Of a stretch of DNA of 45,098 bases, positions 1-45,098 are shown in pieces. The stretch lies in NCBI GenBank assembly GCA_038087875.1, contig JAXLNO010004965.1, positions 1 to 45,098 on the forward strand. Direction: 5' to 3'. Source of the DNA: Malacoraja senta. Lineage: Eukaryota. How positions within the stretch are numbered: the first letter of the stretch is position 1; each line of letters starts with the position of its first letter. Below the pieces are notes generated by a model. That model had not been told where the DNA came from and made no database searches. It was given only the letters and a program-made list of their open reading frames with translations. The translations under genes were made by a program, and so were the position numbers.

Positions 1-779
1 AATTTTGTCGGAACATCCTCCGCATCCAAAGGAAAACACCAACAAACGCATGCAGGGCGGAATTAGGCAGATACCCGCTGATAATAATTATCCAAAAAAG
101 AGCACTAAATTTTTGGAATCACCTTAAATCTAGCCCCCCCAGATACCCTCCAGTTTAAAGCCCTTAAAAAAACAAGAGGGGAGCCCAGAAAAGAGTTCCC
201 TGTGTCCGTTGCTACTGAGTAACTACGCCTATTCAGTTAAACCCTATCCAGTTATATCCATACCAGCCTCAGATCAATACTGATCCCCAATCACCAGTTA
301 GAGTGAACCAAATTATCAAACAATGTAAAGAAATGTATTTGGAACATTGGGATAAAGAAACCAAAAGCCAAAGCAGATTAGAATGTTACCGTGCCCTAAA
401 AAGAGATTATAAATTTGCAGACTCTCTCTCAACTGTTAGAGATATAAAGCAGAGACAGACCCTCACCAAATACAGGTTAAGCAACCACTATTTGGCAGTT
501 GAAAAAGGAAGACAGAAGAGATTCTGGCAACCAAGAGAAAGCAGAATATGCGGCCACTGTTTGATAGATGAGGTTGAAACAGAGGGGCACTTCCTCCTAA
601 AATGCAAATAATTTGTCAAAACAAGGAAAACATACTTTGACAAACTCAGTCTGGCAACCCCTGATTTTAAAGAATTGGATGATACATCAAAACTAAGAAT
701 AATCCTTGGTGAAGGAAGTACGGCACATCTTGGTGCACAATACGTAACAGCATGCCATAACCTGAGAGACGGTGAATGA
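1..779 (+). mobile_element. Non-LTR retrotransposon ORF2 C-terminal fragment (RTE-X/Crack-like; clade not resolved)
   Basis: Translates to NACRAELGRYPL...RQTLTKYRLSNH...RICGHC...EVETEGHFLLKC, a C-terminal Cys/His motif of LINE ORF2. It contains stops. Confidence 0.75.
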
Positions 780-2614
780 CCAATATGCACATATGTACGC
801 ACACGTTAATTGACATTAACTGACACTAAAAACCCCGTTTACCTTTAAAAAAAACTCATGCGCATTTACCTGATTGATTGATCTCATAATTTTGTAAACC
901 TCTTTCAGATCACCCCATCCTCCTGCACTCTAAGGAATGAAATCAGAGCCTTCTCAACCTCACCCTCCCTGAACATATACTCACTGGCTTGCAGAACAGT
1001 TCAGCATAGGAACAGACCCTTGGGCCCACACCTTCTGTTCCGAACGTGATGCCAAGTTGAGCTAATCTCCTCCACCAACACATGTTCCATATCCCTCCTT
1101 TCCCTGCATATCTATGCCTTTCTAAAAACTTCAAATGCCACTACCAAGTCCACTTGTAAATCTACTCTGGACTCTTTCCAGCTGGTATGTTAAAAACAAA
1201 CTACATGACGAATTCAGTGTGTCAGGCAGCATCTGTGGTGGGAATCGACTGACAAGTTTTGAAGTCACCAGCCTGAACAAGAGTTCCAGCCTGAAATATC
1301 ATTGGTTCATTCCATCCCACAGATGTTGCCTGAACCACTGTGTTCCTCCAACAGTTTTGCTCAACGAACTAACATCTTCAGTTTCTAGTATCCCCAGAGA
1401 TCTGTTCACTGTTACCATTCATTTGCCCTATTTTATTACATTTTGTGTTACATTTCTGTTAAATTATGTTGCAGTCTTGGAAATTTTTCACCTCAGCTGC
1501 AAACCTGCGTTCCTAGTGTACATTCTACTTTAATAATGCTAAATTATGATCACTGGCATCAAAACACCTCATCACTACCACTACAATACTACTCCCATCT
1601 TGCTGCCAAGCAATACCCACCATTTTCTATTCAGTCGCCTTAATACAATTTCTCAAATGAATTTGAGAACCTCTGCACTCTGCTTCAGTGACAGGTAATA
1701 TTAAGTGTAAATTCACAACTATTTATTGTTCTGGGGTGGGTTATTTTGCACCATATAAACAGACCAAAATATTTCTCCTTCCGTATCCCTAAGTTTATTT
1801 GATATACATTGATAAATACAAATCAATGGATCATTTAAATGTTTACTGTGCTGATGGAGACCATTCATCCTATCAGGCCAATGCCACCTCTCTACTGGAG
1901 AAAATCACGTTCAACCCCAGCCCTTCGACTGTAGTTTTGCATGTTTTTGCTCACAATTAGTTTATCCAATTCTCTCTTTGTAATGAAACATAAATAGGAT
2001 TCGGATCAATGAACGGAGAAAGAAAATTGCAGGGGTACAAATGACTATCTTTATTACATCAAATTACAAGACAAAGCATTAAAAAAGCAACGAATCTCAT
2101 GGCTTTCAGCTCAATGTGTTAAATGATAGAAGCCGTGGCAAATACCATCAAGTCTCACAGTCTTCTGCCCATTGGAGACTCCTATTTATGATGGCTGGTA
2201 TAGAGATCTTGCGGGCCCAGCCACTGTCCTTCAAAGGTTCTGCATTAAATCAAGCACCGAGCTATTCTTGCATGTCTCGGAGAAAAGAAAGGTTTAACTT
2301 ATCCTTTAGCTACACTAAATATCCTTGTAGGCTGCTCCATAATTTCCCAGTTATTCTAAGTGAGCCCTCAATCATCTAATTGTTTCCCAAAGCCAGCCTA
2401 CTTGCTTACCATAAAGTGCTGTTAGCAGAAAATGTAATCTTAGGTGAAAACCCCGTTTACCCTTTCCAGTGCATTAAGGGCCCAACTACACAACATCTAC
2501 ATGCCATACACTTGACATTCCAAACGCACGTTGCATAGAATTCCTTGTCCGCTCTCAAACCCTCCAGCAAAGTGAGCAGCCTCCCTATCCATTCTTCCAT
2601 TCAAAGATTGATCA

Positions 2615-3161
2615 TTCTCCAGAGCTCGTAAGAGGGAGCACATAACGCCTATTCTGGCCTCCCTCCACTGGCTGCCTGTGTACTTTAGAGTTCATTTTAA
2701 GATTATTTTATTTGTTTTTAAATCTTTAAATGGTCTCGCCCCGCCTTACCTCTCTGAGCTGCTTCATCCCTACGCTCCTGCTCTGTGCCGCAGGTCAGCT
2801 GATCAGCTGCTCCTGGAGGTACCGAGGTCTAAGTGGAAGCTCAGAGGGGATAGAACCTTCTCTGTTGCTGCTCCGACATTATGGAACACTCTACCTTTGC
2901 ACATTAGACAGGCCCCTTCACTGTCCATTTTCAAAACTAGTCTTAAAACCCTTTTCTATTCCTTGGCTTCTGACCCTGCATGAGACTTTGCTCCTGTTTT
3001 AGTGTTTCTATTGGGGTTTTTTAAAATTGTTTTTACTGTCTTTTAATGTTTTTATTGTTTTGTTTTATGTTTATGATTAGTCATGTACAGCACTTTGTTG
3101 CAACAGTGGTTGTTTTTAAAGTGGTCTATAAATAAAGTTCAGTTCAGTTCAGTTCAGTTCA
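2615..3161 (+). mobile_element. L2 LINE 3' fragment with (AGTTC)n tail
   Basis: HITPILASLHWLPV...GLAPPYLSELL...FSVAAPTLWNTLP is the L2 ORF2 C-terminus. It ends in AATAAAG(TTCAG)n. Confidence 0.88.
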
Positions 3162-3595
3162 GCTCCAAGAACTTAATATGTTCCTCCCTCTGACTCTTGA
3201 GATTCCTCCTTATCCCTTTCTAAAGATACATCATGTTATTCTGAGAAATGTGTTTGCCAAGACCATGGCATCTGCAGTTTTAGTCTCCTGATCTTAGGAA
3301 GAAAGTTCTTGTTATGGAGGGAGTGCTGTGAAGGTTCATCAGATTTCAGGGATGGGAGGACGAATGTATGAAGGGCGATTTGGGCGATTGGTTTTACATT
3401 GTGATTAGGACCATTCAAAATCAACTAAAACATTCTTATGGGTCTGTACAGATTGAAGAGAGTCAAGAGTGTTTTATTGTCATATGTCCCAGATAGCACA
3501 ATGACATTCTTACTCGCTGCAGCACAATGGAATATGTAAACATAGTACATGGTAAACAATATGAAAAACGAGAAAGAGAAAAACAAAATCAATGT

Positions 3596-3603
<8 letters not shown>

Positions 3604-3646
<43 letters not shown>

Positions 3647-3672
3647 GTCACAGGTACACACACACACACACA
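3604..3672. repeat. (AT)n and (CA)n microsatellites
   Basis: About 18 AT units at 3604-3640, then a short (CA)n run. Confidence 0.95.
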
Positions 3673-6164
3673 CATATATGTGTAGAAAAGTACGCATACA
3701 TATATTCAAAAGGGAGATCCGGTCAGTTCAGGACCCAGTGGTCACAATCTGATGATCAGGCTTCAAGTTGAGATGAAGAGCGATTACTTCTCCCACAGAA
3801 TGATGAAGGTGTGGAATGTTATACCACTGGAAGCAGTTGAACACAGATCATTGAATTTATACAAGGAGTTATATGTTATTTGTATGGTCAAAGGATCAGA
3901 GAAATAAAAGGATCAAGGTATACATTTTAGGTCACAATTGATCACATGGAATAATAGTTGAGGCTCAAATGCCTGAATTTCTATTACTTTTATATTCTAC
4001 ATTTCAACATTTTTGTATTTATCGTGGCCACATTTCCTCTGCATCGAAGAACATGATAACTGGGATGCTTAAAAGGAACCGAGACCCTGGTGCCAATGCC
4101 TTTTTGCAGATAAGACAGATGCATACATTGGTTTGGTGTTCACAAAGCGAGGACAAATCAGAAATAATTTTCTGAACACGCCATCCATTGCTATTTCAAT
4201 GTGCTTACCCAAGATACAAAATAATAATAATATATTAATCTATATTTTAGAATGTTTGGATAAAATAAACAAAACACGGTGATCGAATGTCCCTGGGTAA
4301 GTCGTTCACACTCTGCCCTCCACCCCTTTGAGAAGTGGCTGAAGGGTGATATTAAAATACATAAAGCTTTTAAATGAATCACTATGGTGAAAACATTTCC
4401 ACCACAAAATCCAGCAGGGAATTCTACAGAGAATGCTCCCTCTCCTCCCCTCCCACCCAATACTGGTGAGAATGAGGATCCAGATCAATGAATTGCATTT
4501 AGGGGAAGGCTGGGCAAACACAAAAGAGAAAAGAACAGTCGGTTCTACATTGGAGAATCCAGCACAGACTTGCCAACCATGTTGCAGATCGCATAAGGTG
4601 GGAAGAGGCTCATGTGGACCATATGCACCAGTATTGGCAGGATAGGCAGAGTGGCCTGTTCCTACACACTTGTCTCCACTACAACCTTGTATTACTTTGA
4701 CTGCCAATTTATTTTTGATCATTTTGTTCCCATTCATTCTTTAAAAAATACAAAATCAACTTTGGCGTAAGATAACTGTGATTGATGCTGTTGCAAATAA
4801 ATGGAGGCCTTACATTTTCTTAACAACAATTTAATTTTGCGCTTTGCATATTATATCTTTCATATTATATCTTGCATATTCCATATATCTTGCCTTTACT
4901 TCGCAACATGAAGCCACTATAAAACAGGGTGCAATCCAATGTGTTTACTTGGATTTCATGCCAATCTATTTCCAAAAATCTTATACTCAATGGTCTATTC
5001 ATCAAGCACGTTCTACAGGCAACTATTGTCAGGTGAAATCTCAAGAGAAGAACTTGTACCAAATGAGCCACATAAAATGAACTTGATCACTGTGCCACCA
5101 ATCACTGTGGACAATTTTATATTCATATGGATGATAAATTCTTTGCATTAGATTAGAAATGTACAAAAAAAAACAATCAAGACTTTTTGACATCATCAAA
5201 TAACCAAGCGTTATGTAACAACATTTATTGGTGCTGTATCTCAGACAAAATGCAGTGTTAAAACAAAATATATTCTATCCAATAATGACTGTAGCTAATG
5301 GAATCTGCAACTAAAAACAGAAGACTGAAAGCATTCAATGGCTCAAGCAAATTATTGGGACAAATGGTTGATGTCACAAATAGGGTCAAGAACCTGCACC
5401 AGGCCTGCGAGGGAAGAGGATGAATTGCCAATATATAGCAATCAGGGAGGGATAGGACAGAGGCTGGTAGATCAAACGTAGAACCAGGTGGGGAGAGGAT
5501 AATGGGTAGATGGAAACAGGTAGGAGAGGAGGAGGAAGAGGTGAACAACAGGAGAATAAACTGAGACAGAGGTTCACTTGCACCTCTTTCAACTTTCTCT
5601 ACTGCATTCATTGCTCACACTGGAGAAACTAACTTAGATGTCAACCATTTTGTAGAGCACATCACTTTGAAGTAAAGATCATCCTGAGATCTGTTGTATG
5701 GTATTTTAATACCCCTTCCCACTCACACTGACCCATCTCTCGTTAACATTGGGCACAGAAAGTTTTAAGTAAAATATCTGATAATCCACCTGGGTAACTT
5801 ACAAGCCGATGGTATGAATATAAAGTTTTCACATTTCAGCTTATCCATACCACTGGTGTTCATTTGTTCTCCCACAATCACCCATACACCAACTTTGCTC
5901 CATCTGCCCATCCTCTCCTCCCCAGCTGATTCCACCTGCCACTTACCAGCCTCTGCCCCATTCCTCCTTCAAACTGTTAGTATCTTCCCATCCTCTCCTT
6001 CAATTCTAATGCAATGCCTTGACTTGAAATGTTGGTATATGTCATTTGCCTCCACAGATGCTGTTTGACCAAGTACTTCCACTGGCCTTTCTTTAGTCTA
6101 AAATTCTTGTTGGAAATAACCACAAAGTCTTACTCTATCTATAATTGAAACCATTTAATTGGTG

Positions 6165-7160
6165 CTTGGAGAGCTTTCTAAAATCATGAGGGCGATTTAT
6201 CTGGATTTATTTTACCCAGGGTAGGGTAATCAAGAACCAGCAAAAACAGGTTTAATCAGTGTTCAATGCTATTTTTTTAGGTGTCGGAGCTGTCAAACAG
6301 GGGCATTTCAGATTTTGCTGGGGGGGGGGGGCAAGCTAGTCTCCCTAGAGGGTCAAACAAGATTATAGCCTATTACTACATCCCAGTGTATAGCTAGTAC
6401 ATTAAAACATATAATACTTAATTTAATTATGACAAAATATTGCAAGGTTGCACTCACTGATTATCATGAAATATAATTATGAAGCAAGTAAAGAAAAATA
6501 CGGTTATCATGTATTTTTACAGAGGTGCCGGCAAGACACCGACTCGCCCTGACTATCCTGCAGCTCTGGGCCTTCACACACACACACACACACACACTCT
6601 CACCCTCACACCCATTCACCTACACACCCACCCACTCACCCACCCACCAGAGTTCCAGGCTCAGCTCCATGCCCACAACCACAAATGATGCACACATCAC
6701 ATGGTCTGTCTCTGCTGCATCATAGTGTTCCCCCCTCCTACAGGGAACCTCATTAGTGATGGATCTTCCCCTTACCCCTCTTTTAATCAGGTTACCCCGA
6801 CCACACACCCGCTAGTTAAAATTCCACCCTGTTTATTTTTTCTTTAACAGAGGTGCCGGATCGGTGCTCAGGTGAGCTCCGGCAGCACTGCACCCCTGGG
6901 TTTAAGGTGAGGAGGAAGATTTAGTAGGAACCTGAGAGGCAACCTTTTCTACTAAGAGGTTACTGGGTGTATGGAATGAGCTGCCTGCGAAGGCAGAATA
7001 ACAACATTGAAAAGACACTTGGACAGGTACATGGATAGAATATGTTGAGAGGAATGTGGGCCAAACGCTGGCAAATGTGACTAACCTAAATGTAGCATCA
7101 TGTCAGCTTGGAGCATTAGGCTGAAGTACCTACTTCCATGCTATATGGCTCCATGACTCT
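6165..7160 (+). mobile_element. Old CR1 3' fragment split by a DNA transposon insertion
   Basis: Joining 6165-6256 to 6907 onward restores CR1-type ...CAGGTTTAAGGTGAGGAGGAAGATTTAGTAGGAACCTGAGAGGCAACC and a CR1-type 3' UTR. Confidence 0.75.
6257..6898. mobile_element. Non-autonomous hAT-type DNA transposon (MITE)
   Basis: Ends CAGTGTTCAATGCT ... AGCACTGCACCCCTG form imperfect CAG...CTG TIRs. The 8-bp TSD is GGTTTAAT (6249-6256) / GGTTTAAG (6899-6906). Subterminal (A)GGTGCCGG repeats are present. Confidence 0.8.
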
Positions 7161-7354
7161 TTGTTAGATGAACATAAACATGGCAAATGGAGTTTAATAA
7201 TGGAAAATATGTGCTCACACACTCTGGTAAGAGCAATAAAAATAAGCTATTATCTAAATGGAGTGAGATTGCGAATGAGTGGAGTACAAGAGATTCAAGT
7301 GCTTAAACTGCAAAACAAGAAGCCAGCAGGTAGATGCAGCACACAACGCAGAAG

Positions 7355-8105
7355 GTGATTAGCATATTGGCTTGTACAAAAATTCAAAAATTTTGGATTG
7401 ACATTTTTGAAACCTTTACAAAATTATTTAAAATAAAACTGATTCCAAAAGCAGATCGGATTATCTTCGGAACAACGGAAGATAGTCCTGAACTAAATGT
7501 GTTTCAAAAGAAATCAATAGACTATGGGTTAATAACTGGAAAAAAAGTTAATCCTAAAATTCTGGAAAAATGCTCCAATACCAACTATAAACATGTGGAT
7601 TTCAAATATGTTCGAAACATCACACCTAGAAGAGATAAGACTCCTCCTGGCAGGTAAACCAGATCACTTCCACCTGACGTGGTCTGCATTCATAGAATTA
7701 TTACAAGTATAGGGTGCAAAAGTACTTTAAAAAAAAACTGAGGTCAGGTAAAGGGGGATGAAAGCTGGAGAGTTGGTATATCCCATTTGTGTGATGCGTA
7801 TAACAAAGTATTTGTTTTCTCTTTTTCCTCTTTTTCTTTTTTCTTCTTCTTTAGGGTCTATCTCTTAATCCTTTCTTTTTAATTTCTTTCTTACAGGGTC
7901 TCTGTTCTTTCTTGTTGTCACGTTTTTACGCCTTCACTATATTCCTTCACTTTCTCTTTTTTCTTAATCTCAACCTTTCCTTTTTATTAGTGTAAAAAAT
8001 GACGGAGTACATTAATTGTAATAAGATATACGTGATGAGTACGAATGTAATTGGTTGTAATGTAATGTACTTCTAATAAATAAAATAAAAAAATAAAAAA
8101 TATAA
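7355..8105 (+). mobile_element. L1 3' fragment
   Basis: FWIDIFETF...RIIFGTTE...IDYGLITGKK resembles the ORF2 end of the L1 at 19571-19978. A T-rich 3' UTR and an AATAAA/A-rich tail follow. Confidence 0.8.
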
Positions 8106-8624
8106 AAGCATATTGGCGTTCAAAGTAGGTTACTATTGTAATTATGGTACATGATGTTGCTGAGGACATATCAGGAGCACTGTGCACAGCTTGGTTCTCA
8201 AATTTAAGAAAGGATATATTAATATTGGATATCAGCTAGAAGAGATTTCTGGAATAAGCAAGTGTTGCCTAACCATGAATGGCTGAAATCACTGGTTCTG
8301 TGTCCCTTGGAGATGAGAAGAAACAGAGTTAACCTTATGAATGTATTAAAGAGGCATGATGTGGTGGTGAATTGATGGATAATGCGTGGATATATTCTAA
8401 AAGAATAGGGAATTGTGTCTTATGTGGAATAAGCACAGTAAAGTAGTTGAGGCAGTCATATCAGTTGTTATCAACATAAATTGCTAGATAGCTCTAATTT
8501 GTACAAATGCAGGGCAGTCTATTGAGAATTTCTGTCATGCTTGATAAACTTAATTTAACTCCTTCCATTTATTTCAGTTCCTGCATTTTAATCACATCCA
8601 TGAAATCTTCTACTCAGCGATTGG

Positions 8625-8665
8625 TTAGCAGTGCATGTTCTGCTTTGGTTGAATATTTTGATAAT
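8625..8665 (-). CDS. Candidate terminal cytoplasmic exon (D-YQNI-QPKQNMHC-stop)
   Basis: Branch-like TCTAAT and tract TTTAATTTCCCTCCTCAG|AT. The phase-1 frame gives (D)YQNIQPKQNMHC*. There is a minus-strand AATAAA at 8568-8573. Linkage to the TM exon across about 24.6 kb of mostly TE sequence is inferred. Confidence 0.55.
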
Positions 8666-8794
8666 CTGAGGAGGGAAATTAAATATTAGACAACAAAGAA
8701 ATGGCATAGCAGAAAACAGAACTCAGAAAGATGCAACTAGTTTATTCACTTTAACTGTTGATTCATCCCACATAACATCTTCCTTCCAGATATA

Positions 8795-8979
8795 AAGGCA
8801 CAGCGCCAGACACCTGGGTTTGATCCTGACCACGGGTGATGTCTGTATGGAATTTGTACCTTCTCCCTGTGACTGCATAGGTTTTCTCCAGATGCTCCAG
8901 TTTCCTCCCACATTCCAAAGACAGATGTGCAGGTTTGTAGGTTAATTGACCTGTGTCCCTAGCTTATGTGGGTGATCAT
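8795..8979 (+). mobile_element. tRNA-derived HE1/V-SINE-like element, 5' part (continues at 13489-13560)
   Basis: B-box-like GGGTTTGATCC and the conserved core GTTTCCTCCCACATTCCAAAGAC. The 3' part TGGTTGGTGCGGACTCAGTGGACCGAAG...CTAAACTAAAC resumes after the CR1. Confidence 0.8.
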
Positions 8980-9336
8980 AAGGTCCGAAAGCCGTTGGAG
9001 AGGTCGCTGAGGGAGGAGCTACAACCGAGCGGTAGGACTTAAAAAGGAGCGCGGGGGCTTGTTCCTTACAGAGGTCCGAAAGCCGTTGGAGAGGTCGCTG
9101 AGGGAGGAGCTACAACCGTAGGACTTAAAAAGGAGTACCCAAATCGGCAACGTTCCACTTCAAAAACAAGTGGGTTTGAGGAAGCCGCTGATTGGTGGAC
9201 GCAGATAAGAGAGAGCAGCTGATTGGGAGTCAGATCCCTGCTGATTGTACTGTATTGTAGCAGTTTGTTTTGTATTGTAGCAGTTTGTTTTGTATTCTAT
9301 CAGTTTGTTTTATATTCTATCCAGGGTAAGGGGAGT

Positions 9337-10272
9337 ATGACGGCCAGGGCAGTTTACTGTTCTGGATGTCAGATGTGGGAAGTAATGGAGTCTGTTAGCC
9401 CTCCAGACGTCCACATCTGCGCCAGGTGTATCGAGATGGGGCTCCTAATGGACCGTATTAGGAACCTGGAGCAGCAGCTCGATGACCTCCGTCTGGTCAG
9501 GGAGAGCGAGGAAGTCATTGAGAGGAGTTACAGGGATGTGGTCACTCCAACACCACAGGAGGCAGGCAAGTGGATCACGGTTGGGAGAGGCAAGGGGCAC
9601 AGGCAGGGACTAGAGAGTACCCCGGTGGCTGTACACCTTGACAATAAGTACTCCTGTTTGAGCACTGTTGGGGTGGACAGCCTACCTGGGGGTAGCGACA
9701 GCGGCCGGGCCTCCGGTATAGAGACTGGTCCTGTTGCTCAGAAGGGTAAGGAAAAGAAGAGGAGGGCAATATTAATAGGGGACTCTATAGTTAGGGGGTC
9801 AGACAGGCGATTCTGTGGACGCAGTCGGGAGACCCGGATGGTAGTTTGCCTCCCTGGTGCCAGGGTCTGTGATGTGTCCCAACGTGTCCAAGACATCCTG
9901 AAAGGGCAGGGAGAGGAGCCCGAGGTCGTGATACATATAGGTACCAATAACATAGGTAAAAAAAGAGAAGAGGTCCTGAAAGGAGAATTTAGGGAGTTAG
10001 GAGGGGAGTTAAAGAGAAGGACAGCAAAGGTAACAATCTCGGGATTACTGCCTGTACCACGCGACAGTGAGAGTAGGAATGGAGCGAGGTGGAGGATAAA
10101 TGCGTGGCTGAAGGACTGGTGCAGAAGGCAGGGATTCAAATTTCTGGATCATTGGGACTTCTTTTGTGGAAGGTTCGACCTGTACAAAAAGGATGGGTTG
10201 CACTTGAACCTGAGGGGGACCGATATCCTGGCGGGGAGATCTGCAAAGGCTACTGGGGAGACTTTAAACTAG
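9337..10272 (+). CDS. CR1 ORF1p: N-terminal Cys motif/coiled coil plus SGNH (GDSL) esterase domain
   Basis: MTARAVYCSGC...CARC, then a heptad region, then the esterase blocks LIGDSIVRG, CLPGA, HIGTNN and DGLHL. The first ATG is at 9337. Confidence 0.92.
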   Translation: MTARAVYCSGCQMWEVMESVSPPDVHICARCIEMGLLMDRIRNLEQQLDDLRLVRESEEVIERSYRDVVTPTPQEAGKWITVGRGKGHRQGLESTPVAVHLDNKYSCLSTVGVDSLPGGSDSGRASGIETGPVAQKGKEKKRRAILIGDSIVRGSDRRFCGRSRETRMVVCLPGARVCDVSQRVQDILKGQGEEPEVVIHIGTNNIGKKREEVLKGEFRELGGELKRRTAKVTISGLLPVPRDSESRNGARWRINAWLKDWCRRQGFKFLDHWDFFCGRFDLYKKDGLHLNLRGTDILAGRSAKATGETLN

Positions 10273-13200
10273 AATGGTTGGGGGGAGGGACTCAAATAGA
10301 GAATGCTATTAGACAGTGTGTGAGGCAGGAGGCAGAGAAGGAAAGCACTCAGACCCAACATGTAGGGGGGAAAGAAGAAAACAATAATAAACAGAGAATA
10401 AGAGGTGGTGGGGTTCTTAAATGGGTGAGCAGAGAAACAGAGGGGTGTAAAATGCGGGCGGAAGCAATAGGTAGCAAGGTGAAAGGTAAAAGTGGCAGGC
10501 AGACAAATCCAGGACAAAAATCAAAAAGAGCCACTTTTCAACATAATTGTATAAGGGGTAAGAGCGTTGTAAAAACAAGTCTGAAGGCTTTGTGTCTCAA
10601 TGCAAGGAGCATTCGTAATAAGGTGGATGAGTTGAACGTGCAGATAGCAATTAATGATTATGATATAGTTGGGATCACGGAGACATGGCTCCAAGGTGAC
10701 CAAGGCTGGGAGCTGAACATCCAGGGATATTCAATATTCAGGAGGGATAGAGAGAAAGGAAAAGGAGGTGGGGTGGCGTTGCTGGTTAGAGAGGAGATTA
10801 ACGCAGTGGAAAGGAAGGACATTAGCTTGGAGGATGTGGAATCGGTATGGGTAGAGCTGCGAAACACTAAGGGGCAGAAAACGCTGGTGGGCGTTGTGTA
10901 CAGGCCACCTAGCAGTAGTAGTGAAGTTGGGGATGGCATCAAACAGGAAATTAGAAATGCGTGCAACAAAGGCAAAACAGTTATAATGGGTGACTTCAAT
11001 CTACATATAGATTGGGTGAATCAAATTGGCAGGGGTGCTGAGGAAGAGGATTTCTTGGAATGTATGAGGGATAGTTATCTAAACCAACATGTAGAGGAAC
11101 CAACGAGAGAGCAGGCTATTCTAGACTGGGTATTGAGTAATGAGGAAGGGTTAGTTAGCAGACTTGTTGTGCGTGCCCCCTTGGGCAAGAGTGATCATAA
11201 TATGGTTGAGTTCTTCATTAGGATGGAGAGTGACATTGTTAATTCAGAAACAACGGTTCTGAACTTAAAGAAAGGTAACTTTGAGGGTATGAGACATGAA
11301 TTGGCCAAGATTGACTGGCAATTAGTTCTAAAAGGGTTGACGGTGGATATGCAATGGAAGGCATTTAAAGACTGCATGGATGAACTACAAAAATTGTTCA
11401 TCCCAGTTTGGCAAAAGAATAAATCAAGGAAGGTAGTGCATCCGTGGATAACAAGGGAAATCAGGGATAGTATCAAAGCAAAAGATGATGCGTACAAATT
11501 AGCCAGAAAAAGCAGCATACCAGAGGACTGGGAGAAATTCAGAGACCAGCAGAGGAGGACAAAGGGCTTAATTAGGAAAGGGAAAATAGATTATGAAAGG
11601 AAACTGGCAGGGAACATAAAAACTGACTGCAAAAGTTTTTATAGATATGTGAAGAGAAAGAGATTAGTTAAATCAAATGTAGGTCCCTTGCAGTCAGAAA
11701 CAGGTGAATTGATCATGGGGAACAAGGATATGGCAGACCAATTGAATAACTACTTTGGTTCCGTCTTCACTAAGGAAGACATAAATAATCTGCCGGAAAT
11801 AGCAGGGGGCCGCGGGTCAAAGGAGATGGAGGAACTGAGTGAAATCCAGGTTAGTCGGGAAGTGGTGTTGGGTAAATTGAATGGATTAAAGGCCGATAAA
11901 TCACCAGGGCCAGATAGGCTGCATCCCAGAGTACTTAAGGAAGTAGCTCCAGAAATAGTGGATGCATTAGTGATAATTTTTCAAAACTCTTTAGATTCTG
12001 GAGTAGTTCCTGAGGATTGGAGGGTAGCAAACGTAACCCCACTTTTTAAGAAGGGAGGGAGAGAGAAAACGGGGAATTACAGACCAGTTAGTCTAACATC
12101 GGTAGTGGGGAAACTGCTAGAGTCAGTTATTAAAGATGGGATAGCAGCACATTTGGAAAGTGGTGAAATCATTGGACAAAGTCAGCATGGATTTACGAAA
12201 GGTAAATCGTGTCTGACGAATCTTATAGAATTTTTCGAGGATGTAACTAGTAGAGTGGATAGGGGAGAACCAGTGGATGTGTTGTATCTGGACTTTCAGA
12301 AGGCTTTCGACAAGGTACCACATAAGAGATTAGGATACAAACTTAAATCACACGGTATTGGGGGTTCAGTATTGATGTGGATAGAGAACTGGCTGGCAAA
12401 CAGGAAGCAAAGAGTAGGAGTAAACGGGTCCTTTTCACAATGGCAGGCAGTGACTAGTGGGGTACCACAAGGCTCAGTGCTGGGACCCCAGCTATTTACA
12501 ATTTATATTAATGATCTGGACGAGGGAATTGAAAGCAACATCTCCAAGTTTGCGGATGACACTAAGCTGGGGGGCAGTGTTAGCTGTGAGGAGGATGCTA
12601 GGAGACTGCAAGGTGACTTGGATAGGCTGGGTGAGTGGGCAAATGTTTGGCAGATGCAGTATAATGTGGATAAATGTGAGGTTATCCACTTTGGTAGCAA
12701 AAACGGGAAGGCAGACTATTATCTAAATGGTGGCCGATTAGGAAATGGGGAGATGCAGCGAGACCTGGGTGTCATGGTACACCAGTCATTGAAAGTAGGC
12801 ATGCAGGTGCAGCAGGCAGTGAAGAAAGCGAATGGTATGTTGGCCTTCATAGCAAGAGGATTTGAGTATAGGAGCAGTGAGGTTCTACTGCAGTTGTACA
12901 GGGTCTTGGTGAGACCACACCTGGAGTATTGCGTACAGTTTTGGTCTCCAAATCTGAGGAAGGACATTATAGCCATAGAGGGAGTGCAGAGAAGGTTCAC
13001 CAGACTGATTCCTGGGATGTCAGGACTTTCATATGAAGAAAGACTGGATAGACTTGGCTTATACTCGCTAGAATTTAGGAGATTGAGAGGGGATCTTATA
13101 GAAACGTACAAGATTCTTATGGGGTTGGACAGGCTAGATGCAGGAAGATTATTCCCGATGTTGGGGAAGTCCAGGACAAGGGGTCACAGCTTAAGGATAA

Positions 13201-13388
13201 GGGGAAAATCCTTTAAGACCGAGATGAGGAAAAACGTTTTCACACAGAGAGTGGTGAATCTCTGGAACTCTCTGCCACAGAGGGTAGTTGAGGCCAGTTC
13301 ATTGGCTATATTTAAGAGGGAATTAGATGTGGCCCTTGTGGCTAAAGGGATCAGGGGGTATGGAGAGAAGGCAGGTACGGGATACTGA
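10089..13388 (+). CDS. CR1 ORF2p: APE endonuclease + reverse transcriptase
   Basis: Open for 1099 codons. EN motifs CLNARS, GITETW, GDFN and SDH; RT motifs [18 protein letters not shown] and KFADD. The first ATG is at 10452. Confidence 0.95.
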   Translation: MEDKCVAEGLVQKAGIQISGSLGLLLWKVRPVQKGWVALEPEGDRYPGGEICKGYWGDFKLEWLGGGTQIENAIRQCVRQEAEKESTQTQHVGGKEENNNKQRIRGGGVLKWVSRETEGCKMRAEAIGSKVKGKSGRQTNPGQKSKRATFQHNCIRGKSVVKTSLKALCLNARSIRNKVDELNVQIAINDYDIVGITETWLQGDQGWELNIQGYSIFRRDREKGKGGGVALLVREEINAVERKDISLEDVESVWVELRNTKGQKTLVGVVYRPPSSSSEVGDGIKQEIRNACNKGKTVIMGDFNLHIDWVNQIGRGAEEEDFLECMRDSYLNQHVEEPTREQAILDWVLSNEEGLVSRLVVRAPLGKSDHNMVEFFIRMESDIVNSETTVLNLKKGNFEGMRHELAKIDWQLVLKGLTVDMQWKAFKDCMDELQKLFIPVWQKNKSRKVVHPWITREIRDSIKAKDDAYKLARKSSIPEDWEKFRDQQRRTKGLIRKGKIDYERKLAGNIKTDCKSFYRYVKRKRLVKSNVGPLQSETGELIMGNKDMADQLNNYFGSVFTKEDINNLPEIAGGRGSKEMEELSEIQVSREVVLGKLNGLKADKSPGPDRLHPRVLKEVAPEIVDALVIIFQNSLDSGVVPEDWRVANVTPLFKKGGREKTGNYRPVSLTSVVGKLLESVIKDGIAAHLESGEIIGQSQHGFTKGKSCLTNLIEFFEDVTSRVDRGEPVDVLYLDFQKAFDKVPHKRLGYKLKSHGIGGSVLMWIENWLANRKQRVGVNGSFSQWQAVTSGVPQGSVLGPQLFTIYINDLDEGIESNISKFADDTKLGGSVSCEEDARRLQGDLDRLGEWANVWQMQYNVDKCEVIHFGSKNGKADYYLNGGRLGNGEMQRDLGVMVHQSLKVGMQVQQAVKKANGMLAFIARGFEYRSSEVLLQLYRVLVRPHLEYCVQFWSPNLRKDIIAIEGVQRRFTRLIPGMSGLSYEERLDRLGLYSLEFRRLRGDLIETYKILMGLDRLDAGRLFPMLGKSRTRGHSLRIRGKSFKTEMRKNVFTQRVVNLWNSLPQRVVEASSLAIFKRELDVALVAKGIRGYGEKAGTGY

Positions 13389-14428
13389 GTTGGATGATCA
13401 GCCATGATCGTATTGAATGGCGGTGCAGGCTCGAAGGGCCGAATGGCCTACTCCTGCACCTAATTTCTATGTATCTATGTATCTATGTATCATTGGTTGG
13501 TGCGGACTCAGTGGACCGAAGTGTCTGTTTCAATGCTCTCTCTCTAAACTAAACAAAAACTCAATACTCCTTCAAATAGTTTCGTTCACACATTTTCTAT
13601 GTTTTCTAACTTTCGCCTCCACACTAGGGTCAAATTACAGAGACCAATTAACCCATAAAACCTGGCATCTTTAGTATGTGTGTGAAAACTGGAGGACAGT
13701 GGAAACCCATGCGGTCATAGGGAATACATGCAAACTTCACACAGCCGACAACCGAGGTTAGGATTGAACTGATGTGTATGACGCACTGAGGCAGCAACTC
13801 TATCAGCAGCGCCACTCTGCCTCAGGTTGCGTCATGTTCAGCACAAACGTTGTTGGACAAAGGACCTGTTCTTCTATTACAGGGGCATTCCCATTCACCG
13901 TAAAATTCAGCGAACTCAGCACCATTGGGTCACTGGAAATATTCCCTGCCTGACCATCAGATCCCTCCAGATCAGTCGGACAGACACCAGTTAGGCAGAA
14001 TCTGCCTGCAAATGATTCATGTCCCTCAAACCCCTGCATCTCCATGCACCCACGAAGGTGCACCCCAGACGCCACCATCCCTGGCAGTGCTTTCCAGGCA
14101 CACACCACATAGTATGTAATAAAAACTTGCCCTTTTTAAAAAACTGCAGCTTCTACCCTGCACTGAATATAATGCAATAATTTAAATGCCATAGTAGGCA
14201 TTTAGTTAATTGGGATAATTTTAGTCAATTGGGAGGTGTGATTGCAAATCTTGTACAATATCATAAACCAAGTAAAATGTGACAGAGTGGCGCTATGGAG
14301 GCTTGAGTCCAGCGCCAACTAGCTCCGTGCCGAAGAAACTAAAAACGGGAGAAAATCGGGTCTTACCTGCAGCGATCACGATTTGAACGGCTGCCTGCGT
14401 GACGTCATCAGGCGCGCTACTTTACGGT

Positions 14429-15460
14429 ATGTCGTTACAACGTACCCCCACCCGTGTGACACAAAAAAAAGCCGTTAAAGGGAAACTGCAGACGGAAGAG
14501 GAAGGCCCTACAGAGGCCTCGGCCTCAGTTACAACGACGGCCCAGGAAGACCCTCGGAAGAAAATAAAACAGAAAAAGTCTGAAATGGAGGATCTTAAAA
14601 CTTTTCTCGTTGCCGAATTGAAAACCTTTGGAGAGAATTTTAAAGAGGAACTTTACTCTTTTAAGGTAGATTTTAAAGCAGAAATGCTTTCTACCGTTCA
14701 ACAAATACTGGAAATCTGGAAAAGGACGAGGGAGGAAGAAGTCAAGGATCAGATGGAAGCGCTGGAAGCCAGGCTCGTTTCGGTGGAAGCGAACGTTAAT
14801 ATGGATGTGGCCCCCATTCATCACGAACTTGATCAACATAGAACAGCGATAACCGAACTTGAGAAATGGGCGGCGACAAGTGCGGAAACTGTAAGTCGAC
14901 TCCTTACTGAAAACCAACGCCTCTCCGATATGGTGATCAAATTAAGTGATAAATGTACCGATTTGGAGGGACGTCAAAGACGTAAGAACCTAAGAATTGT
15001 AGGGGTGAAAGAAGGAAGTGAGAGGGAAATGGGCTCTCGGGACTTTGTGGCAGACCTATTACAAAAAGCCTTCAAATTGGATCACAAACCTTCACTCGGT
15101 CGAGCTCATAGAGCGCAGCGGCGTCGTACACAAGATGATGCCCATCCAAGACAAATTATCGTAAAGGTGCAACTGGATCATGAATTTGACGATATAATGA
15201 AGAAAATTGTTCGAGGCGGACAGCTCCTTTTTGAAGGTGTGAGATTCAGTATTTACCGAGATTATCCGGCAGAAGTCTTCAAGAAAAGAGCGCTGTTCAC
15301 TGAGACAAAAAGAATACTGAAGAATGTACCTGGTTTGAGATACGGCCTGCTTTATCCCGCAAGACTAAGAGTCACCTACAAGTCCAAGGAGCAATTTTTT
15401 ACAGACCACGAAAAAGCACTGGAATATGCCAAAGAAATCGGTAACATGACCGTAGACTGA
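14429..15460 (+). CDS. L1 ORF1p (coiled coil + RRM + CTD), open frame
   Basis: DLEGRQRRKNLRIVGVKEG, RAHR, IYRDYP and YGLLYPARLRVT are L1 ORF1 motifs. ATG at 14429. Confidence 0.9.
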   Translation: MSLQRTPTRVTQKKAVKGKLQTEEEGPTEASASVTTTAQEDPRKKIKQKKSEMEDLKTFLVAELKTFGENFKEELYSFKVDFKAEMLSTVQQILEIWKRTREEEVKDQMEALEARLVSVEANVNMDVAPIHHELDQHRTAITELEKWAATSAETVSRLLTENQRLSDMVIKLSDKCTDLEGRQRRKNLRIVGVKEGSEREMGSRDFVADLLQKAFKLDHKPSLGRAHRAQRRRTQDDAHPRQIIVKVQLDHEFDDIMKKIVRGGQLLFEGVRFSIYRDYPAEVFKKRALFTETKRILKNVPGLRYGLLYPARLRVTYKSKEQFFTDHEKALEYAKEIGNMTVD

Positions 15461-16468
15461 AGAATTTACATTACTCCTTAGGAGTCAAGGACTAACAGGA
15501 CCGCCAGATCTAAAAGGACCTTTAAAGGTCTTTTAAGAGCTTTAAGGACATTCGAAAACCGAAAAAGACAGAGGACATTGGAGAAAACCGTGATCTTTGT
15601 AATTTTTTTTTAAAACTTTTTTTTTTTTACTAATCATTATTATTATCTGTATATTCATATCTAACTATATATGTAACAACTAATACTTATTAAATATCCA
15701 TATTACCACTAAAATTATTAACATTAACATTTCTCATAAAAATTTAATACTGTATATGATTGATAACAATGATTAATAATTAATAGTCTTCGATTAACGT
15801 AGAAATGAATTACATACTTATATTATATAGGAGGATATGCAAGAGGTAAATTAGCCTACGTCATAATAAAGCTTGACGGTTTTTCTCTTTATTTTTCAAT
15901 TTCAAATTAAATTTATAGATTTAGCGAAGAAATTAATATGATATGTAGAGAATAATAACGTTGTGAATTTTTGCTGTTCTTGAACTTTTCTACAGGGATA
16001 CGTGCTTATGTATGTATGCACATGGGTATATATACATATATATATATGTATGTATATTGTGTGTGTGTATGTATGGGTATGTATATAAGTTTGTTATCCC
16101 AAAGAAGTTATTTGAATGTTAGAAATAATCTTTCTTTTTCTTCGGGCACGGAGCTGGGAATTTTTTTTTTCTTACAAAGGCTACGGAAGTCTTTAGAATT
16201 CTAGCCACGTTAGTGTGGCTATCACTAACTACACTAATTGTAGATGTAGTTCTTTTTCTTTCACCCTTTACTAATCAATTCTATCACTTTTTTCACTTTA
16301 AATATTTTTATAACTTAATGTTTGAATGGAAAAACAAGACTAATACAAGGAGATGTGTTCGGAAGAGCGATGTAGATGATTTTAAATTCATCTATCTGAA
16401 GTTCGGGAGCAGGGTCAGGTTTTATGTGTTGTACCTTCTGCTCGGTTATAGACCACTTTAGAAACAAT

Positions 16469-19400
16469 ATGCAAGATGTTAATATGACAAGAGGGGGTCA
16501 GGGAATAACATTTTGTAGTTGGAATGTCAAGGGAATCAATGAACCAATTAAGAGAGGTAAAGTTTTGGCACATCTAAATTTAATCAAAACAGATATAATA
16601 TTTCTCCAAGAAACACACCTTAAAAAGGAATCTCAACATAGACTTAAAGCTAAGTGGATCGCTGAATCATATCATTCCTCTTTTTCCCATAAGTCCAGAG
16701 GAGTTGCAATATTAATTCGTAAAGGAATACCTTTTACGAACTCTTCAACAATAGTGGATATTGATGGTAGATATATTATATTAGTTGGAGAGTTAAATGG
16801 AGAAAAAGTGATTCTTCTTAATGTATGTGGGCCTAACTTTGATAACCCCATGTTTTTTAATAAAACATTTAATAAAATTCCTGAATTTACACAATATAAA
16901 TTAATAATTGGAGGAGACTTCAATTGTACATTAGATTCATACTTAGATAGATCATCAAGGCAAAAAAAAGTAAAATCTCAATCAAGTGTATTTCTAAATT
17001 CATTTATTAATACCACTAATATTAAGGATGTCTGGAGAATAGAAAACCCAACTGGACGGGAATATTCATTTTACTCACCAGTATATAAAACATACTCAAG
17101 AATAGATTATTTTTTAGTTGACTCTACGTTTATCCCATTTATTTATAATTCAAAATACCATAACATTATAATCTCAGATCACGCACCTGTAACATTCATG
17201 ATAAAATTAAATGGAATGTCTGAGAAACAAGCATATTGGAGATTTAACCCACAAATTTTGAACGAAAGATCATGCCAGGAATATATTATTAAACAGATTC
17301 AAATATTTTTTGAGGTAAATGACAACCCTGACACACCTACTTCTCTTATGTGGGAAACGTTTAAAGCGTTTGTTCGAGGTACATTAATTTCTGCTCAAGC
17401 ATTTTATAATAAAGAGAACAGGATTAAGCAACAAACATTGGAAAGTGAAATCAAGCAACTAGATATAGAAAATGCGAGAATGCCATCTATTTTAAAACAT
17501 TATAAAATTGCTGTATTGAAATATAAATTAAATAAAATGTATTCAGAACAAGTAATAAAACTTTATCAAAAAACCAAACAATTACATTTTGAATTTGGAG
17601 ACAAACCACAAAAACTATTAGCACGTTAGTTACGAAAAATGGAAGGGGAAAAAATAATTCATAAAATTAGAACAGAGACAGGAGAATTATTAAAAATGCC
17701 CAAGGACATAAATGATAGATTTCTCCAATACTATCATAACCTTTATTCAACAAAAACCGTAGGACAATCAGAAGGAATAGCAGATTTTTTACTAAAATGT
17801 AATTTAAAAGGTTTAGATTCAAACGATAGAGAATTATTAGAAAAGGAGATTACGATAAAAGATATTGAGGAGTCTATTGGCTCTTTAAAAAATGTTAAAG
17901 CAGTAGGACCAGATGGTTTAGGCTCCGAATTTTATAAAAAAAATTATGATTTGCTTTGCCCACGTTTACAAAGACTGTATGAGTATATCTATACTCAACA
18001 GAAACTTCCAGACACTTTAAATGAATCTATAATAACACTTATTCCTAAAGCTGATAAAGATCCGGAAGACCCGGGATCATATAGAGCAATTGCACTTTTA
18101 AATACAGATCAGAAAATATTAACTAAAATACTAGCGCATAGATTAAGTACAGTGATGAATAAATTAATACACCCTGACCAAACAGGCTTTATTCAGAAAC
18201 GGTACTCATATTATAATCTAAGAAGATTATTTAATATTATATATTCCAAGAGAATTATTAATGAAGATCTAGCAATAATCTCACTTGACGCTGAAAAAGC
18301 ATTTGATCAGGTCGAATGGTCTTATTTATTTTCGGTGATGGAAAATATGCAGCTAGGGGAGAAATTCTGTACATGGATAAAACTGTTATATACAAATCCC
18401 ATGGCTAGAATATTTACAAACCAAAGGTTGTCATCTAAATTTAGCCTATCTAGAGGTTGTAGACAAGGATGCCCGTTATCTCCATTATTATTTGCGCTTG
18501 CTATTGAGCCACTTGCAGAAAGAGTCAGGGGGCATCCGGAAATACACGGGTGTAACACAAAGGACACAGTGAATAAAATTTCTCTATACGCAGATGATGT
18601 ATTAATTTACATTACAAAACCAGAAATTAGTATTCCAAACTTATTAAAGCTAATAACCCAATTTGGTTCACTTTCAGGATACAGAATAAATTGGAATAAA
18701 AGTGAAATTATGCCAATAAGGGAACGTAACAAACAGATAATACAACAATTTCCATTTAAAATAGTAAAGGTAAAATTTAAATATCTAGGTATTTATGTAA
18801 CTAAGATATATACATCATTATTTAAAGCAAATTTTCCACCATTACTGAATAAACTACATAAGAATATTCAATACTGGAAAACACTTCCTATCTCAATGGT
18901 TGGCAAGATTAATGCCATAAAAATGATTTTTTTACCGCAAATATTATACTTTTTTCAGACAATTCCGATATATCTGGCAAAAGACTTTTTTAAAAAACTG
19001 GACTCTATTGTTAATGATTTTATCTGGGATTATAAGAATCATAGGATAAACAAAAGACATTTGTGTAAATCAAAAATAAATGGAGGCTTGGTTTTACCCA
19101 ACTTTTTGTTTTATTTCTGGGCAGTTAATATTAAAAATATGAATTTCTGCTTGGAAGAAATAGATCATCAACCAGACTGGTTAAAAATGGAAAAGGAAGA
19201 TTGTTTACCTTTTGATATCGGTTCGATATTATTTGCTACGTCTAAATTAAACAAAAAAACTTATAGGGAAAACCCTATAATATTTAGTGCTATACGAATT
19301 TGGAAAAAATTAAAACAGATTAAAATTAGATAATTTATCACTTTTTCTTCCAATTGTGAATAACCCTTTGTTTAAGCCTTCATGGTTGGACGGGGGTTTT

Positions 19401-19978
19401 ACACAATGGAAGAATTATGGAATTAAAAATATGGGACAACTTTACAAGGAAGGCACTTTTCTGACATTTCAGGAGTTGCAACAGACTTATGGACTTCGAG
19501 GAAATGATTATTTCAGATATCTTCAACTTAGAGATAAAATCTTTCAACATATCTCACCTATATGTGATAAATGTCAACATTTAGAAGCTACCTTATCTCA
19601 TATGTTTGCAAACTGTATAAAATTAAAAAATTCTGGGTAAATATTTTCAGTATAATATCTAAAATAACCAGCACACAATTGGACCCAGATCCAAAATTAA
19701 TAATACTTGGAATATTAGAATTAAATCAAACATTTAGAACAACACAAAGAAACTTTATTGATTATAGTTTAATAACAGGAAAAGAATTAATTCTAAAATT
19801 TTGGAAAGGCCCTACGATCCCCACAATCAAAATGTGGATTATAGAAATGACGGAGACCTTAAACGAGGAAAGAATCAGATTCTCCCTGTTGGACAAACAG
19901 GAATTATTCGTTGGAACATGGTCTCCTTTTATTGATTACTTAAAGGGTCAGAACAGTTCAGCACAGGAACCTGACTAG
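16469..19978 (+). pseudogene. L1 ORF2 (EN-RT-Cys domain), disrupted
   Basis: SWNVKG, LQETH, GGDFN, SRIDY and SDHAP; DAEKAFD, QGCPLSP and YADD; CDKC...HMFANC. Stops at 17627-17629 and 19331-19333, an apparent deletion near 19530, and a frameshift. Confidence 0.92.
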
Positions 19979-20088
19979 CACTCGGGCTAAAGAATGGATG
20001 AAATGCTATACTTAGAAATGTACGAATATATCTCGAATGAAGTTTTTTATTTTAATAAATTTTTCCATTCTTCTTTAATTATCTCTTT

Positions 20089-20125
<37 letters not shown>

Positions 20126-20458
20126 CTTCTTTTCTTTCTTTACTTCATCTATCTCTTTAGTTCTATTTAGTTTATAAAAAAAAAGGCAAAAGGTATTGGA
20201 GACAATGTAATAATAATTGACAATATTATCAATTTAAAAATGTAAGACTGTAATGATGTAAATAGGTTGTGTACTTATCTCCAATAAAAAATATTTTCAA
20301 AAAAAAAAAAATGTGACAGTCAAAATGGCCAGGCACAAAGAACAGAATAATCATGAACATCAATAACATGTCAATAACTAGACTCTCCTAGCAGCAGCAT
20401 GCTGTAAGGTTGCAAACTCGTTTGCTCCCTTAACTTTTAACTTCCACTGACCACTCTT

Positions 20459-21030
20459 TCAATCAATCAATCAATCAATCAGTCAACCTTTATTGTCATC
20501 TTGCAAGCAACAGTTGTACAGTGCAAAATGAAAAGACGTTTCCCAGGGAATACCGGAGCATCGCACATGAAATTTAAAACATTTCTCACATAATAACACT
20601 AAAAACAATCCAGTCCCTGATGGAACAGTATAAATAGTTAAAAAGTAGGTAAAACAACAACGTTAAAATACAGTAAAACCAATCATAAACATGTCCGGGG
20701 CAGCTGATTTGAGTGGCCAGTGCCAGTTATTGAAGTGGTCAGTGCCAGTTATTAAAGTGTCCGTGCCAAGCCACAGAATCAGGTGACTGTGAGTACAGAG
20801 TGGCTGTTTAGCAGCCTCACAGCATATGGCAGGAAGCTGTTTAGCAGTCTTGTAGTCCGGGCTTTGATGCTGCGATATCTCTTGCCTGATGGCAGGAGAT
20901 CCAGGTGTATGTGGAGGGGTGCAGTTTGTCCTTAGCAATTCTCTGAGCTTTTTTCAGACAGCGGCTCTGGAACAGTTCTCGTACCGAGGGTAGGGAGACG
21001 CCAATGATCCTCTCTGCTCCCCTCACTACC
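20459..21030 (-). mobile_element. Rex1/Babar-like LINE 3' fragment with (GATT)n tail
   Basis: Near-identical reverse complement of 24270-24812. It encodes [21 protein letters not shown]. Confidence 0.88.
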
Positions 21031-23446
21031 CTTTCAATGTTACTGGTGACTATTTGTCTTCAAGACACCGTCTAACTGTTCATAAAGTGTTGGTAACACT
21101 TTTACACGCCTTAATCATGAAAAGGATGGAGACAAGAAGGAAAGGAGGATCCCCAAAGAAGGAACTGGGGAAAGCCACAACCACAGCTGCAGCTTCTGAT
21201 TCCAGCATTATAGAAGCAATATCGAAAATGAACGATGAATTGAAAAATGAGCTGAAAAATGAAATGAAAACAAGATTTGGCAGTTTGGAAGAAATGGTGA
21301 AAGGAGTTTCGACCAAATTGAAGGAGGTCCAAGGAAAACTGTCTTTGTTACAAGATGAACTTCGTGAACAAAAGGATCAAATTGATATCTTGCGCACCCT
21401 GGGACAGGAGAGAGATTTGAAGATTGAAAAATTGGAACGGAGAATGAATGAAAACACTTCAGCAATACAAGTCTAAAAATATGGACTGAGAAAACAGAAG
21501 GCGTGGTTTGAATTGACGAATTGTTGGTTTGCCGGAAAGCCAAGAAGAAGATAACGGTATAAAATATGCTTCTAAAATGATAAAGGAAACATTCAACATT
21601 GAGCACAATGAAAACCTTCCGTTCATGGATAAGGCACACAGGATTGGGAAGAGATCCGGTAATAAACCGAGACACTTGATCATTCGGTTTCATTTTTTTC
21701 AAATGAAGGAGAATATTCTCCTGGCAGCAAAAAAGTTTGGTGTGGTTGAATATGAAGGATGTAAGTTTCGGTTTGTCCCTGATTATAGTTACGAGCTTTT
21801 GGAAATAAGAAATACTTTTTATAATGTAATGTCTGATTTGTATAAGAAAAACTGCGCCGAGCTTTATTATCACCAGCTAGATTGCGTATTCGGCTTTTCA
21901 ATGGTGACTTTCGATTTTTTAACAGTCCTCAAGACGCCTCCAGCTTTCTGAAGAGCTACGACGGGGGAGTAATTGATAGCTGATTAAGTTATAATTGGAG
22001 ATTTACTGTTCCTATTTTGACAACATTTCGTTTGGTAATGATTAAGAATTTAACTGGACGAGTTGTTTTTCTTTTATATATATTATTTTTAGAATTTCTT
22101 TGTTAATTCGTGTTCCCCTGTCGTTAGACAAACTAAGAGAACGCAGTTCTTGTTTTTCATATCTTGACCTTGGATAATAATAAGCAGCATTCCATGCCAG
22201 TCTGTATTTTTTTCTTCTTCTCTCTCAAAGGGATAATTACGAATGTGTTATGACGTAGTGGTTAAATATTATTCTTTTTATGCTGAGCGCTGTTACTGGG
22301 AGAAATGGGATTCGGGAGGGGATTAGGTAGTTTGCTAACTGTCTTTTGGTCAGTTTGGGGTTCTACAGGGGTGGGAGGGGGGGAGAAGGAGGGGTCTTTT
22401 GTTCCCTATTTAGTGATCTCCATTTGTGCAAATTCTGAACTACAAAATTGGCTGAAATGTCGTCACTTCTGCCTCCGCCCTAGATTTTTCTTCTTCCAGT
22501 ATTATGAACTTTTAGGCTTCAAGAAATTAACCCATTACATCCCACATGATTTTTACAAGCAATATGGATAAAGTTACTAATTTCCTTTCATGGAATGTGA
22601 ATGGCTTGAACCATCCCATTAAGAGGATTTAAAAAAAAAAAGTTCTTCACAGACTAAATGCTCAGATTATCTTTGTTCAGGAAATTCACGTAAGGCAAGA
22701 TGACAAGTCACGATTTTTCAAGTTTTGGAGAGGACAGCAGTTTCATTCAAATTCACAGGCTAAGGTGAAAGGAGTCTCTATTTTTATTGACTCTTCAATT
22801 CCGTTTGTTACACTATGAAACAATTTCTGATCCATATGGCAGATTTTTGGTGATTACCGGTGTCCTTTATAGGCAAAAAGTCGCTATGGTGAATGTCTAT
22901 GCACCAAATATTGATCACCCTGAGTTTTTTAAACAGTTAATTGCATCATTTCCTAATTTAAATGAACACTTTTTTAATAATGGGTGGAGACTTCAATTGC
23001 TGTTTGAATCCCTCGATTGATAGGTCTACATTAGATCATGCGCTTCCAAAAAAATCAGCTAATTTATTAATTATTTTTTACTTGACTCGGAATGTTAGAA
23101 ATTTGGAGATTCTTACACGCAAATGACAAAGAATTTTCATTTTTCTCTCATGTATATCATAGCTATTCTAGGATCGACTATTTTATACTAGATTCTCGTC
23201 TAGTTCCATCGGTCATTGCATGTGAGTATGATACAATTGCTATTTCTGATCATGCACCAGTGAAACTATTGATCAAACTACCTGATTCCAAGTTTAGTGC
23301 TAAACAATGGCGATTTAATGCTACTTTGCTTCAAGACTTAAACTTTATTAAGTTTATGAAAGATCAGATTACTTTTTACTTCTTGACAAACTGTAATGAA
23401 GAGATATCCAATGGTATCGTTTGGGATGCTTTTAAGGCATATATTC

Positions 23447-24812
23447 TACAGAGGATGCCCGTTCTACAGAGGATGCCATCTGTACCACGCTGCATACAGT
23501 GCTCACGCATCTGGAAAACAGAAACACATACGCCAGAATCCCTGTACATTGACTTCAGCTCAGCGTTTAACACCATCATCCCACAGAGACTTGTGGAGAA
23601 ACTAACCCTGCTAGGCCTCAACACCACCCTGTATCATTGGATCTTGGACTTTCTGACAGAGAGACCGCAGTCAGACCGTGTTGGCAAGAACACTTTAGGC
23701 TCGATCACGCTGAGCACCGGCTCCCCTCAAGGATGTATGCTCAGCCCGCTGTTGTTCACATTGCTCACACGTGACTGTGCTGCCAGATTCAGGGACAATA
23801 AGATCATAAAACTCGCGGATGACACAACAGTGGTGGGACTCATCAGCGGAGATGATGAATCAATGTACAGGGAGGAAGTAAAACAACTAGTGGACTGGTG
23901 CGGCAAAAATAATTTAGAATTAAATGTCGACAAAACAAAGGAGATGGTTGTCGACTTCAGGAGGGCGCAGCCAAAGCATACACCCCTTAACATCAGTGGC
24001 GCCACAGTGGAGAGAGTGGAGATCATAAAGTTCCTCGGAGTGCAAATTACAGACAGCCTCACCTGGTCCAGGAACACCACTGGGACCGTCAAACGGGCCC
24101 ATCAGCGACTGCACTTCCTGAGGAAACTAAAACAGGGCTCACTCCCCACCAACATCGTCAGGACTTTCTACAGGGGTACGGTGGAATCTGTACTCACGTA
24201 CTGCATAAATACGTGGTACTCCACCTGCAACTGCTCGGACAGGAAGGCTCTGCAGAGGGTAGTCAGGGGAGCAGAGATGATCATTGGCGTCTCCCTACCC
24301 TCGGTACAAGAACTGTTCCAGAGCCGCTGTCTGAAAAAAGCTCAGAGAATTGCTAAGGACAAACTGCACCCCCTCCACATACACCTGGATCTCCTGCCAT
24401 CAGGCAAGAGATATCGCAGCATCAAAGCCCGGACTACAAGACTGTTAAACAGCTTCCTGCCATATGCTGTGAGGCTGCTAAACAGCCACTCTGTACTCAG
24501 TCACCTGATTCTGCGGCTTGGCACGGACACTTTAATAACTGCCACTGGCCACTTCAATAACTGCCATGGCCACTCAAATCAGCTGCCCCGGACATGTTTA
24601 TGATTGGTTTTACAGTATTTTAACGTTGTTTTAACCTACTTTTTAACTATTTATACTGTTCCATCAGGGACTGGATTGTTTTTAGTGTTATTATGTGTGA
24701 AATGTTTTAAATTTCATGTGGAATGCCTGTATTCCCTGGGAAACGTCTTTTCATTTTGCACTGTACAACTGTTGCTTGCCAGATGACAATAAAGGTTGAT
24801 TTGATTTGATTT
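23447..24812 (+). mobile_element. 5'-truncated Rex1/Babar-like LINE nested in L1 ORF2
   Basis: [26 protein letters not shown] and LHFLRKL; (TTGAT)n tail. The host L1 reads WDAFKAYI | RGQIISY across the insert. Confidence 0.9.
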
Positions 24813-25529
24813 CGTGGACAAATTATTTCATACTCCGCGGGATTAAAAAAACAAACACAAAAAGGAATACGCACGTTGGCTGACGAGATTAAAGAAATTT
24901 ATTAAAAATATTCAAAAGCTCCTAGTTTAGAGCTCTATAAGAATAGAGTTGACCTTCAATTGAGATATGATTTGTTATTAGTATCACCGATTGAGAACCA
25001 GTTACTTAAAACCAAAAGTAAATTTTATATAAATGGCGAAAAAAATCTGGTAAATTACTTGCTAATCAATTGACAGCAGCGTCGGCCAAGCGTCAGATTA
25101 CTAAAGTGAGTAATCCGGATGGTACAGTAACTATAGACCATGACGAAATTAATAAATCCTTTCAGGAATTTTATACCTCCCTATACCAATCAGATGTTCC
25201 TACTGATTCCAATATAATGCATGAGTTTTTAAAGAAATTGAACTTACCAAATTTACCATACAATGAGTCTCTGTTGTTAGATGAACCCATCACGGATGAA
25301 GAAATACAGAAAGCAATTTGTTCAATGAATTCTGGTAAAGCTCCCGGTTTAGATGGGTTTACAGTAGAATTTTTTAAGTATTTCTCAAATGTATTGTCTC
25401 CATGGCTATGCAAGGTATTTATAGAAGCCTTTTTAAGGAATAGATTACCACAATCTTTTTATGAAGCTTCTATTTCTTTAATTTAAAAAAAAGATAAAGA
25501 CCCTACTAAAGTGACATCATATAGACCTA

Positions 25530-25871
25530 AGGTACACAAAAATGCTGGAGAAACTCAGCGGGTGCAGCAGCATCTATGGAGCGAAGGAAATAGGTAACGT
25601 TTCGGGCCGAAACCCTTCTTCAGACTGATAGGGGGTGGGGAGAAGAAAGGAAAAAAGGAAAAGGCGGAGGATGAGCCCGAGGGCTGGGGGAGGGGAGAAG
25701 ACAACCAGAGGGCTGATGAAGGGGAGGGGACAGCCAGGGCTAGCAGAATTGGGAGAATTCAACATTCAGGCCACCAGGATGTAGACTGCCCAAGCGGAAT
25801 ATGAGGTGCATTTCCTCCAATTTACGGTGTTGTGGCGGAATATGAGGTGCATTTCCTCTCCCTCTATCCCT
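25530..25871 (-). mobile_element. Short Penelope-like insertion (ORF 3' end + pLTR) nested in L1
   Basis: 11-bp TSD ATATAGACCTA at 25519-25529 and 25872-25882. The minus strand encodes HRKLEEMHLIFRLGSLHPGGLNVEFS. The host L1 reads TSYRP | ISMLN. Confidence 0.88.
25592..25626 (-). ncRNA. Putative minimal type-I hammerhead ribozyme in the Penelope pLTR
   Basis: The minus strand reads AGU-CUGAAGA-A-GGGU-UUCG-GCCC-GAAAC-GUU-ACCU: core CUGANGA and GAAA, stem II capped by UUCG, palindromic ACGU in place of stem III. Stem I is weak. Confidence 0.6.
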
Positions 25872-26661
25872 ATATAGACCTATATCCATGTTAAATGGAG
25901 ATTTTAAAATTGTTTCCAAAATATTACCTATGAGATTGGAAAAGATTTTACCGCAAATTATCTCTGAAGATCAGACAGGTTTTATTAAAAATCGTTACTC
26001 ATTCTTTAATGTTAGGAGATTAATAAATATTGTATATACAGCGTCTAATAAAACCCCAGAATGTGTCATCTCACTTGATGCCGAGTAGGCTATTGATAGA
26101 GTAGAATGGAATACTTATTCAATATACTTGAAAAAGTTAAGATTGGTCCAAAATGTATCTCTTGGATCAAACTGCTATACCTTATACCTCAGGCTTCTGT
26201 ATTTACTAATAATCAGAGATCCCCTTTTTTTCAGGCTCTTTCAAGGTACTAGACAGGGCTGTCCCTTAAGTCCTTTACTATTTGATATTGCTTTGGAAAC
26301 TTTAGCCACTGCTATTAGGGAATCCCCTAATATTTTTGGTATTGTCCGCGGGAATAAGACACATAAGATATCTCTTGATGCAGATGATCTGTTATTATTT
26401 ATTTCTAACCCTGAGAAATCTATTCCAGCAATAGTAGCATTACTTAATCAATTCAGTAGTTTTTCTGGTTATAAACTAAATCTTAGTAAGGGTGAGCTTT
26501 TCCATTAAATAATTTTGTTTCGAGTTATGGACAGTTTCCATTTAGATGGACTACCGAAAGTGTTACTTATTTAGGTATTAAGATCACCAAGAAACACAAG
26601 GATTTATTTAAAGCTAATTTTATTCCTTTAATTGACCATATTAAACATCAGTTCACTAAAT

Positions 26662-28027
26662 CGGTTCACTGCTTCCTCTCCCAGTTTGACCCGGTCACCC
26701 CTACTGAAATCTCCAAACTCATCAGCTCTTCCAAACCCACTGCCTGCTCCCTTGACCCTCTCCCCACTCCCCTGCTCAAGTCCTGCCTCCCTGCTCTCTG
26801 CCCCTACCTCACTAATCTTTTCAACTCCTCATTGTCCCAAGGAATTGTCCCCTCTGCTTTCAAAACTGCTGCTATCACACCAATCTTAAAGAAACCTGGT
26901 CTTGATCCCTCCTCCCTCATTAACTACCGCCCTATCTCAAACCTCCCCTATCTTTCAAAAACCCTGGAGCGTATCGTCGCGTCACAACTTCATTCCCACC
27001 TCCTCGCGTATAACCTATTCGAACCACTCCAATCTGGCTTTCGCCCCCTCCATAGCACAGAAACTGCTCCCCTGAAAGTCCTCAATGATCTCCTTACCTC
27101 TGCTGACACTGGCTCCCTCAATATCCTCATCCTCGACCTGAGTGCAGCCTTCGATACCGTCAACCATAACATCCTGTAACAAAACAGAATTTCTCCTCAT
27201 TGGCTCCAAATCAACACTCACTAAAATTAACAACCCCACTCTCATTATTGACGGCACCATTGTCTCCCCATCTCCTCAGGCCCACAACCTTGGCGTGATC
27301 TTTGACTCAACCCTCTCCCTTGAGCCTCACATCCGCCATGTTGTCAAAACATCATTTTTTCACCTCCGCAACATTGCCAAAAGCAGATCCTCTCTCACAC
27401 CCCCCGCTGCTGAAAGACTCATCCATGCCTTCATCTCCTCCCGACTGGACTACTGTAACTCACTTCTCTTTGGAATCAATTCCAGCAGCATCAACCGACT
27501 CCAACTGGTCCAGAATGCAGCCGCTCGACTCATTACCCACACCAAATCCTGGCACCACATCATCCCAGTTCTCAAAGAACTTCACTGGCTTCCCATTTCC
27601 CACCGGATCATCTACAAAATCCTGGTCCTCACCTACAAAGCCCTCAACAACTTGCCCCCCCCCCTTATCTCACTGACCTCCTCTCCCCCTACCAACCCTC
27701 ACGGTCCCTCAGATCCACATCAGCTGGTCTCCTCTCCACTCCGAAATCAAACCTCTGCACTTTTGGAAGCAGAGCCTTCTCCAGGGCAGCTCCCAGGCTC
27801 TGGAATTCCCTCCCACAACTGGTCCGAAATTCTGAGTCCCTCACCATCTTCCAGTCCCGCCTCAAGACCCATCTCTTCATCTCTGCATACCCTTAGTCCC
27901 ATGTTCCCCTCCCCTTTGCATCTCTGTCTTACTGCTCTATTTTGTTTTGTTTATTCCTGACTCTCAATGTAAAGCGACTTTGAGTCCTGAAAAGCGCTAT
28001 ATAAATAAAATCTATTATTATTATTAT
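26662..28027 (+). mobile_element. 5'-truncated L2 LINE with internal RT deletion, nested in L1
   Basis: TAAAT TSD at 26657-26661 and 28028-28032. NYRPISNLP...DLSAAFDTVNHNIL jumps directly to NKTEFLLIG at about 27178. (TTA)n tail. The host L1 reads HQFTK | WSPKS. Confidence 0.9.
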
Positions 28028-29884
28028 TAAATGGTCACCAAAGTCCTTATTCTTAATTGGCCGAATCAATGCTATTAAAATTTTCATTTTACCTAAATTT
28101 CTGTATTTATTTCAGACGATACCAATTTTTATTTACAAATCTTTCTTTGATATTATAGACTCTAACATTTCTTCATATACATGGCAGAATAAAAATCCCA
28201 GACTAGGTAAAAAATACCTACAGAAATCAAAAAAAGTTGGTGGTTTGGCATTGCCGAACCTTAGACTCTACTATTGGGCAGTCAATGTTCGTTATTTAAC
28301 ATTATGGACAAAAGATTTAGAAGATACCTAATGCCCTGGATGGATAAACCTAGAACGTAATTCCTTACAAGGGCTACAATTGGCTTCTATTCTAGGGACC
28401 TCGTTACCTTTTACAATTATGAGATTGAATAAATATATGACTAACCCAATAATAAGACATACGTTCCGAATACGGTTTCAATTTCGTAAGATTTTTGGAC
28501 TATCTGATTTTATCCAAATTTCTCTTCCAACCATCTAGTACTGATCAAGTTTTTTTGTTATGGAAGAGGAAGGGATTAGTAGCTTTTCGTGATTTGATTT
28601 TGGAGGGTTGTTTTATGTCTTTCGAACTCTCCAATAAATGTAACTTACCTAATTCACATTTTTTTTTGATATTTACAAGTTAGACAATAGGAACTATCCC
28701 TTTTCCCGCTACCACATCAATCCGAAATTTGGGATTTTTTTTTACAGTTGAACCCTTATCAGAAAGGATTAATAACGACTATTCTTGAGTTGATTTTAAA
28801 ATTACAAATAGATACATTTGATAAAAATTAAGAATGACTGGGAATGAGAACTCAAAATTTCTTTATAGAGAAATGGGAGAGGGTCCTTCAATTAGTTAAT
28901 ACCTCTTCAATGTGTGCAAGACACGCTTTGATACAATTTGAGGTGGTCCACAGAGCTCATATGTCAAAAGATAAGTTAGCTCGTTTTTCTGGTCATATAA
29001 ATCCTACCTGTGACAGATGTAACTCTGAAGTGGCATCACTGACCCATATGTTTTGGTCCTGCCCTCTTTTGGAAATATATTGGAAAGAAATTGTTGATAC
29101 TATTTCGGTAGTCTTAGGTATAGATTTACAACCTCATCCTATTACTGCAATTTTTGGGTTACCAATGTTAGATTCTATTCATTTGTCCCACTCCGCCCAT
29201 CGGTTGATTGCTTTTACCACATAAATTGCCAGAAGATTTATTGTCTTTAAATGGAAAGATTCCAACCCTCCGACCACACTCCAGTGGTATTCTGAAACGA
29301 TATCATGTTTAAATTTAGAAAAAATCAGGTGACATTGTTGAACCCTTGGTTAAATTTGATAAGACTTGGGGAAAATTTATTGAACACTTTCATACAACAT
29401 AAATTGATCCCTCTTTAACCGTTATAAAAATTATTTTACCTTCATAGGGTGGAACGGACTTGACGACAAACAGACTTAAATTGTTGAATTTCTCAGTTCA
29501 GATTCGGTTTTGCTCTGTTTTGTTTTATTTATTTATTTTATTTTTATACTTATTTTATTATTATCAATTTTTTTTAAAAAAATTTAGTTTAGGGGGGTTT
29601 TGTTTTTTCTTTTTCTTTTTGTCTTTTTATCTTTCCTTTTTTTTACATTTATGTTTCTTTTTAAAGATTTAACTATATTTACATAGAGACCGAGAGGTCT
29701 ATATTCATTGTGTATTTTGACACTGGTCTCATATTAGTTTATACCTGTTATTAATGTGTTTAATCCTGATCCCTATGTATCAATACCATTGTTATGTTTA
29801 TCATTATTATTTTTGCTCTGTTTTTGTGTTTTATGTTTGTTTTTGTTTTTTGGAAAAAAAACAATAAAAAGATTTTAAAAGAAA

Positions 29885-30425
29885 GGTACTGAATAAAAAA
29901 GTTGGGATGTTGTGCTACAGTTGTACAAGATGTTGGTGAGGCCACATTTGGAGTATTGTGTTAAGTTTTGGTCACTCCACTATCGGAAGGATGTCATTAA
30001 CAGGGCCTGTGATTCAGGGAGAGGATGAGAATGCTTGGACTTTAGTCCTTGGCACGCAAGAGGCTGAGGGGTGATCTTATAGAAGTTTATAAAATCAAGG
30101 AGCATAGATAGATTGATTGCACAGAATCTTTTAACCAGCCTTATGTAATCAAGAACCAGAGGACTTAGGTTTAAGGTGAGAAGGAAACGAGTTACTCGGA
30201 ACCAGAGGAAGTGGAAATATGGAAGAACATTCCAGGGGAAGGAGTTGAGGCAGGTATTAAAAAACATTTAGAACACACTTGGACAGGTACATACTGTAGA
30301 TAGGAAAGGTTCAGTGAGATATGGGTCAATTGCAGGAAAATTGTAGTTTAAACATGGCATCTTGGTTGGCATGGCCAAGTTGAGGCAAAGGGCCCATTTC
30401 CATGCCGTATGACTCTATGGCTCCG
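29885..30425 (+). mobile_element. Decayed CR1 3' fragment
   Basis: LVRPHLEYCV-like sequence and a CR1-type 3' end with deletions. Confidence 0.75.
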
Positions 30426-30961
30426 TGGGCTTGAAAAGCCAATTCATTTCCGTTTCACTGCTAAATGATAGTTAATCACCCTTACTAATATTGACGACGA
30501 TGGCAGACCCATGACCATGACTGGTTTACAGTGATAATAAGCTAACCATTGCCTCAGTTCAAATATGCATGTCGTTAATGTTCAATGACTAAATTGTTGC
30601 TGCATTCTTAGTTTTGGCAAGGTTCTGATCTGGGTGCTGGAGATGTTAGACATCTTGATACCATGAAAGCAGAATCTCAATTTCAGGAAATATACTTGCT
30701 GAATGGTGTCTCAGACCAGCAATGCCTGGGAACATTGTATTTTGAAGAGGAAATTATACACAACCAAGGCCAAGTGCTCGAGAAAGCTGCACGTCTGTTA
30801 TTTCAATGAAAACTCTGCTCTTCATCCATCTTGTCATTTTGATCACCCAGTTTAGTTTATAATATTGTATAACATTTGCAATCAATTCTCACAGTTTATG
30901 ACATTTACAGCTGGCGTGAAGATGCATCAGTCAATACCTTCTGTCTTCCAATTTATTTTAT

Positions 30962-31150
30962 TTAATAGAAAGATAGAAACATTAAAAAAAATAGGTGCAG
31001 GAATAGGCTATTCGGCCCTTTGAGCCAGCACCGCCATTCAATACAATCATGGCTGATCATCCAAAATTAATACTCCGATCTGGCTTTTTCCCCATATCCC
31101 TTGACTCCCTTAGCCCTAAGAGCTAAATCTAACTCTCTCTTGAAAACAGT
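30962..31150 (-). mobile_element. CR1 3' UTR fragment related to the young family
   Basis: AATAGGTGCAGGAATAGGCTATTCGGCCCTTTGAGCCAGCACCGCCATTCAATAC matches the reverse complement of 13385-13470. Confidence 0.8.
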
Positions 31151-32349
31151 GATACAGTGTGTAAACAGGCCATTTGTGCCACCAAATCCATACTAACCAG
31201 CAATCACCCATTCATAATAGATTTCCCATCCACCCCTACACTATCAGGGTGACTTACCGAGGATGATTACCTGCACACATGCTCATCTTTGGGATATGGG
31301 AGGAAACCGGAGCTCCCTGAGGAAGCCAACATAGTCACAAGGAGAACGTGCAAACTCCACGTAGACAGTACCCGAGGTCCAGATTGAACCTGGGTCTCTG
31401 GCGTTGTGAGCCAGCAGTTCTACCAGCTGCACTACCATGCTGCATTATGTACAAACTCTAAATCCTACACTGACTTTCCCTTCCACTTGTTATATTCAAC
31501 ACAATAACTTCTTTACACAGGAGGAAAGTGAACTGCAATTCATCACCAGAATATATCTTACAACAGTGTGATCACAGGCAAGAAACCAGTGATATAGATT
31601 ACACTAAAACCCTGATCATCCAGCTCTCTTGGGATTTGGGAAATAGTAGATTTTAAGGACTGCTACATGTTACTCCAAACATACTTTAAGTCAACTAATT
31701 TAAGCACTTGTTGAGCAAGTCAGTGGTTGAGGTGCATCTGTACACTACTGTCAGACTTAAGCGGAGGAATACCCATTGTAATTTGCCTGAAGAGTCTCGA
31801 ACCAGATTGTCACCTATCCATGGTCTCCAGGGATGTTGCCTGACCTGCTGAGTTACTATAGCACTGTCCCTCACAGTCTTTCCCAATCTTATAAATCAAA
31901 AATAGTCAACATCGTTCTACATCATATAGAGTCATGGAAATATGCAGCATACAAACATGGCCTTTGTCCCACTGACCTGCGCCAACCATTCATGTACACT
32001 AATCCTATAGTTGTCCCACATTCTCATCAGCTCTCCCCACATTGTATCATGCACAATCTAGGGGACAACTAACCTACCAAACAATGTTTTGGGGATGTGG
32101 GAGGAAACCAGAGCCCCTGGGGAAACCCACATGGTCACAGGAACAACATGCAAACTCTACAGATACAACAGCCGATGTCGGTATTTAATTCAGGTCTCTG
32201 TCTCTGTGCTGTCCTGTTTCACATTGTAGTCCACCTGTCATGTTGTTGCTCATTCATTCGGCTTTCCACCTTGAACCATTTCTCCCACTACTCACATTCC
32301 CACTTAATTTGAAGTTTTCCAGCAACAGCGGCCTTGGTGGCAGCTACTG

Positions 32350-32660
32350 TGTGCAGCGGTAGAGTTGCTGCCTTACAGTGCTTGCAGCACCGGAGACCCG
32401 GGTTCGATCCCGACTACTGATGCTGTCTGTACAGAGTTTGTACGTTCTCCCCGTGACCGCGTGGGTTTTCTCCGAGATCTAAGGTTTCCTCCCACACTCC
32501 AAAGACGTACAGGTATGTAGGTTAATTGGCTTGGTGTGCGTGTATAGGATAGTGTTAATGTGTATAGGATAGTGTTAATGTGCGGGGATCGCTGGTCAGC
32601 GCAGACTCGTTGGGCCGAAGGACCTGTTTCGTCACTGTATCTCTAAATTAAAATAAAACA
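32350..32660 (+). mobile_element. HE1/V-SINE-like tRNA-derived SINE
   Basis: A-box-like GTGCAGCGGTAG, B-box GGTTCGATCC, conserved core, CR1-derived 3' end and CTAAA-type tail. It has an internal 20-bp duplication, GTGTATAGGATAGTGTTAAT. Confidence 0.85.
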
Positions 32661-32734
32661 AAACTAGTAAACGTTAAACTGCAACCAATCTGCCTCATAG
32701 CTGACTTGGATTGTGAGCAGTGGAAGCCCCCAAC

Positions 32735-33040
32735 AGAGCAGCACAGTGTCACAACTCGTAGAGCTGCTGCCTCACAGCGACACAGACCCGGGTTCAATTT
32801 TGACCTTGAGTGCCATCTATGTGGAGTTTGCACGTTCTCCGTGTAACCGCATTGGATCCCTCCAGGGGCTCCGGTTTCCTCACACATCCTAAGATGTGTC
32901 AGTTTATAGTTTAATTGGCCACTGTAAATTGCCCCTAGTGGGTGAGTGACTGGATGAGATGGTGCAATGAGATAGAATTCATGAGAATAGGTGGTTGGTG
33001 GTTGGCCGAAAGGACTGCTTGCATGCTGTACTTTTTAATG
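32735..33040 (+). mobile_element. Second HE1-like SINE
   Basis: GGGTTCAATT B-box and GGTTTCCTCACACATCCTAAGA core. Further decayed copies lie at about 13620-13810(-), 31150-31440(-), 31920-32230(-), 42530-42800(+) and 44305-44525(+). Confidence 0.75.
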
Positions 33041-33285
33041 ACTCATTGATATTTCTAGGATTTGGGGCAGTGAATCCATAATGTATAACATTTTTTTACA
33101 CTGAATTCACAATTTTTAAATATCTGATTATCAGAAACATTTAACAACAGCACAAAGGCTAGTTGACAGTGGTGACTGTCGAGGCATTTCAGGTGTAGCT
33201 GCTGCCTTATCCTACTTGAGATCGATCATTTCTTCAAGCCCAATACCTTTACTAGCAACAGTGCATCACAATTTTTCCATCTTAC

Positions 33286-33393
33286 CTCTCCTCTTTTTTC
33301 TCCACCAAACAATTACTGCCAAGACAATAGCCAGCAATATCAGCACACACACGGCAATAAGGCCTATGTGCCTGTCTTTCTGCCTATTTCCTT
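33286..33393 (-). CDS. Connecting peptide + transmembrane exon of the MHC class I-like gene
   Basis: Acceptor TTCTTATTTTTCAG|AA and donor AGAG|GTAAGA. The exon is 108 nt, phase 1-1, and encodes (E)GNRQKDRHIGLIAVCVLILLAIVLAVIVWWRKKRR(G/D): a hydrophobic helix followed by a basic stop-transfer cluster. It is on the same strand and in the same phase as the C1 exon. Confidence 0.85.
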
Positions 33394-34398
33394 CTGAAAA
33401 ATAAGAATGCATAATTTTACAAATCAATTGTTAAGCTGTGCAGTTAAATAGATGGGCACTGTCTGAAGACTTCAGAGTGAAGAAGGGTCTCGACCCGAAA
33501 TGCAACCTATTCCTTTTCTCAAGAGATGTTACCTGACCGCTGAGTTACTCCAGCATTTTGTGTCTATCTTTGGCGCTTTTCAAGGTATATAAGATGATAT
33601 GGTGTTTTGAATCACGGAGTTCTGCAGCATGGCAAAGGGACAATATATGTTCTGTACAACTCTATGATCTATGGCACCATCACAGCCACAACTTAATTCA
33701 AGAAAGAAGGTGAATTGAAAGCAGAAAGCTTTAACCCTATATAAACTAACATTTGTTTTGGGGAAAATGCTGGATTCCTTTCAATAATGGCAGAACATTT
33801 AAGTAATAACAAAACAATAAAGTGCATTATCAGAGTATTAACAGGAAAATTGTAGAAAGAAAGAGATGCAGATACTGATTTACACAAAAGCTTTAGTTTA
33901 GTTTATTGTCACATGTATTGAGGTACAGTGAAAAGCTTTTGTTACGTGCTAACCAGTCAGTGGAAAGAATATACATAATAGACACAAAATGCTGGAGTAA
34001 CTCAGCGGAACAGGCAGCATCTCTGGCGAACATGGATTCATCACCTATTCCTTTTCTCCAGAGATGCTGCCTGACCAGCTGAGTTATTCCAGCAATTTGT
34101 GTCCATCTTCGGTGTAAACCAGCATTTGCAGTTTCTTCTTACACATGGACAGGTGACGTTTCGTTTTGGGACCCTTCTTCAAACTTTGTTTGAGAAATTG
34201 ATTAGAATTCTTTGAAAATGCAACAGGAACCCGTAGACAATGTATATTCGAGCAGCAGGTGTGCACAGTCTAAAATTCAAAAACAAAATGATGGAAAAGC
34301 AGAATAGGTAACAAAATTGGAATGAGAAACGAAAGAAATACAATATATTGCAGAGATCCAAACGTCGTGAACAAATCAATGTTTTTTTAAAGAAATAC

Positions 34399-34579
34399 AG
34401 TTTTGGCACACTCGTGTTTAGTAAGGACTTGAGCAAAGTTCCTGCCGTTGTTATCGGGCACACCAGTTGACTGGCGACTGATTCATCACCAACTCCCACC
34501 AAAACCCTGTCATGTGATAGTCCCAGCTCCCCTAACGAGGGTTCTAGCAATAAGTGGCCTGACCACCAGATGTCGCACA
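34399..34579 (-). mobile_element. Degenerate solo LTR related to the 41449-41735 LTR
   Basis: The minus strand begins ATAT|TGTG...GGCCACTTAT(T)GCT(A)GAACCCTCGTTAGG, matching the other LTR, and ends ...CACGAGTGTGCC. Flanks are ATAC/ATAT. Confidence 0.65.
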
Positions 34580-35142
34580 ATATCTGGATTTTCATAAGAT
34601 ATCAATCAAGTGATGCAAAGGCTTATGACATTGGGGGTAATAATTAGCATGAATGGAAAAAACAATTTAGAGCAAGCAGAGAGTTGTCTTAAAGGAGTGT
34701 TCAGGTTGGGAAACTGCAACTGCAGGTTGGGAAACAATGCAAGAAAGTGAACTACTTATGGTTGGTATTAAGAGCAGATGAAGGGACTGATGGCGCTGTA
34801 GCCTAGATTGCTGATGATACATAGATAGGTTGGAAATTAAGTTCTGGAGTATGTCAACAGTCTTCAGAGTGAAACATCAGATTCCTTAGTTGTGCATTGT
34901 TCGAGGGAATCTTCAAAAGTGAGCATTTGTGTAGGTTAGTGCAGCATACTTGGAATCAAACTACTACGATCGCTGTTTGTCAGGCAGTTATATTTTTCGT
35001 TGCTGAATCTGTAACTTGCGTCAGGGAACTTATTTCATTCGGTTTTGTTTTATTAATGCCAGATGTTTCAAAATACAGAGCAAAGGTTTGTTTTGTATGC
35101 TATCCAAACAAATTATAAAACTATACATAAATACAAACTCAA

Positions 35143-38100
35143 ATACATAGATACATAGATACATAGAAAATAGGTGCAGGAGTAGGCCATTCGGCCCTTC
35201 GATCCTGCACCGCCATTCAATACGATCATGGCTGATCATCCAACTCAGTATCCCGTACCTGCCTTCTCTCCATACCCCCTGATCCCTTTAGCCACAAGGG
35301 CCACATCTAATTCCCTCTTAAATATAGCCAATGAACTGGCCTCAACTACCCTCTGTGGCAGAGAGTTCCAGAGATTCACCACTCTCTGTGTGAAAAAGTT
35401 TTTCCTCATCTCGGTCTTAAAGGATTTCCCCCTTATCCTTAAGCTGTGACCCCTTGTCCTGGACTTCCCCAACATCGGGAACAATCTTCCTGCATCTAGC
35501 CTGTCCAACCCCATAAGAATGTTGTACGTTTCTATAAGATCCCCTCTCAATCTCCTAAATTCTAGCGAGTATAAGCCAAGTCTATCCAATCTTTCTTCAT
35601 ATGAAAGTCCTGACATCCCAGGAATCAGTCTGGTGAACCTTCTCTGCACTCCCTCTATGGCTATAATGTCCTTCCTCAGATTTGGAGACCAAAACTGTAC
35701 GCAATACTCCAGGTGTGGTCTCACCAAGACCCTGTACAACTGCAGTAGAACCTCCCTGCTCCTATACTCAAATCCTCTTGCTATGAAGGCCAACATACCA
35801 TTCGCTTTCTTCACTGCCTGCTGCACCTGCATGCGTACTTTCAATGACTGGTGTACCATGACACCCAGGTCTCGCTGCATCTCCCCATTTCCTAATCGGC
35901 CACCATTTAGATAATAGTCTGCCTTCCCGTTTTTGCTACCAAAGTGGATAACCTCACATTTATCCACATTATACTGCATCTGCCAAACATTTGCCCACTC
36001 ACCCAGCCTATCCAAGTCACCTTGCAGTCTCCTAGCATCCTCCTCACAGCTAACACTGCCCCCAGCTTAGTGTCATCCGCAAACTTGGATATGTTGCTTT
36101 CAATTCCCTCGTCCAGATCATTAATATAAATTGTAAATAGCTGGGGTCCCAGCACTGAGCCTTGCGGTACCCCACTAGTCACTGCCTGCCATTGTGAAAA
36201 GGACCCGTTTACTCCTACTCTTTGCTTCCTGTTTGCCAGCCAGTTCTCTATCCACATCAATACTGAACCCCCAATACCGTGTGATTTAAGTTTGTATCCT
36301 AATCTCTTATGTGGTACCTTGTCGAAAGCCTTCTGAAAGTCCAGATACAACACATCCACTGGTTCTCCCCTATCCACTCTACTAGTTACATCCTCGAAAA
36401 ATTCTATAAGATTCGTCAGACACGATTTACCTTTCGTAAATCCATGCTGACTTTGTCCAATGATTTAACCACTTTCCAAATGTGCTGCTATCCCATCTTT
36501 AATAACTGACTCTAGCAGTTTCCCCACTACCGATGTTAGACTAACTGGTCTGTAATTCCCCGTTTTCTCTCTCCCTCCCTTCTTAAAAAGTGGGGTTACG
36601 TTTCCTACCCTCCAATCCTCAGGAACTACTCCAGAATCTAAAGAGTTTTGAAAAATTATCACTAATGCATCCACTATTTCTGGAGCTACTTCCTTAAGTA
36701 CTCTGGGATGCAGCCTATCTGGCCCTGGTGATTTATCGTCCTTTAATCCATTCAATTTACCCAACACCAATTCCCGACTAACCTGGATTTCACTCAGTTC
36801 CTCCATCTGCTTTGACCCGCGGCCCCCTGCTATTTCCGGCAGATTATTTATGTCTTCCTTAGTGAAGACGGAACCAAAGTAGTTATTCAATTGGTCTGCC
36901 ATATCCTTGTTCCCCATGATCAATTCACCTGTTTCTGACTGCAAGGGACCTACATTTGATTTAACTAATCTCTTTCTCTTCACATATCTATAAAAACTTT
37001 TGCAGTCAGTTTTTATGTTCCCTGCCAGTTTCCTTTCATAATCTATTTTCCCTTTCCTAATTAAGCCCTTTGTCCTCCTCTGCCGGTCTCTGAATTTCTC
37101 CCAGTCCTCTGGTATGCTGCTTTTTCTGGCTAATTTGTACGCATCATCTTTTGCTTTGATACTATCCCTGATTTCCCTTGTTATCCACGGATGCACTACC
37201 TTCCTTGATTTATTCTTTTGCCAAACTGGGATGAACAATTTTTGTAGTTCATCCATGCAGTCTTTAAATGCCTTCCATTGCATATCCACCGTCAACCCTT
37301 TTAGAACTAATTGCCAGTCAATCTTGGCCTATTCACGTCTCATACCCTCAAAGTTACCTTTCTTTAAGTTCAGAACCGTTGTTTCTGAATTAACAATGTC
37401 ACTCTCCATCCTAATGAAGAACTCAACCATATTATGATCACTCTTGCCCAAGGGGGCACGCACAACAAGTCTGCTAACTAACCCTTCCTCATTACTCAAT
37501 ACCCAGTCTAGAATAGCCTGCTCTCTCGTTGGTTCCTCTACATGTTGGTTTAGATAACTATCCCTCATACATTCCAAGAAATCCTCTTCCTCAGCACCCC
37601 TGCCAATTTGATTCACCCAATCTATATGTAGATTGAAGTCACCCATTATAACTGTTTTGCCTTTGTTGCACGCATTTCTAATTTCCTGTTTGATGCCATC
37701 CCCAACTTCACTACTACTGCTAGGTGGCCTGTACACAACACCCACCAGCGTTTTCTGCCCCTTAGTGTTTCGCAGCTCTACCCATACCGATTCCACATCC
37801 TCCAAGCTAATGTCCTTCCTTTCCACTGCGTTAATCTCCTCTCTAACCAGCAACGCTACCCCACCTCCTTTTCCTTTCTCTCTATCCCTCCTGAATATTG
37901 AATATCCCTGGATGTTCAGCTCCCAGCCTTGGTCACCTTGGAGCCATGTCTCCGTGATCCCAACTATATCATAATCATTAATTGCTATCTGCACGTTCAA
38001 CTCATCCACCTTATTACGAATGTTCCTTGCATTGAGACACAAAGCCTTCAGGCTTGTTTTTACAACGCTCTTACCCCTTATACAATTATGTTGAAAAGTG

Positions 38101-38673
38101 GCTCTTTTTGATTTTTGCCTTGGATTTGTCTGCCTGCCACTTTTACCTTTCACCTTGCTACCTATTGCTTCCGCCCGCATTTTACACCCCTCTGTTTCTC
38201 TGCTCACCCATCTAAGAACCCCACCACCTCTTATTCTCTGTTTATTATTGTTTTCTTCTTTCCCCCCTACATGTTGGGTCTGAGTGATTTCCTTCTCTGC
38301 CTCCTGCCTCACACACTGTCTAATAGCATTCCCTATTTGAGTCCCTCCCCCCAACCATTCTAGTTTAAAGTCTCCCCAGTAGCCTTTGCAGATCTCCCCG
38401 CCAGGATATCGGTCCCCCTCAGGTTCAAGTGCAACCCATCCTTTTTGTACAGGTCGAACCTTCCACAAAAGAAGTCCCAATGATCCAGAAATTTGAATCC
38501 CTGCCTTCTGCACCAGTCCTTCAGCCACGCATTTATCCTCCACCTCGTTCCATTCCTACTCTCACTGTCGCGTGGTACAGGCAGTAATCCCGAGATTGTT
38601 ACCTTTGCTGTCCTTCTCTTTAACTCCCCTCCTTAACTCCCTAAATTCTCCTTTCAGGACCTCTTCTCTTTTT
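35143..38673 (-). mobile_element. 5'-truncated copy of the young CR1 family
   Basis: Near-identical to about 9960-13488. ORF2 is broken by stops (about 37329 and 36465) and a 1-G deletion at about 36060. Same (TCTATGTA)n tail. Confidence 0.95.
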
Positions 38674-38699
38674 CTCTACAATAGATAGAGCAAAGAGGA

Positions 38700-39250
38700 G
38701 GATACAGAGTACAGAATATAGTTCTCAGCATTGTAACGCATCAGTTCCATAGACAATGTGCAATGAGGTTGAGGTGAATCGGGCATTGAACCTACATTAT
38801 GGAAGGACCCTTCCGAAGCCTGTTAACAGATGGAAAGGGGGTGTTCCTGAGTCTGGCAGTGTATACTTTCTACTTTCTGTACCTATTGCCTGATGGGAGC
38901 AGGAAGGAGGAATGACCGGGTGGGATAAGTCTCGTTTTCGAAGGCAACCTGGTGTAGACTGAATCAATAGTGGGAAGTCTGGGCTGTGTGATGATCTTTA
39001 ACTCTTTGTATATTCTTGCAGTCTTGGGCAGTGCAGTTCCCAAATCAAGATGTGATGCAACCCAACAACATGCTTTCTCTAGCAGCATCAATAGATGTTT
39101 GCTAGAGTCACCAGAGACATGATGAATATTCTCAGTCTCCGGAGGAAGTAGAGGTGTTAGTGTGCCTCCTTGGCTATGTGGCCAGTCCATGACCGAATAT
39201 TGGATAAATTCATGCCAAGGAACATGAAGCTCTCAATCATTTCCGCTTCG
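38700..39250 (-). mobile_element. Decayed Rex1-like LINE fragment
   Basis: Remnant translation LPTIDSVYT...PGHSSFLLPSGNRYR. Confidence 0.7.
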
Positions 39251-39603
39251 GACCATTGATTTGGATTGGGGCATGTACTCCCCCAGTGCCTTGCTGTTAA
39301 TCACATCATGAGGAAAGATTCATTTTTTATTTAAACATACCTTTTATGGATTTCATTTCCACTACTGAGAATCTCAAATACTCCTTCCTTGTATATTAGT
39401 TAGTTATTTACTTTTGATAAATTTTCTGTTGACAAAGTCTTCTGCTCATGTGGAGAGTGTGTGCTGATTACGTGATTGCTTAGAGCAACACCACTAAACA
39501 AAGAAAGTTTAAGCATCTTGGAATATGGGATGTAGTCACAATGATTAAAATGGAAACAACAGAAGATAATGATTATCTATGAAAGAATATTTAATGTTCT
39601 TAT

Positions 39604-39869
39604 CCCAGATGATGGTCTTCCCACCGGGCAGGCTGCTGTGATCGACATGACAGGAATACTGTTCCCATCATACGGATCATACTCAAGGACAAACTTTAGA
39701 TGATATGTTCCATCGTTGTTGGGTATGACCCCAGAAGATTTGGTCTCAGAGACATGTTGACCATTCTGCAACCAGCTGACATTGATGGCTGGTGGGTAAA
39801 ATCCAAACACAGTGCAGTACAGGACTGATTGGTCATCAGGGCGGGCAGCGAGAGATACCTCATGGGAAA
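39604..39869 (-). pseudogene. Ig C1-set exon, MHC class I alpha3-like, with a 1-bp frameshift and a mutated splice donor
   Basis: Acceptor CTTACTGTCTTGTAG|TT at 39870. The phase-1 frame reads xSHEVSLAARPDDQSVLYCTVFGFYPPAINVSWLQNGQHVSETKSSGVIPNNDGTYHLKFVLEYDPYDGN. After a 1-nt gap at about 39659 it continues YSCHVDHSSLPGGKTIIW-G. The two Cys are about 55 aa apart, and GFYP, W, PxxDGTY and YSCxVxHSSL are C1-set hallmarks. Exon length is 266 nt (267 expected). The donor reads G|ATAAGA instead of G|GTAAGA. Confidence 0.9.
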
Positions 39870-40299
39870 CTACAAGACAGTAAGATGGTTATTTTCACCT
39901 TCAGTAAAACTTGCACAGTCACCCACCACAAAATATTCTTCAGTCTACTACAACAACCAAGTTACTGTCCACATCTGCCCCATTTTGCCTCTTTCGTCCC
40001 ATCAACCAACCACGTGGTGTAAAAGGGATCGTACGCTCCCTGTTAAGACAGTACACAACAAAGTTTGAAAGTACGTACCATTAAATTCAGGAACAGTTGC
40101 TTCCCCACTGTTATTGGACTACTTAATGATTCTCATGTAAGAGAAGATGTTGTCCTGATCTTCCAACCAATCTCATTGTGAACCTTGCAACTCTTTTTGA
40201 TCTGCACTTTCTCTGTAACTGTAATGCTATGATATTGTAACCCGATATTCTGCACTCTGAGTAGTTTTCTCTTTGCACTGATCTACTTGTGGAAGGCTT

Positions 40300-41385
40300 A
40301 CATAGATACATAGATACATAGAAAATAGGTGCAGGAGTAGGCCATTCGGCCCTTCGAGCCTGCACCGCCATTCAATACGATCATGGCTGATCATCCAACT
40401 CAGTATCCCGTACCTGCCTTCTCTCCATACCCCCCTGATCCATTTAGCCACAAGGGCCACATCTAATTCCCTCTTAAATATTGCCAATGAACTGGCCTCA
40501 ACTACCCTCTGTGGCAGAGAGTTCCAGAGATTCACCACTCTCTGTGTGAAAAAGTTTTTCCTCATCTCGGTCTTAAAGGATTTCCCCTTATCCTTAAGCT
40601 GTGACCCCTTGTCCTGGACTTCCCCAACATCGGGAACAATCTTCCTGCATCTAGCCTGTCCAACCCCATAAGAATTTTGTACGTTTCTATAAGATCCCCT
40701 CTCAATCTCCTAAATTCTAGCGAGTATAAGCCAAGTCTATCCAGTCTTTCTTCATATGAAAGTCCTGACATCCCAGGAATCAGTCTGGTGAACCTTCTCT
40801 GCACTCCCTCTATGGCTATAATGTCCTTCCTCAGATTTGGAGACCAAAACTGTACGCAATACTCCAGGTGTGGTCTCACCAAGACCCTGTACAACTGCAG
40901 TAGAACCTCGCTGCTCCTATACTCAAATCCTCTTGCTATGAAGGCCAACGTACCATTCGCTTTCTTCACTGCCTGCTGCACCTGCATGCCTACTTTCAAT
41001 GACTGGTGTACCATGACACCCAGGTCTCGCTGCATCTCCCCATTTCCTAATCGGCCACCATTTAGATAATAGTCTGCCTTCCCGTTTTTGCTACCAAAGT
41101 GGATAACCTCACATTTATCCACATTATACTGCATCTGCCAAACATTTGCCCACTCACCCAGCCTATCCAAGTCACCTTGCAGTCTCCTAGCATCCTCCTC
41201 ACAGCTAACACTGCCCCCCAGCTTAGTGTCATCCGCAAACTTGGAGATGTTGCTTTCAATTCCCTCGTCCAGATCATTAATATAAATTGTAAATAGCTGG
41301 GGTCCCAGCACTGAGCCTTGCGGTACCCCACTAGTCACTGCCTGCCATTGTGAATAGGACCCGTTTACTCCTACTCCTACTCTTT
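40300..41385 (-). mobile_element. Third copy (3' 1.1 kb) of the young CR1 family, inserted in a Rex-type 3' UTR remnant
   Basis: Matches 12410-13488. GCTT flanks both sides (40296-40299 and 41386-41389). The 5' junction has a CTCCTA duplication. Confidence 0.93.
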
Positions 41386-41448
41386 GCTTGATTGCACATG
41401 TGTAGTATGATCTGATTGGATGACACACAGACACACTTTTGACTATAT

Positions 41449-41735
41449 TGTGGCGGCAGCCTAAACACGGGCCACTTATGCTCGAACCCTCGTTAGGAAG
41501 TACGAGGGCGGGCACGTGACGTCATGGGCTAGAGGGAGTGTCCTGGTACTTAAGGTCATCTCACCTCGAGACCTTGAGGATTTCAACCTGTATCTGAGCC
41601 CGAGGGAACAACCTCGCTCAGCTACAGCAACACTGTTATGATAGTCGGCACCAACCTAACGTGTCAGCACTGAATAAACGACTCTTTGAACCGGCTGACG
41701 TCTCACCTTTATTCACCACGTTTGGTGCCGCTACA
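41449..41735 (+). mobile_element. Solo LTR (Gypsy-like), 287 bp
   Basis: TG...CA ends with terminal inverted repeat TGTGGCGGCA / TGCCGCTACA (9/10), 4-bp TSD ATAT, overlapping E-box/CRE CACGTGACGTCA (41513-41524) and AATAAA. Confidence 0.88.
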
Positions 41736-43036
41736 ATATCTCAGTTCACGTACAATAATAAACTAATACCAACGGCAAATCTTTTCACTAGGGCACATTA
41801 TTGACAATAATAAATAATTGACAAGTTACGAAATGAAGGCCAATTGGGGAGGGGCAAGCTTAAATTTGGCAGTATTTTCATTCCTCTTCAATAAGAGATA
41901 AAAGAGACCAGTCATTTGTTTACAAAATCTCTTTTTGCAGAGTGTGGTCATTCTCTGGCGCTCTTGACCCCAGAGATTTGTGAAGACAAAATCATTGGAA
42001 GTATTTAATGTGGCGGTGGTTAAACTTTTGAAAGATTGGAGAATTGAGTGCAATGAGGAACTGGCACCGAACAGGAGTTGATGCCTGAGGAACGTCAGCC
42101 ATGGTCATATTGAATGGCGGGCAGGTTAGAGGACCAAATGGCTTACTCGGAAACTGATAACTGAGGAGAAAATCAGGCTTCTGAATGATCGTTCCATAAG
42201 CTAGGTTCTGTCCAATTGACCACTACCCCATTACAGACAGTGGACTTTGTTTATGGAACTATGCAGGAAGGAACTGCAGATGCTGGTTTAAACCGCAGAT
42301 AGACACAACATGCTAGAGTAACTCAACGGGTCAGGCAGCATCTCTGGAGAGAAGGAATGTGTCACGTTTTGTGTCGAAACCCATATCTAATGGAACTGGT
42401 GTGCTACATTGCTGAGAACTATATGCCACACTCTGTACCTTCCCTTTGCTCTACCTTCAGTACTTGAGTTGACTTGATTATATATATGTATGTTGTTATC
42501 TCATCCAATTGGATAGCATGCAACTACCTGGAAAGTTGCTGCCTTACAGTACCACAGACCAAAGTTCAATCCTGACAATGGGTGCTGTCTATATGGAGTT
42601 CATACATTCTCCCTGTGACCATGTGAGTTTATCTCCGGGTGCTGCAGTTCCGTCACATTCAAAGACGTGCAGTTTTGTAAGTTTTTGGCTTCTGTAAATT
42701 GTCCGGTGTGTAGGGTAGTACTAATATTTGGGTGGTCGTTAGTCAGCACAGGTTCAGTGGGCCAAAAGGCCTATTTCCATGCTGTGCCTCGAAACTAAAC
42801 GTGACAATAATAAACCGAAACTTATTCCTGTGCCTATCTGTAGATTAGTGTCACTCATACTGTGGCTCCGCCCACAGGCTTGTTAGAGAGCTCTCTCTCC
42901 CTCTCTCCCTCTCTCTGTCTGGTAGACTGGTAGTAAGCATGCTGAGAAGAAAGCACCTTGTGTTTCCTCTGCAGAGTTACTAATAAAAGACTATGGATTT
43001 TAACCACTATGTGTGAGTTTGATCATTCTTCCAACA

Positions 43037-43330
43037 CAGGGCTCGAAATTAGCGGTTGCCCGGTTCCCATGGCAACTTACAGTCCCGCCGGGCAACCTAA
43101 AAGCCATGCCATTTTGCCCGCTTGGCAAGCAACCGGGACACCCGCCCGCCCGCCCGCCATCCGTGTCCAGGTCTCGGGTCTCCGCTCTCGGGTCTCCGCT
43201 CTCGGGTCTCGGGTCTCCGCACGGCACGGCCGGCCGCCGAGCCCTGCACATGCGCATTGCCACGGCAACTGGTCGGCGTCGGCCACTTTCTCCCTCCCTT
43301 TGCATTGTGGGAGTTCTGGCCGCCATTGCT
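43037..43330. other. CpG-rich segment: probable hAT-like transposon end with promoter-like motifs
   Basis: Starts CAGGGCTCGAAATT. It has a 10-bp inverted repeat (43054-43063 / 43088-43097), a 14-bp tandem CTCGGGTCTCCGCT, and RFX-type palindromes. No matching TSD was found. Confidence 0.45.
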
Positions 43331-44526
43331 GTCCGGTCGCTGCCTCAGCTGGAGTAACTCTTGCTTCTTGGTTTCCAGGTCCTCCAAAAATATTCGAAAT
43401 GGAATTTAAACTTGTGCACCCACCACCACCAAACTCGAAACTGAAAAATAACAGCCTATTGCATTTTATCCGTTTATTTATTGTGTATATATATGGTCTA
43501 TAGTATAGAGACGCACTGAACTTTTATCTCCTGTTCTGTATTATGTTTACATATTCTGTTGTGCTGCAGCAAGCAAGAATTTCATTGTCCTATCTGGGAC
43601 ACATGACAATAAAACTCTCTTGACTCTTGACTTGGACTTAAGCAAAAAAGGGTTCTTGGGGGAAAAAAACGACCTTAAATTTAGTTGCAACTGCTTGGGT
43701 ACCTATAGTAGGGTGACAACTATTCCATGCTTTAATTGTGCTGGGGAACTCCATGGAGCAGCCAGCATCTCTGGATAGAAAAAATTGAGTGACATTTCTG
43801 GTAGAAACCCTTCTTTACATTTCCTCTGGTTTTAGTGTTTTTTGTTTAATTTAAAGATACAGTGTGGAAGCAGGCCCTTCGGCCCACTGAGTCCACGCCG
43901 ACCACTGATCACCCGTACTCTAGTTCTATCCCACACATCAGCAACGTAAGTCAAGACTGTTTTATTCTCTCACGTCCCAGTTAGAACAATGAAATCCTTA
44001 CTTGCAGCAGCACAACAGAATATGTAAACATAGTACTCTGTAAACAATGTTATAAACGAGAAAACAAAACTCCACACAGACAGCACCCATATTCAGGATC
44101 AATTCTGGGTCTCTGGCAATATTAGGCAGCCAATTTATGGGCAATGTACTGCCCAATAGCCTTGAACTGATTTAAGCATACAGTAGGTGTAAAGTGGGAC
44201 ATAGCGTCACTTAGAGATTTAAGACTGAAAATGGATAGTTTCTTTTTTTTAGTAACCAAAGTTATCAACGTATAATGTTTTGTGTGTTGGAAAATAAAAT
44301 ATAATGGCACAGCTGGTGGATTTGCTGCCTCACACGCCAGAGACCTGTGTTCGATTCTGTTCTCGGGCACTGTCTGTGTTGAATTTGCACATTCTCCCTG
44401 CAATCATGTGGGTTCCCTCCCACATCCCAAAGACGCATTGGCTTTGTAGGTTAACTTGTCTCTGTAAAATTGCGCCTAATGTGCAGGAGTGGGTGAGGAA
44501 AGTGGGATAACAGAACTTGTGTGAAT

Positions 44527-44975
44527 GGGTAGACAAAAATGCTGGAAAAACTCAGCAGGTGAGGCAGCATCTATGGAGCAAAGGAAAAAGGCGACGTTTC
44601 GGGTCGAGACCCTTTTTCAGACTGATGTCGGGAGGGGTGGGCTGCGAAAAAGAAAGGAAGAGGCGGAGACAGTAGGCTGTGGGAGAACTGAGAATGGGAG
44701 GCGGGGGGGGGAGAAAGCAAGGACTATCTGAAATTGGAGAAGCCAATGTTCATACCGCTGGGGTGTAAACTACCCAAGCAAAATATGAGGTGCTGTTCCT
44801 CCAATTTGCGGTGGGCCTCACTCTGGCCATGGAGGAGGCCCAGGACAGAAAGGTCGGATTCGGAATGAGAAGGGGAGTTGAAGTGCTGAGCCACCAGGAG
44901 ATCAAGTTGGTTATTGCGAACTGAGTGGAGGTGTTGTGCGAAGCGATCGCCATGCCTGCGCTTGGTCTCACCGAG
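44527..44975 (-). mobile_element. Penelope-like element 3' end (GIY-YIG C-terminal region + pLTR)
   Basis: GETKRR.GDRFAQHL...VAQHFNSPSH...RKLEEQHLIF.LGSL.P.GMNI.FSNFR, followed by a pLTR with a mutated hammerhead core (CUGAAAA). Other pLTR remnants lie at about 5300-5620, 5830-6090, 31785-31870, 33470-33580, 33975-34180 and 42290-42385. Confidence 0.88.
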
Positions 44976-45098
44976 GTTGATCATACGCTGAATAACCATA
45001 TTTTTGTTTGGAAGTGGAAAGAGATAATATTAATTGCATTCATTGTAACGTGTAAACAGAGATGAGATACTGTATTGTAATTTTGCTGCATGTCATTG

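Follow-up and report, generated by a model that had tools for sequence, protein, structure and literature searches.

Elasmobranchs possess CD1-like class Ib genes, which are named UFA/UGA in two papers (PMC10751288, PMC12562908); intact members of this lineage are described there as β2-microglobulin-type class I heavy chains that are said to bind lipids. That the groove of the lineage is hydrophobic and lipid-binding is a claim of the same two papers (PMC10751288, PMC12562908), and binding of CD1d-like lipids is reported in the latter (PMC12562908). Annotated homologues are known from more than 13 sharks and rays, and one structure of the lineage has been solved (PDB 9CH4). Intact members carry a conserved YxxI/V motif in their short tail, which, by our own reasoning, would resemble the signals that route CD1 via endosomes.

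Two further class I-like systems are relevant for comparison. In mammalian CD1 molecules (e.g., CD1b and CD1d), the cytoplasmic tail is short and has a tyrosine motif of the YxxI type at its end, as is also found at the locus described here. MR1 is not listed for cartilaginous fish in reviews.

The window, i.e., the whole stretch of 45,098 nucleotides that was analysed, very probably holds the 3' part of a skate copy of the known shark and ray CD1-like UFA/UGA class I lineage that has been disabled recently. In a first-pass annotation, made from the letters alone, the gene had been called cryptic; this does not apply, as NCBI has annotated orthologues for many elasmobranchs, transcripts of these exist, and a crystal structure is available.

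Exon map of the 3' half

Within the window, the gene is present with its final three exons on the minus strand, in the order α3, transmembrane (TM) and tail, and all of them are found where the first-pass annotation had placed them. The α3 (C1-set) exon (39604–39869, minus strand) follows an AG acceptor, is 266 bp long with a 1-bp deletion, and matches Pfam C1-set with E=1.8e-13 and its best PDB entry with E=2.3e-20. It is 92–93% identical to L. erinacea cDNA and keeps the tryptophan (VSW) and the cysteine pair (LYC, YSCHV), the second cysteine being situated behind the frameshift. The exon encoding the connecting peptide and the TM segment (33286–33393, minus strand) is an intact 108-bp unit with AG and GT sites, begins and ends in phase 1, and has 94% identity to cDNA; its splice contexts are identical to those of Amblyraja radiata, and its peptide reads (E)GNRQKDRHIGLIAVCVLILLAIVLAVIVWWRKKRR in the window and EGNRKKDRHIGLIAVCVLILLAIGLAVIVWWRKKRR in Amblyraja.

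The coding part of the terminal exon (8625–8665, minus strand), initially only a candidate, specifies (D)YQNIQPKQNMHC followed by a stop, including a YxxI sorting-type motif, and has an acceptor context identical to that of A. radiata. Annotated and transcribed skate class I-like proteins end in DYQNI(Q/P)PNQNVPC, and the end in the window is DYQNIQPKQNMHC; the counterparts of the tail peptide are DYQNIPPNQNVPC in A. radiata, DYQNIQPNQNVPC in L. erinacea and DYQTIQPNQNMRC in R. longicauda. The YxxI/V motif is kept in 14 of the 15 aligned homologues, as YQNI in the window and as YQNI, YQTI, YENI, YESI, YNAV, YNVI, YNTV or YNVV among the other aligned members.

The terminal exon is far longer than the first-pass annotation had it. 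According to the cDNA alignment, its 3' untranslated region (5116–8624, minus strand) reaches to about 5116: the L. erinacea transcript contig L003 aligns to the window at 8388–8667, 8107–8389, 6899–7369 and 5116–6255 with 79–89% identity, and window-specific insertions are present at about 6256–6898 and about 7370–8106. The value for annotation is modest and includes a fixed exon map for this part of the gene, with the long 3' untranslated region. The layout of one exon per domain, phase-1 junctions, and separate TM and cytoplasmic exons is present, with the same boundaries as in A. radiata. Joining of the C1-set exon to the TM exon, which had been proposed earlier as a test, is seen in full-length skate proteins and assembled transcripts, where all three exons are connected in order; the collinearity of the DNA along the entire window agrees with this.

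The exons for α1 and α2 had been presumed to lie past the right edge, and this fits the intron lengths of relatives. There, the α2–α3 intron spans 10–20 kb (A. radiata, 20.4 kb; L. erinacea, 9.7 kb), and no more than 5.2 kb of sequence is available for it in the window; across the whole window, tblastn with five full-length homologues gave no α1 or α2 match better than E=0.1. The window is also free of the GPR139-like neighbour gene that is fused into some L. erinacea models.

Lesions in the α3 exon and their interpretation

The window copy is unlike its UFA/UGA relatives in that α3 has lost 1 bp and has AT as its donor. At 39661–39662 (minus strand), one A of the Lys codon AAA is missing, shifting the frame after ...DPYDG; when the exon is aligned with three sequences from L. 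erinacea and that of A. radiata, the relatives have GGG-AAA-CAG and the window has GGGAACAG. At 39602–39603 (minus strand), the 5' splice donor of α3 is AT and not GT (GGG/ataaga in the window vs. GGG/gtaaga in both A. radiata and L. erinacea). All splice sites other than this donor are intact, as are the exons for TM and tail, which counts against a disabled copy. The earlier proposal that the exons are all in phase 1 and mutually in frame fails on the α3 exon, whose 266 bp, with the A missing, are not a multiple of three, and that of an intact 3' half fails on the two lesions; in the sequence as it stands, the reading frame that continues into TM meets a TAG after 9 codons. An open reading frame with usable splice sites, as expected of a functional gene, is thus lacking in the window copy, while the relatives are intact.

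Both lesions are read from the assembly alone and were compared across species, with runs of relatives only (best 31-mer share 0.30); neither occurs in the genomes of three skates, in two contigs of transcripts, or in the contigs of eight public runs from seven organisms. The base missing at 39661/39662 is present in contigs of runs X5, X2, X16, X1, X3, X4 and X8, and also of X20, and position 39603, which is T on the plus strand of the window, is C in the relatives in every run covering the site. Further bases particular to the window copy are located at 39692, 39790, 39829, 39832, 39855 and 39863. Loss of the A would scramble the final strand of the Ig fold and remove the second cysteine of this domain, and translation of the gene as written would end after nine codons of either the intron or the TM exon. 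The missing A and the AT donor together indicate a pseudogene or a null allele.

These lesions are probably recent, since the exons otherwise evolve like those of functional relatives. With R. longicauda as outgroup, exons on the window branch have changed by 1.9% and introns by 2.7% (ratio 0.70), and the exon/intron ratio on the branch of the functional A. radiata gene is 0.71. With this outgroup, the rates contain no signal of decay, which counts against a disabled copy. Long-term relaxed constraint was also considered, because an unrooted comparison suggested neutral evolution of α3; it was rejected when the signal vanished with R. longicauda as outgroup.

It is very unlikely, albeit compatible with the exon phases, that the locus is still expressed by skipping of α3, which would give an in-frame leader–α1–α2–TM–tail chain without the β2-microglobulin-binding Ig domain. 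Since α3, TM and tail share phase 1, splicing from α2 to TM preserves the frame; loss of the donor favours exon skipping, and isoform X4 of the L. erinacea gene at NCBI (P0169) joins α2 straight to the TM exon. That isoform, however, is a computed model fused to a neighbouring GPCR gene; the intact TM and tail exons, which would suit such a chain, are equally expected of a young pseudogene. Furthermore, no class I fold is known that reaches the surface stably without α3 and β2-microglobulin. If skipping did occur, loss of the donor might have produced a β2-microglobulin-independent, endosome-targeted CD1-like chain of the type α1–α2–TM–YQNI. More broadly, the lineage, although "single- or low-copy" in sharks, might form a multi-copy family with birth and death of genes in skates, with some copies being remodelled and not dead; to this whole scenario we accord little probability. 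A lineage that is multi-copy and turning over in skates would bear on the age and stability of CD1-like antigen presentation in jawed vertebrates. On its own, one more, and broken, copy of a class I-like lineage that is known to specialists and has been crystallised is of little weight.

Very unlikely, too, is a functional gene in which both lesions are errors of the assembly or consensus. The deletion falls in a short run of A residues, the TM exon, the tail exon and the remaining splice sites are perfect, the functional orthologue has the same ratio of exon to intron rates, and the reads compared are those of relatives only. Such a reading, however, needs two independent errors within 60 bp, one of them a substitution exactly at the G of the donor, and runs of three bases are not prone to error. 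Nor is there an excess of indels in the 1.6 kb around the site: only two window-specific 1-bp indels occur there versus dozens of substitutions, implying that the assembly is not rich in indel errors in this region. With its frameshift and its dead splice site, the window copy is most likely an ordinary pseudogene.

Relationship to class I, CD1 and MR1

Collinearity at 82–91% identity exists between the window and the loci of the gene in Amblyraja radiata, Leucoraja erinacea and Rhinoraja longicauda, and it extends 8 kb past the 3' end of the gene. The collinear orthologues contain Pfam MHC_I (74–87 bits) and C1-set domains, the nearest proteins are skate entries named "class I histocompatibility antigen, F10 alpha chain-like", and 9CH4, MR1 and CD1c are among the PDB neighbours of the α3 piece, all of which supports the first-pass view of a class I-type heavy chain from a nonclassical lineage of cartilaginous fish. 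The top PDB match for both pieces of α3 is 9ch4_A, to which the two halves align contiguously (residues 183–248 and 250–268), and α1/α2 of the skate orthologue match the same chain with E=5e-77. Judged by these matches, the window gene belongs to the CD1-like class Ib UFA/UGA lineage with PDB 9CH4 as its representative, the name being given at the level of UFA/UGA. Lineage members (9CH4 chain A; XP_032898133 from A. radiata; XP_055521885 from L. erinacea; the R. longicauda homologue) have the same exon order and phases, and over α3–TM–tail the window has about 87–89% protein identity to the skate members, with which it shares the W-W-R-K-K-R-R stop-transfer sequence and the DYQNI...C tail.

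A different home for the C1-set exon, i.e., an Ig or TCR constant, tapasin, B7-family, class II or W-category chain, is next to impossible and was refuted: constant domains of IgG, IgA and SIRP do appear in the PDB list (E 1e-11 to 1e-13), but class I-like chains come first, the exon has 85% identity to the α3 of skate proteins carrying Pfam MHC_I, its position is orthologous to that in the class I-like genes of three skates, its motif is PNNDGTY and not NGDW, and class II chains are absent from the 60 best PDB matches of the α3 piece.

The YQNI of the window is presumably also the motif of human CD1b, which we regard as a lead only, and CD1c is found among the PDB matches of α3. In contrast to CD1, the orthologues remain below the cut-off of the CD1-type Pfam MHC_I_3 (13.7–29.8 bits vs. 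35) and above that of MHC_I, and α1/α2 of the skate orthologue match class I of fish, shark and chicken, as well as MR1, ahead of any CD1. Bovine MR1 is the second-best PDB neighbour of the α3 piece (E 5.5e-19), and some ray homologues are named "MHC class I-related gene protein-like" by NCBI; however, the similarity to MR1 is confined to the general class I fold, with no evidence of orthology.

LINE insertions and size of the locus

LINE reverse-transcriptase (RT) and endonuclease (EN) reading frames are found in the introns, as expected from the first-pass description of these as transposon-filled. The spread of the three exons over 31 kb is due to lineage-specific LINE insertions into introns that were already long (8–14 kb in relatives). 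Within the α3–TM intron, a young LINE with an endonuclease reading frame (35143–38673, minus strand) is 99.1% identical to a copy at 9960–13490 and has no counterpart at the orthologous site of A. radiata, L. erinacea or R. longicauda. That second copy is part of a near full-length LINE in the TM–tail intron (9223–13490, plus strand), which encodes a GDSL-esterase ORF1 and an EN+RT ORF2 of 1099 aa (Pfam Lipase_GDSL_2, Exo_endo_phos and RVT_1) and is absent from the orthologous point in A. radiata. A third, 5'-truncated copy of the same LINE is located in the α2–α3 intron (40299–41376, minus strand; RVT_1 reading frame at 40562–41515); it is 98.8–98.9% identical to the other two and absent in A. 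radiata and L. erinacea.

Furthermore, the TM–tail intron contains a 15.6-kb block without an orthologous counterpart (14289–29882), where the collinear alignments with both A. radiata and R. longicauda skip from 14288 to 29883/29884. Further LINE fragments are located inside this block, with RT and EN reading frames at 16424–19333 and 23092–24603. The TM–tail intron, thus, measures 24.6 kb in the window versus 6.9 kb in A. radiata, and young LINEs have made the locus three times as large.

Exon structure, skate orthologues and lineage

The first-pass annotation described three minus-strand exons of an MHC class I-like gene as mutually in frame; all three are present in the window, with the frame broken in alpha3. 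The alpha3 exon (39869-39604, minus strand, 266 bp) is preceded by AG, and its first piece, translating as (V)SHEVSLAARPDDQSVLYCTVFGFYPPAINVSWLQNGQHVSETKSSGVIPNNDGTYHLKFVLEYDPYDG, is a C1-set domain (Pfam, E=1.8e-13) that matches class I-like chains of known structure (PDB search, best E=2.3e-20). The exon length is no multiple of three, and the conserved domain end, QYSCHVDHSSLPGGKTIIW, lies one base out of frame. On PDB 9ch4_A, the matches of the two pieces adjoin each other (residues 183-248 and 250-268); exactly one codon is damaged. The transmembrane (TM) exon (33393-33286, minus strand, 108 bp, with AG and GT sites) and the coding part of the tail exon (8665-8625, minus strand, (D)YQNIQPKQNMHC followed by a stop) are as described.

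A search of the complete set of 1.8 billion representative proteins, with the first piece of alpha3 as query, matched a 398-aa protein (85% identity), an isoform of the Leucoraja erinacea "class I histocompatibility antigen, F10 alpha chain-like". Its cluster includes Amblyraja radiata XP_032898133 and three transcript-derived 334-aa proteins, with the C-terminal part ...GGKTIIW-EGN(R/G)KKDRHIGLIAVCVLI(L/S)LAIGLAVIVWWRK(K/N)RR-DYQNI(P/Q)PNQNVPC. Upon alignment with the homologues, the alpha3, TM and tail peptides of the window follow the same order as in real transcripts. L. erinacea transcript contigs, in which the C1 and TM exons are joined, match the window precisely at the three exons and then along the 3' UTR to ~5116, giving a terminal exon of ~3.5 kb. 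The window is collinear, in reverse, with the gene loci of A. radiata (82-91% identity, including 8 kb past the 3' end of the gene), L. erinacea and Rhinoraja longicauda (~85%). Alpha1/alpha2 found no match anywhere in the 45,098-nt window; given the long alpha2-alpha3 intron of the relatives (20.4 kb in A. radiata, 9.7 kb in L. erinacea), their earlier placement past the right edge is reasonable. Based on intron distances, the window species is closer to Amblyraja and Leucoraja than to Rhinoraja, yet lies outside the Amblyraja-Leucoraja pair.

Skates, sawfish, manta, stingray and members of at least six shark orders have homologues of the A. radiata protein. In the tail, 14 of the 15 homologues aligned carry a Y-x-x-I/V motif, a putative CD1-type signal for endosomal sorting. 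The proteins score 74-87 bits with MHC_I and also contain C1-set, and their scores with the CD1-type model MHC_I_3 do not reach its cut-off (Pfam). Alpha1/alpha2 of the skate orthologue matches 9ch4_A, the solved structure of an elasmobranch CD1-like class Ib lineage, at E=5e-77, with fish, shark and chicken class I and MR1 far behind. Over the part of alpha3 that was aligned, 9ch4_A shares ~92% identity with the member from Stegostoma tigrinum, which suggests that its source is probably a carpet-shark relative such as nurse shark. The elasmobranch class Ib lineage UFA (with UGA) has been introduced as new, MHC-linked and single- or low-copy, and is called CD1-like with respect to its groove and biophysical properties, lipid binding being backed by crystal and mass-spectrometry evidence (PMC10751288; PMC12562908). 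Literature searches returned neither a primary UFA/UGA paper nor named reference sequences; hence, "UFA/UGA" is the most precise defensible name.

Two further features of alpha3 differ among skates. In the class I "GFYP" motif, Amblyraja and Leucoraja have Ala (VFAFYP; homologues P0154 and P0156) in place of the nearly invariant Gly, which is kept in the window (39802-39810), in Rhinoraja and in all sharks and rays aligned. The acceptor (39870-39872) reads tgtAG in the window versus tgcAG in A. radiata and L. erinacea, which is still legal, though weaker.

Probable disabling lesions in alpha3

Where relatives read GAT GGG AAA CAG TAT (D G K Q Y), the window reads GATGGGAACAGTAT in the exon alignment, with one A absent at 39661/39662. 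In addition, A. radiata and L. erinacea have the alpha3 donor GGG/gtaaga, for which the window has GGG/ataaga. The sequence as it stands no longer encodes the second Ig cysteine, and its translation would stop after nine codons of the intron or, with the usual junction, at a TAG after nine codons of the TM exon. The locus is most likely a copy, disabled recently, of a lineage that is already known, annotated and represented by a crystal structure; of the earlier interpretation, the class I-like family assignment holds, while integrity and novelty have to be given up.

Skipping of alpha3 would yield a predicted in-frame alpha1-alpha2-TM-tail chain, which the phase-1 exons permit; an L. erinacea isoform (X4, the NCBI model P0169, mapped on sequences L001/L002 and on window 33284-33394) is computed to join alpha2 straight to the TM exon, yet we consider this outcome improbable. 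The same model continues into the adjoining GPR139-like receptor gene, and read-through fusions of this kind account for several of the models at that locus.

Contigs of eight public sequencing runs from seven organisms were aligned to the alpha3 exon; all are relatives (best 31-mer share 0.30) and, therefore, the lesions in the window rest on the assembly. Every run covering the lesion sites inserts the missing base and has the intact donor base at 39603; in the RNA-type run X20, which likewise has the extra base, contigs end at both exon edges, as spliced transcripts would. An assembly error as the source of the lesions is quite unlikely, because one of them replaces the G of the donor, the deletion falls in a stretch of just three identical bases, and 1-bp indels specific to the window number only two in 1.6 kb, against dozens of substitutions. 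The skate class I protein matches and the collinear class I-like gene loci exclude a non-class-I origin for the C1 exon.

In runs X1 and X3 (one organism, each below 2 billion bases), summed contig depth over intron and exon (window 39300-40050) is in the thousands, against tens to hundreds in the other organisms, which could reflect enrichment, high copy number or a repeat.

Age of the damage

In an unrooted comparison, alpha3 appeared neutral (on the window side, 6.0% change in the exon and 6.3% in the flank), a signal that vanishes once R. longicauda is the outgroup. With that outgroup, the window branch carries 8 changes in 415 exon sites (1.9%), compared with 83 changes in 3040 sites of the intron (2.7%); the ratio, 0.70, is practically that of the functional A. 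radiata branch (0.71), and thus there is no sign of long decay. This points to either a recent disabling of the copy or weak constraint across the whole family.

LINE insertions and intron growth

From alpha3 start to stop codon, the gene measures ~31 kb in the window, 13.6 kb in A. radiata and ~8 kb in R. longicauda. The difference is due to three copies of a single young LINE, at 9960-13490 (plus strand), 35143-38673 and 40299-41376 (both minus strand), and a 15.6-kb block of other LINE fragments in the TM-tail intron (14289-29882) without counterpart in A. radiata or R. longicauda; none of these insertions is found at the orthologous points of A. radiata, L. erinacea and R. longicauda. The first copy belongs to a near-complete element starting at 9223, whose ORF1 encodes a GDSL esterase and whose uninterrupted ORF2, of 1099 aa, encodes endonuclease and reverse transcriptase (EN+RT). 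The copies are 98.8-99.1% identical to one another, which, together with the uninterrupted ORF2, suggests that this family is probably still active in the M. senta genome. The block comprises an EN+RT LINE fragment (16424-19333), a reverse transcriptase with an ALKBH8_N-like match (23092-24603) and a 1.3-kb piece (26667-27950) that corresponds, in the opposite orientation, to intron sequence of A. radiata.

What the first reader, a model, noticed from the sequence alone, without database searches (positions are those of the whole stretch)
8568..8700. Candidate last exon gives a CD1-like YQNI endocytosis tail
Seen: a very good acceptor (branch TCTAAT, tract TTTAATTTCCCTCCTCAG) in non-repetitive DNA, a short frame ending in TAA, and AATAAA about 50 nt later. 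Splicing it to the TM exon gives ...IVWWRKKRR-D-YQNI-QPKQNMHC*. Knowledge: human CD1b ends RRRSYQNIP, a YxxPhi adaptor-binding motif just after the basic cluster. Inference: an endosome-trafficking, possibly lipid-presenting, class I-like molecule in a cartilaginous fish, by descent or convergence. Caveat: the intron would be 24.6 kb (mostly three LINEs), and short YxxPhi motifs arise by chance (see the rejected 30646-30725 candidate).
Basis: partly seen in the sequence, partly recalled or inferred. Interest (0 to 1): 0.8.

Follow-up and report, generated by a model that had tools for sequence, protein, structure and literature searches.

The report
Skate UGA gene's tyrosine-tail exon, dead copy
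The short exon is real: it is the last coding exon of UGA, a shark-and-ray MHC class I-like gene already on record as CD1-like, and it carries a conserved tyrosine sorting signal, but the copy in this window is a broken one among at least 100 copies in this skate genome.

Summary
On the minus strand an acceptor (AG at 8667-8666) opens a 41-base coding stretch (8665-8625) that joins in frame to the TM exon (33393-33286), giving ...WWRKKRR-D-YQNI-QPKQNMHC*.

The exon is genuine for the gene lineage:
- Two public transcript contigs from a related skate carry an uninterrupted 334-residue reading frame with exactly this TM|tail junction.
- A third contig, from another relative, ends at 8667 and runs on into TM-exon sequence.
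- NCBI gene models of Rhinoraja, Amblyraja and Leucoraja end the same way. The Rhinoraja intron is only 4.4 kb.
- Tyr-x-x-Ile/Val sits at the same place in 12 of 13 shark, ray and skate orthologues.

The lineage is UGA. PDB 9CH4, "shark nonclassical MHC class I, UGA", is by far the best match. A 2025 review calls UGA CD1-like and lipid-binding.

- This copy is a pseudogene fragment. Its alpha3 exon has a private 1-base deletion and a private GT>AT donor, and alpha1 and alpha2 are not on the contig.
- The AATAAA is not the mRNA end in relatives; the 3' UTR runs on for more than 2 kb.
- The DNA is not single-copy: the genome holds about 100-111 copies.

The scan had already found this on other copies in this genome.

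The parts
8625..8665 (-). Coding part of the last exon: AT + 12 codons + TAA. It encodes (D)YQNIQPKQNMHC*. The family consensus has Val for Met (G for A at 8636).
   Evidence: It is orthologous to the annotated last coding exon of Rhinoraja, differing at 3 of 41 bases.
8666..8690 (-). Acceptor: TCTAAT branch-like site, pyrimidine tract and AG.
   Evidence: Identical over 25 bases in Rhinoraja L049. The AG is unchanged in all 100 copies matched. The X1 contig leaves the window at 8667 and continues as TM-exon sequence.
5116..8624 (-). 3' untranslated part of the same terminal exon. It is collinear with related-skate cDNA at 8624-8107, 7369-6899 and 6255-5116, and is interrupted here by stretches missing from the cDNA (7370-8106 and 6256-6898).
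   Evidence: L050, L051; the C246 copy is contiguous across the 8107/7369 point; X1 contig reaches 8163.
8568..8573 (-). It is not the end of the mRNAs seen in relatives.
8666..33285 (-). Intron of 24,620 bases between the TM and tail exons, swollen by LINE insertions. Endonuclease/reverse-transcriptase reading frames lie at 9223-13388, 16424-19333 and 23092-24603.
   Evidence: Pfam RVT_1, Exo_endo_phos. The same intron is 4.4 kb in Rhinoraja.
33286..33393 (-). Connecting-peptide/transmembrane exon, 108 bases, intact, with a GTAAG donor, ending in phase 1.
39604..39869 (-). Alpha3 (Ig C1-set) exon, 266 instead of 267 bases. There is a 1-base deletion in the A run at 39663-39662, which shifts the frame before YSCHVDH. 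The donor at 39603-39602 reads AT instead of GT.
   Evidence: 9 paralogues are intact at both sites; each lesion is unique in the genome; C1-set.
35154..38678 (-). Young LINE inserted in the alpha3-TM intron of this copy only, relative to the C246 copy.

Best explanation
Window 8665-8625 (minus strand) is the coding start of the terminal exon of a skate copy of UGA. UGA is a nonclassical MHC class I lineage of sharks and rays, with six exons: leader, alpha1, alpha2, alpha3, TM and tail/3' UTR.

In working copies the TM exon is spliced to this exon. The protein then ends in a short tail: a basic cluster, one residue (mostly Asp), Tyr-Gln-Asn-Ile, then eight more residues ending in Cys.

The likely mechanism is inferred from what is established for YxxPhi signals in CD1b/c/d and LAMP-1. 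The Tyr-x-x-Ile signal, 7 residues from the membrane, would bind the mu subunits of the adaptor complexes AP-2 and possibly AP-3. The molecule would then be taken up from the cell surface into late endosomes or lysosomes, where hydrophobic ligands can be loaded.

The copy in this window is a dead fragment of that gene. Its alpha3 exon carries a frameshift and a destroyed splice donor. Alpha1 and alpha2 lie off the contig. Young LINEs have enlarged the introns. It is one of about 100-111 copies produced by recent duplication of a unit of more than 50 kb. Some of those copies are open from alpha1 to the stop codon.

Shown: exon identity, the splice junction in relatives, conservation of the motif, UGA membership, the lesions and the copy number.
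Inferred: adaptor binding, endosomal routing and lipid presentation.
For: Splicing:
- Logan contigs L050 (SRR11241640) and L051 (SRR13269358) each hold an uninterrupted 334-residue frame ending ...WWRKNRRDYQNIQPNQNVPC*.
- They align to the window exon by exon: 39871-39603, 33394-33286, then from 8667 downwards.
- A contig of run X1 lies on 8163-8667. It then runs on for 77 letters whose reverse complement is the end of the TM exon (...TTTGGTGGAAGAAAAAGAGGAG).

Orthology:
- In Rhinoraja longicauda XP_078272153.1 the last coding exon sits behind the identical acceptor, 4.4 kb after the TM exon.
- Amblyraja XP_032898133.1 and Leucoraja XP_055521885.1 end in DYQNI....

Conservation:
- Tyr and Ile/Val at +3 are present in 12 of 13 orthologue tails from skates, sawfish, stingray, manta and five shark orders.
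- Among 31 paralogues, 8680-8521 has 6 of 64 variable sites in 160 of 684 columns (binomial P 0.003; P 0.03 after allowing for any window).

Lineage:
- PDB 9CH4 scores 404 bits against the Rhinoraja protein, against 183 for the next hit.
- Its title is 'shark nonclassical MHC class I, UGA'. It is the best structural match of the modelled skate ectodomain (Z 26.5, 59% identity).
- The review PMC12562908 reports UFA and UGA as CD1-like lipid binders.

Pseudogene:
- See for the two alpha3 lesions.
- The contig ends at 45098 with no alpha1 or alpha2.

Copy number.
Against: - No RNA of this species itself was examined. The spliced contigs come from relatives 6-18% divergent over this exon.
- No run is on record as RNA. 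X1 is only guessed to be RNA, although a spliced junction is hard to explain otherwise.
- The 1-base deletion lies in a short A run and could be an assembly error.
- Heptranchias (...RRRRDAA) and two Pristiophorus models lack the motif, either truly or through poor gene models.
- Adaptor binding and trafficking are untested.
- In Atlantic cod, class I molecules reach endolysosomes independently of cytosolic sorting signals, according to a paper title cited in PMC12562908. A motif is therefore not proof of routing.
Confidence: 0.87

Rival explanations
1. The window copy is a working gene. On this view the two alpha3 lesions are assembly errors, or alpha3 is skipped to give an alpha1-alpha2-TM-tail product.
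For: The TM exon, its donor, the acceptor and the tail frame are intact in this copy. The deletion is in a short homopolymer. This is a short unplaced contig in a highly repeated family, where consensus errors are more likely.
Against: Two independent disabling changes lie within 60 bases, and both are unique among more than 100 copies. A G>A substitution at the donor is not a typical assembly error. Copies differ by 1-3%, so an untouched 108-base exon is expected in a young pseudogene. The cDNAs of relatives include alpha3. Other copies are demonstrably dead: 15 of 50 share a 2-base deletion in alpha2, and two of the nine paralogues have an AG>AA acceptor.
Confidence: 0.08
2. The conserved tyrosine is not an adaptor-binding sorting signal. 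It would serve another purpose instead, such as a phosphotyrosine docking site or another trafficking step.
For: Only the motif and its conservation are shown, with no functional data. A paper title cited in PMC12562908 reports cod class I reaching endolysosomes without cytosolic signals.
Against: The pattern is exactly YxxPhi with a bulky aliphatic residue at +3. It lies 6-7 residues after the membrane, behind a basic cluster. In sharks it is the very C-terminus, the arrangement of the CD1 tails listed in PMC5002277 and of lysosomal membrane proteins (my knowledge). No second tyrosine or ITIM/ITAM spacing is present.
Confidence: 0.1
3. The exon is a chance open frame behind a chance acceptor.
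For: YxxPhi occurs by chance in roughly one short tail in ten (my estimate). The intron is 24.6 kb.
Against: The junction is seen in three transcript contigs of relatives, in annotated orthologues, and with an identical acceptor in another genus.
Confidence: 0.01

Closest known systems
UGA, nonclassical MHC class I lineage of sharks and rays (PDB 9CH4; review PMC12562908)
   Same: Alpha1-alpha3 sequence: orthologues score 404-568 bits against 9CH4. The exon plan and the short tail with YxxI/V are also shared. The window's alpha3, TM and tail exons are 92-94% (alpha3, TM) and 82-89% (terminal exon) identical to full-length UGA-type cDNAs of a related skate.
   Different: The review describes UGA as single- or low-copy, whereas this genome has about 100-111 copies and Rhinoraja has at least 10 annotated paralogues. 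This particular copy is a pseudogene fragment. Batoid tails carry 8 extra residues ending in Cys after the motif, whereas shark tails end at the motif.
Mammalian CD1b, CD1c and CD1d (lipid-presenting, YxxPhi tails such as RRRSYQNIP in human CD1b and RRRVYQNIQ in pig CD1d)
   Same: A short tail on a separate last exon, with a basic cluster then Y-Q-x-I a few residues from the membrane. Lipid binding is reported for UGA (personal communication in PMC12562908).
   Different: There is no specific sequence relationship. Pfam places the orthologues in MHC_I (74-87 bits), while PF16497 stays below its cut-off (not listed at E 0.001 for Amblyraja; 19.5 and 29.8 bits for the other two, against 35). After 9CH4 the best solved relatives are MR1 and classical class I. 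The exact YQNI is a skate-specific state.
Chicken YF1*7.1 (lipid-presenting nonclassical class I)
   Same: It is the next-best structural match of the modelled skate ectodomain (Z 23.2-23.8, 31-32% identity).
   Different: The Z values are within about 1 of many classical class I molecules, so this shows only the shared fold.
LAMP-1-type C-terminal GYQTI lysosomal signal (from my knowledge, not checked here)
   Same: Rhinoraja tails read DYQTI and shark tails end in YxxV/I at the C-terminus, at a similar distance from the membrane.
   Different: The proteins are unrelated. This is a functional analogy only.

Membership tests
UGA lineage (shark/ray nonclassical MHC class I) | Alpha1-alpha3 sequence clearly closer to the solved UGA than to any other class I | tested here: met
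   Rhinoraja orthologue against 9CH4: 404 bits, next hit 183. Stegostoma: 568 bits. The entry title names UGA. The alpha1 of this genome's copies is 86% identical to Leucoraja and about 92% to Rhinoraja (counted by eye).
UGA lineage (shark/ray nonclassical MHC class I) | Complete, open gene in this window | tested here: not met
   The alpha3 exon is frameshifted and its donor reads AT. There is no alpha1 or alpha2 on the contig. The window holds a pseudogene member, not a working one.
UGA lineage (shark/ray nonclassical MHC class I) | Single or low copy, MHC-linked (as described in PMC12562908) | tested here: not met
   100-111 copies by exon probes. MHC linkage was not tested, because most copies lie on unplaced contigs.
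MHC class I superfamily | MHC_I alpha1/alpha2 domain plus a C1-set alpha3 domain, then a TM segment | tested here: met
   Pfam PF00129 and PF07654 on orthologues and on exon translations of a paralogue. The model has the class I fold.
CD1 family | Sequence membership (Pfam PF16497 above its cut-off, or CD1 as nearest relatives) | tested here: not met
   PF16497 reaches 19.5 and 29.8 bits in two orthologues and is not listed at E 0.001 in the third (cut-off 35). No CD1 appears among solved sequences at E<=1e-40. Chicken CD1-1 ranks 24th by structure.
CD1 family | YxxPhi tail on a short last exon | tested here: met
   CD1 tails are listed in PMC5002277.
CD1 family | Hydrophobic groove that binds lipids | not testable with these tools
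   Only a personal communication in PMC12562908.
YxxPhi adaptor-binding sorting signals | Tyr, two residues, then a bulky hydrophobic residue, in the cytosolic tail a few residues from the membrane | tested here: met
   The sequence reads WW-RKKRR-D-YQNI. The pattern is conserved in 12 of 13 orthologues.
YxxPhi adaptor-binding sorting signals | Binding to AP-2/AP-3 mu subunits and Tyr-dependent internalisation | not tested
   Needs bench work.

The most novel reading that the evidence does not exclude
Skates have turned UGA into a very large gene family. Elsewhere UGA is described as a single- or low-copy CD1-like gene. This genome has about 100-111 copies on units of more than 50 kb, often as inverted pairs. 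A good fraction are still open from alpha1 to the stop, and nearly all keep the lysosome-type YQNI tail. If many are expressed, this would be a polygenic lipid-presenting system in a cartilaginous fish, comparable in scale to the cod class I expansion.
Probability: 0.4. Interest if true: 0.6.

Novelty: new member of a known kind. Interest (0 to 1): 0.3.

Why it matters
A tyrosine sorting tail kept from sharks to skates supports the idea that routing of a class I-like molecule into endosomes is as old as jawed vertebrates. That is the cell-biological half of CD1-type lipid presentation, and the idea is already in circulation for UGA and UFA.

For this window the practical result is an annotation:
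- a pseudogene fragment;
- a correct last exon;
- a 24.6-kb intron that is long only because of LINE insertions.

The size of the family in this skate is the one point that goes beyond what I found on record.

Tried and rejected
- A protein search with the alpha3 exon alone found nothing, because hits must be of similar length to the query.
- Neither search for sequencing runs returned a run on record as RNA. The splice evidence therefore comes from Logan contigs that are spliced, not from labelled RNA-seq of this species.
- Run X2 gives short contigs at very high depth that cross the acceptor into the intron. I read it as DNA, or possibly unspliced RNA. I draw no expression or copy-number figure from it.
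- I found no primary paper on UGA or UFA and no citation of 9CH4. I also found nothing on a skate expansion.
- I considered alpha3 skipping for this copy and rejected it (see rivals).
- The diversity dip over 8680-8521 among paralogues is only modest evidence (P about 0.03 after scanning). The copies are also related by descent, so I do not lean on it.
- I could not decide descent from CD1 against convergence. Sequence gives no specific link.

Full report
WHAT IS AT THE COORDINATES

The gene lies on the minus strand. Reading 8730 to 8540 downwards gives TCTAAT, a pyrimidine tract, CAG, then ATTATCAAAATATTCAACCAAAGCAGAACATGCACTGCTAA, with AATAAA at 8573-8568.

The TM exon is 33393-33286. It has a good acceptor and a GTAAG donor and ends in phase 1. 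Its last G plus AT reads Asp, and the frame continues as YQNIQPKQNMHC and a stop. The intron is 24,620 bases. It holds at least three LINEs with endonuclease and reverse-transcriptase reading frames.

IS IT AN EXON?

Yes, for the gene lineage.

- A search with the alpha1 exon of a paralogue found full-length class I proteins of skates, rays and sharks.
- The 90%-identity cluster around the Leucoraja protein contains three 334-residue proteins called on Logan contigs of only 1.4-3.5 kb. Contigs that short must be spliced transcripts.
- Two of these contigs were fetched: L050 from SRR11241640 and L051 from SRR13269358. Each holds the whole reading frame without interruption.
- Both align to the window as separate blocks: alpha3 at 39871-39603, TM at 33394-33286, then directly from 8667 downwards.
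- Independently, a 585-base contig of run X1 (a different organism, about 6% divergent) lies on 8163-8667. It then runs on for 77 letters whose reverse complement is the end of the TM exon.
- In the annotated Rhinoraja longicauda gene (L049), the last coding exon follows the identical 25-base acceptor. It differs from the window at 3 of 41 bases and lies 4.4 kb after the TM exon.

The long intron here is therefore the result of transposon insertions and is no argument against the exon.

TWO CORRECTIONS

1. The exon does not end near the AATAAA. The cDNAs stay collinear with the window at 8624-8107, 7369-6899 and 6255-5116. The X1 contig passes the hexamer without stopping. The terminal exon therefore carries a 3' UTR of more than 2 kb. 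In this copy a 740-base insert interrupts it, and that insert is missing from the C246 paralogue.
2. The DNA is not unique. The alpha3 exon and the tail stretch each have more than 115 first-look candidates at 96-99% identity.

THE MOTIF

Tails of orthologues:

| Species | Tail |
|---|---|
| Rhinoraja | KDYQTIQPNQNMRC |
| Amblyraja | RDYQNIPPNQNVPC |
| Leucoraja | RDYQNIQPNQNVPC |
| Pristis | KAYENIRANQNLRC |
| Hemitrygon | GDYESIRAHRRVNC |
| Mobula | SDYENIPAHRNVNC |
| Heterodontus | RAYNAV |
| Stegostoma | RGYNVI |
| Scyliorhinus | RDYNTV |
| Cetorhinus | KDYNVV |
| Mustelus | REYNAV |

Tyr and an aliphatic residue at +3 are present in 12 of the 13 tails aligned. Heptranchias is the exception. 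The family consensus in this genome is RKKRRDYQNIQPKQNVHC, and the Met in the window is private.

Among 100 copies matched over the acceptor plus the first 29 coding bases, 86 are identical. The few coding changes are two synonymous, Ile>Val twice, Ile>Phe once and Asp>Gly once.

The exact YQNI is a skate state of a general YxxI/V signal, so the identity with CD1b is a coincidence within a shared motif class.

WHICH GENE

By sequence, PDB 9CH4 matches Stegostoma at 568 bits and Rhinoraja at 404 bits. The next hits are MR1 and classical class I at about 180 bits.

A model of the Rhinoraja ectodomain (mean pLDDT 82.7) has 9CH4 as its best structural match: Z 26.5, rmsd 3.0, 267 residues, 59% identity. 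That entry is titled 'Crystal structure of shark nonclassical MHC class I, UGA', released 2026-03-18. The next matches are chicken YF1*7.1, zinc-alpha2-glycoprotein and classical chicken class I. All are within a few Z units and share only the fold.

The review PMC12562908 says UFA and UGA are CD1-like, single- or low-copy and MHC-linked, and that they bind lipids like CD1d, citing a personal communication. PMC10751288 mentions UFA as unpublished.

Pfam files the orthologues under MHC_I. PF16497 stays below its threshold. The family works like CD1, as far as is reported, but is not a CD1 family member by sequence.

THIS COPY

Aligned with nine paralogues, the window's alpha3 exon lacks one A of an AAA run (39663-39662). 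This shifts the frame just before YSCHVDH. Its donor also reads AT instead of GT at 39603-39602. Each lesion occurs nowhere else in the genome.

The contig is 45,098 bases long and ends before alpha2. In other copies alpha2 lies about 9 kb upstream of alpha3. A 3.5-kb LINE, 99% identical to another copy in the window, sits in the alpha3-TM intron of this copy only.

This is a young pseudogene fragment. Its intact TM and tail exons are what 1-3% divergence would leave by chance.

THE FAMILY (SEEN IN PASSING)

| Exon probe | Matches |
|---|---|
| Tail | 100 |
| TM end plus donor | 111 |
| Alpha1 | 70 |
| Alpha2 site | 50 (15 share a 2-base deletion) |

Eight loci were examined exon by exon:
- Four (C2386, C2656, C4261, C1653) are open from alpha1 to the stop with canonical splice sites.
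- One has Cys>Trp at the alpha3 disulphide.
- The other three did not fit my extraction patterns at one exon.

The C246 copy, used to find the exons, carries the 2-base alpha2 deletion. Rhinoraja has at least ten distinct annotated paralogues on one chromosome. This does not fit 'single or low copy'.

VERDICT

The lineage and its CD1-likeness are already on record. Earlier follow-ups in this scan reached the same reading on other copies (s1-140134, s1-140082, s1-140170, s1-140130, s1-140167). I re-derived it here from my own calls. The name UGA is now tied to the title of a PDB entry.

Noticed in passing
own genome, e.g. G000:C2386:322190-361709, C2656:52812-103692, C4261:11307-50906, C1653:12828-52194: The UGA-type gene is present in about 100-111 copies on units of more than 50 kb. 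Four of eight loci checked are open from alpha1 to the stop. 15 of 50 copies share one 2-base deletion in alpha2, so duplication went on after that copy had died. The literature I found calls UGA single- or low-copy.
   Followed up: partly
G000:C3993 (TM at 14903- and 32018+), C2060, C1226; C4189:61118/71409/81701: Copies often sit as inverted pairs, head to head or tail to tail. On C4189 the TM exon recurs three times at 10.29-kb spacing, as a partial tandem unit.
   Followed up: no
window 7370-8106: A 740-base insert lies in the 3' UTR of this copy. It is absent from the C246 paralogue and from the cDNAs of relatives. Its reading frame at 7334-7657 resembles the 3' end of the L1-like element at 19571-19978.
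   Followed up: partly
window 10089-13388 (+), 35245-38543 (-), 40562-41515 (-): Three copies of one LINE family (esterase-type ORF1 plus endonuclease/reverse-transcriptase ORF2) match the same C246 LINE copy at about 99% identity. The element has probably been active recently.
   Followed up: partly
window 8660: A low-depth contig of another organism (run X3) has G>A on the plus strand here. On the gene strand this turns CAA into TAA directly after the Tyr codon. It could be a dead copy in that species or an error.
   Followed up: no
window 8682: Contigs of runs X2 and X5 match up to 8682, 17 bases before the exon, and then continue with two different unrelated sequences. Some copies seem to have other DNA upstream of the pyrimidine tract.
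   Followed up: no
window 39603-39540 (-): Reading on past the alpha3 donor gives a short open tail (...KYSFIDNHYLLLFPF*). NCBI annotates this as the end of a 311-residue Leucoraja protein (XP_055486429.1) that lacks the TM segment. It may be an intron-retaining soluble form in working copies.
   Followed up: no
window 43000-43410: A G+C-rich stretch has long open frames on both strands, rich in Arg, Pro, Gly and Ser. It was not examined.
   Followed up: no
window 44724-44999 (-): An open frame looks like the GIY-YIG endonuclease end of a Penelope-like element. This is judged by eye only.
   Followed up: no

Follow-up and report, generated by a model that had tools for sequence, protein, structure and literature searches.

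A class I-like gene whose alpha3 exon is broken twice while its transmembrane (TM) exon is undamaged may be a pseudogene or a live gene that has dispensed with alpha3, and this is the question raised by a locus in the skate Malacoraja senta (assembly GCA_038087875.1, contig JAXLNO010004965.1). The whole stretch of DNA that was analysed, referred to here as the window, covers 45,098 nucleotides. Its minus strand carries an alpha3 (C1-set) exon, a TM exon and a tail exon encoding YQNI, which are the 3′ three exons of a class I-like gene. An earlier note, made from the letters of the sequence, had offered both readings: a recent pseudogene or null allele on the one hand, and a gene splicing alpha2 straight to TM on the other.

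Identity and lineage of the locus

The three exons are as follows, with the exon/intron boundary in splice motifs marked by a slash.

39604-39869, minus strand: alpha3 (Ig C1-set) exon, 266 nt against 267 expected, with bounds taken from the alignment to five intact loci
33286-33393, minus strand: connecting-peptide/TM exon, open, with acceptor TTTTTCAG, donor AGAG/GTAAGA and one private replacement (Lys/Arg to Gln)
8625-8665, minus strand: last coding exon, D-YQNIQPKQNMHC-stop, with acceptor CCTCCTCAG and one or two private replacements (Asn to Lys, Pro/Arg to His)

The intact comparators comprise five genomic loci from three species, namely one from Leucoraja erinacea (L001), one from Amblyraja radiata (L003) and three from Rhinoraja longicauda (L004-L006). 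At the protein level, the comparators are A. radiata XP_032898133.1 (P0154), L. erinacea XP_055521885.1 (P0156), and R. longicauda XP_078272153.1 and nine others (P0164, P0178-P0186).

The Pfam C1-set model PF07654 matches the residues encoded by 39867-39664 with E=1.8e-13 and 51.1 bits, against a cut-off of 21. A phmmer search with the 68 in-frame alpha3 residues retrieved full-length relatives, the nearest being an L. erinacea protein (P0004) with 85% identity, whose cluster contains A. radiata and L. erinacea genes together with three transcript-derived proteins of 334 amino acids. At the DNA level, the window alpha3 is 92.6% identical to an L. erinacea mRNA contig (L002) and 93-95% identical to the intact skate loci. 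Homology also extends beyond the exons: the window aligns collinearly with A. radiata, introns included, at 88-92% identity, and exon phases and order (alpha3, TM, tail) match the intact loci, the tyrosine-based YxxI tail having a last exon to itself. The DYQNI tail itself (8665-8625) is conserved in A. radiata, L. erinacea and R. longicauda. Intron identity is 86-89% to the three Rhinoraja copies and 88-92% to Amblyraja and Leucoraja, and intron site patterns in the 1.6 kb around alpha3, compared over six loci with Rhinoraja as the outgroup, make Amblyraja+Leucoraja the sister group of the window copy.

The best PDB match of the window alpha3 is 9ch4_A (E=2.3e-20), and among solved structures the same chain also comes closest to the intact skate protein (E=8.6e-118, residues 27-292). 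This chain, deposited as an ‘Ig-like domain-containing protein’, is a shark class I-like heavy chain and is probably the CD1-like structure mentioned in PMC12562908. Judged by its sequence, the window copy is a skate member of the CD1-like MHC class I lineage that includes the shark protein of PDB 9ch4. Two names have been used for such genes: UFA and UGA are cited as CD1-like solely by way of personal communication in one review (PMC12562908), and UFA as unpublished data in another paper (PMC10751288). The lineage label UGA is adopted here provisionally.

The two lesions of the alpha3 exon

Three features mark the damage to alpha3.

39662-39663, minus strand: frameshift, AAA to AA (GGGAAACAG to GGGAACAG), from the alignment and from the extra base in contigs of other runs
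39602-39603, minus strand: alpha3 splice donor changed from GT to AT (G/ATAAGA), from the alignment to five intact loci
39577-39579, minus strand: premature TAG in the shifted frame, on reading into the intron, from translation

At the first site, all five intact loci read GATGGGAAACAGTATTCC, while the window reads GATGGGAACAGTATTCC; because a single A is missing from a run of three, the deletion is placed at 39663-39662. A 1-nt deletion outside any long homopolymer had been claimed at about 39659, and such a deletion does exist, in a run of three A residues, about 4 nt away from that position. The donor change had been located correctly: the intact loci (5/5) read ATCTGGG/GTAAG, whereas the window reads ATCTGGG/ATAAG, with A at 39603. 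A U12-type AT-AC intron was considered for this donor and rejected, the motif ATAAGA being unlike the consensus ATATCC.

Translation of the minus strand from 39869 to 39590 gives frame A up to ...LEYDPYDGN and then frame B, YSCHVDHSSLPGGKTIIW. The conserved cysteines are split between the two, with LYCTV in frame A and YSCHV in frame B after the 1-nt deletion, so that after the frameshift YSCHVDH..., which contains the second Ig cysteine, is no longer in frame. Read-through of the shifted frame ends in ...SIPVMSITAACPVGRPSSGIRTLNILS at the TAG at 39579-39577, which is the terminal peptide already predicted for the truncated product. The out-of-frame alpha3 tail of 20 residues, queried alone, gave no PDB match, the query being too short. 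Aside from these two lesions, the Pro of the S-P-E-V motif, invariant in 17 shark and ray homologues, is His in the window.

Loss of the donor could in principle be compensated by a cryptic one. Enumeration of GT dinucleotides revealed that the GT at 39659 (ACA/GTATTC) is in frame (phase 1-1) only owing to the 1-nt loss, and its use would yield a 210-nt exon encoding a shortened alpha3 without strands F and G. The site, however, is a weak match to the donor consensus (C at -2, A at -1, T at both +4 and +5), no RNA evidence was found for it, and its product, without the second Ig cysteine, could not fold as a C1-set domain. Rescue through this donor is scarcely credible.

As read from the alignments, both lesions are derived states in the assembly, since the five intact comparators from three species all have AAA and GT. 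Contigs of four runs (X1, X2, X3 and X20) that are at least 95% alike were further compared over the unique 1.6 kb around alpha3; these runs represent relatives or paralogues of the window copy and not the sequenced individual. At position 39603, all X1, X2 and X3 contigs read C on the plus strand, corresponding to an intact GT donor, and the base deleted from the window is present in them as an extra base. Contigs of X1 and X20 also show clipped ends at the deletion site, T+CCCATCAT, consistent with the extra base. The same contigs are ancestral at the remaining private exon sites of the window. On this comparison of contigs the lesions are private to the window copy, since every covering contig in X1-X3 has the intact states. 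Word depth in X1 and X2 reaches the thousands, in intron and exon alike, which suggests that the segment is highly repeated in the X1/X2 organism, although this depth does not translate into a copy number.

These data also bear on whether the gene is live and its lesions stem from errors of assembly or polishing, or from an allele that is null in the sequenced haplotype. In a highly repeated family, mis-polishing from paralogous reads is conceivable; in addition, all contigs covering both sites carry the intact states, and the TM and tail exons are intact. Mis-polishing from paralogues would nevertheless bring in the common intact states, not private ones, and the deleted base lies within a 3-nt run with no long homopolymer. 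Moreover, His at the invariant Pro adds a third harmful change to this exon, and about 40 more private changes occur in the 1.6 kb, in exon and intron alike, for which reason the two lesions fit a general drift of the window copy. Error or a haplotype-specific null in an otherwise live gene is thus an improbable account of the locus.

Drift, insertions and the upstream half

Private substitutions on the window branch amount to 5/266 sites (1.9%) in alpha3, in addition to the one deletion and the donor change, and to 31/1198 ungapped sites (2.6%) in the flanking intron. Pooled coding substitutions of the three exons (7/417 nt) do not differ significantly from the intron (Fisher p=0.35, substitutions only), and the exon has drifted at an intron-like rate. 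The private coding changes divide into replacement and silent changes as 3:2 in alpha3, 1:0 in TM and 1-2:0 in the tail. A dN/dS comparison had been proposed in the earlier note; taken on the window branch over alpha3, TM and tail, it gives about 0.7 over 417 nt, with replacements predominating, a value that rests on 7-8 events and fits no constraint, moderate constraint being compatible as well.

The earlier note had attached weight to the confinement of both lesions to alpha3 and to the pristine state of the TM exon. The pattern itself is correct. Its significance does not hold: alpha3 with its splice sites makes up ~63% of the visible coding target, so that two random disabling changes would both fall in alpha3 ~40% of the time, and private replacements are found in the TM and tail exons as well. 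The ‘only alpha3 hit’ pattern carries no weight, and ‘TM pristine’ amounts only to 108+41 coding nt without a disabling change.

Within those limits, the description of the two downstream exons was accurate. Both are open and share their splice-site sequences with the intact loci, and the TM exon does end at 33286; the G at 33394 that BLAST appends to this exon is the G of the acceptor. Homology in the 3′UTR continues past the tail exon to about 5116. That TM and tail are still open and retain perfect splice sites is an observation that speaks against a pseudogene.

The introns of the window copy have been invaded by retrotransposons, and its homology to the intact loci ends upstream.

35145-38677, minus strand: LINE copy A, a non-LTR retrotransposon encoding RT, in the alpha3-TM intron and in the same orientation as the gene; a clean insertion, the sites being empty in A. 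radiata and L. erinacea
40300-41732, minus strand: inserted block in the alpha2-alpha3 intron; its portion 40301-41376 (copy B) corresponds to the 3′ part of that LINE family and contains an RVT_1 ORF
9960-13487, plus strand: LINE copy C, within the TM-tail intron and opposite in orientation to the gene, from sequence comparison
43037-43038, no strand: last point of collinearity with the intact A. radiata and L. erinacea loci, which falls within sequence that is uninterrupted in these two species

LINE A (3.5 kb) is 95.8% identical to A. radiata copies and 99.1% identical to LINE copy C, and the three LINE copies are young, being ~99% alike. The TM-tail intron measures 24.6 kb in the window versus 4.4-6.8 kb in the intact loci.

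From 43037 to the end of the window (~2 kb), the sequence consists of dispersed repeats and an unmatched GC-rich piece. A tblastn search of the whole window with four homologues found no alpha1 or alpha2 exon. In intact loci, the distance from alpha2 to alpha3 is 2.8 kb (Rhinoraja), 9.7 kb (Leucoraja) or 20 kb (Amblyraja); since alpha2 lies 2.8-20 kb upstream in these loci, it may lie past the window end, and its absence from the window is not proof of loss. With the upstream half of the gene beyond the window or absent, the state of alpha1 and alpha2 is not readable from the window, a further observation that counts against a pseudogene.

Very probably, then, the window holds the 3′ three exons of a non-functional copy (pseudogene) of a skate CD1-like class I gene in neutral decay. 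This first of the two original readings is supported by the private derived lesions, the intron-like drift, the replacements in TM and tail, and the young LINEs. Loss of function of the copy as a whole, along with lack of expression, is what we infer from these features, and at best the copy would be a null member of this multi-copy skate CD1-like class I family. In the history proposed here, the window branch, sister to the Amblyraja+Leucoraja gene, has drifted with no detectable constraint. During this drift, it acquired the 1-nt deletion in alpha3, the G>A change of the donor and His at the invariant Pro, the TM and tail replacements, and insertions of three young LINEs. Were the copy transcribed, its dead donor would most likely lead to alpha3 skipping or to intron read-through to the stop; nothing in the data points to a product being made or used.

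Alpha3 skipping and comparison with known systems

Donor mutations often lead to exon skipping, and class I-like products that lack alpha3 are known in the form of HLA-G4-type alpha3-skipped isoforms, ULBP/RAET1 and EPCR. The second of the original readings is that the window copy is such a gene, in which the dead donor forces alpha2 to join TM in frame and yields a beta2m-independent alpha1-alpha2-TM-YQNI molecule. The frame argument is sound: exon phases (1-1) permit the join, and isoform X4 of the L. erinacea gene, predicted by NCBI Gnomon (P0169), runs ...TYLTRK/EGNGKKDRH..., with alpha2 directly followed by TM. This model is chimeric, being fused by read-through to an adjacent gene for a GPR139-like receptor. 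The intact TM and tail exons with their splice sites are likewise in keeping with a live gene of this kind.

Several results point the other way. The window contains no alpha1 or alpha2 exon and its homology to intact loci breaks at 43037; every private change in TM and tail is a replacement, with no sign of constraint on these exons; the frameshift, lying in an exon that would never be used, gives no added support; and both changes would be expected in alpha3 by chance as often as calculated above. A search with an alpha3-less ectodomain joined to TM returned only C1-set-containing proteins among database representatives, and two skate protein clusters that were examined have no alpha3-less member, so that no stand-alone alpha3-less protein of the lineage was found in either set.

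Transcript data were sought in public runs. No run matching the window copy well was found among them, the best shares being 0.29-0.33 in runs of unknown kind. None of the RNA runs queried with the copy-specific last exon contains the copy (shares 0.04-0.08), with the limit that the Logan contigs searched prove presence and not absence. X20 looks like RNA of a relative: one of its contigs joins 28 nt of alpha2 (...AIGKTYLTRE) directly to alpha3, and a second is clipped at 39603, which would fit an alpha3-TM join. Taken together, these contigs suggest that an intact copy, ~96.5% identical to the window, is spliced normally from alpha2 to alpha3 (and on to TM).

A live alpha3-less gene at this locus is therefore very unlikely, and it is just as doubtful that the window copy, or a subset of skate copies, is transcribed and obligately spliced from alpha2 to TM. 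Were this true, the molecule would be an alpha1-alpha2 platform that is independent of beta2m and carries a YQNI endosomal tail. It would be the counterpart, in sharks and rays, of ULBP/EPCR-type molecules, with its origin in a lipid-presenting lineage.

Returning to the reading of a decayed copy, the likeness of the window copy to known alpha3-less systems lies in exon phase. As with HLA-G4-type isoforms, ULBP and EPCR, an alpha3-less product is formally available, the phase 1-1 exons allowing an in-frame join of alpha2 to TM in the window lineage. Those molecules are, however, expressed products, whereas for the window copy no transcript, upstream exons or constraint were found. PDB 9ch4 represents an intact shark protein; in contrast, the window copy cannot encode alpha3 strands F and G in frame.

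The closest likeness is to the intact skate genes themselves. Those of A. radiata, L. erinacea and R. longicauda share with the window the W/EGN... connecting peptide and the DYQ(N/T)I tail. In comparison with them, the window copy differs by its alpha3 frameshift, its AT donor and His in place of the invariant Pro, by the lack of alpha1 and alpha2 within the window, and by its expanded TM-tail intron and LINE insertions, the latter having no counterpart at the loci of A. radiata and L. erinacea.

In itself, the window copy is of little import, as another decayed copy in an expanded gene family. The family as a whole offers a broader comparison. The CD1-like lineage in sharks and rays has been described as single- or low-copy (PMC12562908), while R. 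longicauda has at least 10 annotated copies of the UGA-type gene on one chromosome, and the lineage is clearly multi-copy in skates. Since it is multi-copy, annotation and expression work must tell live from dead copies. As for alpha3 skipping, it preserves the frame in this lineage and figures among the Leucoraja predictions as a minor isoform, and alpha3-less forms are better studied in the intact genes.

Transposable elements and the upstream break in collinearity

Three copies of one LINE family lie in the window, within 33 kb of sequence:

35145-38677, minus strand, LINE copy
40301-41376, minus strand, LINE copy
9960-13487, plus strand, LINE copy

Copies of this family terminate in a (CTATGTAT)n tail. 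Pairwise identity among the three is 98.8-99.1%, but falls to 94-96% against the A. radiata and L. erinacea copies and to 90-92% against those of Rhinoraja. The family was recently active in the window's genome.

Towards the upstream end, an inverted repeat is found that resembles a MITE or a small DNA transposon:

43538-43625 and 43949-44036, inverted repeat pair of 88 bp, 85% complementary, with about 320 bp between the arms

A related piece is located 40 kb away in the window (3459-3575), and relatives are also present in the Rhinoraja and Amblyraja loci. Adjacent to this element, a GC-rich segment of 0.5 kb (43038-43536) containing short GAGACCCGAGAGCG-type repeats begins at the exact point at which the window stops being collinear with the intact gene loci; 310 kb of sequence from related loci contains nothing that matches it. 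This segment may mark the edge of a rearrangement or duplication, or may itself be an insertion of uncharacterised type.

Gene models in related skates and the adjoining receptor gene

In two annotated skate proteins of the same CD1-like lineage, the model runs past an intact alpha3 donor into the intron, namely P0157 from the intact L. erinacea locus L001 (XP_055486429.1, C-terminus …IIWGKNVKYSFIDNHYLLLFPF) and P0180 from R. longicauda (XP_078272227.1, C-terminus …IVWGKDVKNYFIDRRS). The same read-through peptide is encoded, in the unshifted frame, by the window's intron. As modelled, both proteins represent predicted forms that are soluble or truncated, or else putative copies without the downstream exons.

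The L. erinacea gene LOC129716032 is represented by isoforms X1-X4 (P0152, P0153, P0155 and P0169), with alpha1 left out in the NCBI model of isoform X3 and alpha3 in that of X4. In the NCBI models, read-through beyond the TM exon also joins the L. erinacea class I-like gene to the adjoining GPR139-like 7TM receptor gene. Since a 7tm_1 gene likewise adjoins the class I-like gene in two Rhinoraja copies (L005, 48821-51201; L006, 49547-49600), the receptor gene may have been duplicated together with its class I neighbour. The window contains no receptor gene of this kind.

Copy number of the CD1-like gene

In the public sequencing runs X1 and X2, whose library type is not given, word depth over 38680-40298 reaches thousands in intron and exon alike, about 50-fold lower than at the adjoining LINE edge, and hundreds of variant contigs, 95-99% alike, cover this segment. 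The gene segment appears strongly amplified in the organism of these runs, although the depth sets no copy number. According to a review (PMC12562908), sharks and rays have the CD1-like lineage in a single copy or at low copy number; one Rhinoraja longicauda chromosome (CM130181.1) carries at least 10 annotated CD1-like copies over 12 Mb, mostly full-length (334 aa), including the following:

CM130181.1, 26.4 Mb, copy L004
CM130181.1, 31.6 Mb, copy L005
CM130181.1, 38.5 Mb, copy L006
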